Shown: one piece after another, positions 1 to 64,000 of the stretch
How the letters are laid out: every line of letters begins with the position of its first letter
Numbering within the stretch: position 1 is the stretch's first letter
Origin: Epithemia pelagica
Taxonomy: Eukaryota; Protista; Bacillariophyta
Assembly: GCA_946965045.2 (NCBI GenBank)
Contig: OX337230.1
Location: 434,001-498,000, forward strand
DNA length: 64,000 nucleotides
Direction: 5' to 3'
Notes under the pieces: model-generated
Database searches by the model: none
What the model was told of the DNA's origin: nothing
What the model saw: the letters and a program-made list of their open reading frames with translations, nothing else
Made by a program: the position numbers and the translations under genes

Positions 1-615
1 TAAAAGCCAGGCCCGTTCCAATCCGTCCACAAGGGTTTGAAGCTCGTCCAAGGCGGCACGTCTCGTGCCATTGGACATGGGCATTTCCTGCAATGTACTT
101 TGCAAATCGGTCAATTGATCCACCAAGGTTTGGTACCGAACACGGACTTGCTCCAATTCCCGCGCATCCTGGTCCTGGTCCTGGTCCTGGTTCTTGTCGT
201 TGGGTGGGGGAGGCACGTGGACCAGTTCGGTTTGATTCGTGGAGGAGGAGGAGGAAGATACGGACGAGGACGACGATTCGGGAGTCGCCCCTAGTAGGGG
301 AGGAACCGTTCGTCTGCTTCGTTTTGGTGTGGTGGTCCAAGAACCATTGGTCGTTCTTCGTCTCGGATGGGAGGGAACCGCCACAAAGGCATTGGCCATG
401 GGAGGAGGAGTCCATTGGAGATTGCTTGGTTGAAACACAGCCACACGACTGCACCACCACCAAAGAATGCCGAGTCGTATCGTTATGGGGAACGAAGGGA
501 TGGTCGTCGTCCTGGTCCGCATGGAGGATGCCACGACTCTCCCAGTTCTTGTTCTTGTCCATGTCTTGGTGGTGGGGACGACGATTGGAGCGTTGGTGCA
601 AGAATCCATGGTCAT
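1..615 (-). CDS. Hypothetical protein, runs off the left window edge; coiled-coil-like segment, possible plastid-type presequence
   Basis: Hand translation of the minus strand from ATG at 615 is open to base 1: MTMDSCTNAP...LGILWWW...MANAFVAVPSHPRRR...DARELEQVRVRYQTLVDQLTDLQSTLQEM...LERAWLL. It is absent from the ORF track because it has no stop inside the window. Confidence 0.55.
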   Translation of the reverse strand, partial: MTMDSCTNAPIVVPTTKTWTRTRTGRVVASSMRTRTTTIPSFPITIRLGILWWWCSRVAVFQPSNLQWTPPPMANAFVAVPSHPRRRTTNGSWTTTPKRSRRTVPPLLGATPESSSSSVSSSSSSTNQTELVHVPPPPNDKNQDQDQDQDARELEQVRVRYQTLVDQLTDLQSTLQEMPMSNGTRRAALDELQTLVDGLERAWLL

Positions 616-1711
616 GCTGTTGTTGTTGTTGGAGGTTTTTGTCGTTCTCGTCGCTTGGTACAAAATCACACAAATGTTCTGGATATCCTTTTTGTGGCCA
701 GTGTTGTTGCTGTGTGGTTTCTATTATACCGAAGTAAAATAGGTAGTCGTCGAACTCTTGCTTGGTCGGTCGTCCTTCTCTTGCTTTCCGAGACACTTGT
801 TTCTCTGTCGCTGGCTCTCTACTAGGTAATAGATGCGGTCGTCTCCTCGGGAAACACCACACACTCTCACAGTGATTCGACCAAAGGACGACGAGGAGGA
901 GAGGATGAGAGGTGCAGATGAGAATACGAATAATAAAAGAAGAGAAGAGAGAGATGGTACTGGAGCTGGAGCGTCCGAGGGGTTGGCGCCGACCAACGAC
1001 GACGTCATGCCCGAGAGAGCGCGACTGCAAATCCCGTCCGAAACGAAAACTACCGACTAACGGTTCGATTCTGGTCCCGGAATTTTTTTGGTGGGGCCCA
1101 CAGGCGAGACGAGCGCGACAAAGTCCCGACTCCCGTCTCTCACCGGAAACTACCGTGGTGGATGCGTGGTCCCGGAAGTTTTGGTGGCGGCCCACATTCA
1201 TCACATTTTGTTATTTTTGAAAAAGAAACCAAGAGAGAATGAGAGAGCGGGAGCCACACGCAACAGGAGGAGCAAACAGTAGGGCTGTTGTGGTTGTTCG
1301 CTCCAACGCGAACTGTAAGTCGCCGTGTTGTGTAGTGTCGAGTGTATACGATTGTCGTTCCTGTGGATTCTCTCTCATCTCCCTTTTTGCTGTTTTGTTC
1401 GAGAGAGACTGCCGCGACGGTGGAGCAATCCAAGCACGGCTTCAACACACACACACGAACGGATTCACACAGCAAGAACAACAACAACAAGAAGAAACTG
1501 GTGTGTGCAACGGTGAGTAGAGAGAGAAAGCGCGCGTGAGTTTTGTCGTTTGGTTTGGTTGGTTGGTTGTCTCTCTCACACACCACACACGAACATATGA
1601 CTCGATGAGCGAGACGAGAGAGTTTTGTGGTTTGGTTTGGTTCGTTGGTTCGTTCGTTCGTTCTCTCTCCTTCGCGCACAAAATGGACTCGACACAGTTT
1701 TACATATACAG

Positions 1712-2932
1712 CGGCTGCATTTGTTTGGGCAGGATCCACATTTGGCAGATATGGCAGGTGAATTTTCGTTTCGACTATTGCCAGGGCTATTTCCATACTA
1801 TCTCTTTAAAATCTTGACGAAGTATCTACAAACACAAAATAGACTTGCGCCTGGAGTGTGGATTGGAGTCTTGGCCAATGGAATGAATGCCCTCTTCAAT
1901 TGGGCGTTGATTTTTGAGGCCGGGTGGGGCATTGCTGGGGCTCCCTGGGCGACGACTTTGACTCGCGCTGCAGAATTTGTCATGATTATTGGTTATGTTC
2001 AGTTTCAAAAGAAGAACTTGCGAGAGACGTGGCCTAGGTTTGACAAGGAAAATTTAAGCTTTGACGTTCTACGCCCCTTTTGGAAGTTGGCGATTTCTGG
2101 GGCACTCTCCATTACTGCAGAGGCTGTACGTTGTTCTTGTATCTTATTAACCGCTTGCTGACTATCCATGGACTATCATCTGATCTTCGGTGCTCGATTT
2201 CTCTAAACTGCAAACCAATAGTGGTCCTTTGAAATTACCACCATCCTAGCTGGTCTTTTGGGCGTGACAGAGTTGGACGCCCACATTATCACGCTGTCCA
2301 TTGCCACCTTTCTGTTCTTGAGTTTCCCATTTGCCGTTGGTATTGCAGCTTCGATTCGTGTGGGACAATTGATCGGCGATAAACGGGCCAAAGACGCACG
2401 TCGCTCTTGCTGGACGTCGTTCTTTTTCAGTGCCATGGCACAAGCTATCTTGATTGCCATTCTGCTGCCCACAGGCGAAATCCTGGGGCGCCTGTTCAGT
2501 ACAGATGCAGAAGTGGCGACCATGGTTGCCGAATTGATTCCGATTTCCTGCATTTTTATGATGGGAGACGCCATTCAGGCCACCGTCGGAGGAGTCCTGC
2601 GAGGTTTGGGTCGTCAAAAGTTGGTTCTATGGCTCAACGTACTTGGCTTTTGGATCTTTGCGGTTCCGATTGGAGCCATTATGACGTTCGTCGCAGGTTA
2701 TGGCGTGTACGGATTGTGGTGGGGCATGGTGATTGGCATCTATGCATCCTCCGCCGTTGGGATATGATTTTTAAGGGTCCGAGTGGATTGGCAAAAGGAG
2801 ACCCTGAAGGCAATTAAACGACTATCGACCCTCACAGAGCGGCAGACTACACGAATCCTGGCGGCAACGGAAGGAGATCGCCGCCTTGGAGGAATTGTAG
2901 ATGGATATGATATTGAAGTCGAAAGTTGCTAG
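1712..2932 (+). pseudogene. MATE-family efflux transporter, 5'-truncated, one intron (2126-2221), premature TGA at 2765-2767
   Basis: LFGQDPHLADMAGEF...KYLQTQNRLAP...ANGMNALFNWALIF...GIAGAPWAT; GTACG...AATAG intron joins AEA|WSFEITTILAG; RVGQLIG, GGVLRGLGRQK. After the TGA the same frame continues FLRVRVDWQKETLKAIKRL to TAG at 2930-2932. The N-terminal transmembrane helices are missing. Confidence 0.85.
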
Positions 2933-3151
2933 CTTGTTCATATTGTTGGAGCAATGTTGATAGAATCATAGAGCTACGAAATGCGCAAATAGTCTGAGAA
3001 AGGCCTTCGTCCTAACCTAGAAAATTCAGTTCAGCCTTCTCCCCTAGGCTCTCTTCCCTTCCAAAGTTGTGAGCTAGCTCGGAAGCTACGCGTACAACAT
3101 CGTTTGCGACGTTAGATAGAACTTCCGAGTCCAACTTGTAACTGCACAATG

Positions 3152-3177
3152 AAACTGCAGGATCGATCCTGCAGTTT
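3152..3177. other. Perfect 26-bp palindrome AAACTGCAGGATCGATCCTGCAGTTT
   Basis: Read directly; identical to its reverse complement. Confidence 0.9.
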
Positions 3178-3549
3178 TGATTCATTTGGATTCGGCGATA
3201 AGGCCTCTAATTTTTTCACAAGATTTCTAAAAAATTTTCACTCCGAGAGGAGTCTGTCCGGTGTACGGGATATAGGAATTTTACCGCACGTTGCAGGGTC
3301 TTTACAGAAGTCCCAAGTGAGTCACGCGGGACTGTAAAGACACGTGTCAGGGTGGCCGCGTGTACCACGTGTAACTCTCCTACTGGGCCGGCCTCATCTG
3401 CTCATTTTTCATCTATGGGTCGTGAGGATAGGTTGTGCAGCCGCTCTACCGCTGTGCAGCATATTTATTGGTGTTACGAACCATCAATGGCTGTTTTGTG
3501 AATTTTGTTGTTGTTGTTGTTGTTATTTGTTCCCCATCATATCCATGCC

Positions 3550-5412
3550 ATGGAGTTTCCAAAACCGATACTTGATGTACGGGTATCGGATGCTCCGAAC
3601 GAGCAGGTTCCTGCCATTCTGGATGCTGTGTGGCAGAAGGACGAGCGGTGGACAGCCGCGTATCGCACGTTTGCTGACACGCAGCCTCAAGCCGCGGGGA
3701 AAGGCGTGGAGGTCACTCAAATGTCGCAAAGTCTACTCGATGATGACACAGCTTCTCCTCACGTGGTTACTCGAAAAGAACAGAGGGATGTTGTCGAGTG
3801 CGCATTCCAGAAATCTCGGCGGTTGCTGCATGACGCCACGGTCACAATCACCGTACGCGGATCACCCGGTATCGGCAAGAGTTGGGCTTCCTTGATCTAC
3901 ATAAAAACACTCATGAACCAAGACGCAGAGCGACGAAGGCCAATCCTTTTTGAGAAGGGTCAGAATAATCAAAATCGTAGTTTGCTCTTGTTCATGTCAG
4001 AAGGCGACGAAGCCGCCGGTGCTGCGTGGACGGTTTATCGTCTCAAAGAAGGCATCAATCTACCAGCGGAGTGGCTCGACTGTTCCGTTCTCGACGTTGT
4101 GATCGACCCACCCTGGTTCCCTCCAACCGTGGAACCAACTCCGTCAAGACTTATAAGTTCACGTGGCCATCGCTTCATTCCCGTTTCTCTAGACGACCGA
4201 CACCTCGGAAGCGCCTTCAAGGCCTCCAGCGAAATGACCGAACTAGTGCTCGGCCCTTGGGATCTGGAGGAACTGAAAGTGGCTTTCCCGTACATGGTGT
4301 TTAACGAACCGCTTAGAGTGTTTCAAACCAACAAGCCCATCTTCGACAAGACGCTGTTCTTCATGGAAGAGAACTACTACATTTTGGGCGGACTGCCCCG
4401 TTATCTGAAAGACAACAACAAAAATAGAAAACGCATAGCTGAGATCACACCCGAAAAGGCTGAAACGCATGCTCCAGTGCTGCTCAATGCCTTGGCTCAA
4501 GGGACGTCTTTCTCTGATTCTACCTCCGAAAAACTATTAACGCGTTTCTTCACACTTCGTGCCGGAGAAGATGAGAATGGATACAATCCCAACAGGTTGT
4601 ATGCGACGCTTGATTTTGTCTCTCCAGGGGCGGCCAAGGCAGCAGGAAAGATTATTCTACAGAAGATTCATAAGGACATTATGTGGAGGAACCAACGTGA
4701 TGCTTCTGATATCGGTCTCGCTTTTGAGCGAACTGTGCTCATATTCTTGTCCCTTGGCGAAGCAGGAATGAGAAAGATCGGTATCAAAACCCGCTGTCGT
4801 AAGCTACTTGGCTCTGGGGTTGCTGGTACCGAACAAGGGGTGAACGTGTCCGAAAAACTTGATGAGAACAATGTCTTGTTTTCGACGACCGGAAACCATC
4901 CTTTCTACAAGATAAACGAATCCCCCGATGCTGCAGCATTTGAAGACACCGTAAAAGCGAATGGAAAGGGAATGGCGTATGAGGAGCGAAGCGACGCACT
5001 CCCAATGCTGAAATCATCGAAGTCATTGCATTTGCCTCCCGACGGATACTGTAACGTCGATGCGATGGTTGGGGCTGACCTTGGGCTTCAGACAACTTTA
5101 CAAAAGACCCACACCGTATCAGGGCCCGAGTATATTCGCCAAAGGAAATCCTTTGGTCTTTCTGAAGATGATCCCTTTTCTCTGGTTTTTATTGTGCCAC
5201 CCGAGCGGTTTGACAATGGTTGGAAGACTATTCAACAGTTCCACTGGAGTTCAGAGGCGGGTGAGGCAGCCACAAGCCGAAAGCGACGAAAGGTGGCTAC
5301 AACAACAGGTGGGTCCATTTCCTCGAATGTGGCAACCATCTCAGAATCAGACAAGCGGAAAGCGCGTTCGTCAATCTGTCAGTATGTCATGACTCTTGAT
5401 TTTGATAAATAA
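3550..5412 (+). CDS. Crinkler/RHS-type P-loop NTPase + restriction-endonuclease-fold protein, copy 1 (no presequence)
   Basis: Walker A GSPGIGKS, then VVIDP, LGPWDLEEL, GGLPRYL, GLAFE, LPPDGYCNVDAMV..LQTTLQKTH, LVFIVPPERF. This motif order matches CR-NTPase + CR-REase architecture. ATG at 3550. Confidence 0.7.
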   Translation: MEFPKPILDVRVSDAPNEQVPAILDAVWQKDERWTAAYRTFADTQPQAAGKGVEVTQMSQSLLDDDTASPHVVTRKEQRDVVECAFQKSRRLLHDATVTITVRGSPGIGKSWASLIYIKTLMNQDAERRRPILFEKGQNNQNRSLLLFMSEGDEAAGAAWTVYRLKEGINLPAEWLDCSVLDVVIDPPWFPPTVEPTPSRLISSRGHRFIPVSLDDRHLGSAFKASSEMTELVLGPWDLEELKVAFPYMVFNEPLRVFQTNKPIFDKTLFFMEENYYILGGLPRYLKDNNKNRKRIAEITPEKAETHAPVLLNALAQGTSFSDSTSEKLLTRFFTLRAGEDENGYNPNRLYATLDFVSPGAAKAAGKIILQKIHKDIMWRNQRDASDIGLAFERTVLIFLSLGEAGMRKIGIKTRCRKLLGSGVAGTEQGVNVSEKLDENNVLFSTTGNHPFYKINESPDAAAFEDTVKANGKGMAYEERSDALPMLKSSKSLHLPPDGYCNVDAMVGADLGLQTTLQKTHTVSGPEYIRQRKSFGLSEDDPFSLVFIVPPERFDNGWKTIQQFHWSSEAGEAATSRKRRKVATTTGGSISSNVATISESDKRKARSSICQYVMTLDFDK

Positions 5413-5456
5413 TACAATGAACGTCCACCGCAAGAGTGTGTCTTGTGTCGCGAACA

Positions 5457-5693
5457 TGCGAGTATAGCTGGGGTAGCAAGCTAATACCCGGCAACAAGAC
5501 TCATCAATCACGAATGATGAGCGACGTAGATGTGAACGAATGGATGGAATGACTCATCCAAAAGATATTGAAGAAAAGATCCAAGTGAATTTAGTGAGAA
5601 TTTAGGACTAACATAATAGTGATTATCAGAATAAGTATCCTTTTACGGATTGCTCAATGGGAAAGAGACCGCCGTTCTTTGCCACTACTCGCA
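5457..5693 (+). repeat. 5' LTR
   Basis: TG...CA ends with 8-bp terminal inverted repeat; 2 differences from the 3' LTR. Confidence 0.97.
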
Positions 5694-5706
5694 GGTTCTG
5701 AGCCCA
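5694..5706 (+). promoter_or_regulatory. Primer-binding site (half-tRNA-Met type), carries one substitution
   Basis: GGTTCTGAGCCCA directly after the LTR. Copy 2 reads GGTTATGAGCCCA, complementary to the tRNA-Met anticodon arm as in Drosophila copia and Ty5. Confidence 0.8.
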
Positions 5707-5795
5707 AGTATTACGCTGTAGAAGGTTTCCCAAGGTCGTACGGTGACAAGGAAGTGAGTGCTCTGGCAAGATAGGACAGAGAGAAGGTGAGAACA

Positions 5796-7538
5796 ATGGC
5801 GCGAGCAGAAGACTCGGCAAATGTTTCACCCGCTTCAGGTGCAGCACCGGCTAACACGGGAGACGATGAGGACTATCAAGACGCCTCAGCGGAAGATCAG
5901 ACTGGAACCGACAATCGGGAATCCGACTTTGGATTCCGAGCACTCGACGAAACGCTTCAGGGTCTTAATGAGAGAGGACAGAGAAGAACAAGCGATGAAA
6001 ACAATTCGGATAAGAGTTCAAAGAGCAATGACTACCCGTTAGATACAGATACCCAATTCATGGTTGGGGGACTGGCAGTTGAACTGGTGGAACCAGGTTC
6101 AAGGGGATATGGTGTCGCGGATCAAGGACCTCTATATCGGAAAGAGAACAGGGAGAAAATGTCCTCGGAGAAGAAGCAAGATCTCTTCAAGGAGGCCGTG
6201 AAGACATCGCAAACGAAATATACTTTCACGAGTATGAGTTTGACCGATGAAAAGAAATTGGATGAGTGTTACAACACTTCCATCATGATTTCCAAGACCA
6301 AGGAAACGCATATGGTATACGATATGCATGACGTGTTCACGATTGTGTTCCCCAAGTTGAAGGGATCCCGGAGTATCGAGTCTCGTACTGTAGATCTATA
6401 TTTAAATTATGAGGAAGTTACTCCCGATGAAGTTGCAGCAAGTTGTGAATGGTATCGCCGCTGGACCAAGAAGGATTGGTACCGGGAGAATTTGGTACTA
6501 ACCTACAAGCATCTGGAAAATAACATGACTCAAAGTCTGTTTGAAAAATGCTACGAACAGTTTGAGACTTACCCTACCATTCAACAAGGGGGTCCTCTGC
6601 TCTTCGTCATTATGATGAACATCCTGGTTTCAAGTTCGGAAGCCGCTATTGATCACTTGAAAGATTTGGTTAAGAATTTGAAGATTAATGAGTTTCAAGG
6701 TGAAAATGTTCTTCGTGTTGTAAGTTTGATCCGTGGTGCACACAAGCGCTTGAAATGGGTCAAGAAAGTTCCAGAGCGCTTTAATCAGCAAGTGCTAAAG
6801 GTCATGCAAACTTCATCCGTTGGCAAATTTAACTCTTACTTCCGCTATATCGAGCAAACTTACACAATGGCACGGGACATTGGTAAACTTCAAGGGGATC
6901 CTGATGACACTGGTGGTTTGGAAGTTGATGTTTTACTTCGCTTAGCCGAAACTAAGTATAATGAATTATGCAGCAGCAATGACTGGCACGGTTCTAAAAC
7001 GAAGGGAAAGAACTCCGTGTTCAATGCCCAAGAAGATGCCAAGAAAGCTGCCAATACTGCCTCTTCGGGCAATGGCAAGCCCCGACCAATTTGTTGGAAT
7101 TGTGGAAAGCCGGGACATACGGCACCGAAGTGCACGGAACCCCGAAACGAACAGAAGATTGCTGCGAACAAAGAGAAGTTTGGTTCTAAGAAGGCAGCCA
7201 ATGGGACGAGTTCCTCAAATTCTGGAGCAGGTGGTGCATCCGGAAAGTGGGCGCCTCCAAAGTCGGACGAGCGAAATCGACGCGTGATTGATGGAAAACA
7301 TATGTTCTACAACCATCGCACGCACCGCTGGGTTCCGGATCGGACGCATTCTTCCAACCAAGACGCGAGTGCTCATGCCGCACGAGCCGACAACGCCAGC
7401 ACGACCAGCACGCTCACTGGAGCGACTGGTACTGTGGCTGGTTCTACTGTCAATCGCGCTGAGCTCGATGCTGCAGTCGCAAACGTGGCACGCTCCGTCG
7501 ATCAGTCGCTCCGCAGTCTCGTGGAGCATTTCTCCTGA
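5796..7538 (+). CDS. gag: Copia Gag with CCHC zinc knuckle
   Basis: CWNCGKPGHTAPKC; QQGGPLLF; position directly after the PBS. Confidence 0.92.
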   Translation: MARAEDSANVSPASGAAPANTGDDEDYQDASAEDQTGTDNRESDFGFRALDETLQGLNERGQRRTSDENNSDKSSKSNDYPLDTDTQFMVGGLAVELVEPGSRGYGVADQGPLYRKENREKMSSEKKQDLFKEAVKTSQTKYTFTSMSLTDEKKLDECYNTSIMISKTKETHMVYDMHDVFTIVFPKLKGSRSIESRTVDLYLNYEEVTPDEVAASCEWYRRWTKKDWYRENLVLTYKHLENNMTQSLFEKCYEQFETYPTIQQGGPLLFVIMMNILVSSSEAAIDHLKDLVKNLKINEFQGENVLRVVSLIRGAHKRLKWVKKVPERFNQQVLKVMQTSSVGKFNSYFRYIEQTYTMARDIGKLQGDPDDTGGLEVDVLLRLAETKYNELCSSNDWHGSKTKGKNSVFNAQEDAKKAANTASSGNGKPRPICWNCGKPGHTAPKCTEPRNEQKIAANKEKFGSKKAANGTSSSNSGAGGASGKWAPPKSDERNRRVIDGKHMFYNHRTHRWVPDRTHSSNQDASAHAARADNASTTSTLTGATGTVAGSTVNRAELDAAVANVARSVDQSLRSLVEHFS

Positions 7539-10500
7539 TGGGGTGGCCGCTGGGTGGCATCTTTGGACGGTCCATCTGGTGTAGGCCGACCCTATCATCG
7601 CTATGGTCCCAGGAGGGAAACCTGGGTGACCTCTATCTTCTCATCCTTACTCGACTGTGCGCTCATGAGGGGGATGGGGGACCTATTTTGGCTTTATCTG
7701 CCGTGGTTATTCCTACTGTATCTCGCCTTCTTCATAGGCCTTTGTTGTGCCATGAGCTTGGTCGAGCAAGACTCCAAGTCCGGAGCCACAGCTGCTCATG
7801 CTGTGAGCACTCCACCAAGACCGCCGAAACCTCGTTTGAGACAATCGGTACGCTCCTATGGCCTCAAAATGAAAGCAAGACGTCGGGTTCATCGTGTGAT
7901 CTGGCGAAACAACCGTCCCTGTCTTTGGTACAACACGGACGACTGGGACAACTGGACCAACCCGAGAACGTCGTCTCCAGAGGGAGCGACAAACGACACG
8001 ACGAAGATTCTTCGAGACCAAATCTTTGGTGGATTGTCGCTTTGGAGTTTGGCCCTGAAGGACGATTCCTTGCTACCACAAGTCGATCCAGTTCGTCAGT
8101 GGCAGACAATCAAATTGTTGAGTCATGGGGCGTGGCTTGGAGCTGACCTTACAAGACGAAAGACCCCTTGGAAACTGATGTTGCGACAAAGCATGGTTGC
8201 AGCAGCCAATTTTGGACAACTGAAAAGTTTTCAAGCCGTCACTGTCCCGTTGGACCAGGTTGATTGTTCTGGTTTGAATAGTGAGACCATTGGCGAATTG
8301 TCACGTCGCATGACGGTGTACATGAGCCAACGAGAACAAGATTTGCTTCCCATTGTGATCGATTCCGGAGTGTCCAAATCGTTAACGCCAAATCTCCAAG
8401 ACTTCGTCGGACCAATTCAACCGGCCGAAATCTCATCGTTGAATGGATTGTCTGGAACGACAGCAGTCCGAGGTTTTGGCACGGTCCAATGGATGGTTAG
8501 AGACGTTATGGGGGTAGCTCGAACGATCAAGACGAAAGCATACTACGTACCAGAAGCCTCGATTCGCTTGTTCAGCCCGCAAACGTTCTTTCAAGAGCAG
8601 CAAGCTGGAAAACTGGTACTCGACCACAAGAAAACGCAGTTGCAAGTCCCGGATGGGACATGGTTAGAATTTCCATATAACGCCGGTAGTAATCTTCCCT
8701 TTATGCTCACAGGGAATGTGAATCAAATGGGACCTACCTTCGAAGATGCAACGATGCTGGGTGATGGATATTCCGTCAAGTCGGCCTTGTCCACGGCAAA
8801 TCACAGTAGATTGATGAATGTGGCCGACGAGACTAACCAGAACTTGACGGCATCGCAAAGGGAGCTCTTGCTGTGGCACTGGAAGCTTGGCCATGCCAAC
8901 ATGCAATGGATTCAGACGCTCTGTCGAGATCCAAAAGCAAACAGTCGACGGTTAGTGCTGGAGACAAAAGAAGCAAAGACAACAAGTTGCGTCATACCTT
9001 TATGCGCAGCTTGTATGCTCGGGAAGCAACATCGTCGGACGCCTCATTCGAATCACGGTGGATTGGTGGATGGGAAAGACAGTATGCTCAAGAGGGAGCA
9101 CCTTCAACCAGGAGATTGTGTTTCGATTGATCAATACGAATCAACGATTCGTGGCCGTCTTCTGCACACGTATGGAAAAGAGAGGACCGAAGAACAGTAT
9201 CGAGGGGGAACTCTGTTTGTCGACCATGCCTCTGGCATGATCTTCTTGGCGAACCAAGTGTCCCTTCGAGTTGGTGAGACGATCAGCTCAAAGAAGAAGT
9301 TTGAGCGGTTCGCGGAGGAATACGGTGTCAAGATACGAGAGTACCGCGCCGATAATGCGCCGTTTGGCCGAGAAGAATTTCTGAACCACGTACACGGAAG
9401 TGGTCAACGTATCAGCTTCTCAGGCGTTGGGGCACATCACCAGAATGGAGTCGCGGAAAGGGCAGTAAAGACCACGATGTCTTGGGCCCGTACTATGTTA
9501 CTACACGCGACCATTCACTGGCCTGAGCAAATGCATTTGCATCTTTGGCTCTTTGCCGTTGAGCACGCCGTCTGGCTCTGGAACCACCTTCCGAATCGCC
9601 GGACGAACATCGCTCCCCTCGAAATCTTCTCTGGCATCACATTCTCCGATTTTCACCACCTTCAGCGGAGTCATGTATGGGGATGTCCTGTGTATGTCCT
9701 GGATCCCAAGAAGTTGCCTAAATGGCAAGCCAAGGCACGACGTGGTCAGTTTCTTGGGATTTCGCCCGACCATTCTACTACTGTTGGTCGTATACTCAAT
9801 CTTCGCTCGGGATTCATCAGCTCACAGTATCATGTGGTCTACGATGATTTATTCTCTACGGTCCCTAATGCCGATTCTGGCGGGCTCTTAGATGAGCCAA
9901 ATTTGAACGGTGACTTTTGGCAACGCCTGCTAGCGGCGGGCACTGAATCTAACCTGCCTGACGAAGATGATGATGATGGTAATTTGGAGCTTGGCGACGA
10001 GTGGATGACCGATTCTGAGATTGCAGAACGGCATGCCCGACGTCAGTCACGTCCTCCTCGTCCATTGCCCACTCCACCTTTACCCATTGTTCCTGTTCCA
10101 ACGTCTGTTGACGGGGGGAGAGGCCGAGCTACAAGGAACCATGTTCGATTCCAACCTCCACTGGAAGAGCCAACAGAGCAAGGGCAAGGACCAGAACCAC
10201 CTGCAGAACCCAGTGAATTGTCAAGTCAAGATCAAACAGGTGGATTGTTACCTCCAGAGGGAGCTCCAAATAGTGAATTGTTGCCTCCAGAGGGAGAAGC
10301 CGACGAGGAAGAACATGAGATCGTTTTTGAAGACGACTCAGACGATGACAGCACGACAAGACAAGAAGAGATTGAACGCCGTAATAGGCATTTTGCCGAA
10401 CCCGATCCAGAATCACATGGGACAGGCAAAAGAGAACGTCGTCCCAATCGTCACTTGTTCGATGAGCGATTGTGGGCATCGACTGCTTACTTTCCTCGAG

Positions 10501-12346
10501 GGTCAACAAGGCCAAAGCAAAAAGTGAGACGAGAACTGTTGAATGCACAGTTCCTCCAATCTCTTACCTGGGACACTCTGACCAGCGCAATCGCGTCGAA
10601 ATCCAAAGACCTATTGGCAATGGACCTGTGGCTGATGGATCGTCATACAGATCCGGACACACGCTGGATTGAAGAGATGCATCCTATGGCATTGGCAACC
10701 AAGGCCGATGCTGCAGACAATTTCTCATGGGAACAAGCCATGAACGGTCCTGACAAAGACGGGTACTGGGAGGCTTGCAAGAAAGAATAGAACACGCTTC
10801 ATGAGAAGATGAAAGCATGGGAAGTCGTGGCAAGAGAGACATGGATGAATGTCTTACCTGGCACGTGGGCGTTCAAGTGCAAACGGTATCCCGATGGATC
10901 CGTACGCAAATTGAAAGCACGGTTTTGTGCTCGGGGGGACAAACAAGTCGAAGGAGTCGATTTCTTTGACACGTTTGCACCCGTTGGGAATTGGACGACT
11001 GTGCGCCTAATGATGATTCTTTCCATCATTTTGAATCTGTCCACGGTACAAGTTGATTACACGGCAGCATTTGTACATGCGCCGATTGACAAGGATCCCA
11101 ATTGGGACAAGATGACAGAAGAAGAACAAAAGAAAAGTGGCGTGTATGTTGAGATGCCGAGAGGGTTTGCGCAACCAGGGAAAGTCTTGAAACTTACTCG
11201 ATCGTTGTATGGCCTAAAGCAGGCACCACGCAACTTCTTCCTTCATCTGAAAAGCAAATTGGAACAAGTCGGACTCAAATCGCAGGAACACATTGACCCG
11301 TGTCTGTTCATGTCCGACAAAATAATCGTGCTGGTCTATGTGGACGACACATTGATTTACAGCCCCAAACGCGAGTGGATTGATGAGTTTCTTGGGAAAC
11401 TCCAGAATCAACAGAACGTGACACTCGAGATCGAAGACAGTGTAGCCGGATTTCTCGGCGTACACATTGAACGCAACGATAGTGATGGCACTATCACGTT
11501 GACGCAGAAAGGCCTGATCAAGCGAATTGTAGAGGCGCTCCACATTGGAGACAAACCCATGAAACGGACACCAGCATCGAAGGATCCTCTGGTGGCAAAC
11601 AAAAATGGGACTCCAGCACAGTGCAAATTCAGCTATCCAAGTGTCATTGGAATGCTGCAATACTTGCAAGCACATTCAAGACCCGACATCACATATGCCG
11701 TCAGTCAATGTGCACGATACACCCATGATCCTAAGACAACACACGAAGAAGCGTTAGAGAGGATCGGGCAATACTTGAAAGGGACAATGGAGAAAGGGCT
11801 CATTCTCCGTCCAACTTACAACAATCTCAACGTTGATTGTTACGTCGATGCAGACTTCGCGGGTCTGTGGCCACATGAGGATAAGATGGATCCGTCATGT
11901 GTCAAGAGCCGAAATGGGTTTGCCATCTGCATCGCAAACTGTCCAGTGATTTGGCAAAGTAAGTTGCAGTCGGATATTGCAACGTCAACAATGGAGGCGG
12001 AATACACAGCACTCAGTGTGGCGATGAAATCTGTGTTGCCTCTTCTGGAACTTCTGAAAACTGTGGCACGAGGTGTCGGCATGACAGAAGATCAGAGCAC
12101 GAAGTTCAAGACCACAGTGTGGGAAGATAACAATGGTGCCCTGACGCTCGCGAAATGGAGCCGGGCAGGTTCACACCAAGATCAAAGTTCTATGCGATTC
12201 GAATGCACTGGTTTCGATCGCACTTAAAGCCGAATCGAGTCACGGTTGAAAAGATCGAGACATCGAAACAACGTGCAGACATCTTGACAAAGGGTCTGAC
12301 GAAAGATACATTTGAAACAATTCGGAAGCTACTGTGTGGATGGTAG
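7539..12346 (+). pseudogene. pol: Copia Pol (protease, integrase, RT, RNase H); in-frame TAG at 10788-10790 and frameshift near 12153
   Basis: IVIDSG (protease); WHWKLGH and CAAC; IDQY, FVDHASG, YRADNA, QNGVAER (integrase); RKLKARFCARGD, LYGLKQAPR, YVDD (RT); YVDADFAG, STMEAEY, WEDNNGA (RNase H). The tail MEPGRFTPRSKFY...ADILTK lies in another frame. Confidence 0.95.
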
Positions 12347-12362
12347 CCGAGATATTGCGCTT

Positions 12363-12371
12363 GAGAGGGAG
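12363..12371 (+). promoter_or_regulatory. Polypurine tract
   Basis: GAGAGGGAG immediately before the 3' LTR. Confidence 0.85.
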
Positions 12372-12608
12372 TGCGAGTATAGCTGGGGTAGCAAGCTTAT
12401 ACCCGGCAACAAGACTCATCAATCACGAATGATGAGCGACGTAGATGTGAACGAATGGATGGAATGACTCATCCAAAAGATATTGAAGAAAAGATCCAAG
12501 TGAATTTAGTGAGAATTTAGGACTAACATAATAGTGATTATCAGAATAAGTATCCTTTTACGGATTGCTCAATGGGAAAGAGACCGCCGTTCTTTTCCAC
12601 TACTCGCA
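12372..12608 (+). repeat. 3' LTR
   Basis: 237 bp, matches 5457-5693 and 29117-29353. Confidence 0.97.
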
Positions 12609-13127
12609 GAACACTTGTACTGCAGTAGTCTTCGCGCCTGTATGCCATCATACACAGACAATGCTTGGAGCCCGTGCCGTGTCATGTACCGGCAAGCGAT
12701 TTTCCGGCGACTTGTGCAAGCCAAACGGACTTCGAAAGCTTCTTTTCAAACTCGGAAACGCTTTGCCCTGCTTATAAGGGTTGTAGGTTGACTTCTTGTT
12801 TGCATGCCAAGGAGCACGATTTCTTCACAAAAGAAGTTGTATCCGTTAAACTCGCGTGCGAGGCCGAGATGAAAAAGAAACCGTTTCCTTAAATTTCTCT
12901 AAAGTAACACGCAGGCGGACGCGTGCACATCAAATTCCAATCCGAAAACATACCGATATTCGAAACTTGGCACGACCAAACCGCCGAGGTCACCCACAAC
13001 AGGCACAGTCGAACGGACAGACAGACCGAGCCATTGCATTTGGCATCTTCAATCTCGATGCAAACATCGGAAGGCCAGAAAATAATCGCCGGGGGAAAGC
13101 GGGAAGTCTTCTCGTCCTAACGAATAC

Positions 13128-15140
13128 ATGGAAGCAAACCCACTCAGCGTGACGAATTCTATCCAAGATGCCGCCGAACAAGTTCTATCACATTCTTTTG
13201 CCGTGTATCGAGTCGAGGAGGCCACTGCCATCAAAATCAGAGCCGCTCACCGAGCTGCCGTAGGATTTTTCAATGGTACAACAGGAAAAGGGCCGGATGC
13301 CGTGCTAAGTGATATAAAACACATTCGCAGCAAACCAGCGAATCTTATTGAAGATTATCAATGCGTCAAGGACGGAAACTTGTACGGGTATAATCTACCC
13401 CTTCCAAGCAAAGAACTCTTTCGGACATGGTATGACTGCAATGCCCAAGAGAAAGGCGATGAAGAGCAGCAGCTAAAATACTTTATAGGCCAACAGCTCT
13501 GGCCATCAGACGATTTCTGTGAAGCCTCTTTTCATCTCGCAAAGGATCTTCATCGGTTGTTGTCGGAATGTCTTGGGCAAATACAGTCTCTACAAAGGAA
13601 CAACAGGTTTTGTGCTGTTGGAGTCGGTGAGGAAGAAGCCGGTGAAAGCATCGTTTCATCCTATTTGGGTTCCGTCGATGATCATAAAAGACAACGAACT
13701 CCCATTGATTCACCGCCGCCAAAACGTTTGCGTTCGAAACTGGGTGCCATTCCAGTGTATGATGGGAATGGCAGAGGCGAAGAGAAGAACAGATCGACGA
13801 GGCCATTCTTTCATCCAAGCAAGTGCCCTCTAGACTATTTTTTCTACCACAACAGACTTCCGAACCTAATCAATTGCAGTGAGCATGTCGATCGAGGGGC
13901 TCTCGTGGTTGTTTGTCTCACCAGTGTTCCAGGGCTGGAGGTTTTGTCGCCCTCGACATCATCTTTTTATTGCCCGGAAGCTTTGGTGCACAATGAAAAT
14001 TTGTACCGAGAACAAACTGAAAATGATTGCTGTCCTAATTTAGTATGCATCATGGCTGGGGATCAATTGAGTCGACTTTTGCCCGCTTCGAACCCTCCAA
14101 GTGCCTGCGTCCACCGAGTCCGAAATCCATTGCGGCGGGAGGAAAGGATGCAGCAAAAGATGATGGGAATTGCACATCATGGGGAGAAATACAATGATAA
14201 TTTGTCCCATGAAAAATACACAACAAATCAAAGAAAAATCTCACCAAAATCTCCGACGTCTGGAATGATTTCTGATGTCGCTCGATTACATACAAGCAAT
14301 CAGTCGTTGCTAGATGAAGATTCTGATTCCGAAAGAAACAATAATGGTCTTAAACAAGTTACCGAAACAGCTTCTGGAGCTAAGAGCTGCACGAATGAAT
14401 ATCTTGAGCACTTTGAGGAAAGGATGCAGCAAAAGATGATGGGAATTGCGCATTATGGTGAGAAAAACTATGATGCAACAAATTCTTCGACAGATAATGA
14501 TAAAAATCAGAAGACTTCTTCGACTTATTCCTGTGATCACGGGACGTTGAACCACGACCCCACCAACTGTCTCAATCGTTCATTGATATTGGAATCTACT
14601 ACTACAACATTGCCAGCATCTCCACCAAATATAACAACGTTAGAAAAACTACATCAAACGCCAATGGCTATAGCTGGTCAACGCAACAATTGTCCTCCTA
14701 CACCGATGCTTCCCGGAGCATATAGGCTCGGTGGAGGAGGACTCAACGAACCTGATATTGAAGACTCTCGTCGTGAAAGCGATGATGCAACAGTCATTCC
14801 TGTCAATGAGTACTACGCTTGAGCAAAGAATAATAGTAGCTTTGGACAGGATGAGGCAATTACTGCACATGTTGTCGACGAAAAAGCGGAGCAGGAGAGA
14901 GAAAAACAAATGCATGATGCTCTTAAAGAACTGGAAGAGCTTCACCATCATGAAATTGAGCTAGAAAATCAAGTGAAAGAGCTTCAAGAGTTCCAGAAGC
15001 AGATGCAAAAGAACACCAAAACCTGCGGGTGTGAAAGGGCTGCTCTTATTGGTCTTGCAATGTGCGCATGTTTTTTGTTTGGATCTGTGCTTATTTTTCT
15101 GCTGTGTTCTAAATATTACTATCCTCAAAAACAAACATGA
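13128..15140 (+). pseudogene. Chimera: C-terminally truncated 2OG-Fe(II) oxygenase (IPNS-like) fused to a low-complexity single-pass membrane protein; in-frame TGA at 14820-14822
   Basis: LDYFFYHN...CSEHVDRGAL...PGLEV...CIMAGDQL...ACVHRV (HxD...H). The sequence switches abruptly at 14139 to EERMQQKMM, then PGAY. After the TGA the same frame continues to a coiled coil and the hydrophobic AALIGLAMCACFLFGSVLIFLLC. Confidence 0.7.
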
Positions 15141-15419
15141 TTCCGTCTCATTCATCCCATCAAAGGATATCCCCGACCCATTATCCTCCTTCATGTGACA
15201 TATGTCAAGGTACTTCAAAATCCTGACCAAGTGTTTGAAAGTCAATAAACCGATCAGATTGAAACAAAAGTACATACTGTATGTACATCAGCAATGATAT
15301 AGAACCTTAAAAAAAAACTTTGATAGGCAAAAACACAAGAGGAAACATAACTAAAATAGCTTGTGTCTTTTTCTTGGAAAGACAACAATTGTTTATTATT
15401 ATCATTACTAATATTATTA

Positions 15420-16020
15420 TCACCAAACAATATCCAATTTTTCTAAAAATTGATCACCACCAGCAATTAATAAGATCTCATTCTCCTTCTTCTTTTCATT
15501 ATCATCATCATCACCATTATCCATAGAAGAAGTAGGGTTCTTCTGCTGTAATTGTAAAGCAATTAATTGTCTCCAATCACTATATGAGTTCAATTGTGGT
15601 AAAAATGACCATTGACGACTTTGAGAATTATATACTTCGCATATAGATTTAATTCCCATACCACCAGCAACAATCATATGATATGTATTCATTGAATGAC
15701 CAATCGTAGCCGAACCAAAGTAATGACGTGCTATATTCATATTCGGTATTGTCTTCCACTGTAATGTTGCCATATCCAATATATCAACAGTATTCAATGG
15801 TCCGGATGTATGATACCCACCAGCTGCTATGATACGTGCATCACCAACAATACTTACAGATAGACAATCACGTGGTGTTGGCATAGATGGTAAATCTGTC
15901 CATTGGTTGTTGATCGTGTCAAACATTTCAATTGTTGATAGATTCCCTTGATTTGGATTATAACCACCTAATACGACAACTTTTTTTTATAAACAACTGC
16001 AGCAAATTGATATCTTCCCT
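15420..16020 (-). pseudogene. Kelch-repeat protein fragment, AT-rich, frameshift in an A8 run
   Basis: Repeats such as RYQFAAVVY|VVVLGGY..STIEMFDTINNQWTDLPSMPTPR, IIAAGGY..NTVDILDMATLQWKTIPNMNIARH and MIVAGG..ICEVYNSQSRQW. No start or N-terminus is seen. Confidence 0.8.
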
Positions 16021-16379
16021 CTGACATCGGGGGTAAAGACCGCGACTTGAAAAGCTGCCAACTACTCTGTCTTAATTTTTGTTTTGATTTGTCCCCCTTG
16101 GATTTCATCGTATCCGAATGCTAAACAACAACAACAACAAGAACAACAAGAACGAATCGGCACCGTGTTTCTTGTGGTGGTGGTGGTGTATCGGAGTGCC
16201 ATGACGTTGGTGTGTTCCCGTCGCGGTCGTTTTTCGAATGTGGGGGGACCGGATCCAAGGGGTTGTGTGTGTGTGTGTGTGTATGGACCACACATACACA
16301 TGTGTATATATGTGGTGGTGGTGAGGATGATTTCACCGCAGCCACAGAATGACACACAATGGTGTGTGAATTCGCATGG

Positions 16380-18330
16380 TACTTGGAGTGGTGCATGTGG
16401 TGGTACGTACCGAGTTTTTGTAGGGGTGTCGAGCTCTTCTGCGGTCATGTGGTACAAGGCACCAAACCGTTGCGCATTGTACCACAGGACAACAAAAGAG
16501 CTTCACACCAATGTACCAAACTCATTTGAAACCAGGACTGCGGCAGCAAATCCGAAAAACGCTTCCATATATCTCTACAGCGAGACCACAAGAGGGACAT
16601 GTTTCTTCCAACTGTTGAGTGTGTCTGCCGAAAAGAAACCGCGTTGGTGGAGTGTCGTCGTTGCCATTCCAGAACCATGGCGTGAACCACCAAAAAAGGC
16701 ACATGGAGACAATGAAAACATGATACCAAACAGGGAGAGAGAGGGAACAGGATGCCCCACAGGAACCTCTGTAAGATATTATGTGTCTCTTGTATCGCTC
16801 ATGGCTTGGCGCAGTCATGTTTTGAATTCAAAGATCTTTGAAAACAAATATGAGAATCAACGAAACATGACTGCGGCAAGTTATGAATTTTTCAACAGAC
16901 ACATCTTACAAACGTTCTTCTACAAGCCTTTGGAGACGAACAGAGTTTTTGGATGGGTGTCGAGCTCTTCTGCGGTCATGTGGTACAAGGCACCAAACCG
17001 TTGCGCATTGTACCACAGGACAACAAAAGAGCTTGACACCAATGTACGAAACTCATATGAAACCAGGACTGCGGCAACAAATCCAAAAAACGCTTCCACA
17101 GGTCTCTACAACGAGACCAAGAGGGACACGTTTCTTCCAACTGTTGGTGTGTCTGCCGAAAAGAAACCGCGTTGGTGGAGTGTCGTCGTTGCCATTCTAG
17201 AACCATGGAGCGAACCACCAAAACAGGCACATGGAGACAACAAAAACATGATATCATACAGGGAGAGAGAGGGAACAGGATGCCCCACAGGAACCTCTGT
17301 AAGATATTATGTGTCTCTTGTATCGCTCATGGCTTGTCGCAGTCATGTTTTGATGAAACCATGATTGCTCCAAATCATGAGCGCTTCAAGAGATGCTTCT
17401 ACAAACAAAGACGAACACTTTTATTCGAACCGTGTTTTGTCTGCCGAAAAGAGTTGGAATGTTGTCGTAGCAATTCCAGAACCATGGAAAGAATAGACAA
17501 ACGGAGAGAGAGGAAACGGGATGCGGAACAGAACCTGGTGACCTTCGGTGACCCGTTGCTTTTGTGTGCATATCTGAGGGATGGTCCAGTTGGATGAAAA
17601 CAAAAAGCAGCAAATCGCGTCGAGTGTTTGGGAGTGTACGAATTGGTTGCCAATCTCAAGACCTTCCACATAAATTCGAAAACCATGAAACCATGACTGT
17701 GGAACGTCAGGAACGCTTCAACATCTTTCAAACAGTTTCTTTGCAAACCTTTCGAGAGGGACACTTTGATTCGAAACATGTCTTGTCGGGCCAACAGCAT
17801 TGGAACGGAGAAAGGGAACGTGATGCGGAACTGGACAAGAGGACCCGTCTGGTTCTACTTTGGTGTGTGCACAGTGGAGATGAGCCACTTAAAGGGACAA
17901 GATGACCCGTCTGGTTCTACTGTTGTGTGTGCACATTGTAGATTGGTGATGGAAGCAGCAAGTCTTGTGTGTCGTGTTTGGAAGCATGCATTGGTTGTAT
18001 TTCGTTTGATTCTCGTAACGGTTTGGAAGGTCTTGATGATTCCAAGATCTTCCAAACCATTCCGAAACTCAACGAAACATGACTGCGGCAAGTCATGCAT
18101 GATTTAACGGACACATCTTTCAAGCGTTCTTCTACAAGCCTCAGAGGGACACTTTGATTCGAAACGTACTGTGTCTGCCGAAAAGAGTTTGGGTGTTGTC
18201 GCAATTTCAGAAAAATGGAGGGAACATACAAAAAGACAAAAGGGAAGAGAGAGGAACAGACCAGATGGCCCGTCTGGCTCACTGGTGTGTGTGCATATCA
18301 GAGATGGGCCAGTTCGATAGATCACGGTGT
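16380..18330. repeat. Degenerate tandem array of about 350-540-bp units
   Basis: GGGTGTCGAGCTCTTCTGCGGTCATGTGGTACAAGG recurs at ~16425 and ~16955. GT(G)TCTGCCGAAAAGA recurs at ~16621, 17149, 17439 and 18171 with increasing divergence. Confidence 0.8.
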
Positions 18331-18656
18331 TTTGGAGAATCCGCGAGGTCAAAATTTTAGTTTCATACGGGGGGCGGTAATCTCGGACTTTTGTGCAAAT
18401 GCCGGTTGTAGTTTCGAGTTTTCGCTTACTGTTCGTCGAGGCGACATGCTCGTTGGCATGGTCGGGTGAGTCTCCACGGTCGTCGGGGTGTTCCAGAAAT
18501 TTCTTGCTGCTGCCTTTCCACATGGAAAAGATCGTTTTCTCGCCACGAACCACAAGAGCTTTCCTAGTGAAGTGCACCTCCTGTCCAAAGATTTGGAGGC
18601 CGCACCTCCTGTCCAAAGATTTGGAGGCCGTGCTGGCACCTCCGTTTGTGGCCTCC

Positions 18657-20105
18657 ATGTCGGAAGCGTCGGCGGGTCAGGACGACCCGGACGAGACGGA
18701 CCACGAGAGTCTCCGTGAATACGTAGACTCTATCTTGGCGTCTCTGCCGGAAACCAACGAAACTTTGAGTCCTCCTTTGCAAGATGAAAGGCCGCGGCGC
18801 GAAACCGACCAATTTTCAAATCCTCCTCAAGGCGACAGTTTGCAACTCGCAACGGACCATCTCTCCAGTCCTCCCCAAGATGGAATGCCGCGAACCGAAG
18901 CAGACCAACTCTCAAATCTTCATTACGACGAAAGGTTGCAACTGGAAACGGACCAACTCCCCAGTCCTCCACAAGATGGAATGCTTCGAACCGAAGCGGG
19001 CCAACTCTCAAATCTTCATTACGACGAAAGGATGCAACTGGAAACAGACCATCTCTCAAATCCTCCCCAAGATGGAAGTCCTCGAATCGAAGCGGGCCAA
19101 CTTTCAAATCCTCCTCAAGACGAGAGTTTGCAACTCGAAAGGGACCAACTCTCAAACCGTCCCCTAGTAGATGGACGGCATCACATCGAAGCGGGTCAAT
19201 TCTCCCAACCTCCTCAAGACAAAAGACGGCGGCGACTTGAAACCGACGGAATGGCCAGTTCCAACCAAGACAACACGCTTCAACCTGAAAATGACGAAAT
19301 CGCGCTTCTTCGGCAACAACTGGAATTGATACACGTCCCTGGTGTGACAATAGATCCTTGGCATCCGGCTCTGGAGTCGATGTGGCGCGAGTGGACGGAG
19401 ACTGTCTCGCTTGAAGAGTTTGCTTGGCAGTCATGCGTGTACGGTTGCTTGATGCCAAAGCGAAACTCTCAACAAACGAAGTCCAAAACACATTCCGAGA
19501 GAAAGAAAAAAGCTAGGTCGAAAAGCAACTATCGACTCAACCGGCTGAAACAAGTGGGCCCTGAATTTGGTTTCTTGCTCGATCCTGGTAGCAGTTGGAG
19601 CCGATATGCCCACAATCGCAAGCTGTCTGACGAGGAGGTTCGCCTGGCCGTTTCGCGGAGTCATGAGGCATGGAAGAAACTCAAACGCCTCAAGAAACAC
19701 AAACGCCTTCGTGGAGAGAGGGTGTTAGAAGAGTTGAAACGGCGCTTTGGTTCTAGGATCAAACGTTTCATCGATACATCCATTGAGAAGAAAGAACCCC
19801 CTTTGGGGTTTAGGACATTGAAGGACGTCAACGTTGTGGATGCTTGGAACCGCGTTGTTGATTTTATCTCTGCGTTGGAAGAAAGCGATGATGATGACGA
19901 AGATTCTGAGGTTATGGATGTAAGTAAGAGAGCTCTCCTGTTTTTGATATTGCAGTGTGAAAAATGTCATGGGCCTTACAATTTTTCCTCCCAGCCTGGT
20001 CCGAAGGATGACAAGGATCCCGAAAACATTGATGGTGACGGTGATGGAGATGGTAGTGGGCCAATGGGAGACTCAGGCAGTGCTTTGGTGGATCTTGAAA
20101 CATAG
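18657..20105 (+). CDS. Hypothetical protein with 15-aa internal repeats and a basic C-terminal half
   Basis: About 10 repeats of the form ETDQLSNPPQDG/EAGQLSNLHYDE; the frame is open for 482 codons after ATG 18657. Confidence 0.55.
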   Translation: MSEASAGQDDPDETDHESLREYVDSILASLPETNETLSPPLQDERPRRETDQFSNPPQGDSLQLATDHLSSPPQDGMPRTEADQLSNLHYDERLQLETDQLPSPPQDGMLRTEAGQLSNLHYDERMQLETDHLSNPPQDGSPRIEAGQLSNPPQDESLQLERDQLSNRPLVDGRHHIEAGQFSQPPQDKRRRRLETDGMASSNQDNTLQPENDEIALLRQQLELIHVPGVTIDPWHPALESMWREWTETVSLEEFAWQSCVYGCLMPKRNSQQTKSKTHSERKKKARSKSNYRLNRLKQVGPEFGFLLDPGSSWSRYAHNRKLSDEEVRLAVSRSHEAWKKLKRLKKHKRLRGERVLEELKRRFGSRIKRFIDTSIEKKEPPLGFRTLKDVNVVDAWNRVVDFISALEESDDDDEDSEVMDVSKRALLFLILQCEKCHGPYNFSSQPGPKDDKDPENIDGDGDGDGSGPMGDSGSALVDLET

Positions 20106-23100
20106 TTGTTGTGACAAGGAAAACAACAACCATGTCTGAAGAACTTTCAGTGCAACTGGAAATGTGTCGGAGGATTGGAAGTTAATGTGAGAATAATGGA
20201 GTGAGCAAAAGAAATCTCACGACAGTGTATGGTGACCCGGAATGGCTTCGACTTCTCCGCCTTCAATCGGTTGGTGAGGACGAGCATTCACGTGCCATTA
20301 TGCACTGTCGACCTTGAGGCATCTTTGCTCTCTGAAAATATCATGAGTCCATGTGCCCCTGCGATTATCGTTGGTATCCATTCGGAATGCCAACCATTGA
20401 ATGTTTGACCCAGTTTAGGCACTATGATAAGATGGATTGCATTTGTAGGAATACTTCTTCATATTTCGTAGCGTGCTGCTAGGCTCAACATGGAGGTAGT
20501 CCGCTTGTTCGCTAGTGTTGCCATTGACCACGAAACATAGTCAATTCCACTCGGAAAAGAATAACATCTTGTCATCACTGAACAGCGTTGGTGTGCATCT
20601 GTACATGGTCATCGATAAGGGAATGACCACTCCGTTTGCAAACGAGTTTTCGCAAAATCAACTGAAGTTCCTCACAGGTTGTGCCACACAGTTTTGGTCA
20701 TGGCGAGTACAGAGGAATTACCTGGATGAAAACTCAGAATCAGACGGCGAGCAGGAAGCATTGGGTATGAATACGACACCATGTGACACGGAACAGCCCA
20801 TCATGAACACATCCCAGAGAGAAAGACAGATTTCGCGAGACAGTCGAACAAGAGTTTTGACACAAGAGCAATGAGTTTTTCGTAGCATGCCCAAAAGACA
20901 TTTCTGATCCAGTAGTTCGTCGCAAGAAACATGTCAATGGCCGCCCTCGCCAAGAGGGGAGGGGGAAAGGACGATTCAACGGCCTACGGTCTGGCACGAC
21001 GACGCTTCCTATACAAGCCCTAGTTCCTGGCTCCTACACAAACGCAGACAATCACAACATTCTCACGTTCGCAGCGGAATGAGAATCCTGTGGCACCCTA
21101 AAGAACCAATGATACCCCCAAGAGTGGGGTGAGTTTACGACGAATGCTTGGCTCGTTTGGAGGCAGCTTGCGTCTCATCCTGATTTGTTGGTTTGGATGG
21201 ACGTTTCTTTCTCGGATCGAGCGGTGCTTTGTTGGTTCGCGCCTTGCGGGGATCGGATGGTGCTGCTTGTCGCATGGATGTTCGAGGATCAGCTCGTATA
21301 GATGTTCGAGGATCTGAGGGGACATGTTCCTTGTTGTGGACACTGGGATTTGTCGTCCGAGGATCTCTCATGGGTTGCGTCATTATTGTGTTCCCTCCTG
21401 ATCTTGCAGATCCTTCCACATTCCATGGTTGCGTTCTTGGGGGTGGTGGAGGAGGGGGTGGGGGCGGCGGCGGCGGCGGAGGAGGAGGGACTTGCCCAAC
21501 AGATGGACGATTCCAACTTCCCTCCGGTCTTCCACCTGGTACCATATCGCTGTTGCTGCTGCCGTATATTGGGGGCGATGGCGGTGGTGGTGCTTCCATG
21601 ACGGGTGGAGCCGCGGGCACAACCGTGGAACCACCAACGCCTTCCATTTTCCATTCGGCAGGTGGAGCAAAAGGCCCCATGGGATGGTTGGATACCTTGG
21701 CAACTTTGAGAACGGCATTGGTTTCACGGGCATGTTGAACCAGGTCGTTCCAGTAGGGATTGACCACAATGGATTGGCATTTGGCAATGACAAACAAAAA
21801 GTGCTTGGCTCGTGTCAAGGCCACATTCATACGACGAACATCGGCCAAGAAACCAATGCCCTTGCTACTCCCCGAAGCTCGCACCGCCTAAAAAATGACA
21901 ATGTTTGCCTCCTGACCTTGAAAGGCATCGACGGAATTGATTTCCACCAACTTTTCGGATTGCTCTGGACCACCCAAGGCTTCGGCAAAGAGCCGACGCA
22001 ACAAGTTACATTGCTGTGCATAGGGTGTAATGACAGCTACCTTGGATTCGGTACACAACTTGCGAGCATACTCGGAAAGCTTTTGGTACAAAAAGACGGC
22101 TAACATGGCCTCTTGTTTGTTTGACAAACTGGTTCCTCCCCGCTCTTCCATGGAATCCAAATCCAAAATCGTAAAAGGTTTGAATTGTGGCACGGCACAG
22201 TTGAGTACCACACGAAGACGATTGCCATAATTGGGATTCTTGACATTCGGTCCATCCAACAAATTGCCTCCAAAAACAAATGACGAGGGAAATGAGAAAT
22301 ATCGGGATGCATTCGATACTGCTCATTGAGCATATAGACTGGTTGCCCTGCCTCCTCCAATCGCTGAAAGAGAGATCGATCGTATTTGGAATTCCGACCC
22401 GACACATTAAAGATAGTAGCCGGCAATTGTTGCGGATCTCCCACCAACACGGCATGTCTCGATCCCAATTGCAAGGCCGAAAGCGTGGCTGGTTCGACAC
22501 TTTGGGCCGCCTCATCCACGACCACGACTTCAAACTTGTCGACAGCCTCCAGTGTCCGGCTTCCCGCCGTTCCCAAGGTGGTCATGACAATATGGACATC
22601 GTTCAAGACATGAGATTCTAGATTCATGCGTACTTCATTGTGATTGGCGCCTTGATCCATACCACCCTTGATAATTGTGCATCGTTCCAGATGCGTCTTG
22701 ATGGAAAAATAATTTTCCACCAATCGGACAAGACGGGAGACGTACGTGCGGTATTCCGGCATGGAGGTGGCCGGAAATTGCGTTTCGCCTGGTTCGGGAG
22801 GCGGTGGTACTTCGTACGTCGTGGTCTTGTCGCGATGATTGACATAGTAGACCCGGCCAACACTATTGCTGTTGGAGGAATCGGACGGTTCTTCTTCGAC
22901 ACGAATTTCCCAATCTCGTGACAAGGGCCAGGAACAGGCCGAGGTCATGGCATGCAACCGTTGTCGCAATTTGAACATGTCTTGACTGATGCGAGACAAT
23001 TCCATACGATAGCCGGCAATGGAGGCATCCAAACGAGCCAGGTCCAAATTTCCCCCCAGAATGGTTTCCACCTTGGTTTCCAAGGCGACGGCTCGAACGG

Positions 23101-23478
23101 CTGTGGACTGACCGACACCGACCCGAATCATACTAGGATTGTACCGTTGTCCCTGCCCATCAATGAATCCATCTTGCATAATCTTGAGAATAATATTGTC
23201 GACCGCAGCATTGGAGGGCGCACACACCAATAATCGTGGTTTGGACTTGCGAGCCATTTGCAAGGCCGTTTGTTTCGCTCCTTGGGGTTGGGAGGCAATC
23301 CGTCGTACTTCGGCATAGTACTTGTTGTACTGCCGAATATGTAAGGAATTTAACACGGCAACCAACGTTGTGGTTTCTAGTGTATAACATAGACAAACAG
23401 TGAAAACAAGCAACAACAGAACCACAAACATATGAGTATACTCCACAATCCTTTGCTGTCAACCACATATTCCCACCC

Positions 23479-23650
<172 letters not shown>

Positions 23651-24830
23651 CTGTATAATACGTACTTCCCGTTCCGGGTGGTCCCTTGATGAGGGTAAAG
23701 CCCCCTTCTCCATATTCATGAGCCGATGCCGCAATGGCTTGCAACTGTGAATCATTAAACTTTTTGGAGGCATAATCCATGAATCCTTTCCCCAAGGCTT
23801 CGGTACCTCCCATTTGTTCCAACAACAATTTGGGATTCTTCTTCCTTTTGGTGTTCAGTTGGGTCTTGCCACCTGCGTCGCTGGAGTCCGTCCGTGGTTG
23901 TGGTGGTTTTTTGGTGGTGGCATCGTCCAAATGTTCGGCCAACAGGTATCGTACCAAGGGCAATTGATGAACTTGCGTCAAGGCGGTAAATTCTCTCAAG
24001 GCCGTGACATTGCAGCCCAAAACGACCAAATACATGGCCACACCACCACTACTGCCCGTGCGGGACGACGAGGATGATGACGAGGATGTCGACGATGGAT
24101 GATGCACGGCATTGTACTGAATCCATTTCCGTCGACTGGCCTTAAGAATTAAATTGTCCCAATTGCCCTTGGTCCGCGTCACTTCGGCATGACCAACCAA
24201 GCCCAACGTGGTCAACGAGTCTTGTGGTTTCTTGTTGTTCTTGTGGTGGTTGCCAGTCTTGTGGTGGTGGTGGTGGTGATTGGGTCGTTCCATAAAGTCG
24301 GCCCGTTGGACCAACAAACACAAATCACCCGTCACCACGGGCGGCGTGCCACCACCACCACCACTCTTTCCATCGGGGTGGTTCCGTCCATACTGACTAT
24401 TATTATTTGTATTGTTGTTGCCAGGAGGATTGGTATTGGGATGGACTCGCAAATGGACGGCTTCTAGTTGCGCTTCCAAATGCAAGGCATCCCACGAAGC
24501 AGTTTGTGGACCCCGTTTCTTACTAGTGGTGTGGTGGTTGCCGCCGCGAAATTCTTGTTGCATGACTTCGACTCGCACCGCAAAAGCCGTCGTTCGTCGT
24601 TGTGAATTGGATTGAGGAGCCATGACTTCTTGCAAAATTTGAGCCCGACATTCGGCCATGACCAAGGGGGCCCACAAGGCAACGTATTGTTTGGAACTAA
24701 AAAAGACATTGGGTAAGGGACGTGAGGTCGAAAGCGCCGTGGTACTAGAGTCCAAGGCATCGTCGTCTTCTTGCTCGTTTCGTGTGGCATTTGGTTTGGG
24801 ATGGTTGCCATGTTGCTGTTGGGACGATGG

Positions 24831-24907
<77 letters not shown>

Positions 24908-24908
24908 G
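24831..24908. repeat. (TTG)26 microsatellite encoding poly-Gln in the helicase N-terminus
   Basis: Read directly. Confidence 0.95.
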
Positions 24909-26014
24909 CATGGTTTGGGCATAGTGCGTACAGAAATCCCATTGGCGCAATTGTTTCCAAAAATCGTCCGGTTCCAAGGTGGGAAAGGTATGGGCGGCCG
25001 CCGTTTGATTTTGTTGATTGGTCGAACTCAAATTCTGCACCAATTGGGCCAAGGAAGAACCACTCGTACCAGTAGCAGCAGTCGTCGCCGTGTTGGTTGT
25101 ATTGGTGGTTTGGGTCCTATTACTACGGACAGCCGCCTTTTTCTTGACCACGGTGGGCAAGGGCGACGAGGATGGGTAGTCCGAAGACGACGATGACGAC
25201 AATGCCTCCTTGGTCAGGTCCACCACGGTTTCTTCCCTTTGCTGTTGTTTCTGTTTTTGTGCCTTGAGGACCATCAAGGCGGCAGCTTGTTGTTGTTTGT
25301 GTTTGTTTTTGCTCTTGAGCAAGGTGGGACGACGAAAAGTGGGTGCCGTTGCCGCAGCGTCTGTTGTCGAAGACGAAGAAGAAGCAGCCGTGGCAGCCGC
25401 AGCCGCCGAGGGCTTATTGGTTGCCGTTTGCCGTTGCTGTCGCAGGGGTGGGAGGAGGCTGGACTTCGGGAGGCCGCGCTCGTTTCATTCCAAATTTCCC
25501 CAAGGCGGCAGCAGCAGCGGCAGCCGACGACGAAGAAGAAGACGTGAGGGACGGCGTTCGAGTCTTGGGAGTAGTGGTCGTGGAAGAGAGTGGAGCCCGG
25601 TGCGTCGTCGTGGAAGATGGTGGTGGTGCAGGAGTTCTATAACTGTTGTTGGTTGTCGAAGTTGCCGCCGTCGTTGTTGTGGTTGGTTGCAAGCGGGCCG
25701 CCAATTGACGTTGTCGTTGCAAGATTTCTCGTTCCTTGGCCGACAAGGACGAGGACGACGACGAAGGACGGCGGTGATTCATGATGGTGTGCTGGGTGAT
25801 TGTGTTGGGAGTTGGGCCCGCTTTGCGAATCTCGCACTGTTATTTTGGGGAAACCAAAAATCTCCTCCAGTAGAAGAATGAACCAGAGAGACTTGGTTTC
25901 GTTGCGTTTGCGCAAGGGACCGAGAACAACACACTCTCTCAAAGGATAATAGAGCAATGTCTTTGTTGGTTTGTTGGTTTGCCCGTTCGCTGTTGCTTTT
26001 GATGTGGTCTCTTC

Positions 26015-26485
26015 AGGGTGACCGTTTAGACAGTCTAAAATATTTCGGGTCTAAAATAAATCTATAAGTACTTTTAGACTGTATAAAATGTCTAAAACAG
26101 GGTCTAAAATCTCTCCGTGGTTTTGTACGGCGGAGCAATAACCCTAACCCTAGACAGTCAGCTACTAGGAGCGAGCATTGTCTATGACAACACATCCAGA
26201 GGACCTCATAGCTTCATCATCTAAGTTATTGGATGGGATGGATAACATTGTTCTTGCACTCTCTAAGCATGAGAGAGGATAACTGAGACCTTTCTTTGTT
26301 CATTGCGATGGCATTGAGATGAATGAGGCAGAATGGTCTCCTAGTCACGAAGTAGTGGCGGCGCTACTGAAGGGTTAAGGTTAAGAGTCTAAAAATTTTA
26401 TTTTAGACTCGACCTCTGTCTAAAATAATTATACCCTTTTAGACCGGGTCTAAAAGCGGGGGTATAATTAGACTCCGGTCACCCT
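26015..26485. mobile_element. Non-autonomous TIR element (MITE), 471 bp, 9-bp TSD
   Basis: TIR AGGGTGACCG...CGGTCACCCT; direct flank GGTCTCTTC at 26006-26014 and 26486-26494; many GTCTAAAA/TTTTAGAC subterminal motifs at both ends. Confidence 0.9.
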
Positions 26486-27005
26486 GGTCTCTTCATCTCT
26501 TGCGTTTGCGCGTGACTGTCACGCTCGCTCGTGCATGTCGGGGCGGGCGGGCCCGGGTATTCTTTAATCGGGGCAGGGTTTCGTCGGATAATAAATGCGA
26601 CTGTGGGTCGCGTTTTTATCGGACAGACCACTGACCACACATACATCATCGCTCACCTCGTCCACGTGAAAGAACAGGAAGCCACGTGGTATGACGTCGG
26701 CGCATCCCGATCCACAGAACGAAACAAACCATCACGCCGTGTTTCAACTTTCAACGTTGTTAAATATCTTTGAATGACTCCATAATATTGCGTTCTTGTG
26801 TTGTTACGAAGAGACGGTGTGATTAACTGTGGAGAGTCTCTCTGTCCAAGAGTCATCTTCTCGAACAAACAAGACGTCGAAGAAGAGAAGAGTCTGAGGC
26901 GCGCTGTGTTGTGTGGGTGTCGTTTGCTTCCTCATCACGTTGTTGCGGAAACTGGAGCGCGCCGCGGACTCCCCAAAACACAAAACGAAGTGCCACACAA
27001 TCATC

Positions 27006-29072
27006 ATGACAAGTGTTCGAACGACAAACCTGGTGGTGTGGTTCCACGTTCTAGTAGCCCTCCCACAAGCAGCCGCATGGTCCTTTTCCATTCCGAGACT
27101 CCACCACCAACGCCGCGTTGTGGTAGGACCCTCGCCACCCCTGATTCCAACAACACTGCTGCAAGCCATTCCATCTCCGTCCTTGGATCCAGATCAGGAG
27201 GACAATTACATGGAGTTTCCAAAACCGATACTTGATGTACGGGTATCGGATGCTCCGAACGAGCAGGTTCCTGCCATTCTGGATGCTGTGTGGCAGAAGG
27301 ACGAGCGGTGGACAGCCGCGTATCGCACGTTTGCTGACACGCAGCCTCAAGCCGCGGGGAAAGGCGTGGAGGTCACTCAAATGTCGCAAAGTCTACTCGA
27401 TGATGACACAGCTTCTCCTCACGTGGTTACTCGAAAAGAACAGAGGGATGTTGTCGAGTGCGCATTCCAGAAATCTCGGCGGTTGCTGCATGACGCCACG
27501 GTCACAATCACCGTACGCGGATCACCCGGTATCGGCAAGAGTTGGGCTTCCTTGATCTACATAAAAACACTCATGAACCAAGACGCAGAGCGACGAAGGC
27601 CAATCCTTTTTGAGAAGGGTCAGAATAATCAAAATCGTAGTTTGCTCTTGTTCATGTCAGAAGGCGACGAAGCCGCCGGTGCTGCGTGGACGGTTTATCG
27701 TCTCAAAGAAGGCATCAATCTACCAGCGGAGTGGCTCGACTGTTCCGTTCTCGACGTTGTGATCGACCCACCCTGGTTCCCTCCAACCGTGGAACCAACT
27801 CCGTCAAGACTTATAAGTTCACGTGGCCATCGCTTCATTCCCGTTTCTCTAGACGACCGACACCTCGGAAGCGCCTTCAAGGCCTCCAGCGAAATGACCG
27901 AACTAGTGCTCGGCCCTTGGGATCTGGAGGAACTGAAAGTGGCTTTCCCGTACATGGTGTTTAACGAACCGCTTAGAGTGTTTCAAACCAACAAGCCCAT
28001 CTTCGACAAGACGCTGTTCTTCATGGAAGAGAACTACTACATTTTGGGCGGACTGCCCCGTTATCTGAAAGACAACAACAAAAATAGAAAACGCATAGCT
28101 GAGATCACACCCGAAAAGGCTGAAACGCATGCTCCAGTGCTGCTCAATGCCTTGGCTCAAGGGACGTCTTTCTCTGATTCTACCTCCGAAAAACTATTAA
28201 CGCGTTTCTTCACACTTCGTGCCGGAGAAGATGAGAATGGATACAATCCCAACAGGTTGTATGCGACGCTTGATTTTGTCTCTCCAGGGGCGGCCAAGGC
28301 AGCAGGAAAGATTATTCTACAGAAGATTCATAAGGACATTATGTGGAGGAACCAACGTGATGCTTCTGATATCGGTCTCGCTTTTGAGCGAACTGTGCTC
28401 ATATTCTTGTCCCTTGGCGAAGCAGGAATGAGAAAGATCGGTATCAAAACCCGCTGTCGTAAGCTACTTGGCTCTGGGGTTGCTGGTACCGAACAAGGGG
28501 TGAACGTGTCCGAAAAACTTGATGAGAACAATGTCTTGTTTTCGACGACCGGAAACCATCCTTTCTACAAGATAAACGAATCCCCCGATGCTGCAGCATT
28601 TGAAGACACCGTAAAAGCGAATGGAAAGGGAATGGCGTATGAGGAGCGAAGCGACGCACTCCCAATGCTGAAATCATCGAAGTCATTGCATTTGCCTCCC
28701 GACGGATACTGTAACGTCGATGCGATGGTTGGGGCTGACCTTGGGCTTCAGACAACTTTACAAAAGACCCACACCGTATCAGGGCCCGAGTATATTCGCC
28801 AAAGGAAATCCTTTGGTCTTTCTGAAGATGATCCCTTTTCTCTGGTTTTTATTGTGCCACCCGAGCGGTTTGACAATGGTTGGAAGACTATTCAACAGTT
28901 CCACTGGAGTTCAGAGGCGGGTGAGGCAGCCACAAGCCGAAAGCGACGAAAGGTGGCTACAACAACAGGTGGGTCCATTTCCTCGAATGTGGCAACCATC
29001 TCAGAATCAGACAAGCGGAAAGCGCGTTCGTCAATCTGTCAGTATGTCATGACTCTTGAATTTGATAAATAA
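27006..29072 (+). CDS. Crinkler/RHS-type NTPase-nuclease, copy 2, with an N-terminal signal peptide plus transit-peptide-like extension
   Basis: MTSVRTTNLVVWFHVLVALPQAAA|WSFSIPRLHHQRR...LLQA is fused in frame to a core identical to copy 1 except D>E near the C-terminus. Confidence 0.75.
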   Translation: MTSVRTTNLVVWFHVLVALPQAAAWSFSIPRLHHQRRVVVGPSPPLIPTTLLQAIPSPSLDPDQEDNYMEFPKPILDVRVSDAPNEQVPAILDAVWQKDERWTAAYRTFADTQPQAAGKGVEVTQMSQSLLDDDTASPHVVTRKEQRDVVECAFQKSRRLLHDATVTITVRGSPGIGKSWASLIYIKTLMNQDAERRRPILFEKGQNNQNRSLLLFMSEGDEAAGAAWTVYRLKEGINLPAEWLDCSVLDVVIDPPWFPPTVEPTPSRLISSRGHRFIPVSLDDRHLGSAFKASSEMTELVLGPWDLEELKVAFPYMVFNEPLRVFQTNKPIFDKTLFFMEENYYILGGLPRYLKDNNKNRKRIAEITPEKAETHAPVLLNALAQGTSFSDSTSEKLLTRFFTLRAGEDENGYNPNRLYATLDFVSPGAAKAAGKIILQKIHKDIMWRNQRDASDIGLAFERTVLIFLSLGEAGMRKIGIKTRCRKLLGSGVAGTEQGVNVSEKLDENNVLFSTTGNHPFYKINESPDAAAFEDTVKANGKGMAYEERSDALPMLKSSKSLHLPPDGYCNVDAMVGADLGLQTTLQKTHTVSGPEYIRQRKSFGLSEDDPFSLVFIVPPERFDNGWKTIQQFHWSSEAGEAATSRKRRKVATTTGGSISSNVATISESDKRKARSSICQYVMTLEFDK

Positions 29073-30052
29073 TACAATGAACGTCCACCGCAAGAGTGTG
29101 TCTTGTGTCGCGAACATGCGAGTATAGCTGGGGTAGCAAGCTTATACCCGGCAACAAGACTCATCAATCACGAATGATGAGCGACGTAGATGTGAACGAA
29201 TGGATGGAATGACTCATCCAAAAGATATTGAAGAAAAGATCCAAGTGAATTTAGTGAGAATTTAGGACTAACATAATAGTGATTATCAGAATAAGTATCC
29301 TTTTACGGATTGCTCAATGGGAAAGAGACCGCCGTTCTTTTCCACTACTCGCAGGTTATGAGCCCAAGTATTACGCTGTAGAAGGTTTCCCAAGGTCGTA
29401 CGGTGACAAGGAAGTGAGTGCTCTGGCAAGATAGGACAGAGAGAAGGTGAGAACAATGGCGCGAGCAGAAGACTCGGCAAATGTTTCACCCGCTTCAGGT
29501 GCAGCACCGGCTAACACGGGAGACGATGAGGACTATCAAGACGCCTCAGCGGAAGATCAGACTGGAACCGACAATCGGGAATCCGACTTTGGATTCCGAG
29601 CACTCGACGAAACGCTTCAGGGTCTTAATGAGAGAGGACAGAGAAGAACAAGCGATGAAAACAATTCGGATAAGAGTTCAAAGAGCAATGACTACCCGTT
29701 AGATACAGATACCCAATTCATGGTTGGGGGACTGGCAGTTGAACTGGTGGAACCAGGTTCAAGGGGATATGGTGTCGCGGATCAAGGACCTCTATATCGG
29801 AAAGAGAACAGGGAGAAAATGTCCTCGGAGAAGAAGCAAGATCTCTTCAAGGAGGCCGTGAAGACATCGCAAACGAAATATACTTTCACGAGTATGAGTT
29901 TGACCGATGAAAAGAAATTGGATGAGTGTTACAACACTTCCATCATGATTTCCAAGACCAAGGACACGCATATGGTATACAATATGCATGACGTGTTCAC
30001 GATTGTGTTCCCCAAGTCGAAGGGATCCCGGAGTATCGAGTCTCGTACTGTA
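27209..30052 (+). repeat. Segmental duplication copy B
   Basis: See 3549-6392. Confidence 0.97.
29117..30052 (+). mobile_element. Second copy of the copia 5' end (LTR 29117-29353, PBS 29354-29366, gag start), interrupted at 30052
   Basis: Same GAACA left flank; identity with copy 1 stops after CGTACTGTA. Confidence 0.95.
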
Positions 30053-30500
30053 CACTGCAACTCCAAAGTCAACCGAATATCAACGAAATACCATGTTCAG
30101 TTGACCCTTCACTGAATATGATGATTCAAAATCCCCCCAACGCCAACGCTCTATTCAGTTGATGACTGCTTCAAATCAGTTAGAATTGCACCAATTCAAT
30201 CTATACTCAGTTGATATAACATATTCAGTTACAACAGTGATTATCATATTCAGTTAAATCCTTTCTTGTTCAACCATCAACGACATTTAATCAGTCCTCC
30301 TCATTGAATAGGACGTTATTCCTCGTACATAACTGATTATCCCTATATCATATTATCACCACACAGTTGATCTAACAGAATAATAGCACACTGATGAATC
30401 ACATCCCCGTCTCCCACATCTCTCGATCTATCTCGTCTTTCGATATTCATCTCTCCCTCTCTCTATATAAAAGTCATTCATGTTCAAATCAACTGTGACA
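30053..30500. repeat. Terminal CACTG plus subterminal (T)CAGTT(GA) motifs in both orientations
   Basis: About 10 copies, e.g. TTCAGTTGAC, TTCAGTTGAT, CTCAGTTGAT, TTCAGTTACA, TTCAGTTAAA, CACAGTTGAT; reverse GTCAACCGAAT, ATAACTGATT, ATCAACTGTG. Confidence 0.75.
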
Positions 30501-30550
30501 GCTCATCTTAATCCATATATTAACCACACGAGAACTATAAGATAAATGCT

Positions 30551-33320
30551 TCATGATCTTCTTGTCCTCATCGTCCGCCGTTTTGACGGTGCTTCCAACA
30601 AGTTTTTCTTGAACAAATCCGTATAGCACTGATTACAATATGCAAATTTGCACGGATGCTCGGCAAGTTTAGCATTTCGACACATCATACATGGATTCTT
30701 TTGATTTACCTTCAAGCCCCCATCTTCTCCAAATCGTTTCTTACATTTTTCACAAGTGGTCGGCCAGTTGTCGTTCTTGTCGTAATACTTCGTAGTAAAA
30801 TACGTAGAAGTATTTTCCGGGACCAACTGACACAGTTGATGATTGGCTAAAGGATCACATTTATTTTCATCGTCAACACACACTGTCGAATTGTCATCAC
30901 TCTTTTTCAAAATTAGAAGTCACATCCATTGTTAGTCCGTTACCAAATTCAAGTCTCACCATTCTTCTAAACCGACACTCACCTTTCTTTTCCTTGGTGA
31001 TGTCCTGGTCTAACAATAAGATATTCACAACAAATCCAATAATTGAGAGATCATTCGGCGCATCACTTCAAGAAGATCAACCTTTCCTTTTACGTACCTT
31101 CTCTTTTCTATTGGTATCGTCTTTGTTTTTTTTCTGTGAACCGCAAAGAATAGTTTTTCATGCACAATGAGTAGGTTTCAATCACACCCTTCCACCATTC
31201 GGATTCGTTCCACATACCTTCTTTGACGACCTTGATACACCTTGTTTGGACAAGGTATTGTCATTCATTACACTTTCCTGTGTAATGAATGTTTGACTAA
31301 TAGACGCCTCCTTCTGTGGTGTTGATGTATGTTCACATTCTTTTGCTATCGTCTCTTTCTCATCTGACTTCTTTTCTTTCGATCGTTCCTCATTTTTGCT
31401 TTCATAAGGAACATCATCCATTACCTTCTCAACTTCCGATGCAATAACCTTACTGCTTGTCCCACAGTGAACAACATTCATTACATTGTCACCAGACGAT
31501 GGAGCACTATTACTGCTCCTCTTCTTTGCAACGTCATCCGGGACCTTGTTGAACTCATGCAGAGCGGCGTTATCATCCCCTGTGTTTTTAACAACACCCT
31601 TCTCCTGTACACGTTTTGTTTTCTCCATATTCTTCTGAGTACTGCCATTTTCTTCGTCCTCTATGTCAGTATTCTTGTGGAATTTTGTCTGTACACCACT
31701 TTCGTTGCAACTTCCTGCCGTGTGACTTTCCATTTCGTTTAAACGACCGGCATCCACATTTTTCTTTTCATTACTTTTCTTGTCATTGCCCCTCAAAACA
31801 GTTTCATTCAACTGAGCCTCGTCGACGATTGCTTGTGTAGCACTGTTGTCCCCATCTTTCATTTCATCTTCACTATCCTCATCGAATATATCAACAACAC
31901 CCAACGGCATGAATTGTTCCACAGGCTCTGGATCAACTTCCGGACCATCTTGCTCCTCATTATGGTTTGTATTCGGACCCTCATTATTTTCCGTCAGATC
32001 TGAAATCTCGGCCGGATTTTTCTGCACAATCAACTCTTTTCCAGTAATTTCACTGTTACCTGGCTGGTCGTTCCGTTTTTGCACAAAACAAGTCGCCCAC
32101 AGGTGACGAACCATTGGAGGATCAATAGCAACGCCAATTTCGCTACTGAATATCTTGCTACACCATTCAAAATCTGGTGTTGCGCTTGTGACCTCGATCG
32201 TATTGCCTTCCACTGCTTGCTGTCAAAACATACGATATTGTTAGTCAACTTGAATTGATTCGGTGTCTGTTGAACAGTAATTGGCGTACCTTTTCCGATC
32301 GATGAACAACATAAAAGAAGCACGATTCGTTATATTGGACTCTTGTTTCATAATTATTGTCTTTGCATTGACCTTTCGTCAGAGTGATACACCAACCGGC
32401 CTTCCTCAACATGGGCATCATCAGGCTTGCCACCATTTGTGATTTCGCAGATCTACCGACGGCCGAAAATCCACCCCTGTCATTTGCAATTTTCCTCGTA
32501 CGCTTCCCATCAACCATCAATGGTTTCTATACCTCAGCCAAACACATCCCTTCCCGGAACAACCACATGTCGATAGCATTCGATAACCATCCTCTGTCTT
32601 TGTGAAAGAGATGCACTAGCTCAAACACCAATCTCTGATTGCTTTCATTGTTTTCTAAGGTCACGACGATGTTTTTGAAATCTTGTATGGAATGAGGAAA
32701 CGACGCTTTCCCCACCATCTTGAGATTCATTTCCTTGGCTTTTAGACGAATATCCTCTGAATACTTGAGAGTGATGAACTGACGAAGACTTTCACGAATC
32801 TCTTTAATTTCAGCCAACATCTTTTCCCCATCAGGCTCTTCAGTATCAGCTAATCCATCTTGACGTCTTGATTTTCTGTACATCCAGAGACGCTTAGCCT
32901 CTTCCGCATTTGCTGGACCTGCACCTGTCTTGTGGTTGAAGAAATCCCTTGGGTATTCAAGTAACTTCCTAGTTGGCTTTCGAGAAACACGACCGTCTTG
33001 TAGGGTATGTGCATCCTGGACGCTGTGACTATTGGGATCTGAATTGCGGCTGCCGCCCATGGTGGTTTCTATCTCATCCACCGTAACGGTGGCAATTTGC
33101 GATTCCATTTCTTGGTTGGTCGTTAGCTGGGTATTATAGACACGTCCATTACCAGAAGATACATGCGAAACGCTATTTTTGTTTTGTGCTAGTGACAAAC
33201 ATCGGTTTATTGATCCAATCACCGACGACATGGTCAATGATCCGTTCGTCCTTTTTGGCTGCACACAAACAGCACAATACTGTGGGGATGCAAATGGCAC
33301 CGATGTTTTAGGGTGTACTA
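30551..33320 (-). CDS. Multi-exon hypothetical gene with an acidic low-complexity middle and a Cys-rich C-terminal domain; in-frame TAG at 32527-32529
   Basis: Consecutive minus-strand ORFs (32527-33300, 32245-32520 in the same frame, 31182-32213, 30551-30910); probable GTACGC...AAGCAG intron near 32215-32285; C-terminal CEKC...CMMC...C..AYCNQCY. The exon structure is uncertain. Confidence 0.5.
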
Positions 33321-33877
33321 TATGAACGAGAGAAAAAGCATGCCTGCTATCTGTGTCGCGCCAGGATCTTGGAAGTAAACATGTACAACTAAGTAATACT
33401 ACATGACGGTTATATCTGTTTATGTCGATTTAAATTTTCGAAAGAATGATGCGAGAGCATGTGTAACATAACTCTAAGTACTGTTATTGTAAGCGCATGA
33501 CAACTCTAAGTAGTACTTTTCCAATAGGTCGTTTTCTTCGTAACGGTAAGTCTTCCTCTGTACATACATAGAGAGACTAAGATTTTCCGCACGCGTCCAT
33601 CCGATGGCATGGTCTACCTCCACATCCTTGTCCTACGTCATGTCTCACGGTAATAAACTATATGCCTGATACGATGTCTCGATGTCTGAAAGGTTGTTTA
33701 CATATCGATATGGTTTTGTGACTGAATACCGGATTAGAAATTATTGTAACATCATATACTGTATTATCATTGAGTTAAAACACTATGAGACATCTAATGG
33801 ATGTCTTATGGACAATATGGCCGGGGGCAACCTTTCATCCGTCTTTTTCTTGCCACCCGAGACCGCAATGAGTGACC

Positions 33878-36800
33878 ATGGAGGGGATACCATTGGAAAT
33901 GCCTTGTCCCTCATGTGGTGAGGTAATTTGCTTGACTCAATCGAATGACTCCCATATTGCAATGGAGACATACCTATACCAGGGAAAGTGTGGCAATGAC
34001 TTGAACACCTGTCCAATGGGAAACAAAACCGTCTATTGTTGTTCTGCATGTCACAGTGAATCAAGCTTTACTCGTTCCAAAGGTTTCATTTCGAAATGGA
34101 AGTATATTGGTCGACATACCAAGTCGAAATATCATATAGAACGAACCAGTCGAAAGAAGATTTGTCCACAAGTACAAGATGAACCTCAACTCTCTATAGA
34201 CGATGGAGTGGAACATGTTGATTTTGATGACAACGTATCGATACCAGCACATACTGATGATCTTTCCATCAGCAACGAATTGGAAACTAATTCTCAGTTC
34301 ATTGGAAACGCACTCCACAATGGACCGATGGAAATCGACTTGAAACAACTTGGCTTTGATGAAAATTCCAAAACACCGATTTTTTTGAAACACGAGATGA
34401 CGAAACCAGGTTTTGGAGCCAGATATCTTGTCGGGAAAGCCTATGGAGTGGATCCTAACGCAATTTCTTCTGAAGAGGCATATTTCTGTCTCAGTCTTTC
34501 GAGTCTACTAGTCCAATTGACTGATAAACAAAAAGAGACGCTTAGTGAGCTAATGACAATTGCTGGGAACAATGGTGATGAGGGACTATCAATTTTCAAG
34601 AACATACGACTGCCCACATCCAAGGACGATTTCGATGTTTTTTTTCTTCGTGGGAAAAATGCCATTTTACCAAATCTCCCCCACCCAATTCCAAAACCAA
34701 CGAGTGACAAAAGCCATTCGTATGTAAGCCTCAAAGATCTTCTCGCAAATGAGTTGGGGAAAGCCACGAAATATGAGGATTATCTATTTCAGAGTCAAGT
34801 TACATCTGAGGCATGTGATTCGGTTCAAAGTGTGTCGATGACAAAGGCCGCCAAGACATTACTTGTTGATATGAGAAGAAATGAGGAACCAAGTGAGTTC
34901 ACAATGTACCTTTGGATCAGGGAATGGCGTGACGACTTCGACCCAAACAACACGAAGTCGTCACGCAATCAAGTGTGGTGTAATACTTACACAATTTGTC
35001 CGCCAAGAAATGAAAACACTCATGGACTGACTACCTATTTTATGGGGTTATCCAGCAAAGGGGAAGATCATGGTAACGTGGAAAGTATTTTGGCTAGCGA
35101 ATTAGAATCCTTATCGACCACAGGAATGAAGTTTTATCATGGTGGAATGAAGCAAGTAGTAACAGTGAAGATCGACAAGTTGTTAATCAGTGTCGACAGA
35201 CCTGAACGTACGTCTATCTTTCAGATAGGTGATCACAACGGGTCGTACTCCACATGTTGGGGGTACGCTACACAAGTCGATGGGACACGAACTACCAATA
35301 ACCTTCCTTCCTGTGATTCTTGTCGTAAGTGGAGAATTAAGCAACTTCTGGAAGGTAGGACAACCATGAACAGTGAGACAGAACGGCCAGCATGTGACAA
35401 ATGTTCTGATTGGTGTTTAGAAGATCCAAAATTCTTATTTCTTGCACCTCCGGAGTATCCTATACGATATGACGAAACAGATGGTGCACCTCTACCGCCA
35501 AAATTCCGAGACCTATGGCATCATATGGAAAGACTACCAACTACACCAGATGGACAAGAAGCAAGACTGGAGGAACCGATGGGGGGGGTCGACCAATGAG
35601 AACAATCGGCCAGTGAGAAAGAGAAAGAAAACGGCTACCAAACCAAAGTACAAAATTTATCTGGGAACTGTCAAGTTGACCATCGAGTGGTTGAAGACAG
35701 CTTGCGTTTTTGCCTGTCACAATGCCGGAACTTTGCTCCCTGGTGGGAGGTCAAATAAGAAGTATTGGACAAAGTCAAATTTCGTAGCCTATTTGAAGAC
35801 ATGTGCCTGTACGAATCGTATTATTGATTCACTGTACAGGGATGTGCAGACGAGACAAGCCGACCAACAGATTGTTTTACCACCCAGTTGGTCCAACGTG
35901 AGGTCGCTGGCCAAATGTCATTATGCCCCGATGCATATGCTGTTTCTAGGCCATGTCAAGAGTAATCTAGACATGGTCTCGAAATGGCTGGGCAAGTTCG
36001 ATTGTTTGGCCACGTTCGGGAAACAAGTCAACCAATACTTACTTGCAATCCGATCACTTCGTTGTACAAAGTATTTCTCTGCTCAACCTTTGTCCACCTC
36101 TTCGTGGGGCACGGGCGTATGGGTGAGTGAGAATTACCTCTTAGCCTCCCGTATATGGAGATTCCTACTGTGTGTTCCATCACTACGCCATCAGAGACTC
36201 GCCTCGAAACCAGACTTCCTTCCCGAAAGAAAGGTTATTGAACGCTTCATCGTTATGATGAATCTTTGTTTATCAAGGATCATGGCAAATAGACAGGAGA
36301 TAGTAGATTTGCACGATCTCGTTTTGATTTACATGGACGCTATGGTGGATGTGGATGATATATTACTCGCGGCGGAAAAACAAAAGAAACTACCCAATTT
36401 CGTAAAGTCAAACTCATTGGGAATCCTATCGTGTGCATTAACACACCATGAGATGGGCCCTGCCCTCCTTCACTGGGAAGGGGGTTGGGAGGGGGAACGT
36501 AAAATTCAAAAAATGAAACCCCTACTTCACATTAAGCGAAGCAATGCAGATTGGCAAAATTTAACACTTCGCAAATTATATCAGCACGACACAATCCAGT
36601 GGATCCTAGCACAGGATCCATCCTACGCAGACAAGATCCTTTCACGGAAACGAGAGAGTGAGAGTATGGTGAGAGTTTTTCGGAATCGCCAGGAAGCCTT
36701 ACAAGCCATAAACGATTGCGAGATCCTGAGTGCTATTCTATTGAATGACGACAATATATACCTGGCATTCCGCCCAATCGGCGAAGTGTCAAGGGGAAAC

Positions 36801-37097
36801 ACACGTAGTATGGTGAAACTCTTGCCACTTTGTTTTGACGACAGTCAGGGAACTCTCAGTGATACATTGTGTTGGACAGCACCGATCGGAGTATCACAAG
36901 ATGGCAATGAACACTTGTTCGAATCCTTGGCTCATATTAACCAAGAGGCGCTATCAGAAGTATTCTTACTACTGCCTTCTATGTCAGAAGTAAGCAATAC
37001 ATTCGTCAATTCCTATTGGTGTGTGGGCAACAACTGGAGAGAACGAACTGAGTCAGGTCAATTTCAGTACCCAATCTTGAGTAATACCTTATTTTAG
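33878..37097 (+). pseudogene. Plavaka/CMC (EnSpm-like) transposase 1, split by one frameshift between ~35490 and 35600
   Basis: N-terminal C2H2-like CSAC...H...H; WIREWRDDFDPNNTK..RNQVW; SVDRPER; HYAPMHMLFLGHVK; GPALLHWEGGWEGERKIQKMKP. Confidence 0.72.
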
Positions 37098-37114
37098 AAT
37101 GTTCGTTCTTTATT

Positions 37115-38548
37115 TCAGTGTTGCCATGGAAAACAAACTACAATGGGGATGATTGCCCATCCCTGAAGTCGTTTAGTAGTCTTCTTCTGTTTCCGGATCA
37201 GTCCAGCTTTTTCGATAATCCGTAAGATGGAGGTCGTAGTTCGAATGGTTGCGTTGTCTTGATTATATGAATGAAGAGTAACAAGTTGGTGGAAATGTGA
37301 AGTTGGTACCCATACATCATCACTATCCGAAGGCATTCCACAATGATTCACTATGTAAACAACCATGTCGTATATGCCGAAGAGAGAAGGATCAGTTTGG
37401 AACGACTTGTCGATGAAATAGGGTGATTTGGTCCATTCCAATACACAGGATATAGTCTTCTTGCTCACTTTAACCTTGGTCCATGATTCTTCTGCCGTTG
37501 TAGGGACATTATCAATTGGAGTGTTACTTAGTAACGGTAATAAGCGATTCTTCATACCCAAACGAACTCCCAAACATCGTCTTGGAATGAATATTATGAG
37601 TCCCTCTCCCCAGGCATTACTTGGCGAGATGGATGAGAATTTACTTAAAACTTGGTTTCTTCTCGATGTAATGCAAGGTAGCATTCTCTGCATCTGTTCA
37701 AAGTATGGCAGAACATCGTCACACCTGAGACTGGTGGTTGTACCTCTAGGGTCCAAGCGATCTTTCTTGGCTGCCGTCGCTGCATCTTGGTTTTTGCTCG
37801 ATAACACCATGCCACAACCGAACCATTTTCCCATGGTTACGAAAGCAACTTGTTCCACAAAGCATATAGGCTTGGACATTGTGAGGAGCATGGAACAAGA
37901 CCTACCACCAGTCAATATCTCGTCAACAATGATACCGAAATTGTGGTGTTTGGCCAATAGCCCAAGACGCGACAAACAACGGTCTGATAAAATACTTCCG
38001 TTGGAAGCAAGGAGTAACTCGACAAAGACTGTTGTGACCGGCTGATTGATTGACTTTTGGAAGAAGCATCTTTTGTGTAGAAGATGTAAACACAAATCTT
38101 CGTAAGAATGGGCTTGTCGGGTTGGTATCGTCCCCGGAATGTAGTATGGGAGAGGAATGGTCTTTCTCAATGCACAGATCGAGATATCATTGGATTCAGG
38201 GTCGTACAAATAAGATGGTCCATTGTCTACGTGAAAACTTGCAGTTGACCAGTGTTGAAGGGGTCCAAGGTCACCAGCGACGTAGCTACCACATCCAACT
38301 AAGACGCCACTGGTTTCACCATTGCTGAGGCTTGTAATGGCATATAGGTTAGCGTCGGAGCCATTCGGTGTCAACTTCTCCAAAGAAAACTGACCGTTTG
38401 TAACTTCACATATAATACCTCGTAATGTTGTCTCAGAGGTTGAATCTGAGTATAAAAAGGAATCAACAGATTTCCTTTTGTGAGGAGAACGGGTGCGGTG
38501 AGGGATAACAAATGAGGCGCCCCAATGATTAGCCAGATCGTCACACAT
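37115..38548 (-). CDS. Class III PLP-dependent aminotransferase-fold protein
   Basis: FVELLLASNG, IIVDEILTGGRS (cf. DEVxTGxGR), FVTMGKWFGCG (PLP lysine). The likely start is ATG 38548; the longer ORF to 38809 runs through a CGCGTG-repeat stretch. Confidence 0.75.
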   Translation of the reverse strand: MCDDLANHWGASFVIPHRTRSPHKRKSVDSFLYSDSTSETTLRGIICEVTNGQFSLEKLTPNGSDANLYAITSLSNGETSGVLVGCGSYVAGDLGPLQHWSTASFHVDNGPSYLYDPESNDISICALRKTIPLPYYIPGTIPTRQAHSYEDLCLHLLHKRCFFQKSINQPVTTVFVELLLASNGSILSDRCLSRLGLLAKHHNFGIIVDEILTGGRSCSMLLTMSKPICFVEQVAFVTMGKWFGCGMVLSSKNQDAATAAKKDRLDPRGTTTSLRCDDVLPYFEQMQRMLPCITSRRNQVLSKFSSISPSNAWGEGLIIFIPRRCLGVRLGMKNRLLPLLSNTPIDNVPTTAEESWTKVKVSKKTISCVLEWTKSPYFIDKSFQTDPSLFGIYDMVVYIVNHCGMPSDSDDVWVPTSHFHQLVTLHSYNQDNATIRTTTSILRIIEKAGLIRKQKKTTKRLQGWAIIPIVVCFPWQH

Positions 38549-38624
38549 GAAGAGATGGTGGCAAAAGAAGGATGATATACGTCTAAGGAGGTTTTTTGAA
38601 GATAAGTGACTGGAATTCCACCAA

Positions 38625-38810
38625 CAGGCGCGTGACACACGCCCAACAGGCGCGTGCAGCACCCCCAGAACACGGATCACGCGCATTTGGCGCGTACGAA
38701 GCGCGTGGCGCTCCAGATTGCGCGTGAATGCGCGTGAAACGTGTAGACAACGCGTGAAACGTGTTGACACCCGCGTGAGCATGTTTATTGTATGTGGAAA
38801 CGCGTGCACA
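38625..38810. promoter_or_regulatory. Cluster of about 8 CGCGTG motifs upstream of the aminotransferase
   Basis: GGCGCGTGAC, GGCGCGTGCA, GCGCGTGG, GCGCGTGAA (x2), ACGCGTGAA, CCGCGTGAG, ACGCGTGCA. Confidence 0.45.
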
Positions 38811-39222
38811 GAGCCTAACCTTTGCCTAGATACCTAACTACTAGCTACACATATAACACCTAGTATTCCAGTCGCACGTAAACTCCAAAAGCGACCCACA
38901 AATTTCTCCTCCACCACCAAATCACGTCACAGTGACATACGAAGAACAATGGACACAAAATCACGGAAGAACGCTGAAAATTAGATTTTCCTCACACAAC
39001 AACCACACAAAAGATATACTCTCCCACTTTTGTGATCACTTTTGGACGATAGTGTCATAGAGTGCCTCATCCAACTCACACCAACCCCCAACGCCCCAAA
39101 AAACACACAGCAGCAGCAACAACAACAACAACAACAACACAACAGCAACAACAACAACAACAGCTACAACAAACAGGCGAACACAAAGAGAATCATTTCC
39201 TTTTTCAAATTGGAAAGGTGCT

Positions 39223-39960
39223 AGGTAAGCCAAGTCGACAAGACAACAGTGAGAGTTCGTTTTGTCGTTTTCCTATATGCCCACTAATCATTTTCTTCTG
39301 TTTCCATGAAAACCCAACCATGTGATCGCTGTTTGGCAACTATTTCTTCCCTCCTATCATCCCACAAGACAATTTTCAACGCTCTGAACGACTGGATTGG
39401 TGGTTCTGTTTGAAAAAGGGCGAAGACACCAAGTTGGTGCACCCATTTCATTCTCCCATCAATTTCCATCGACCAAAACTGGTTGGATTGCTGGATTGCC
39501 GCTGCTTCTTCCCTCCTATTATCCCAGAAGACCATTTTCAACGATCTGAACGGTCGGATTGGTGAGGATTCTATTGAACAAAGGGCAAAAAGGTAAGCCA
39601 AGTCGACAAGACAACAGTGAGAGTTCGTTTTGTCGTTTTCCTACATGCCCACTAATCATTTTCTTCTGTTTCCATGAAAACCCAACCATGTGATCGCTGT
39701 TTGGCAACTATTTCTTCCCTCCTATCATCCCACAAGACAATTTTCAACGCTCTGAACAACTGGATTGGTGGTTCTGTTTGAAAAAGGGCGAAGACACCAA
39801 GTTGGTGCACCCATTTCATTCTCCCATCAATTTCCATCGACCAAAACTGGTTGGATTGCTGGATTGCCGCTGCTTCTTCCCTCCTATTATCCCAGAAGAC
39901 CATTTTCAACGATCTGAACGATCGGATTGGTGAGGATTCTATTGAACAAAGGGCAAAAGA
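39223..39960. repeat. Two tandem 368-bp units containing diverged 105-bp-type monomers
   Basis: AGGTAAGCCAAGTCGACAAGACAACAG at 39223 and 39591. Confidence 0.9.
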
Positions 39961-41380
39961 CACCAAGTTGGTGCACCCTCTTCCTTCACCCCTCCATCTC
40001 CATCGACCAAGACCCTGTTGGATTGCTGTGTTGCTACCCCTTCTCAATTGGAACAAGGGCCGAGACACCAAGTTGGTGCACCCATTTCCTTCACCCCTCC
40101 ATTTCCATCGACCAAAACTGGTTGGATTGCTGTGTTGCTACTCCTTCTCGATTGGAACAAGGGCCGAGACACCAAGTTGGTGCACCCATTTCCTTCACCC
40201 CTCCATTTCCATCAACCAAGACCCTGTTGGATTGCTGTGTTGCTACTCATTCCCGATTGGAACAAGGGCTGAGACACCAAGTTGGTGCACCCTCTTCCTT
40301 CACCCCTCCATCTCCATCGACCAAGACCCTGTTGGATTGCTGTGTTGCTACTCCTTCTCAATTGGAACAAGGGCCGAGACACCAAGTTGGTGCACCCATT
40401 TCCCTCACCCCTCCATTTCCATCAACCAAGACCCTGTTGGATTGCTGTGTTGCTACTCCTTCCCGATTGGAACAAGGGCTGAGACACCAAGTTGGTGCAC
40501 CCATTTCCTTCACCCCTCCATTTCCATCGACCAAGACCCCGTTGGATTGCTGTGTTGCTACTCCTTCTCAATTGGAACAAGGGCCAAGACACCAAGTTGG
40601 TGCACCCATTTCCTTCACCCCTCCATTTCCATCGACCAAGACCCCGTTGGATTGCTGTGTTGCTACTCCTTCCCGATTGGAACAAGGGCTGAGACACCAA
40701 GTTGGTGCACCCATTTCCTTCACCCCTCCATCTCCATCGACCAAGACCGTGTTGGATTGCAGTGTTGCTACTCCTTCCCGATTTGAACAAGGGCCGAGAC
40801 ACCAAGTTGGTGCACCCATTTCCTTCACCCATCCATCTCCATCGACCAAGACCGTGTTGGATTGCCGTGTTGCTACTCCTTCCAGATTGGAATAAGGGCC
40901 GAGACACCAAGTTGGTGCACCCATTTCCTTCACCCCTCCATCTCCATCGACCAAGACCCTGTTGGATTGCTGTGTTGCCACTCCTTCTCGATTGGAACAA
41001 GGATCAAGACACCAAGTTGGTGCACCCAATTTTCACTCCTCCATCACCATCGACCAAGACCTTGTTGGATTGCTGTGTTGCTACGCCTTCCCTATTGGAA
41101 CAAGGGCCGAGACACCAAGTTGGTGCACCCCTCTCCATCCCTCCTTCATCTACATCGACCAAGAAGACCCCATTGGATTGCTATATCTTGATTGGTGGTT
41201 CTGTTGAAGGGCCGAGACACCAAGTTGTTGCGCCCCCATACTTCTATCTTCTATCTCTATCGACCAAGACCCTATTGGATTGTTGTATTTGCTACTGATT
41301 CTTGACTGGAAGGACCGAGACATCAAGTTGGTACACCCATATCCCTCACTCCTCCATCCCTATCGACCAAGACCCTCCAG
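39955..41380. repeat. Tandem array of 105-bp units, about 14 copies
   Basis: CACCAAGTTGGTGCAC at 39961, 40066, 40170, 40275, 40380, 40485, 40590, 40695, 40800, 40905, 41010 and 41113, then degenerate copies. Confidence 0.95.
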
Positions 41381-41492
41381 GGTTTCCATCACGCAAGCTT
41401 GAGAAACGGTAGTATCAAGTTGCATCGGAACCCTGCATCGAAAGAAAATTTCTCCTCATTTCTTCCCCAAGCTGATTGAATCGCACGTTAAT

Positions 41493-44400
41493 ATGGCTGA
41501 TTCGGTAGAAGATTCCGATCGATATTTCCCAGACTTGATATGTTATGAATATACAATCGAGTGGTATCGTTCTGTTTATTCCAACACTGATAATTGGACA
41601 GATTTCTCCACTACATATGGAGGTGAAACCATATTCGTATCCCTCTTGCGCTGTGGATCAAGTATTTTCAGTGATATCGCCTCGCATGCTGCTGTTTGTT
41701 TCCCGAAGATACTGAGACTTGTAGAGACGATCGAAGAACAACAAGAGGGAAACAAGAGTGACGGAGCTGGTAGTTTTATTTCACCAGGAATCGACCTATT
41801 CGAACAAACTCTATATGGAGACGCACTTCGTCTGTGGGACAAGGAATTCCCGTCAACGACAAGATCAAAGTCGAGCGCAAGCTTTACTCGATCCCTCAAG
41901 GTGTTTCTTGGAGCCCATCCTATGCTCGCTGATATTGTCCTCAACTCGTATTCGATGGAGAGACGGCTTAATGTCGTGGCTGCAAAAATATTGGACTATA
42001 TGACATCTGATAGATCGAAGTTTCGGAAAGACAGAACAATAGCAGTCCGAGAAATGGTTTGGAGCGTTCAACATATGGCAGCTGTCTATCGGGTATTGGA
42101 ATCTGACTCCTATGAAATGGAAGGAGTCGATGTTGAAAAAGCATTAGCCCTTACACTTCCTGATTGTTGGTTTCGTCCTTATTTTGACATACCAAGAGCT
42201 GCTAAGTATCCCGCGAACGACTATTCCAATTTGGCGGTTCTAATTTCATATTACCAGACGATGGAACGGGAATACGCTACAAAGACGAAGGAGTATCAGA
42301 AGGGGCGACATGAACAACGATCTCAAGACAGGAAACGCCGTAAACGAGCGTCAGACAGTAGATGTGATGGTGCAACAAGTTCTACCATTTTCACTGTTTC
42401 AAATAACGAGAGCAAATCACCATCTCAGTCTCTGTCAGCGACTGAGGAGGATCGGAGTTCCATTTTTGATACTCTTGCATTGAAAAAGAAACAACAAAAA
42501 GGAAAACAAGCGACGACAAAAAAATCTTCCTCTCAATCAAAGGTGGGTCTGTTGGAAAGTAAATCACATGTTGACCACGGTAGCGACAAACCTAAAGGAA
42601 TACCAAAGAAACCACCTCCTCTCAAGAATAAACCTGGTCCATCAGACGACCTTGCATCTTTCACTAACGACCGTTTGATTCATATGGCTAACTGGTCCCT
42701 CAAACAGTCGATGTCAGCGATCAATGAAGCTTGGGATCTCTGTAAAGAAAGTGCCGTTAGACGTAAGGGAAGCATCCATGAAGTTGTTTTGCGATTTGTC
42801 TTTACCTGTGCTTGCTGTACCAACAAGAATGGTTCTCTACAACATGACAATGGGAAAATGGACGTCCTTTTTGTCCCACATCGCCAGTACCGACGAAACC
42901 TTTTGCTACGGACGAATACTCAAGAGACGACTGAGTTTAAGGGGATCCCTCCCCTCATATTCAGGTCGATGCTTGTGCTGGTGGTTCATAAATGGCACAA
43001 CAAGTCCGTTTGCTTTGAGCAAATCGACGAAGATAGTCTGAGAATGGACACAACGACTGCAATGGATTTGAGTTCGTCATCATCCGATACTACATTGGTC
43101 GTCGTCACTACCAAGTATGAAGCTTTTGATCCCGTCTTAATCCTCTTACAAGCACATCAAAGAGAAGTGTTGATATTCGATCCATTATCGACAAGGGATA
43201 TTCGCTCATGGAGGCCTACAGTGATTCGATGTCTACGGAAACTAAGGCTATTGGACGATGAAAAGAAAATCCAATCATTCTTGAGCGTTGATATAAAGGA
43301 AGAGCTCGTTGGATGTGACTGGAGATTCATTTATAAGAAGTATCCGAATCCGGTGGCACCAAGTGCGTGTACGCTTCCCCAAGTATCAATCATATGTGTG
43401 ATCGACGAGATCCTGTCAAAGGCGTCCCCTAATATGTCCTGTGATCAGATGATGGGGAAATGGGCTCAAGAATTGCCATCGTGTAGGCGAGAATGTCACA
43501 AGGCCTGCAATCATATCGTGAGTACGGCTATCAATAAAGCGAAACGTGATTCGACTCTGCGTGTATGTTTCAAGGACGTTAATGACGATACACGTCCAAG
43601 GATCAAACGCAGTCGCCGGTTTATAATAGAAGGGAAAGATCGAGGGGAGGTAATGGAAGATATGCTGGATTCCGACGATGAACGATTCGAGGACATTAAA
43701 GTGATACAAGAGATTACAGAAGCGGACAAGGCGCTCGAACGACTTCACGAAGATCGGCGATTTTTGGATCTGGTACGAACATTGAACGATGAAGATCAGA
43801 AAGAGGCACTCTGTTCCACTTGTGGGACTTCATTGCTTAAAAAGGATCTGGATAGAAGTCAGACCGTTTCTATCGTGAGTTGGACAAGGCAAGAAACCTC
43901 CAACTGTCCTCATTATCATTGTCCAACATGTACTTTCATCCGGAATTCGGTGAAGAATCGATTTTGTTCCATATGCGGTCATATGCATGCTGAGCTAATA
44001 CCACACGATCTACATGAGACAGAATTAATCGCGAAGAAAGACAAGACAATCGTCCTAGACGAATATGATGAAGACTCCGAACAATATTGTGCCATATGCC
44101 ATGGACAGCGTCCTAACGACTGTCGGATCGAGAGATGCGGGCACAAGTTTTGTCGGGTGTGTCTTGGTCATGTCCTTACCACCGAAAAACAAGTTCCTAT
44201 GGGGAAACAGAAATCGACACCTCCTGAAATGAACGAGAGTTGCCCTTTGTGCAACGGAGATATTGCTTCGATTACGTACACCAATGCACATGATGGTTCA
44301 GTTGAAGAAGTTGGCGTGTCAAAAGAGGAACATCGTGGTCTCTACAGACCGGTCCCTGTATTTCCAGAGACAGCATGGGGTCGTGTACCGTTGGAAACTC

Positions 44401-44504
44401 TCCGTTTCATGAGTAAAAAACAACAAAAGGAGAAGAATAGGAGAGACCAAACTGAATCTTCTACTGTCACGATCAGTAACACAGAAGCGAAAAGGCAAGT
44501 CTGA
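41493..44504 (+). CDS. 1003-aa protein with a C-terminal C3HC4 RING finger and a second Cys/His cluster
   Basis: CAIC...RCGHKFCRVC...CPLC; upstream CSTC...CPHYHCPTC...CSICGH; intronless. Confidence 0.75.
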   Translation: MADSVEDSDRYFPDLICYEYTIEWYRSVYSNTDNWTDFSTTYGGETIFVSLLRCGSSIFSDIASHAAVCFPKILRLVETIEEQQEGNKSDGAGSFISPGIDLFEQTLYGDALRLWDKEFPSTTRSKSSASFTRSLKVFLGAHPMLADIVLNSYSMERRLNVVAAKILDYMTSDRSKFRKDRTIAVREMVWSVQHMAAVYRVLESDSYEMEGVDVEKALALTLPDCWFRPYFDIPRAAKYPANDYSNLAVLISYYQTMEREYATKTKEYQKGRHEQRSQDRKRRKRASDSRCDGATSSTIFTVSNNESKSPSQSLSATEEDRSSIFDTLALKKKQQKGKQATTKKSSSQSKVGLLESKSHVDHGSDKPKGIPKKPPPLKNKPGPSDDLASFTNDRLIHMANWSLKQSMSAINEAWDLCKESAVRRKGSIHEVVLRFVFTCACCTNKNGSLQHDNGKMDVLFVPHRQYRRNLLLRTNTQETTEFKGIPPLIFRSMLVLVVHKWHNKSVCFEQIDEDSLRMDTTTAMDLSSSSSDTTLVVVTTKYEAFDPVLILLQAHQREVLIFDPLSTRDIRSWRPTVIRCLRKLRLLDDEKKIQSFLSVDIKEELVGCDWRFIYKKYPNPVAPSACTLPQVSIICVIDEILSKASPNMSCDQMMGKWAQELPSCRRECHKACNHIVSTAINKAKRDSTLRVCFKDVNDDTRPRIKRSRRFIIEGKDRGEVMEDMLDSDDERFEDIKVIQEITEADKALERLHEDRRFLDLVRTLNDEDQKEALCSTCGTSLLKKDLDRSQTVSIVSWTRQETSNCPHYHCPTCTFIRNSVKNRFCSICGHMHAELIPHDLHETELIAKKDKTIVLDEYDEDSEQYCAICHGQRPNDCRIERCGHKFCRVCLGHVLTTEKQVPMGKQKSTPPEMNESCPLCNGDIASITYTNAHDGSVEEVGVSKEEHRGLYRPVPVFPETAWGRVPLETLRFMSKKQQKEKNRRDQTESSTVTISNTEAKRQV

Positions 44505-44638
44505 TCTATATTATTAGTACTCTCGATCAAAAGAAGAGACATTCTAGTTTCAGGTATTTGGCATTTCTATCCGCGTACTAACTATGTCTTTGTACTACAA
44601 GAAGTTCGGAAACGACAAGCACACATCCTAGAGCGGAG

Positions 44639-46627
44639 GTGACATCCATAAAGAAGAAACATATTCGTCCCACTTTCGAAGATATGGCATCGGATCAGAC
44701 GATTTCGAGACTCACATGTACACAGGAGACCTATGCCAAGTACGAAAAGAAGAAAACGCAACGTATAAGTGAAACAGTGGTCGCCATGTCGCATCGGAAC
44801 GAAAGTGCACACGAAAGAATGTGCTACTTTGTCTTGGACAAGGATATCGATCGAATAAGGATGCTATCGCATCTACTGCAGCGTTGCTTTGGAAGTTACG
44901 ACGATCAAGATTGTTTTGGTTTGTCGTTCGAAAAAGAGATGATACAACGGAAGGTCGATATGAAAGATATCCCAAGTGTTTTTGCATGTATCCCAGAAAT
45001 ATACAACAAGGCTATGGATGATGTTGTGGAGACAAGAGATGACGTTGTCAGTCATTCGAACATTATACCAGAATGTTGTCCTATGATTGTAACTCAAATC
45101 CCGGTGGGTCTTGTAACTAAAACGATCCACAATGCATTCATATTGGAATGTACCTTGTCCAGGACAAGATATAGAGAAATCAGGAAAAAGACAACACATG
45201 TGTCGTCCTCTATATTCGAAGATCCTGTCATGATGATTCGGACTAACAAAAATTTATGTCTTGACGAAAATGATCACCTCTTCAGAGATATCATTATCCT
45301 CTTCCCTTTGGCTGGGGTTTTTTATACATGTGTGCGTCAATTTCAAGAACTATCAAGGTCGTCCAACATCACATCGTCATCAGTCCCACTACCGTTGTCT
45401 TGGTTACGTCTGCGACACAAAGATGGCCAACCTGCAAGTAATGCATTCTTGAAAAAAATTCATCGTTGTTGGAGTCTAGATTGGGGTGAACATCTTACTA
45501 GTAATGACAAAACTGTGAAGGAATGTTACCAATGGTCCGATGTGGAGGATGGGAGCCCACTTTTACCTCCTGACGTGTACCTCGATGAAAAGGGAAAGAT
45601 CGAAAAGCCAGGGAATAAACAGTCGATGACACATCACATGTCACGGGAACAATATCGAACAAGGCTGATTATGAACAGGAATGACTCAGATAAGAAAGGG
45701 AGTCGGAGATATGTTAGTGGTGCTTTGCATCGAAACCTATGGTTGCAAATGTCGTCCGGTACACACCCAAGGCCACTGGTATACGACCATCGTATTCGGG
45801 GAAACATTACTTTCATTGTTCGGACACGCCGAAATGATGGGAGACCAGAGTCACTTAGTTACATTCGAGTGACATCCCTGTTACGGAAAGACCAGACGTT
45901 GTTGGACCTATTACACCACAGAGCAAGGGAATTTACACGTACTGGGTCTCTGAGAAAGACGGCCAATGCCAGATGTAATAAGGGAGACTTAGGATCTATG
46001 ACTACTGTTGGTAATACTGCGGCAAGAGGAAACGGTTCTACTTTCGTTTCCGAGAAATTATTTACAAAGGACAAGACATTATCAATGATACTGCCGAAAA
46101 TAAGTACAGCGGCAAAAAGGTTCTGTGAACGCGAATATCCTGGGGTGATTCCAACATTCCGGTATCTAGAAGATTCAGCTGGCGAAGAAATGCCTAGTGA
46201 ATTCGGAGGAAGAGTCGGAGGTATGACCTCAGCCATTACCCTGAGTTTGAACCTCATGAACACGACACACTATGATGTTCACGATGGTTCTGTTTCATTC
46301 GCAATCTGGACAGAGACAATCCCAGGTGACTCCCAAAATTGGTTCTTTGTTTTGCCGAATATTCTTGTGGAGTATGATGGTACTACATACCATGGTCTTT
46401 GTATACAACTATTTCATGGGGTTTCGGTTCTATGGGATGGACGTGTGATCCGGCATGGAACGTCAATACACACACAAAGACAACATACAGATGGGAACAT
46501 GAAGAACGACACTATTAGTTGGTTTTGGGCAGTAAGTTCCAGGTCTATGAATGCAACTGTCAACGAAACAAGAGAGGACCATGGTATAACCAAAACGGTT
46601 CAAGGCATTCGTAGCGGAACATTATAA
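44639..46627 (+). CDS. TET/JBP-like Fe(II) dioxygenase domain protein
   Basis: C-terminal GDLGSMTTVG...LSLNLMNTTHYDVHDGSVSFAIW...WFFVLPN...CIQLFHGVSVLWDGRVIRHGTS: HxD...H double-stranded beta-helix with TET/JBP-like spacing. The start codon is uncertain. Confidence 0.65.
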   Translation: MTSIKKKHIRPTFEDMASDQTISRLTCTQETYAKYEKKKTQRISETVVAMSHRNESAHERMCYFVLDKDIDRIRMLSHLLQRCFGSYDDQDCFGLSFEKEMIQRKVDMKDIPSVFACIPEIYNKAMDDVVETRDDVVSHSNIIPECCPMIVTQIPVGLVTKTIHNAFILECTLSRTRYREIRKKTTHVSSSIFEDPVMMIRTNKNLCLDENDHLFRDIIILFPLAGVFYTCVRQFQELSRSSNITSSSVPLPLSWLRLRHKDGQPASNAFLKKIHRCWSLDWGEHLTSNDKTVKECYQWSDVEDGSPLLPPDVYLDEKGKIEKPGNKQSMTHHMSREQYRTRLIMNRNDSDKKGSRRYVSGALHRNLWLQMSSGTHPRPLVYDHRIRGNITFIVRTRRNDGRPESLSYIRVTSLLRKDQTLLDLLHHRAREFTRTGSLRKTANARCNKGDLGSMTTVGNTAARGNGSTFVSEKLFTKDKTLSMILPKISTAAKRFCEREYPGVIPTFRYLEDSAGEEMPSEFGGRVGGMTSAITLSLNLMNTTHYDVHDGSVSFAIWTETIPGDSQNWFFVLPNILVEYDGTTYHGLCIQLFHGVSVLWDGRVIRHGTSIHTQRQHTDGNMKNDTISWFWAVSSRSMNATVNETREDHGITKTVQGIRSGTL

Positions 46628-46666
46628 ATTCTTTCTGGATGCATTCATCTTCAAGGAAAAACAAAT

Positions 46667-47542
46667 TCAAGGAGCATTCCACGTCTTTTGCTTCTTACGA
46701 GCACTCTGGTGTGGTACACCAGCAGCGTGTTTCTTTGGATTTTCCTGTGCTATGTGATAACATGCAGTAAAAATAGGCATATAGTTGCGAAAAGAGCAAC
46801 CAGGTGGTGAAGAAATCAGCCACAATGCCCATTGTTTCTCGGTGTGAATGAAATGAGATGGACTACGCCACTTGGTATCCTCGTCGTAATAAGGCTCCAA
46901 TTTTTCTCTCCATACTTTACCGACCGTTTTTGTCAAGATGCCACAAGTTTCGGCTGGGATATATTCAAAAAAGGGAATCTTTCTGTTTTTTCCAAACTTG
47001 TGGAAGTCTAACCACGCTTGGAATGCCTCTCTTAAAGTAATACAGAACTCCCATACGAAGGACATGTTCATGGATGAAGTACAGGGAGTCTTTGCACAAG
47101 TGGTATCACAAGATGAAGACGACCCAGGTACTTGTAAAGGACGGAAACAATGTTTGCATGTGTATATTGTTGCCCGTTGATTACAGGTGAATTTACCGCA
47201 AACAAGACATGTCTCGAGGAAGTTTTGTTTCCAGATGAAGGGTCCGTCAAGGAATTCCGGTCTGTCTGCCCATGTGCCCATCTGACACTGGTGCTCTTCT
47301 GTATATCCCTCTTGATTACCATTCATAATGGAAATCACATCAAGTCGTCCCTCGTGATTAATAATCTTGTCTACAAGATCCTTGAATTCGTTTTTGATTC
47401 CTTCGGCTGCCGCTGCAACATCTTCAGTGAGAACAACATTCCTATCGCTGCTACGAAGACAAAACGAAGTTTCAACATCAAATCTTGTATTCGAGATGAG
47501 ATTCCATATTGCAACAGTATTCAACCAAGACGAGTCTTCCAT
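46667..47542 (-). CDS. Hypothetical protein with a CxxC...CxxC Zn-binding motif
   Basis: CLVCGKF...YTCKHC; 291-aa ATG-initiated ORF with a basic C-terminal tail. Confidence 0.55.
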   Translation of the reverse strand: MEDSSWLNTVAIWNLISNTRFDVETSFCLRSSDRNVVLTEDVAAAAEGIKNEFKDLVDKIINHEGRLDVISIMNGNQEGYTEEHQCQMGTWADRPEFLDGPFIWKQNFLETCLVCGKFTCNQRATIYTCKHCFRPLQVPGSSSSCDTTCAKTPCTSSMNMSFVWEFCITLREAFQAWLDFHKFGKNRKIPFFEYIPAETCGILTKTVGKVWREKLEPYYDEDTKWRSPSHFIHTEKQWALWLISSPPGCSFRNYMPIFTACYHIAQENPKKHAAGVPHQSARKKQKTWNAP

Positions 47543-47699
47543 CTTTTATACGATATCGAACGGTCTTCTTGAAGAGTAATGGTACGAGGATTTCTGTTTG
47601 CGGTTGGAAGAAGATGTACTTCAGAGAAAACAACTGATCCTGACTATCTCTCAATTCTTATCGTTTTTATGGGGAAAAATTCAAATAACGCTAAGAATT

Positions 47700-50600
47700 T
47701 CTGAGTCTTGTTTGCTTTGTCATACGAATCAATGGAGGATGAAATGAGCGTACGAAATTTTTGGACGATGTCAAGGCCAACGCTATATCGGTATGGTCTA
47801 TTGAAAGCCTTTCTCGTCACAGATCACGAGATCAGATCCTATGGTATCCATAAAAATGAGACACTATGGGTCTCTTCCAAAATCTGGACCCATTCCATGA
47901 AGAGAAGGATCTCTTTGCTCCATGTCCATACAATTTTGGCACGACGACAACGCCAAACCGATCTAATCTATTGCAAGCCTTTGTCTTGACGGCAATTGAG
48001 ATCAGAGCCTATGGTACACATGGATATGATGTCCCGAGGATATGTACCAAGACCTGGGTCGATTAGATGAAAAGAAAAATGTCTTTGTTCCAAAAAGTCT
48101 ATGGAAGATTGGGACGACGACAACACCGCACCGGTTTGGTCTACAACAATAATTTACGTCAATGATAGACGAGTTCAGCGCCTATGACGTCCATGCCTAT
48201 GATACCGCAAGTATCTGTACCGAATTTTGGAGCGCTTCAAGTCATAGAAGGGTGTTGTTGCTCCATACCCCTAATGGAAGGTTGAGACAACGAAAACGCG
48301 ATACTGGTATGGCCTATAACGAGACTTTTGGTCCGCGATAGACGAGATCAAAGACTATGACATCCATTCCTATGATACCCCAAGTGTCTCTATTGAAATT
48401 TGGAGCGATTCAAGTTATAGAAGGGTGACTTTGCTCCATGTCCATGGAAGTTTGGTACAACGGCAACACCACACCAGTATGGTCTACTACAAGACTTTTG
48501 GTCCATGGTACACGCGTTCAGAGCCTATGACGTCCATTCCTATAATACCCCAAGTGTCTGTACCGAAATTTGGAGGGATTCAATTTATAGAAGAGTGTCT
48601 TTGCTCCATGTCCATGGAAGTTTGGGACATTGACAACACTACACTGGTATGGTCTACAACGAGACTTTTGGTCTGCGATACACAAGTTCAGAGTCTATGA
48701 CGTCCATTCCTGTGATACCCAAAGTGTCTCTGCCGAAATTCGGAGCGATTCAAGTTATAGAAGGGTGTCTTTGCTCCATGTCCATGGAAGTTTGGTACAA
48801 CGACAACACGTCACCGGTATGGTCTACAACAAGACTGTTGGTCTGCGATAGACGAGTCCAGAGCTTATGATATCCATGCCTGTGATACCCCAAGTGTCTC
48901 TAGCGAAATTTGGAGCGATTCAAGTTATAGAAGGGTGTCTTTGCTCCATGTCCATGGAAGTTTGGGACATCGACAACACGACACCGGTATGGTCTACAAC
49001 AAGACTTTTGGTCTGTGATACACGAGTTCAGAGCCTATGACATCCATGCCTATGATACCCCAAATGTCTCTACCAATATTTGGAGCGATTTAAGTGATAG
49101 AAGGGTGTCTTTGCTCCATGTCCACGGAAGTTTGGGACATCGACAACGCCACATTGGTATGGTCTACAACAAGACTTTTGGTCCGCGATAGACGAGTTCA
49201 GAGCCTATGACATTCATGACTATGATATCCCAAGTGTCTCTAGCGAAATTTGGAGCGATTCAAGTTATAGAAGGGTGTCTTTGCTCCATGTCAATGGTAA
49301 TTTGGGACATCGACAACGCGGCTATGATACCCCAAGTATCTCTACCGAAATTCGGAGCGATTCAAGATATAGAAGAGTGTCTTTGCTCCATGTCCATGGA
49401 AGTTTGGGACATTGATAACGCGACATTGGTAAAGTCTATAACAAGACTTTTGGTCCATGTTAGACGAGTTCAGAGCCTATGACGTCCATTCCTGTGATAC
49501 CCCAAGTGTCTCTACCAAAATTTTGAGTGATTCAAGTAATAGAAGGGTGTCTTTGCTCCATGTCCACGGAAGTTTGGGACATCGATAACACGACACTGGT
49601 ATGGTCTACAACAAGACTTTTGGTCCGCGATAGACGAGTTCAGAGCCTATGACATCCATGCCTATGATACCCCAAGTGTCTCTACCGAAATTTGGAGCGA
49701 TTCAAGTTATAGAAGGGTGTCTTTGCTCCATGTCCATGGTAATTTGGTACAACGACAACGCAAGACCGGTATGGTCTACAACATGACTTTTGGTCCGCGA
49801 TAGACGAGTTCAGAGCCTATGACATCCATGTCTATGATACCCCAAGTGTCTCTACCAATATTTGGAGCGATTCAAGTTATAGAAGGGTGTCTTTGCTCCA
49901 TGTCCATGGTAATTTGGTACAACGACAACGCAAGACCGGTATGGTCTACAACAAGACTTTTGGTCCGTGATAGACGAGTTCAGAGCCTATGACATCCATG
50001 CCTATGATACCCCAAGTGTCTCTACCGAAATTCGGAGCGATTCAAGTTATAGAAGGGTGTCTTTGCTCCATGTCCATGGTAATTTGGTACAACGACAACA
50101 CAAGACCCGTATGGTCTACAACAAGACTTTTGGTCCGCGATAGACGAGTTCAGAGCCTATGACGTCCATGCCTATGATACCCCAAGTGTCTCTACCAATA
50201 TTTGGAGCGATTCAAGTTATAGAAGGGTGTTTTTGCTCCATGTCCATGGAAGTTTGGGACATCGACAATGCGTCACTGGTATGGTCTACAACAAGACTTT
50301 TGGTCCGTGATACACGAGTTCAGAGCCATTGACGTCCATACCTATGATACCCCAACGCGACACCAGTATGGTCTACAACAAGACTTTTGGTCTGTGATAG
50401 ATGAGTTCAGAGCCTATGATATCCATGCCTATGATACACCAAGTGTCTCTACCATTATTTGGAGCGATTCAAGTTATAGAAGGGTGTCTTTGCTCCATGT
50501 CCATGGTAATTTGGTACAACGATGACGCCACACCGATATGGTCTACAACAAGACTTTTGGTCCGCGATAGACGAGTTCAGAGCCTATGATATCCATACCT

Positions 50601-51545
50601 ATGATACCCCAAGTCTCTCTACCAATATTTGGAGCGATTCGAGTTATAGAAGGGTGTCTTTGCTCCATGTCCATGGAAGTTTGGGACATCGACAACGCCA
50701 CATTGGTATGGTCTACAACAAAACTTTTGGTCTGCGATACACGAGTTCAGAGCCTATGACGTCCATTGCTATGATACACCAAGTGACTCTAGCGAAATTT
50801 GGAGCGATTCAAGTTATAGAAGGGTGTCTTTGCTCCATGTCCATGGAAGTTCGGTACGACGACAACGCCAGACTGGTATTGTCTACAACAAGACTTTTGG
50901 TCCGCGATAGACGAGTTCAGAGTTTATGAAATCCATGCCTATGATATCCCAAGTGTCTCTATTGAAATTTGGAGCGATTCAAGTTATAGAAGGGTGTCTT
51001 TGTTCCATGTCCATGAAAGTTTGGGACATCGACAACGCCAGACCGGTATGGTCTACAATAAGACTTTTGGTCTGCGATACACGAGTTCAGAGCCTATGAC
51101 ATTCATGCCTATGATACCCCAAGTATCTCTACCGAAATTCGGAGCGATTCAAGATATAGAAGAGTGTCTTTGCTCCACGTCCATGGAAGTTTGGGACATT
51201 GATAACGCGACATTGGTAAAGTCTATAACAAGACTTTTGGTCCATGTTAGACGAGTTCAGAGCCTATGACGTCCATTCCTGTGATACCCCAAGTGTCTCT
51301 ACCAAAATTTGGAGTGATTCAAGTTATAGAATGGTGTCTTTGCTCCATGTCCATGGAAGTTTGGGACATCGATAACACGACACTGGTATGGTCTACAACA
51401 AGACTTTTGGTCTGCGATACACGAGTAACGAGTCTATGACGTCCATTCCTACGATACCCCAAGTGACTCTACCGAAATTTAGAGCGATTCAAGTTATAGA
51501 AGGGTGTCTTTGCTCCATGTCCATGGAAGTTTGGGTCATCGACGT
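47700..51545. repeat. Satellite array of 170-bp units, about 22 copies, degenerate at the left edge
   Basis: GGAGCGATTCAAGTTATAGAAGGGTGTCTTTGCTCCATG at ~48403, 48573, 48743, 48913, 49083, 49253, 49355, 49525...50205, 50462...51482. Confidence 0.95.
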
Positions 51546-51554
51546 CTGTTTAAT

Positions 51555-52826
51555 TTAAGTCGCGGTATTCTCTTTGAGGTTCATGATGGCTTGGAAACAG
51601 TATCGGAATAACACCATGTAATTGAAAAAGGGACCGAAGCAGGTTGATACCAACCATTTTGTCCACTCGACCTCTGTTCCCATGTGTATGAAGGGGCTAG
51701 AGAATTGTGATGATTCATTGGGGTACCGGAGGTCCTTGTACATCTGTTGAACTGCTTTGACTATGACTACCTGTGTGTATCGGGGTATCCCTCCTACCCC
51801 AGAAGTCAAGTCAGGCCTGTATTGATTCAAGAGTAAGGCTCTTCGAACGATCATACAGAAACGCCATATGAAATATTTATTGTTGGACTTCCAACAGACC
51901 CGAATACTGACACATTCTCCATTTGAATTGCATGGTCGGAGGCAACCCTTACATACGATTGGAATATAAGTACATGTACGATCCACAAGTTTATCATGGA
52001 GTTTCCCATCGTGGTCGAAAATGCATTGCCGGCATTTGTATTCATTGCCACCTGTTTCGCATACATCACAATGTACCCCACAACCGTAACAATGGTCACG
52101 GCACCGGTGAGTAGTACCAAAAGGATGCCAGAATTTTCCTGTTAAATACCGATCGGTTGTTGGGTTATCTTGAAACAAACAAACTGGACAAATGGCATCT
52201 GCTATATTCTCTGTAGAACCCAATACCTCGTTGGCAAGTCTGGTGAACTTAACCACTTCAGGGTGAAAGTCTGCATCTCGGTCACCAACTCGATCAGAAT
52301 AACTCGGTGATTCTGGAGCCAATGGTATTGTCTTAAATTTCGCAGTGACCACAGAGGGGTCAATGATACGGCTTTTGACCGCATATGGATTGCGAATGAC
52401 CGTTTTCTTGGGATTAGTATGAGGAACGATAGTTGTATCGGGAATGGATACTGGTACAACAACGTTACCAGGAGTCTCTGTTTTCTTTGGCTGCTCTGTT
52501 TTCTCGTGATGCCCTTCGACGGATATACCTGGTTCACGAGAGCTGTCATCTACTACTCGTGGTACCAATTTGCCGACGTGGTTGCTGTTGTTATTTTTGT
52601 GATGTCCTTTATTCTCTTTCTGGAATTTCTCTTCTCTCAATTGAAATAAATCCTCGAGAAATGTGATGTCGTCGTCATTTTGGAACTGGGTTTCTTCTGG
52701 ATGAAGATTGTTTCCACGGCTTTCACTAAGTACCCCCTTGTTTTGTGGTTTGGTACTTTGTGGTTTTCGGCGTTTGTTGTATGGGTTCGTCATGGTGCGT
52801 GGTTTTTTGTATGGATTGCTCAACAT
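51555..52826 (-). CDS. Hypothetical Cys-rich protein
   Basis: 423-aa ORF; CPVC...HRCRDHCYGCGVHCDVC...CRQC...CKGCLRPC; repeated NPY motifs in a disordered N-terminus. Confidence 0.6.
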   Translation of the reverse strand: MLSNPYKKPRTMTNPYNKRRKPQSTKPQNKGVLSESRGNNLHPEETQFQNDDDITFLEDLFQLREEKFQKENKGHHKNNNSNHVGKLVPRVVDDSSREPGISVEGHHEKTEQPKKTETPGNVVVPVSIPDTTIVPHTNPKKTVIRNPYAVKSRIIDPSVVTAKFKTIPLAPESPSYSDRVGDRDADFHPEVVKFTRLANEVLGSTENIADAICPVCLFQDNPTTDRYLTGKFWHPFGTTHRCRDHCYGCGVHCDVCETGGNEYKCRQCIFDHDGKLHDKLVDRTCTYIPIVCKGCLRPCNSNGECVSIRVCWKSNNKYFIWRFCMIVRRALLLNQYRPDLTSGVGGIPRYTQVVIVKAVQQMYKDLRYPNESSQFSSPFIHMGTEVEWTKWLVSTCFGPFFNYMVLFRYCFQAIMNLKENTAT

Positions 52827-53227
52827 TGCGTAAGCCAGAGAGTTTTATCTCACCGCTTGTGTAAAAATGATTACTTGATGATCAAACAGAATGAACCTAT
52901 CACATTCAAGAAAAAGAAGAGACGAGACTTCTACTAAGATGTGTTTGTTTTTTTATGAAGAATAATGGGTCGGCTGCCGTTTGTGGATACCACATGGACA
53001 TCTATCTCATACTATCCCTCATCACGTGTCACTCTTTTTAATAAACGGATTACCACTCCGACATGTTGGGGAGTATATTATTGGGACCACTTCTCTGAAA
53101 TAAATATTACGGATACCACTCGGACATCCCCCATGACCTTTGTTGGTGGTTGAAAACACACCCCCCCTCACCCCCACCCACCACCCACCCCCTTATTGGT
53201 TATACAGAACGACTTTCACTGACACCT

Positions 53228-56200
53228 TCATGATCCAGCAGTGTTACGATCTGTTGTTGTTGTTTGTGAAGGATCTGATGATGATGTATATCTTGCTCTC
53301 AACGAATCACTTGCTGAGTCATTGAACTCATTGGCCCATTTACTGGCAGGAAGTACCTCCCATACAATATCGGAATAGTTCCTGTGATTCCGAGTATATT
53401 CAAGCAATATTTCTCTTTCCGCATCAGAATGCAGGTATTCCGGTACCTTATCTCGGTGTTGGATCATTTCCGGGTTTTCATCGATCACTCCTACCAATTC
53501 AACTATATTGGTGATAGGAACCAATACAAGATCGGGAACACGGGAATTCCGGGTAAAGGCCTTGCTCCATCGAATGAAAAGGACGGAGGACTTCTCTTTA
53601 TCCTTGTCACTACGACGATAAGTGGTTCGTAGTAAAGCATGTGTGACATCTCTCGATTTTTCTTGGTGGATTCTTGATGTACGAGCATCATTTCCCTGTT
53701 CTTGCATGTGACCAGCACTTTCCCGTTGTTCCCATGGTCTGCGTATGAAGCATAAAACCTGACAGAGTACCAAGATATTGTCTGTTCCCTGATTACCTGT
53801 TGCAGTGTCAGTGAATGGTGTTCGCTGGTGTCGTGGGATCCATGCTTTCACCCAGTCTCTCCAAGGACCCTCACTTTGGTAATTAGGATGACATCGGATA
53901 CCACCTATGTTTTCGTCCCTGAATTTGACCTCTGTACACCCATGGATCATGATGTAATCACTTGTGTCATTCTGTTGTATAATATTCATTTGTGTGAAGA
54001 GTGCACTTGCATGTTTCACCAGGAAGTCAAGGATTACTTTTGGGAGGATCATACCGGTATTTGTTTTCGAAATGTACTTGTAAGTACACTTGACCACGGG
54101 GCTCTCTGTCCGTCCAGATCTGACCAATTGGATTTGTATTGTTGTCCCTCGCCCCTTGAATTTACATCTATCTTCTTCATCGTCCTCGTCATCATTCTCA
54201 TGACTATGATACACTTGACTTCTTTTTTTCCTTGCCATAATGGTTGGAGATTGACCATTTTTTAGTAGCTCCACGTCATCTTGTTTGATCCCTGATGCTT
54301 TACAGAGCAGATCCCATGCCTGCATCTGCCATATGTTATCACCAAGTTGACTGTCGAAGACACCCTTACCCCGCTTTTGTACTGTTTTGGCATTCAGTTT
54401 GACAATTTCTTTGTGGTTACTCTCCTCTGATTCAGTGTCGGATATTTTAACTGGGCCGAAATTGGACACCTGTCGAACTATATGTACCAAGTTGTGGTAT
54501 TTTGGGATCATCCAACCATTGCACATCAGTTTCCCTTTTTTATCCAATCGTGGTGCATACCGCCGTATACCATCCATCATTATCTTGACAGATTCAACTG
54601 ATCGTCGCACTGTTTCCTTCGCAGCAGGAGAACGTGGGTCGCTATCCCAAAATCTATCCATCCTTGTCCAGCTGTTGAAACAGAGTATTGTCTCAAACAG
54701 GAAGAGGAAATCCAGATATGGTTCCCGCTCACCTTCATCCCAGATCGATGCATATGCCACAGGGTCATCGTCGAATACTGTTTCGCTCGTAACCTGTACC
54801 TCAATGTCAGGTTCACAATATTGGTAATCTTCATTTTCCTGTACATGAACGGGCAGATTGTCGTTGATATTTGTGGTTATTTCTTCGTTACTATCATCCA
54901 CAGGTGAGTCATTCTCATCCGAATCGGATGAAGCATCAGCGATACTGTGGTGTACAACCGGGTTTTTTTTCGATTGTCGTTGACGTTTATTGTTGGTAGA
55001 GGATACGTTGTTTTGTCCAGCGCCCATTCGTTGTCGTTTTTTCTTTTTTTTTTCTAATTCATTTTTCTTTCTCTTCCGTTCTTTCTCTTCTTCCTTTTTC
55101 TTTCGTCTCTCTTCTTCTTCTTTGCACCATTGTTTCCACTCTGCAACTACTTTTTTCCATTTCTCCGCCATAGTCGAAGCGAAAATAAGATGACCACGAA
55201 CAGAAACACACAAAGCGGCTGAGACAAACATAATACCAACCCATTCATTGGCTGTTACCTTTGTAACATTACTGATACCTGCAGAGAAGGATGTTCTGGG
55301 GTACCCCCAACTAGAAGAATAAGAGAATACCGACTGCCGGTTGGCTCGGAAGAAAGAGCTGTACAAGAAATCAAACATGGCTTTTTCTCTCATTGTCATC
55401 AGAGCAAAGAAATCAGTCATGATATATTTCATGATCCCCGATTTCAAAGTATGTAATACATCACAACATGCCGCGGTAAAAATCCCATGTGTTTTATTAA
55501 CACCCTCACCCAAATACAAATGGTTGTAGATGTTGTTCACTGGGTATTGTCCAATCTGATGTAAAATTTTCTTGGAATTGTTCACAGGTTCTCTCCAAGG
55601 ATCCTCTCTCGGATCATCTATACCGGGTTGTCCAGAATCGATAACTATTGGGTTTCCTGATGGTTTATCTAAACCAAGCACACGGAGGCTTCTGAAATGG
55701 ATAGGGTTTTTGAAGAGGTAGTTGCATGTGGACCATGGGTATCTAGACTCCCGAGGTGTGCAATCACACTGCCAAACAAGCCGGCCAACACTTTGATGAT
55801 GAGATGCATATCTTCCTGCGATGTTATCTTGCGACTTCGCATCTCCCTTTATCATGATCACGGGTAATACTAATCTCACCACCTTCTCGATCCCATGGAT
55901 CCGTAATCGCATCCACAATCCACCTCGATTCTGTATCTTCAAAAGAGCTTGGTGTATTCGCGAGAGCTGTGCATGATAATTCCGACAGGGGGACCCCCTA
56001 TCCAAGATGTATTTGGCCGCAGATGACTTCCGTTCCATATCTGTGATCAACCCTAAGATGATTTGTCTATTCGGTTTTCGCATTTCAGACATCGTCAAAA
56101 ATGAAGGTACCATAACAACAGGTTCCGCATTAAAGCGACCATCCCCTGTCGCGTGTGTCTTATCCATATAAGACAATAAACCAACAACGAAAGTATCGTT

Positions 56201-59200
56201 GTCATGTCTGTATTTCCGTACGGTACGTTGGAAAACATGGCCATCTTGTATGTTTTCAAGACATTTATTCGGTGTATACGGGCGATACGGGTCGTCATCA
56301 CATAATATTGTTTTATCCTTGGAAGTGGCTTCAGGATCTTGCAAGACCCGTCGAAGTTGATGCACAAAATCAAACATAACGGTATCAACGGACTTCTCGC
56401 TGTCTGGAACAATTATATCCTTTTTGGTTGTAACTTCCATTGGGACGGTGACAATCTTTGGTTTGGGGAAATCGAAACCTCTTTTTTCGAATTTCGCCAT
56501 GAATCCCTTTCGCCGTGGATGTTTTTTATTGAAAAAACGTGAGCCACAACACTCGTTAGTATAATCAATCCATGCCAAAATGGCATCGAACATGAACTTC
56601 GGACACCCAGCATTCCGGAGGAGTATGGCCAACCTCAATAAAGCCTTGTCATCTTCGGAAAATCGGAGACCATTTTGTTCAAGATACACTGGAAATTCCA
56701 AAGGATTGTCTTTTGAGTTTTCATCGATAACATGGTCATCACTGGATGAACCTTTGCCTTGGACATCCTCATTATCATCGACAGTTTGTTGGAGACAATA
56801 TTGGTAATCTTCATTTTCCTGTACATGAACGGGCAGATTGTCGTTGATATTTGTGGTTATTTCTTCGTTACTATCATCCACAGGTGAGTCATTCTCATCC
56901 GAATCGGATGAAGCATCAGCGATACTGTGGTGTACAACCGGGTTTTTTTTCGATTGTCGTTGACGTTTATTGTTGGTAGAGGATACGTTGTTTTGTCCAG
57001 CGCCCATTCGTTGTCGTTTTTTCTTTTTTTTTTCTAATTCATTTTTCTTTCTCTTCCGTTCTTTCTCTTCTTCCTTTTTCTTTCGTCTCTCTTCTTCTTC
57101 TTTGCACCATTGTTTCCACTCTGCAACTACTTTTTTCCATTTCTCCGCCATAGTCGAAGCGAAAATAAGATGACCACGAACAGAAACACACAAAGCGGCT
57201 GAGACAAACATAATACCAACCCATTCATTGGCTGTTACCTTTGTAACATTACTGATACCTGCAGAGAAGGATGTTCTGGGGTACCCCCAACTAGAAGAAT
57301 AAGAGAATACCGACTGCCGGTTGGCTCGGAAGAAAGAGCTGTACAAGAAATCAAACATGGCTTTTTCTCTCATTGTCATCAGAGCAAAGAAATCAGTCAT
57401 GATATATTTCATGATCCCCGATTTCAAAGTATGTAATACATCACAACATGCCGCGGTAAAAATCCCATGTGTTTTATTAACACCCTCACCCAAATACAAA
57501 TGGTTGTAGATGTTGTTCACTGGGTATTGTCCAATCTGATGTAAAATTTTCTTGGAATTGTTCACAGGTTCTCTCCAAGGATCCTCTCTCGGATCATCTA
57601 TACCGGGTTGTCCAGAATCGATAACTATTGGGTTTCCTGATGGTTTATCTAAACCAAGCACACGGAGGCTTCTGAAATGGATAGGGTTTTTGAAGAGGTA
57701 GTTGCATGTGGACCATGGGTATCTAGACTCCCGAGGTGTGCAATCACACTGCCAAACAAGCCGGCCAACACTTTGATGATGAGATGCATATCTTCCTGCG
57801 ATGTTATCTTGCGACTTCGCATCTCCCTTTATCATGATCACGGGTAATACTAATCTCACCACCTTCTCGATCCCATGGATCCGTAATCGCATCCACAATC
57901 CACCTCGATTCTGTATTTTCAAAAGAGCTTGGTGTATTCGCGAGAGCTGTGCATGATAATTCCGACAGGGGGACCCCCTATCCAAGATGTATTTGGCCGC
58001 AGATGACTTCCGTTCCATATCTGTGATCAACCCTAAGATGATTTGTCTATTCGGTTTTCGCATTTCAGACATCGTCAAAAATGAAGGTACCATAACAACA
58101 GGTTCCGCATTAAAGCGACCATCCCCTGTCGCGTGTGTCTTATCCATATAAGACAATAAACCAACAACGAAAGTATCGTTGTCATGTCTGTATTTCCGTA
58201 CGGTACGTTGGAAAACATGGCCATCTTGTATGTTTTCAAGACATTTATTCGGTGTATACGGGCGATACGGGTCGTCATCACATAATATTGTTTTATCCTT
58301 GGAAGTGGCTTCAGGATCTTGCAAGACCCGTCGAAGTTGATGCACAAAATCAAACATAACGGTATCAACGGACTTCTCGCTGTCTGGAACAATTATATCC
58401 TTTTTGGTTGTAACTTCCATTGGGACGGTGACAATCTTTGGTTTGGGGAAATCGAAACCTCTTTTTTCGAATTTCGCCATGAATCCCTTTCGCCGTGGAT
58501 GTTTTTTATTGAAAAAACGTGAGCCACAACACTCGTTAGTATAATCAATCCATGCCAAAATGGCATCGAACATGAACTTCGGACACCCAGCATTCCGGAG
58601 GAGTATGGCCAACCTCAATAAAGCCTTGTCATCTTCGGAAAATCGGAGACCATTTTGTTCAAGATACACTGGAAATTCCAAAGGATTGTCTTTTGAGTTT
58701 TCATCGATAACATGGTCATCACTGGATGAACCTTTGCCTTGGACATCCTCATTATCATCGACAGTTTGTTGGAGACAATATTGGTAATCTTCATTTTCCT
58801 GTACATGAACGGGCAGATTGTCGTTGATATTTGTGGTTATTTCTTCGTTACTATCATCCACAGGTGAGTCATTCTCATCCGAATCGGATGAAGCATCAGC
58901 GATACTGTGGTGTACAACCGGGTTTTTTTTCGATTGTCGTTGACGTTTATTGTTGGTAGAGGATACGTTGTTTTGTCCAGCGCCCATTCGTTGTCGTTTT
59001 TTCTTTTTTTTTTCTAATTCATTTTTCTTTCTCTTCCGTTCTTTCTCTTCTTCCTTTTTCTTTCGTCTCTCTTCTTCTTCTTTGCACCATTGTTTCCACT
59101 CTGCAACTACTTTTTTCCATTTCTCCGCCATAGTCGAAGCGAAAATAAGATGACCACGAACAGAAACACACAAAGCGGCTGAGACAAACATAATACCAAC

Positions 59201-61318
59201 CCATTCATTGGCTGTTACCTTTGTAACATTACTGATACCTGCAGAGATGGATGTTCTGGGGTACCCCCAACTAGAAGAATAAGAGAATACCGACTGCCGG
59301 TTGGCTCGGAAGAAAGAGCTGTACAAGAAATCAAACATGGCTTTTTCTCTCATTGTCATCAGAGCAAAGAAATCAGTCATGATATATTTCATGATCCCCG
59401 ATTTCAAAGTATGTAATACATCACAACATGCCGCGGTAAAAATCCCATGTGTTTTATTAACACCCTCACCCAAATACAAATGGTTGTAGATGTTGTTCAC
59501 TGGGTATTGTCCAATCTGATGTAAAATTTTCTTGGAATTGTTCACAGGTTCTCTCCAAGGATCCTCTCTCGGATCATCTATACCGGGTTGTCCAGAATCG
59601 ATAACTATTGGGTTTCCTGATGGTTTATCTAAACCAAGCACACGGAGGCTTCTGAAATGGATAGGGTTTTTGAAGAGGTAGTTGCATGTGGACCATGGGT
59701 ATCTAGACTCCCGAGGTGTGCAATCACACTGCCAAACAAGCCGGCCAACACTTTGATGATGAGATGCATATCTTCCTGCGATGTTATCTTGCGACTTCGC
59801 ATCTCCCTTTATCATGATCACGGGTAATACTAATCTCACCACCTTCTCGATCCCATGGATCCGTAATCGCATCCACAATCCACCTCGATTCTGTATCTTC
59901 AAAAGAGCTTGGTGTATTCGCGAGAGCTGTGCATGATAATTCCGACAGGGGGACCCCCTATCCAAGATGTATTTGGCCGCAGATGACTTCCGTTCCATAT
60001 CTGTGATCAACCCTAAGATGATTTGTCTATTCGGTTTTCGCATTTCAGACATCGTCAAAAATGAAGGTACCATAACAACAGGTTCCGCATTAAAGCGACC
60101 ATCCCCTGTCGCGTGTGTCTTATCCATATAAGACAATAAACCAACAACGAAAGTATCGTTGTCATGTCTGTATTTCCGTACGGTACGTTGGAAAACATGG
60201 CCATCTTGTATGTTTTCAAGACATTTATTCGGTGTATACGGGCGATACGGGTCGTCATCACATAATATTGTTTTATCCTTGGAAGTGGCTTCAGGATCTT
60301 GCAAGACCCGTCGAAGTTGATGCACAAAATCAAACATAACGGTATCAACGGACTTCTCGCTGTCTGGAACAATTATATCCTTTTTGGTTGTAACTTCCAT
60401 TGGGACGGTGACAATCTTTGGTTTGGGGAAATCGAAACCTCTTTTTTCGAATTTCGCCATGAATCCCTTTCGCCGTGGATGTTTTTTATTGAAAAAACGT
60501 GAGCCACAACACTCGTTAGTATAATCAATCCATGCCAAAATGGCATCGAACATGAACTTCGGACACCCAGCATTCCGGAGGAGTATGGCCAACCTCAATA
60601 AAGCCTTGTCATCTTCGGAAAATCGGAGACCATTTTGTTCAAGATACACTGGAAATTCCAAAGGATTGTCTTTTGAGTTTTCATCGATAACATGGTCATC
60701 ACTGGATGAACCTTTGCCTTGGACATCCTCATTATCATCGACAGTTTGTTGGAGCCCATCATCATGATCTGCTGGTGGTCCCTCTTCTTGGTCCTCGTCT
60801 GATTCTTCCTCATTCTCAGATGACAGCAAGGAATGAGCAATATTTGTACTATTCCGACATGGCTGTCTCACGATGGGTTGTTTTTGTGTAGTGGGTTGCA
60901 GATCCTCTCTTTCCTCATCTTCTCGATCGTCCGCCCAGGGTATCCCTACAGCACCATCGTCGGTTCCTCCATTTTCTGAAATCCCTACAGCACTATCATC
61001 GGTTCCTTCATTTTCTAAATGATTTCCCTGATCTTTATCATGAGAGGTATTGTTCTCGACACCAGCAGTTTCGTGGCATATCATGGACGATTCGTGCTCC
61101 AATGCATGTGAGACCAAAGTGTCGTTTTCTCTTTTGGTGCTACAAACCCTTTCATGTTGGAAGATCCCGGAGACGTGGAATAATACATGACAATTTCTAC
61201 ATTTACGACATGGAAGAATGGAACCACCTGTACTCGCATTTGGATCTTCGCCTACCCATTGATCTTTGATGACGGAAGGTTTATTTCTTAAATACCTTGG
61301 TTTACAAGGACGGCCCAT
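53228..61318 (-). CDS. Plavaka-type transposase 2 with an in-frame triplication of a 660-aa segment (2696 aa)
   Basis: CRKC...HERVC Zn motif; LSYMDKTHATGDGRFNAEP; IKGDAKSQD; CDVLHTLKSG; IPKYHNLVH..FGPVKISDTESEESNHKEIVK. Confidence 0.85.
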   Translation of the reverse strand: MGRPCKPRYLRNKPSVIKDQWVGEDPNASTGGSILPCRKCRNCHVLFHVSGIFQHERVCSTKRENDTLVSHALEHESSMICHETAGVENNTSHDKDQGNHLENEGTDDSAVGISENGGTDDGAVGIPWADDREDEEREDLQPTTQKQPIVRQPCRNSTNIAHSLLSSENEEESDEDQEEGPPADHDDGLQQTVDDNEDVQGKGSSSDDHVIDENSKDNPLEFPVYLEQNGLRFSEDDKALLRLAILLRNAGCPKFMFDAILAWIDYTNECCGSRFFNKKHPRRKGFMAKFEKRGFDFPKPKIVTVPMEVTTKKDIIVPDSEKSVDTVMFDFVHQLRRVLQDPEATSKDKTILCDDDPYRPYTPNKCLENIQDGHVFQRTVRKYRHDNDTFVVGLLSYMDKTHATGDGRFNAEPVVMVPSFLTMSEMRKPNRQIILGLITDMERKSSAAKYILDRGSPCRNYHAQLSRIHQALLKIQNRGGLWMRLRIHGIEKVVRLVLPVIMIKGDAKSQDNIAGRYASHHQSVGRLVWQCDCTPRESRYPWSTCNYLFKNPIHFRSLRVLGLDKPSGNPIVIDSGQPGIDDPREDPWREPVNNSKKILHQIGQYPVNNIYNHLYLGEGVNKTHGIFTAACCDVLHTLKSGIMKYIMTDFFALMTMREKAMFDFLYSSFFRANRQSVFSYSSSWGYPRTSISAGISNVTKVTANEWVGIMFVSAALCVSVRGHLIFASTMAEKWKKVVAEWKQWCKEEEERRKKKEEEKERKRKKNELEKKKKKRQRMGAGQNNVSSTNNKRQRQSKKNPVVHHSIADASSDSDENDSPVDDSNEEITTNINDNLPVHVQENEDYQYCLQQTVDDNEDVQGKGSSSDDHVIDENSKDNPLEFPVYLEQNGLRFSEDDKALLRLAILLRNAGCPKFMFDAILAWIDYTNECCGSRFFNKKHPRRKGFMAKFEKRGFDFPKPKIVTVPMEVTTKKDIIVPDSEKSVDTVMFDFVHQLRRVLQDPEATSKDKTILCDDDPYRPYTPNKCLENIQDGHVFQRTVRKYRHDNDTFVVGLLSYMDKTHATGDGRFNAEPVVMVPSFLTMSEMRKPNRQIILGLITDMERKSSAAKYILDRGSPCRNYHAQLSRIHQALLKIQNRGGLWMRLRIHGIEKVVRLVLPVIMIKGDAKSQDNIAGRYASHHQSVGRLVWQCDCTPRESRYPWSTCNYLFKNPIHFRSLRVLGLDKPSGNPIVIDSGQPGIDDPREDPWREPVNNSKKILHQIGQYPVNNIYNHLYLGEGVNKTHGIFTAACCDVLHTLKSGIMKYIMTDFFALMTMREKAMFDFLYSSFFRANRQSVFSYSSSWGYPRTSFSAGISNVTKVTANEWVGIMFVSAALCVSVRGHLIFASTMAEKWKKVVAEWKQWCKEEEERRKKKEEEKERKRKKNELEKKKKKRQRMGAGQNNVSSTNNKRQRQSKKNPVVHHSIADASSDSDENDSPVDDSNEEITTNINDNLPVHVQENEDYQYCLQQTVDDNEDVQGKGSSSDDHVIDENSKDNPLEFPVYLEQNGLRFSEDDKALLRLAILLRNAGCPKFMFDAILAWIDYTNECCGSRFFNKKHPRRKGFMAKFEKRGFDFPKPKIVTVPMEVTTKKDIIVPDSEKSVDTVMFDFVHQLRRVLQDPEATSKDKTILCDDDPYRPYTPNKCLENIQDGHVFQRTVRKYRHDNDTFVVGLLSYMDKTHATGDGRFNAEPVVMVPSFLTMSEMRKPNRQIILGLITDMERKSSAAKYILDRGSPCRNYHAQLSRIHQALLKIQNRGGLWMRLRIHGIEKVVRLVLPVIMIKGDAKSQDNIAGRYASHHQSVGRLVWQCDCTPRESRYPWSTCNYLFKNPIHFRSLRVLGLDKPSGNPIVIDSGQPGIDDPREDPWREPVNNSKKILHQIGQYPVNNIYNHLYLGEGVNKTHGIFTAACCDVLHTLKSGIMKYIMTDFFALMTMREKAMFDFLYSSFFRANRQSVFSYSSSWGYPRTSFSAGISNVTKVTANEWVGIMFVSAALCVSVRGHLIFASTMAEKWKKVVAEWKQWCKEEEERRKKKEEEKERKRKKNELEKKKKKRQRMGAGQNNVSSTNNKRQRQSKKNPVVHHSIADASSDSDENDSPVDDSNEEITTNINDNLPVHVQENEDYQYCEPDIEVQVTSETVFDDDPVAYASIWDEGEREPYLDFLFLFETILCFNSWTRMDRFWDSDPRSPAAKETVRRSVESVKIMMDGIRRYAPRLDKKGKLMCNGWMIPKYHNLVHIVRQVSNFGPVKISDTESEESNHKEIVKLNAKTVQKRGKGVFDSQLGDNIWQMQAWDLLCKASGIKQDDVELLKNGQSPTIMARKKRSQVYHSHENDDEDDEEDRCKFKGRGTTIQIQLVRSGRTESPVVKCTYKYISKTNTGMILPKVILDFLVKHASALFTQMNIIQQNDTSDYIMIHGCTEVKFRDENIGGIRCHPNYQSEGPWRDWVKAWIPRHQRTPFTDTATGNQGTDNILVLCQVLCFIRRPWEQRESAGHMQEQGNDARTSRIHQEKSRDVTHALLRTTYRRSDKDKEKSSVLFIRWSKAFTRNSRVPDLVLVPITNIVELVGVIDENPEMIQHRDKVPEYLHSDAEREILLEYTRNHRNYSDIVWEVLPASKWANEFNDSASDSLRARYTSSSDPSQTTTTDRNTAGS
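54815..60754. repeat. Three head-to-tail 1980-bp copies (54815-56794, 56795-58774, 58775-60754)
   Basis: The junction TTGGAG|ACAATATTGG occurs twice; only 2 variant positions were noticed among the copies. Confidence 0.97.
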
Positions 61319-61751
61319 GGTATTGGTTTTGTGGTCCTTAGTCTTTGTGGAATGAGAATCATTGCTAATGTGACGACTGACACGAATGGTTTCGATTTTA
61401 TGGTCGCCCGGCTCGCTTTTTCATTGGTTGTGGATGGATATGGTTTACCCCCACCCCCCGCCCATCCACCCATACTATTCTACATAAACTATGAGTCTAT
61501 CGGTACATGGGATCGGAACGAACACAAATGCCCATGTGGCATTGGTCGTTTGAATGTATGATTGTCGCCTGTCGATTTGGTTCAATTCAAAAAAAACCGG
61601 GTGTACTCGGAACAAACGGCTCGACTTTTGAAAGTTGATAGTCGAAAGGTAAGACCTCAATGAAAACGGATTGGCATAACATTCTCCTCTTGTTGCACCC
61701 AAAACTCATTGCATTGTCAACACTTCTTATATCAGGTATACTCTTCTTGTC

Positions 61752-64000
61752 ATGTCGCCCCCTTCTGAAACAAACCAGGGGACCAAGAATAGAAAACAAG
61801 GAAGCCAACGCTGTGGTGATCCAAAGCAAGATAAAAAGGACAACCAAAACAGTAAGAATTCAGCGTTCCATGGTTTATCTGGTGGCAAAGATGCTGGAGA
61901 AAGCAGTACCGATGATGAAACAGACGACGAAGAAATAACGATCAGAGATGTCAACAACAAGAATAGCAATGATGACCGTAACCAAGAGGATTCAGGATCC
62001 GTATCTGAAAAGAGTCAGGTAATATTTCAGGAAAGAGGAGGACGGGGAGCTTCATCCAACGAATCCCAGGACCAAGGTAGTACCATGAGCTGTACAGGAA
62101 CCCGTGGTGTTACTAATACAGGAGCACCTATGGAATCCGAACACAATACTGCTGTTATGAATGGAGTCGACCATGGTCAGCGAGTTCCTTATAATGCGAA
62201 TGGAGTTGCTCCATATCCGAATCATACCCATCCTTATCCTCACCAGCAACCAAATCCATTGGTGTTGTCATTTCTTCCTCAAGGGCAACAACAACATCAG
62301 GTCCATACACAGTTCAATTATTCCCAAGCTCCTCTTGGGGGGCAACAACATCATCATTTCCCGGCGGCCTCATCATCTACGATTTATCCACAACAAGGAA
62401 CTGGTATTATGGTGCATCAAGGATACCCACAACAGCAGATGATGTCTGTCCCATACCCACCCAATGGGGGCGTTCTGATGCAAGGAGGCGCTGGTGTTCA
62501 CCAACCACAGCAAACACAGATGCACCATATGGATACAAATAATATTGAGTGCGCAGCTAATGACAATGGTGGTGTGACTGTAATGTCGCACCAAGATGTT
62601 GAAAATATTATGGAAGAGGTTATGGGTGGTGGTGGTGGTGGTGGCGGAGGAGTCAGTCGCGTTTGTAAGTAAGGTGTACTTCCTTTGTTTTGTTTGTGCC
62701 CTATCGGTATTGACTGGTTAGAGTGGAACTCTAATCTGGGTTGATGTGGGTTTGGAAATGTACAATCGAAAAAGATGTGGACTTCTGGATGGATGATGTT
62801 TCCTCACTTTCTGATCTCTCTTGGTCGTCATCATCTCTTGTAGCCATGGAAGTCAGAGGCGATAGCTCAATGGTTGCATCATCTATCTATGGTACTAGTG
62901 ATGGTCAGAGTTCTGGGGCTAATGCAACGTCTGGTGAGAGGGAAAGAAGGAGAGAATACAAGAGGGAAAGAAAGAGAGAACAGCAAAGAAAGAGCAGGAG
63001 CAAATACAAGGATCTACCCTTAGCTTGTCGTACGGATGAGTTCCAGACTTTTGTGCCTGATGTTGCTTGGAGGTACGTGAAGTATTTCTCACTTGCCGAT
63101 GATTGTGATGCAGATGATAATGGATTATGGCATTTGGGGAAGGATCACTTCAAGGCGTATTTCGAACGAGAAAAGATTATTCGTGATGTGGCTAAGGCAA
63201 AGTGGTGGGAAAGGTATTCCCCCCATTTGAGGAAAGAATTCAGACGCAAGAGATCAAATGTTCTACAATCGCTTAGGTTCAGGTTCATGAGTAAGTTGGT
63301 ACTGTCTTGGTGTTATCTTGTTCTCATTCTTGTGGAAAGTTTTGCTCTAACATGAGCCTTCCTGCCTGGCAGAACATTTCTCGTTAAATCTATGGAGAAC
63401 ACATGGTGGTGGAATTGTTCGGCGACAATTCCCTAAGTTATTGGTTGACGATGAAAATCTAGGTCCTATGCCAAGTCTTGAAGAGATGATGCAAATGAGA
63501 GGAGTGAATGGAGACAATGATGCTTATGTTTTCATGTTTGAAGTATTTGGGGGGTCGGTTTATGGAGATGGAATGGTGAGAGATATCATTAATCAAGATA
63601 TTACAGCTAATACACCAGAAGCACAAAAGCAAGCAATATGGAAGGAAGCGATGAGGAAGTTTACTACGAGTGATGAAGCTTTCATTCTCTTGGCTCTTGA
63701 AGATTCATGGGATGCATGGGCTCTGAGGAGCAGACAAGAGTTCAAACAAAAGTTGTACAAAGAAGACCCTGCTTGGTGTCAAGCGCACCAAATTAATGAG
63801 GACATTGATACAGATGGAGTAGAACAATACAAGTATTCAGGTTGTGCAAACAAAAAGGGACGTGGTATGAGTGATATTGGCCTTGATCGTCTTGATGAAT
63901 TGCAGCAGAAGGTGAGGGATGATCGAGAATATGTATCAGTTGATGGACTGTTTCAGAGACAAAATGTGTTCATGGAGAATCTTCTTAAGAAACATCGGGA
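61752..64000 (+). CDS. Transposase-partner gene (multi-exon, runs off the right edge) with a TSDEAF-motif domain
   Basis: ORFs 61752-62672 and 62741-63355 end at GTAAG donors. An open frame from ~63375 to the edge reads ...FTTSDEAFILLALEDSWDAW...GMSDIGLDRLDELQQKVRDDRE. Confidence 0.6.

Follow-up and report, generated by a model that had tools for sequence, protein, structure and literature searches.

A CACTG-ended transposon in a diatom copia gag holds a nested Plavaka-like transposon with a TET/JBP-like gene

TET-carrying Plavaka (PlavakaB) transposons are described in Agaricomycete fungi (Kojima 2025; PMC12730594), an association first noted, as cited in that paper, by Iyer et al. 2014. Giant Plavaka elements of 17.4–19.1 kb are described in the red alga Bostrychia moritziana (bioRxiv 10.1101/2025.02.11.637652). 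Both TET-carrying and giant accessory-gene Plavaka are already known, and our literature search found neither described for diatoms. The 64,000-bp stretch of diatom DNA analysed here (the window) had been read in an initial annotation as one cargo-carrying CACTG/Plavaka unit inserted into a copia gag. The insertion is an ordinary 10-kb CACTG transposon (element A) that holds a nested 26-kb multi-copy Plavaka-like transposon (element B), not a single giant element (Table 1). The complete explanation, a 36,351-bp block in which copia-type retrotransposon, A and B are stacked by the mechanism proposed below, is in our judgement highly probable; the literature on which it draws includes PMC12344493.

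Table 1. Features of the copia insertion and its two elements (window positions unless prefixed by L011 or C3)
Feature	Position	Strand	Remarks
Host copia-type retrotransposon, left part up to gag break	27209..30052	+	99.75% identical to window 3549-6392
A left arm	30053..38579	+	8,527 bp; single copy at high identity, relatives only about 70% identical
A left terminal inverted repeat CACTGCAA	30053..30060	+	Partner TTGCAGTG at L011:2396-2403
A subterminal TTCAGT[TG]/CAGTT cluster	30053..30400	+	Motif counts
A acidic ORF, 343 aa	31182..32213	-	Short N-terminal match to L074 gene at same place (39 aa, 67%)
A conserved ORF, 257 aa	32527..33300	-	63% identity over 234 aa to L074 gene at same place
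A transposase, about 1,070 aa split over two frames	33872..37097	+	Homologue alignment, Atlas features
A partner gene, 477 aa	37115..38548	-	Convergent with transposase across 17-bp gap
Element B, Plavaka-like, carrying TET-like gene	38580..64000, on to L011:722 (C3:498722)	+	26,143 bp in all
B left terminal inverted repeat CGTCTAAGG	38580..38588	+	Partner CCTTAGACG at L011:714-722
B 368-bp duplication, then 105-bp satellite	39223..41376	.	In other B copies too, length varies
B RING-type ORF, 1,003 aa	41493..44504	+	C-terminal C3HC4 motif; RING families E=7.6e-5 to 4e-3
B TET/JBP-fold 2OG/Fe(II) dioxygenase-like gene, 647 aa	44684..46627	+	Catalytic half C-terminal
B Cys-rich ORF, 291 aa	46667..47542	-	L059 homologue 30% identity, E=3e-22
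B 170-bp satellite, about 20 units	48097..51543	.	Array reaches about 6.5 kb in other copies
B Cys-rich ORF, 423 aa	51555..52826	-	Related to 291-aa Cys-rich ORF
B Plavaka-like DDE transposase, 2,696 aa here	53228..61318	-	1,980-bp in-frame triplication
B further ORFs: Gln/Gly-rich 306 aa and 204 aa	61752..63355	+	204-aa ORF conserved in relative
A right arm	L011:725-2403 (C3:498725-500403), beyond window		1,679 bp

The host is copia-type by its order of CCHC gag, integrase-region domains and RVT_2 (ORFs of an intact sibling copy match zf-CCHC, gag_pre-integrs, SH3_retrovirus and RVT_2), and its gag ORF is broken at 30052/30053. The window reads ...CGTACTGTA|CACTGCAACTCC at this point, and the uninterrupted counterpart in the sibling (6380-6400) is CGTACTGTAGATCTAT. 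All 18 genomic copia copies with a match to the 200 bases preceding the break stop short of running across the junction, in agreement with the annotated end of copia homology and with new DNA opening in CACTG; about 17 intact copies are empty sites, the outcome sought by the proposed genome-wide check. Extension to the right located the remainder of gag in the same orientation at C3:500406 (100% identity over 400 bases), 36,351 bp after the break and 2.4 kb past the window end. The predicted TTGCAGTG end and TA duplication were found there as well, the right junction reading ...GACTTGCAGTG|TA|GATCTATATTTAAATTATGAGG. A true insertion of about 36 kb with CACTG ends, as proposed, is thus bounded by the 8-bp inverted end CACTGCAA/TTGCAGTG and a 2-bp duplication, the TA at 30051-30052 being the target duplicated by A.

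Subtracting B leaves an A of 10,206 bp. One relative on C6 in the same genome measures 10,103 bp, with the same 8-bp ends and a TT target site duplication (TSD); another, in L074 from a different organism, measures 10,946 bp, with the same 12 bp at its ends and an AC TSD. Both share the ends and genes of A and lack B. Across these three independent A-type elements the ends are the same, the TSD is 2 bp long and the length runs from 10.1 to 10.9 kb. A unit much larger than ordinary CACTA elements, as had been suggested, is not what these lengths describe. The suggested subterminal repeats were borne out: CAGTT occurs seven times within the first 400 bases of A, where its frequency in the remainder of the arm predicts 0.34, and TTCAGT[TG] occurs four times near the left end, five times near the right end and once elsewhere in the 10 kb.

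The reading frame of the A transposase shifts within 35581-35616, where eight G stand in a row, and the 971-aa homologue P0156 spans both frames with an 11-residue gap. None of its 57 homologues has a Pfam domain; its nearest Atlas features are those of Plavaka (0.90), Transposase_21 (0.89) and RAG1 (0.83) families. The transposase and the 477-aa partner gene keep their tail-to-tail arrangement in both the C6 relative and L074, and the gaps originally given between convergent ORFs (17 bp and 39 bp) are correct. The partner gene has at least 13 open paralogues (44–66% identity). Its annotation as an aminotransferase survives weakly: the product may be class-III-aminotransferase-like by an Aminotran_3 match below the cut-off (E=0.011, 14.9 bits), and a PDB sequence search with it found nothing. 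The two small conserved genes of A, the 343-aa and 257-aa ORFs, gave no match in Pfam searches. Like CACTA/EnSpm-Mirage-Chapaev (CMC/CMCT) elements, A has CACTG termini, subterminal short repeats, a 2-bp TSD (Mirage-like) and a large transposase in which C-x2-C and H-x4-H stretches occur. It differs in that its transposase has neither a Transposase_21 or Plavaka Pfam match nor a link to the B transposase by profile comparison, and in that the conserved, weakly PLP-aminotransferase-like partner gene is always present. A is a transposon with CACTG ends, a 2-bp TSD and a CMC-like transposase; its superfamily assignment is based on the ends and TSD, on language-model features and on motifs recognised by eye.

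Element B is a separate autonomous Plavaka-like transposon family with its own ends and TSDs. The sequence is single-copy left of window position 38577, a 97–99% repeat from there to L011:723, and single-copy again for the last 1.7 kb. Elsewhere, B is represented by no fewer than 14 left and 15 right ends at 97–99% identity; its copies are collinear, and their ends are identical in all of them. Matching 2-bp TSDs flank 11 of 12 left/right pairs (TA, GA, CA, CG, TG, TT, TA, TA, CA, CT and GA), where chance would give one in 16 per pair; the single exception has TG/CA flanks. Here the duplicated TA lies at 38578-38579, the final two bases of the A left arm, and at L011:723-724. The motif GCGCGTG is present in seven copies, all within about 150 bases of the B ends; the intervening 25 kb has none. 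Both annotated satellites lie inside B, one of 13.6 units of 105 bp (39958-41376) and one of about 20 units of about 170 bp.

The B transposase is 2,696 aa long here because a 1,980-bp stretch with the first two catalytic Asp residues is triplicated in frame; its repeated features are spaced 1,980 bp apart, and seven other copies have a single unit. The canonical form has 1,376 aa (L026:5717-9844, minus strand), with D399, D506, H955-x3-H959 and E979 invariant. Phmmer retrieved 1,318 homologues; three of eight distant ones scanned pass the Pfam Plavaka cut-off, and the Atlas score is 0.97. Sequence comparison supports a kinship to Plavaka that is transitive, via homologues. Two CMC/Plavaka-type transposases had been annotated, and homologues and Atlas features support one in A and one in B; the suggested search with Pfam transposase profiles yielded this indirect link for B, with no Pfam model matching either transposase directly. 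In L059, from another organism, accessory genes of B are retained next to a transposase with 56% identity, including the 204-aa ORF (47% identity, same side of the transposase) and the 423-aa Cys-rich ORF (41% over 321 aa to a gene adjoining the transposase). The 1,003-aa ORF is open in seven of seven long copies examined, and its N-terminal part is conserved in L059; the RING label stands on its C3HC4 motif and on family matches that all fall below their cut-offs.

The annotated TET/JBP-like enzyme is supported at the level of fold. An AF2 model (pLDDT 70.6, pTM 0.76) has CMD1, TET2 and CcTet as its best 18 PDB matches, with NgTET1 further down; TM-scores to solved TETs are modest (0.40–0.48). 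The H-x-D and a distal H do not vary across 14 sequences, and Atlas places the gene at 0.95 to Tet_JBP clusters, while a Pfam search with it found no match. Like fungal PlavakaB, B is a cut-and-paste element: it encodes a Plavaka-type DDE transposase and carries a TET/JBP dioxygenase gene inside its TIRs; TSDs are comparable (2–3 bp in fungi) and both are multi-copy with a recent burst. B differs in its diatom host, its size (20–26 kb), its pair of internal satellites and its four further conserved genes, and in proteins that the Pfam Plavaka and Tet_JBP models do not score directly. Its termini CGTCTAAGG..CCTTAGACG (CG..CG) match neither published Plavaka type, TGT..ACA or CATCA..TGATG. The red-algal elements resemble B in giant size, internal tandem repeat arrays and conserved accessory genes beside the transposase that include a 2OG-dependent oxygenase; by description their accessory set differs (PAG1, an N6-adenine methylase with a SET protein, and ParB with a 2OG-oxygenase protein).

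By analogy, the B dioxygenase probably oxidises 5-methylcytosine on the element, which would allow escape from methylation-based silencing. Such escape has been proposed for the fungal TET-carrying transposons (PMC12730594). In diatoms, 5mC is reported to lie largely within transposons. A role other than anti-silencing, in which the enzyme modifies thymine or marks its own satellites, for example for segregation or targeting, is a less likely reading. The TET/JBP fold leaves the substrate unfixed, and JBP and some TET-like enzymes, a Naegleria one among them, modify thymine. In two families the 170-bp satellite or units related to it lie near the TET-like gene, adjoining it in the second, and a red-algal Plavaka 2OG-oxygenase protein adjoins tandem repeats, its proposed binding sites. 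Against this, the closest described systems are proposed as anti-silencing.

For transposition itself, we propose that the A and B transposases would each bind their own subterminal motifs, cut at their own ends and insert via a 2-bp staggered cut, which for B would duplicate 2 bp of any sequence. A, of about 10.2 kb, would have entered the copia gag, and A in turn holds B near the partner-gene start. B need not postdate the insertion of A, since its private changes (about 0.3%) are no fewer than those of the copia against its sibling (about 0.2%); the two values are not separable. These divergence figures are upper bounds, taken from eight of the 14 or more copies, and do not establish which event came first. 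Entry of B into A first, followed by movement of the 36-kb composite into copia through the ends of A as a giant cut-and-paste unit, a weaker version of the annotated single element, is unlikely. Both ends of A and its subterminal motifs are intact, and cut-and-paste would leave no expected donor copy. However, the genome contains no second composite copy, A is single-copy at high identity, and all three comparable A-type elements are 10–11 kb long; the A transposase frame is also broken at the G8 run, possibly through assembly error.

A single giant CACTG/Plavaka transposon with the TET-like gene, RING/zinc genes, satellites and second transposase as cargo is very improbable: outer TIR and TSD do enclose the entire 36 kb, but the supposed cargo has its own TIRs and TSD and at least 14 further occurrences, none with CACTG arms, and the relatives of A lack it. 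Because the TET-like gene, the RING/zinc proteins, both satellites and the second transposase belong to B, the block is not one cargo-carrying unit, and its large size is due to nesting plus satellites. With Starships and other giant cargo elements it shares only the impression of a large gene-rich mobile block; no tyrosine-recombinase captain gene was seen, and A and B are TIR/TSD DDE transposons.

Equally hard to credit is an assembly artefact, in which repeats were wrongly joined and the nest is absent from the cell, even though the junction partners (B ends and copia) are both high-copy repeats and the 1,980-bp triplication could likewise be an assembly product. Short-read unitigs from two samples, whose runs are possibly the assembly's own source, cover the single-copy right arm of A without any difference and at single-copy depth, and extend from it 30 and 28 bases into the flanking repeats, one k-mer short of the tool's bridging rule. 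All four junctions of the nest have exact 2-bp duplications, and removal of each insert in silico restores the copia and A sequences. B sits 31 bases upstream of the conserved start codon of the partner gene, and once it is taken out, the protein of a homologue can be aligned over the A joint in a single frame.

Comparison with the intact sibling of the same copia element placed the left junction of the insertion at window position 30052/30053 (...CGTACTGTA|CACTGCAACTCC), whereas the sibling reads unbroken across 6380-6400 (CGTACTGTAGATCTAT). The 200 bases to the left of the junction are matched by 18 genomic copies, none of which (0/18) continues into the new DNA. The sibling's 400 bases 3' of the break point were recovered at C3:500406-500805 with 100% identity and on the same strand, and no left-hand copia partner was found ahead of C3:500406. 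The right junction, in the DNA adjoining the window on its right (L011, C3:498001-503000), reads ...GACTTGCAGTG|TA|GATCTATATTTAAATTATGAGG; the right end, TA duplication and resumption of gag predicted by the initial annotation are all present, 2.4 kb past the window end. With both junctions located, the extent of the insertion is therefore defined (see table). Its ends form a perfect 8-bp inverted repeat (CACTGCAA/TTGCAGTG), with 10/12 bases matching overall. The host is a copia-type element, the sibling ORFs running from a CCHC knuckle through integrase-region domains to RVT_2, and the break falls within the first copia ORF.

Coordinates and sizes of the features discussed (locations without a prefix are window positions; C numbers denote contigs of the E. 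pelagica genome, the window corresponding to C3:434001-498000).
Feature	Location	Strand	Size	Remarks
Whole insertion	C3:464053-500403		36,351 bp	Both junctions located; TA duplicated on each side
Element B	38580 (CGTCTAAGG) to L011:722 (CCTTAGACG)		26,143 bp	TA on both sides
A transposase	33872-37097			Two frames; switch at an eight-G run near 35582-35615
A partner gene	37115-38548	minus	477 aa	Convergent with the A transposase
B transposase	53228-61318	minus	2,696 aa in this copy
TET-like gene of B	44684-46627		647 aa
B copies at contig ends	C13:25 kb; C20:60-79 of 79.8 kb; C10:3.429 of 3.433 Mb; C7:3.845 of 3.857 Mb; C16:3.0-3.2 of 3.227 Mb
TET-like genes of the second family (examples)	C10:561940-562851; C8:85052-85990; C17:2382685-2383620
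B genes kept in L059 (contig of another organism)				204-aa ORF, both Cys-rich genes, N-terminal part of the RING protein

The initial annotation had read the block as one giant cargo-carrying transposon, and piecewise comparison of the block with its own genome contradicted this reading. From window position 30053 to ~38577 the DNA is single-copy at high identity and has only relatives of about 70% identity; from ~38577 up to L011:722-725 it is repetitive, with 97-99% identical DNA in at least 14 copies; the final 1.7 kb before copia is single-copy again. A single giant cargo element was rejected because the inner repeat is bounded by its own ends and 2-bp target-site duplications (TSDs), and elements of the outer type are only 10-11 kb long. 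The insertion is a three-level nest, in which a copia element contains a CACTG-ended, CMC-like transposon (element A) that in turn contains a Plavaka-like, TET-carrying transposon (element B). The annotation is corrected accordingly: a nest had the look of a single 36-kb cargo transposon, whose supposed cargo is part of the inner element.

Once B is removed, a protein from L074, a contig of another organism (ENA ERZ21939226), aligns in a single frame across the joint in A, which supports exact A/B boundaries. In public sequencing runs from two samples of one study, a 1,739-base unitig covers L011:693-2431 with 0 differences at a depth of ~60-70, and the B and copia DNA flanking it has a depth of ~1,300-1,700. 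The unitig runs 30 bases into B and 28 into copia, as is typical of a k=31 graph at a unique/repeat border, and misses the bridging rule by one base. The loose ends at L011:722/723 derive from DNA flanking the other B copies, and the ones at 2402 from uninterrupted copia. Because the assembly may have been built from these runs, the unitig is taken as a sign of consistency and not as independent proof.

The ends of B are identical in all copies (seven further copies examined whole, and the ends of others), and 12 bounded copies at 97-99% identity are present in the genome. The flanking dinucleotides match in 11 of 12 left/right pairs (TA, GA, CA, CG, TG, TT, TA, TA, CA, CT and GA), against 1/16 of pairs expected by chance; B is thus a bounded cut-and-paste element that makes a 2-bp duplication and has no strict target. 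The motif GCGCGTG occurs seven times in B, always within ~150 bases of an end, and is absent from the 25 kb between. The copies are collinear; bounded pairs span ~8 to 26 kb and seven long copies 19-26 kb, the variation in size arising from satellite length and internal deletions. The two satellites noticed initially, like the gaps of 17 bp and 39 bp between genes, were confirmed. At least 58 TET-like matches of several divergence classes were found in the genome and, together with the 12 bounded copies at such high identity, make the system look recent.

The one mismatched B copy (L013-L015, C17:1183549-1208880) is flanked by the reverse-complementary dinucleotides TG (left) and CA (right), and may have arisen by recombination between two B copies or carry a mutated TSD. 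Many B copies lie near the end of a contig, which truncates some of them, a hint that B clusters in subtelomeric or otherwise repeat-rich regions.

Element A without B and one TA measures 10,206 bp. Its relative on contig 6 (C6:514080 down to 503978) is 10,103 bp long, has the same 8-bp ends and a TT duplication, and is 67-72% identical to A in the coding parts. The A-type element in L074 spans 10,946 bp, with a transposase 54-57% identical to that of A, 12-bp ends beginning CACTGCAAGTCA, an AC duplication, and the gene order of A (two minus-strand genes, the transposase and a convergent partner gene). With three independent elements of 10-11 kb sharing the same ends, the size of A itself is ordinary. 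CACTA/CMC(T) elements have termini of the form CACT(A/G)...(C/T)AGTG, TSDs of 2-3 (up to 5) bp and short subterminal repeats. Each of these features was found in A: the termini CACTGCAA...TTGCAGTG are common to A, the contig 6 relative and (over 12 bp) the L074 element; the TSD is TA, as checked against 17 empty copia sites; and TTCAGT[TG] is concentrated at the two ends, with four copies by the left and five by the right but a single one in the rest of the 10 kb. The subterminal motifs described initially were also borne out by CAGTT, with seven occurrences in the first 400 bases versus 0.34 expected from the rest of the arm. The L074 element (L074:5696-16641, ctg1316l) seems to split a methionine-synthase-like gene, the flanking gene calls carrying the N-terminal domains S-methyl_trans and Pterin_bind on one side and the C-terminal domains B12-binding and Met_synt_B12 on the other.

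A 971-aa homologue aligns to both frames of the A transposase with 11 residues unmatched, and the frame switch may be genuine or stem from a homopolymer error. The transposase has 57 homologues, none of them carrying a Pfam domain; Pfam scans of the transposase itself and of seven homologues gave no match. By language-model protein features (Atlas), used as a lead only, it is nearest to Plavaka (0.90), Transposase_21 (0.89) and RAG1 (0.83). BLASTP and hhalign gave no significant link between the A and B transposases; the hhalign comparison of the A transposase with the B/Plavaka profile had a probability of 0.2, and its single aligned stretch pairs the regions of the last Glu. When inspected by eye, WRDDFDP, VDRPER, C-x2-C and H-x4-H appear to follow the CMC-type order.

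The partner gene of A is clearly conserved, with at least 13 open paralogues in this genome (44-66% identity) and a position next to the transposase in 3/3 A-type elements. It is weakly aminotransferase-like, with a match to Aminotran_3 (PF00202) at E=0.011 and 14.9 bits, below the cut-off of 30.5, and with the stretches NGSDAN, DEILTGGR and MGKW, which are invariant in three partner-gene sequences and which we take to resemble signature motifs of the class-III aminotransferase family. Pfam scans of two relatives gave no match, and PDB searches for the partner gene by sequence and by profile found nothing. An AF2 model built from a three-sequence alignment was unusable (pLDDT 35.7), with only the C-terminal 80 residues reaching 60-75. 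With element A comes a second family, in which the transposase and an uncharacterised, possibly PLP-enzyme-like gene always occur as a pair. B inserted 31 bases upstream of the conserved Met of the partner gene, and the frame remains open across the joint after removal of B. Disruption of the coding sequence by B is less likely because the conserved Met lies 31 bases inside A; B probably sits in the leader of the partner gene and not in its coding part.

The B transposase has no direct Pfam match, Plavaka (PF18759) included. A word-indexed protein search returned only two relatives each for this protein and the TET-like gene, so that exhaustive phmmer was needed; with the B transposase it recovered 1,318 relatives. 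Three of eight distant relatives scanned pass the Pfam Plavaka cut-off (P0019, 46.9 bits; P0022, 43.3 bits; P0036, 33.9 bits), and phmmer links the B transposase to them with E=1e-46 to 1e-56. Its Atlas similarity to Plavaka clusters is 0.97, with 219/256 features shared. Of the two CMC/Plavaka-like transposases of the initial annotation, that of B is tied to Plavaka via relatives that pass the cut-off; that of A is placed there by the Atlas lead and showed no profile link. Residues D399, D506, C531, C545, H955-x3-H959 and E979 are invariant in an alignment of 11 sequences. A Cys pair and H(3-4)H lie between the second Asp and the last Glu, as in Plavaka, though the first Cys pair is C-x-C versus the C-x2-C described; this D/Cys/H-H/E arrangement is the layout described for the CMCT clade (PMC12730594). 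In the present copy alone, as assembled, a 1,980-bp stretch containing the first two catalytic Asp is triplicated in frame (window ~54800-60760). Seven other B copies have a single unit, one of them being an open 1,376-aa gene (L026:5717-9844, minus strand).

The presence of a TET/JBP-like enzyme in B was supported by fold prediction. The C-terminal half of the protein was modeled with 13 paralogues and homologues (pLDDT 70.6), and the 18 best PDB matches in Foldseek were CMD1, TET2 and CcTet (E=5e-6 to 5e-4, TM 0.33-0.48 by query), with NgTET1 further down the list. The predicted model has a double-stranded beta-helix fold closest to the solved TET/JBP members. Across 14 paralogues and homologues H200, D202 and H249 do not vary and R258 and H262 hardly do, providing a predicted H-x-D...H iron triad and a putative 2OG-binding Arg. 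The protein did not match Pfam Tet_JBP (PF12851) or 2OG-FeII_Oxy_6 even at E=10; only its Atlas neighbours carry these domains. A second transposon family accounts for about 15 TET-like copies of ~50% identity, many of which lie in open frames that reach 1,776 aa, and a further class has 33-37% identity and frames of 620-650 aa. Relatives of the 170-bp satellite of B (units at window 47771-51543), 68-79% identical, are found at C10:562967-563218, directly downstream of the TET-like domain of the second family. In two families, therefore, the TET-like gene travels with this repeat.

Among the other genes of B, a 1,003-aa gene has a C3HC4 RING-type motif that is sub-threshold in Pfam, and the two Cys-rich genes, which encode 291 and 423 aa, are mutually related. 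A Pfam scan of every ORF of at least 150 aa gave almost nothing, and hits to Ctr, Hisat_C, BUD22 and DUF4223 were dismissed as low-complexity noise. In L059, a transposase 56% identical to that of B is flanked by homologues of four B genes, and no TET-like gene was found beside it up to the contig end. Retention of the four genes indicates that the "cargo" is for the most part a gene set conserved in the family and not the product of random capture.

B may have inserted into A at the present site or may have arrived here inside A. Divergence did not order the insertions: over 3,507 bases, 8 changes separate the host copia from its sibling, and across 3,887 bases aligned among eight copies, 13 changes are private to this B copy; both figures are upper bounds, and the two are inseparable. 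We consider joint movement of A and B unlikely. Less probable still is that the ends of A moved the 36-kb nest into copia in one cut-and-paste event, with a 26-kb autonomous B as piggyback on the 10-kb CMC-like A, and that the TET-like enzyme and satellites of B would act as a self-demethylating module shielding both.

Starship-type giant cargo elements have a tyrosine-recombinase captain gene at one end. Pfam scans of ORFs of at least 150 aa detected no such domain, so that this feature of Starships is absent from the ORFs scanned here. Fungal DNA transposons of many lineages, including Plavaka, encode TET/JBP dioxygenases (Kojima 2025, PMC12730594), and B is like the fungal TET-carrying Plavaka in transposase kinship, 2-bp TSD and TET gene. 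Plavaka elements, placed in the CMCT clade, have TSDs of 2-3 bp and termini TGT..ACA (PlavakaA) or CATCA..TGATG (PlavakaB) (PMC12730594); in contrast, all copies of B have CGTCTAAGG..CCTTAGACG. The giant Plavaka elements of red algae are 17-19 kb long and have three accessory genes and tandem repeats adjoining a 2OG-oxygenase protein (bioRxiv 10.1101/2025.02.11.637652), paralleled by the size, gene set and satellites of B. A full-text literature search found no paper describing such elements in diatoms. B is a 20-26-kb accessory-gene-bearing transposon, a variant of a type known from fungi and red algae. With it, a strategy so far described for TET-carrying DNA transposons of fungi and for the giant Plavaka of red algae, with their accessory genes and tandem repeats, extends to a diatom. 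B has new termini, together with a conserved set of five genes and satellites of its own. Given that 5mC in diatoms reportedly lies mostly within transposons (PMC12344493), a transposon-borne TET-like enzyme would be a direct candidate for an anti-silencing factor, and that of B may reasonably be considered one in these algae.

Two further observations concern the DNA around the nest. A long ORF just upstream of the copia gag (window 26913-29072; sibling counterpart 3505-5412), which has no Pfam match, lies inside the 99.75%-identical duplication of 27209-30052 and 3549-6392 and therefore belongs to the repeated unit, not to a unique host gene. On the right, homology of the host copia to the sibling ends again at L011:3068 (C3:501068), 663 bases past its resumption, and read contigs have loose ends at L011:3067/3068. 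A truncation or another insertion may account for this stop, and the 700 bases that follow are similar to window 932-1616 (94.5%).
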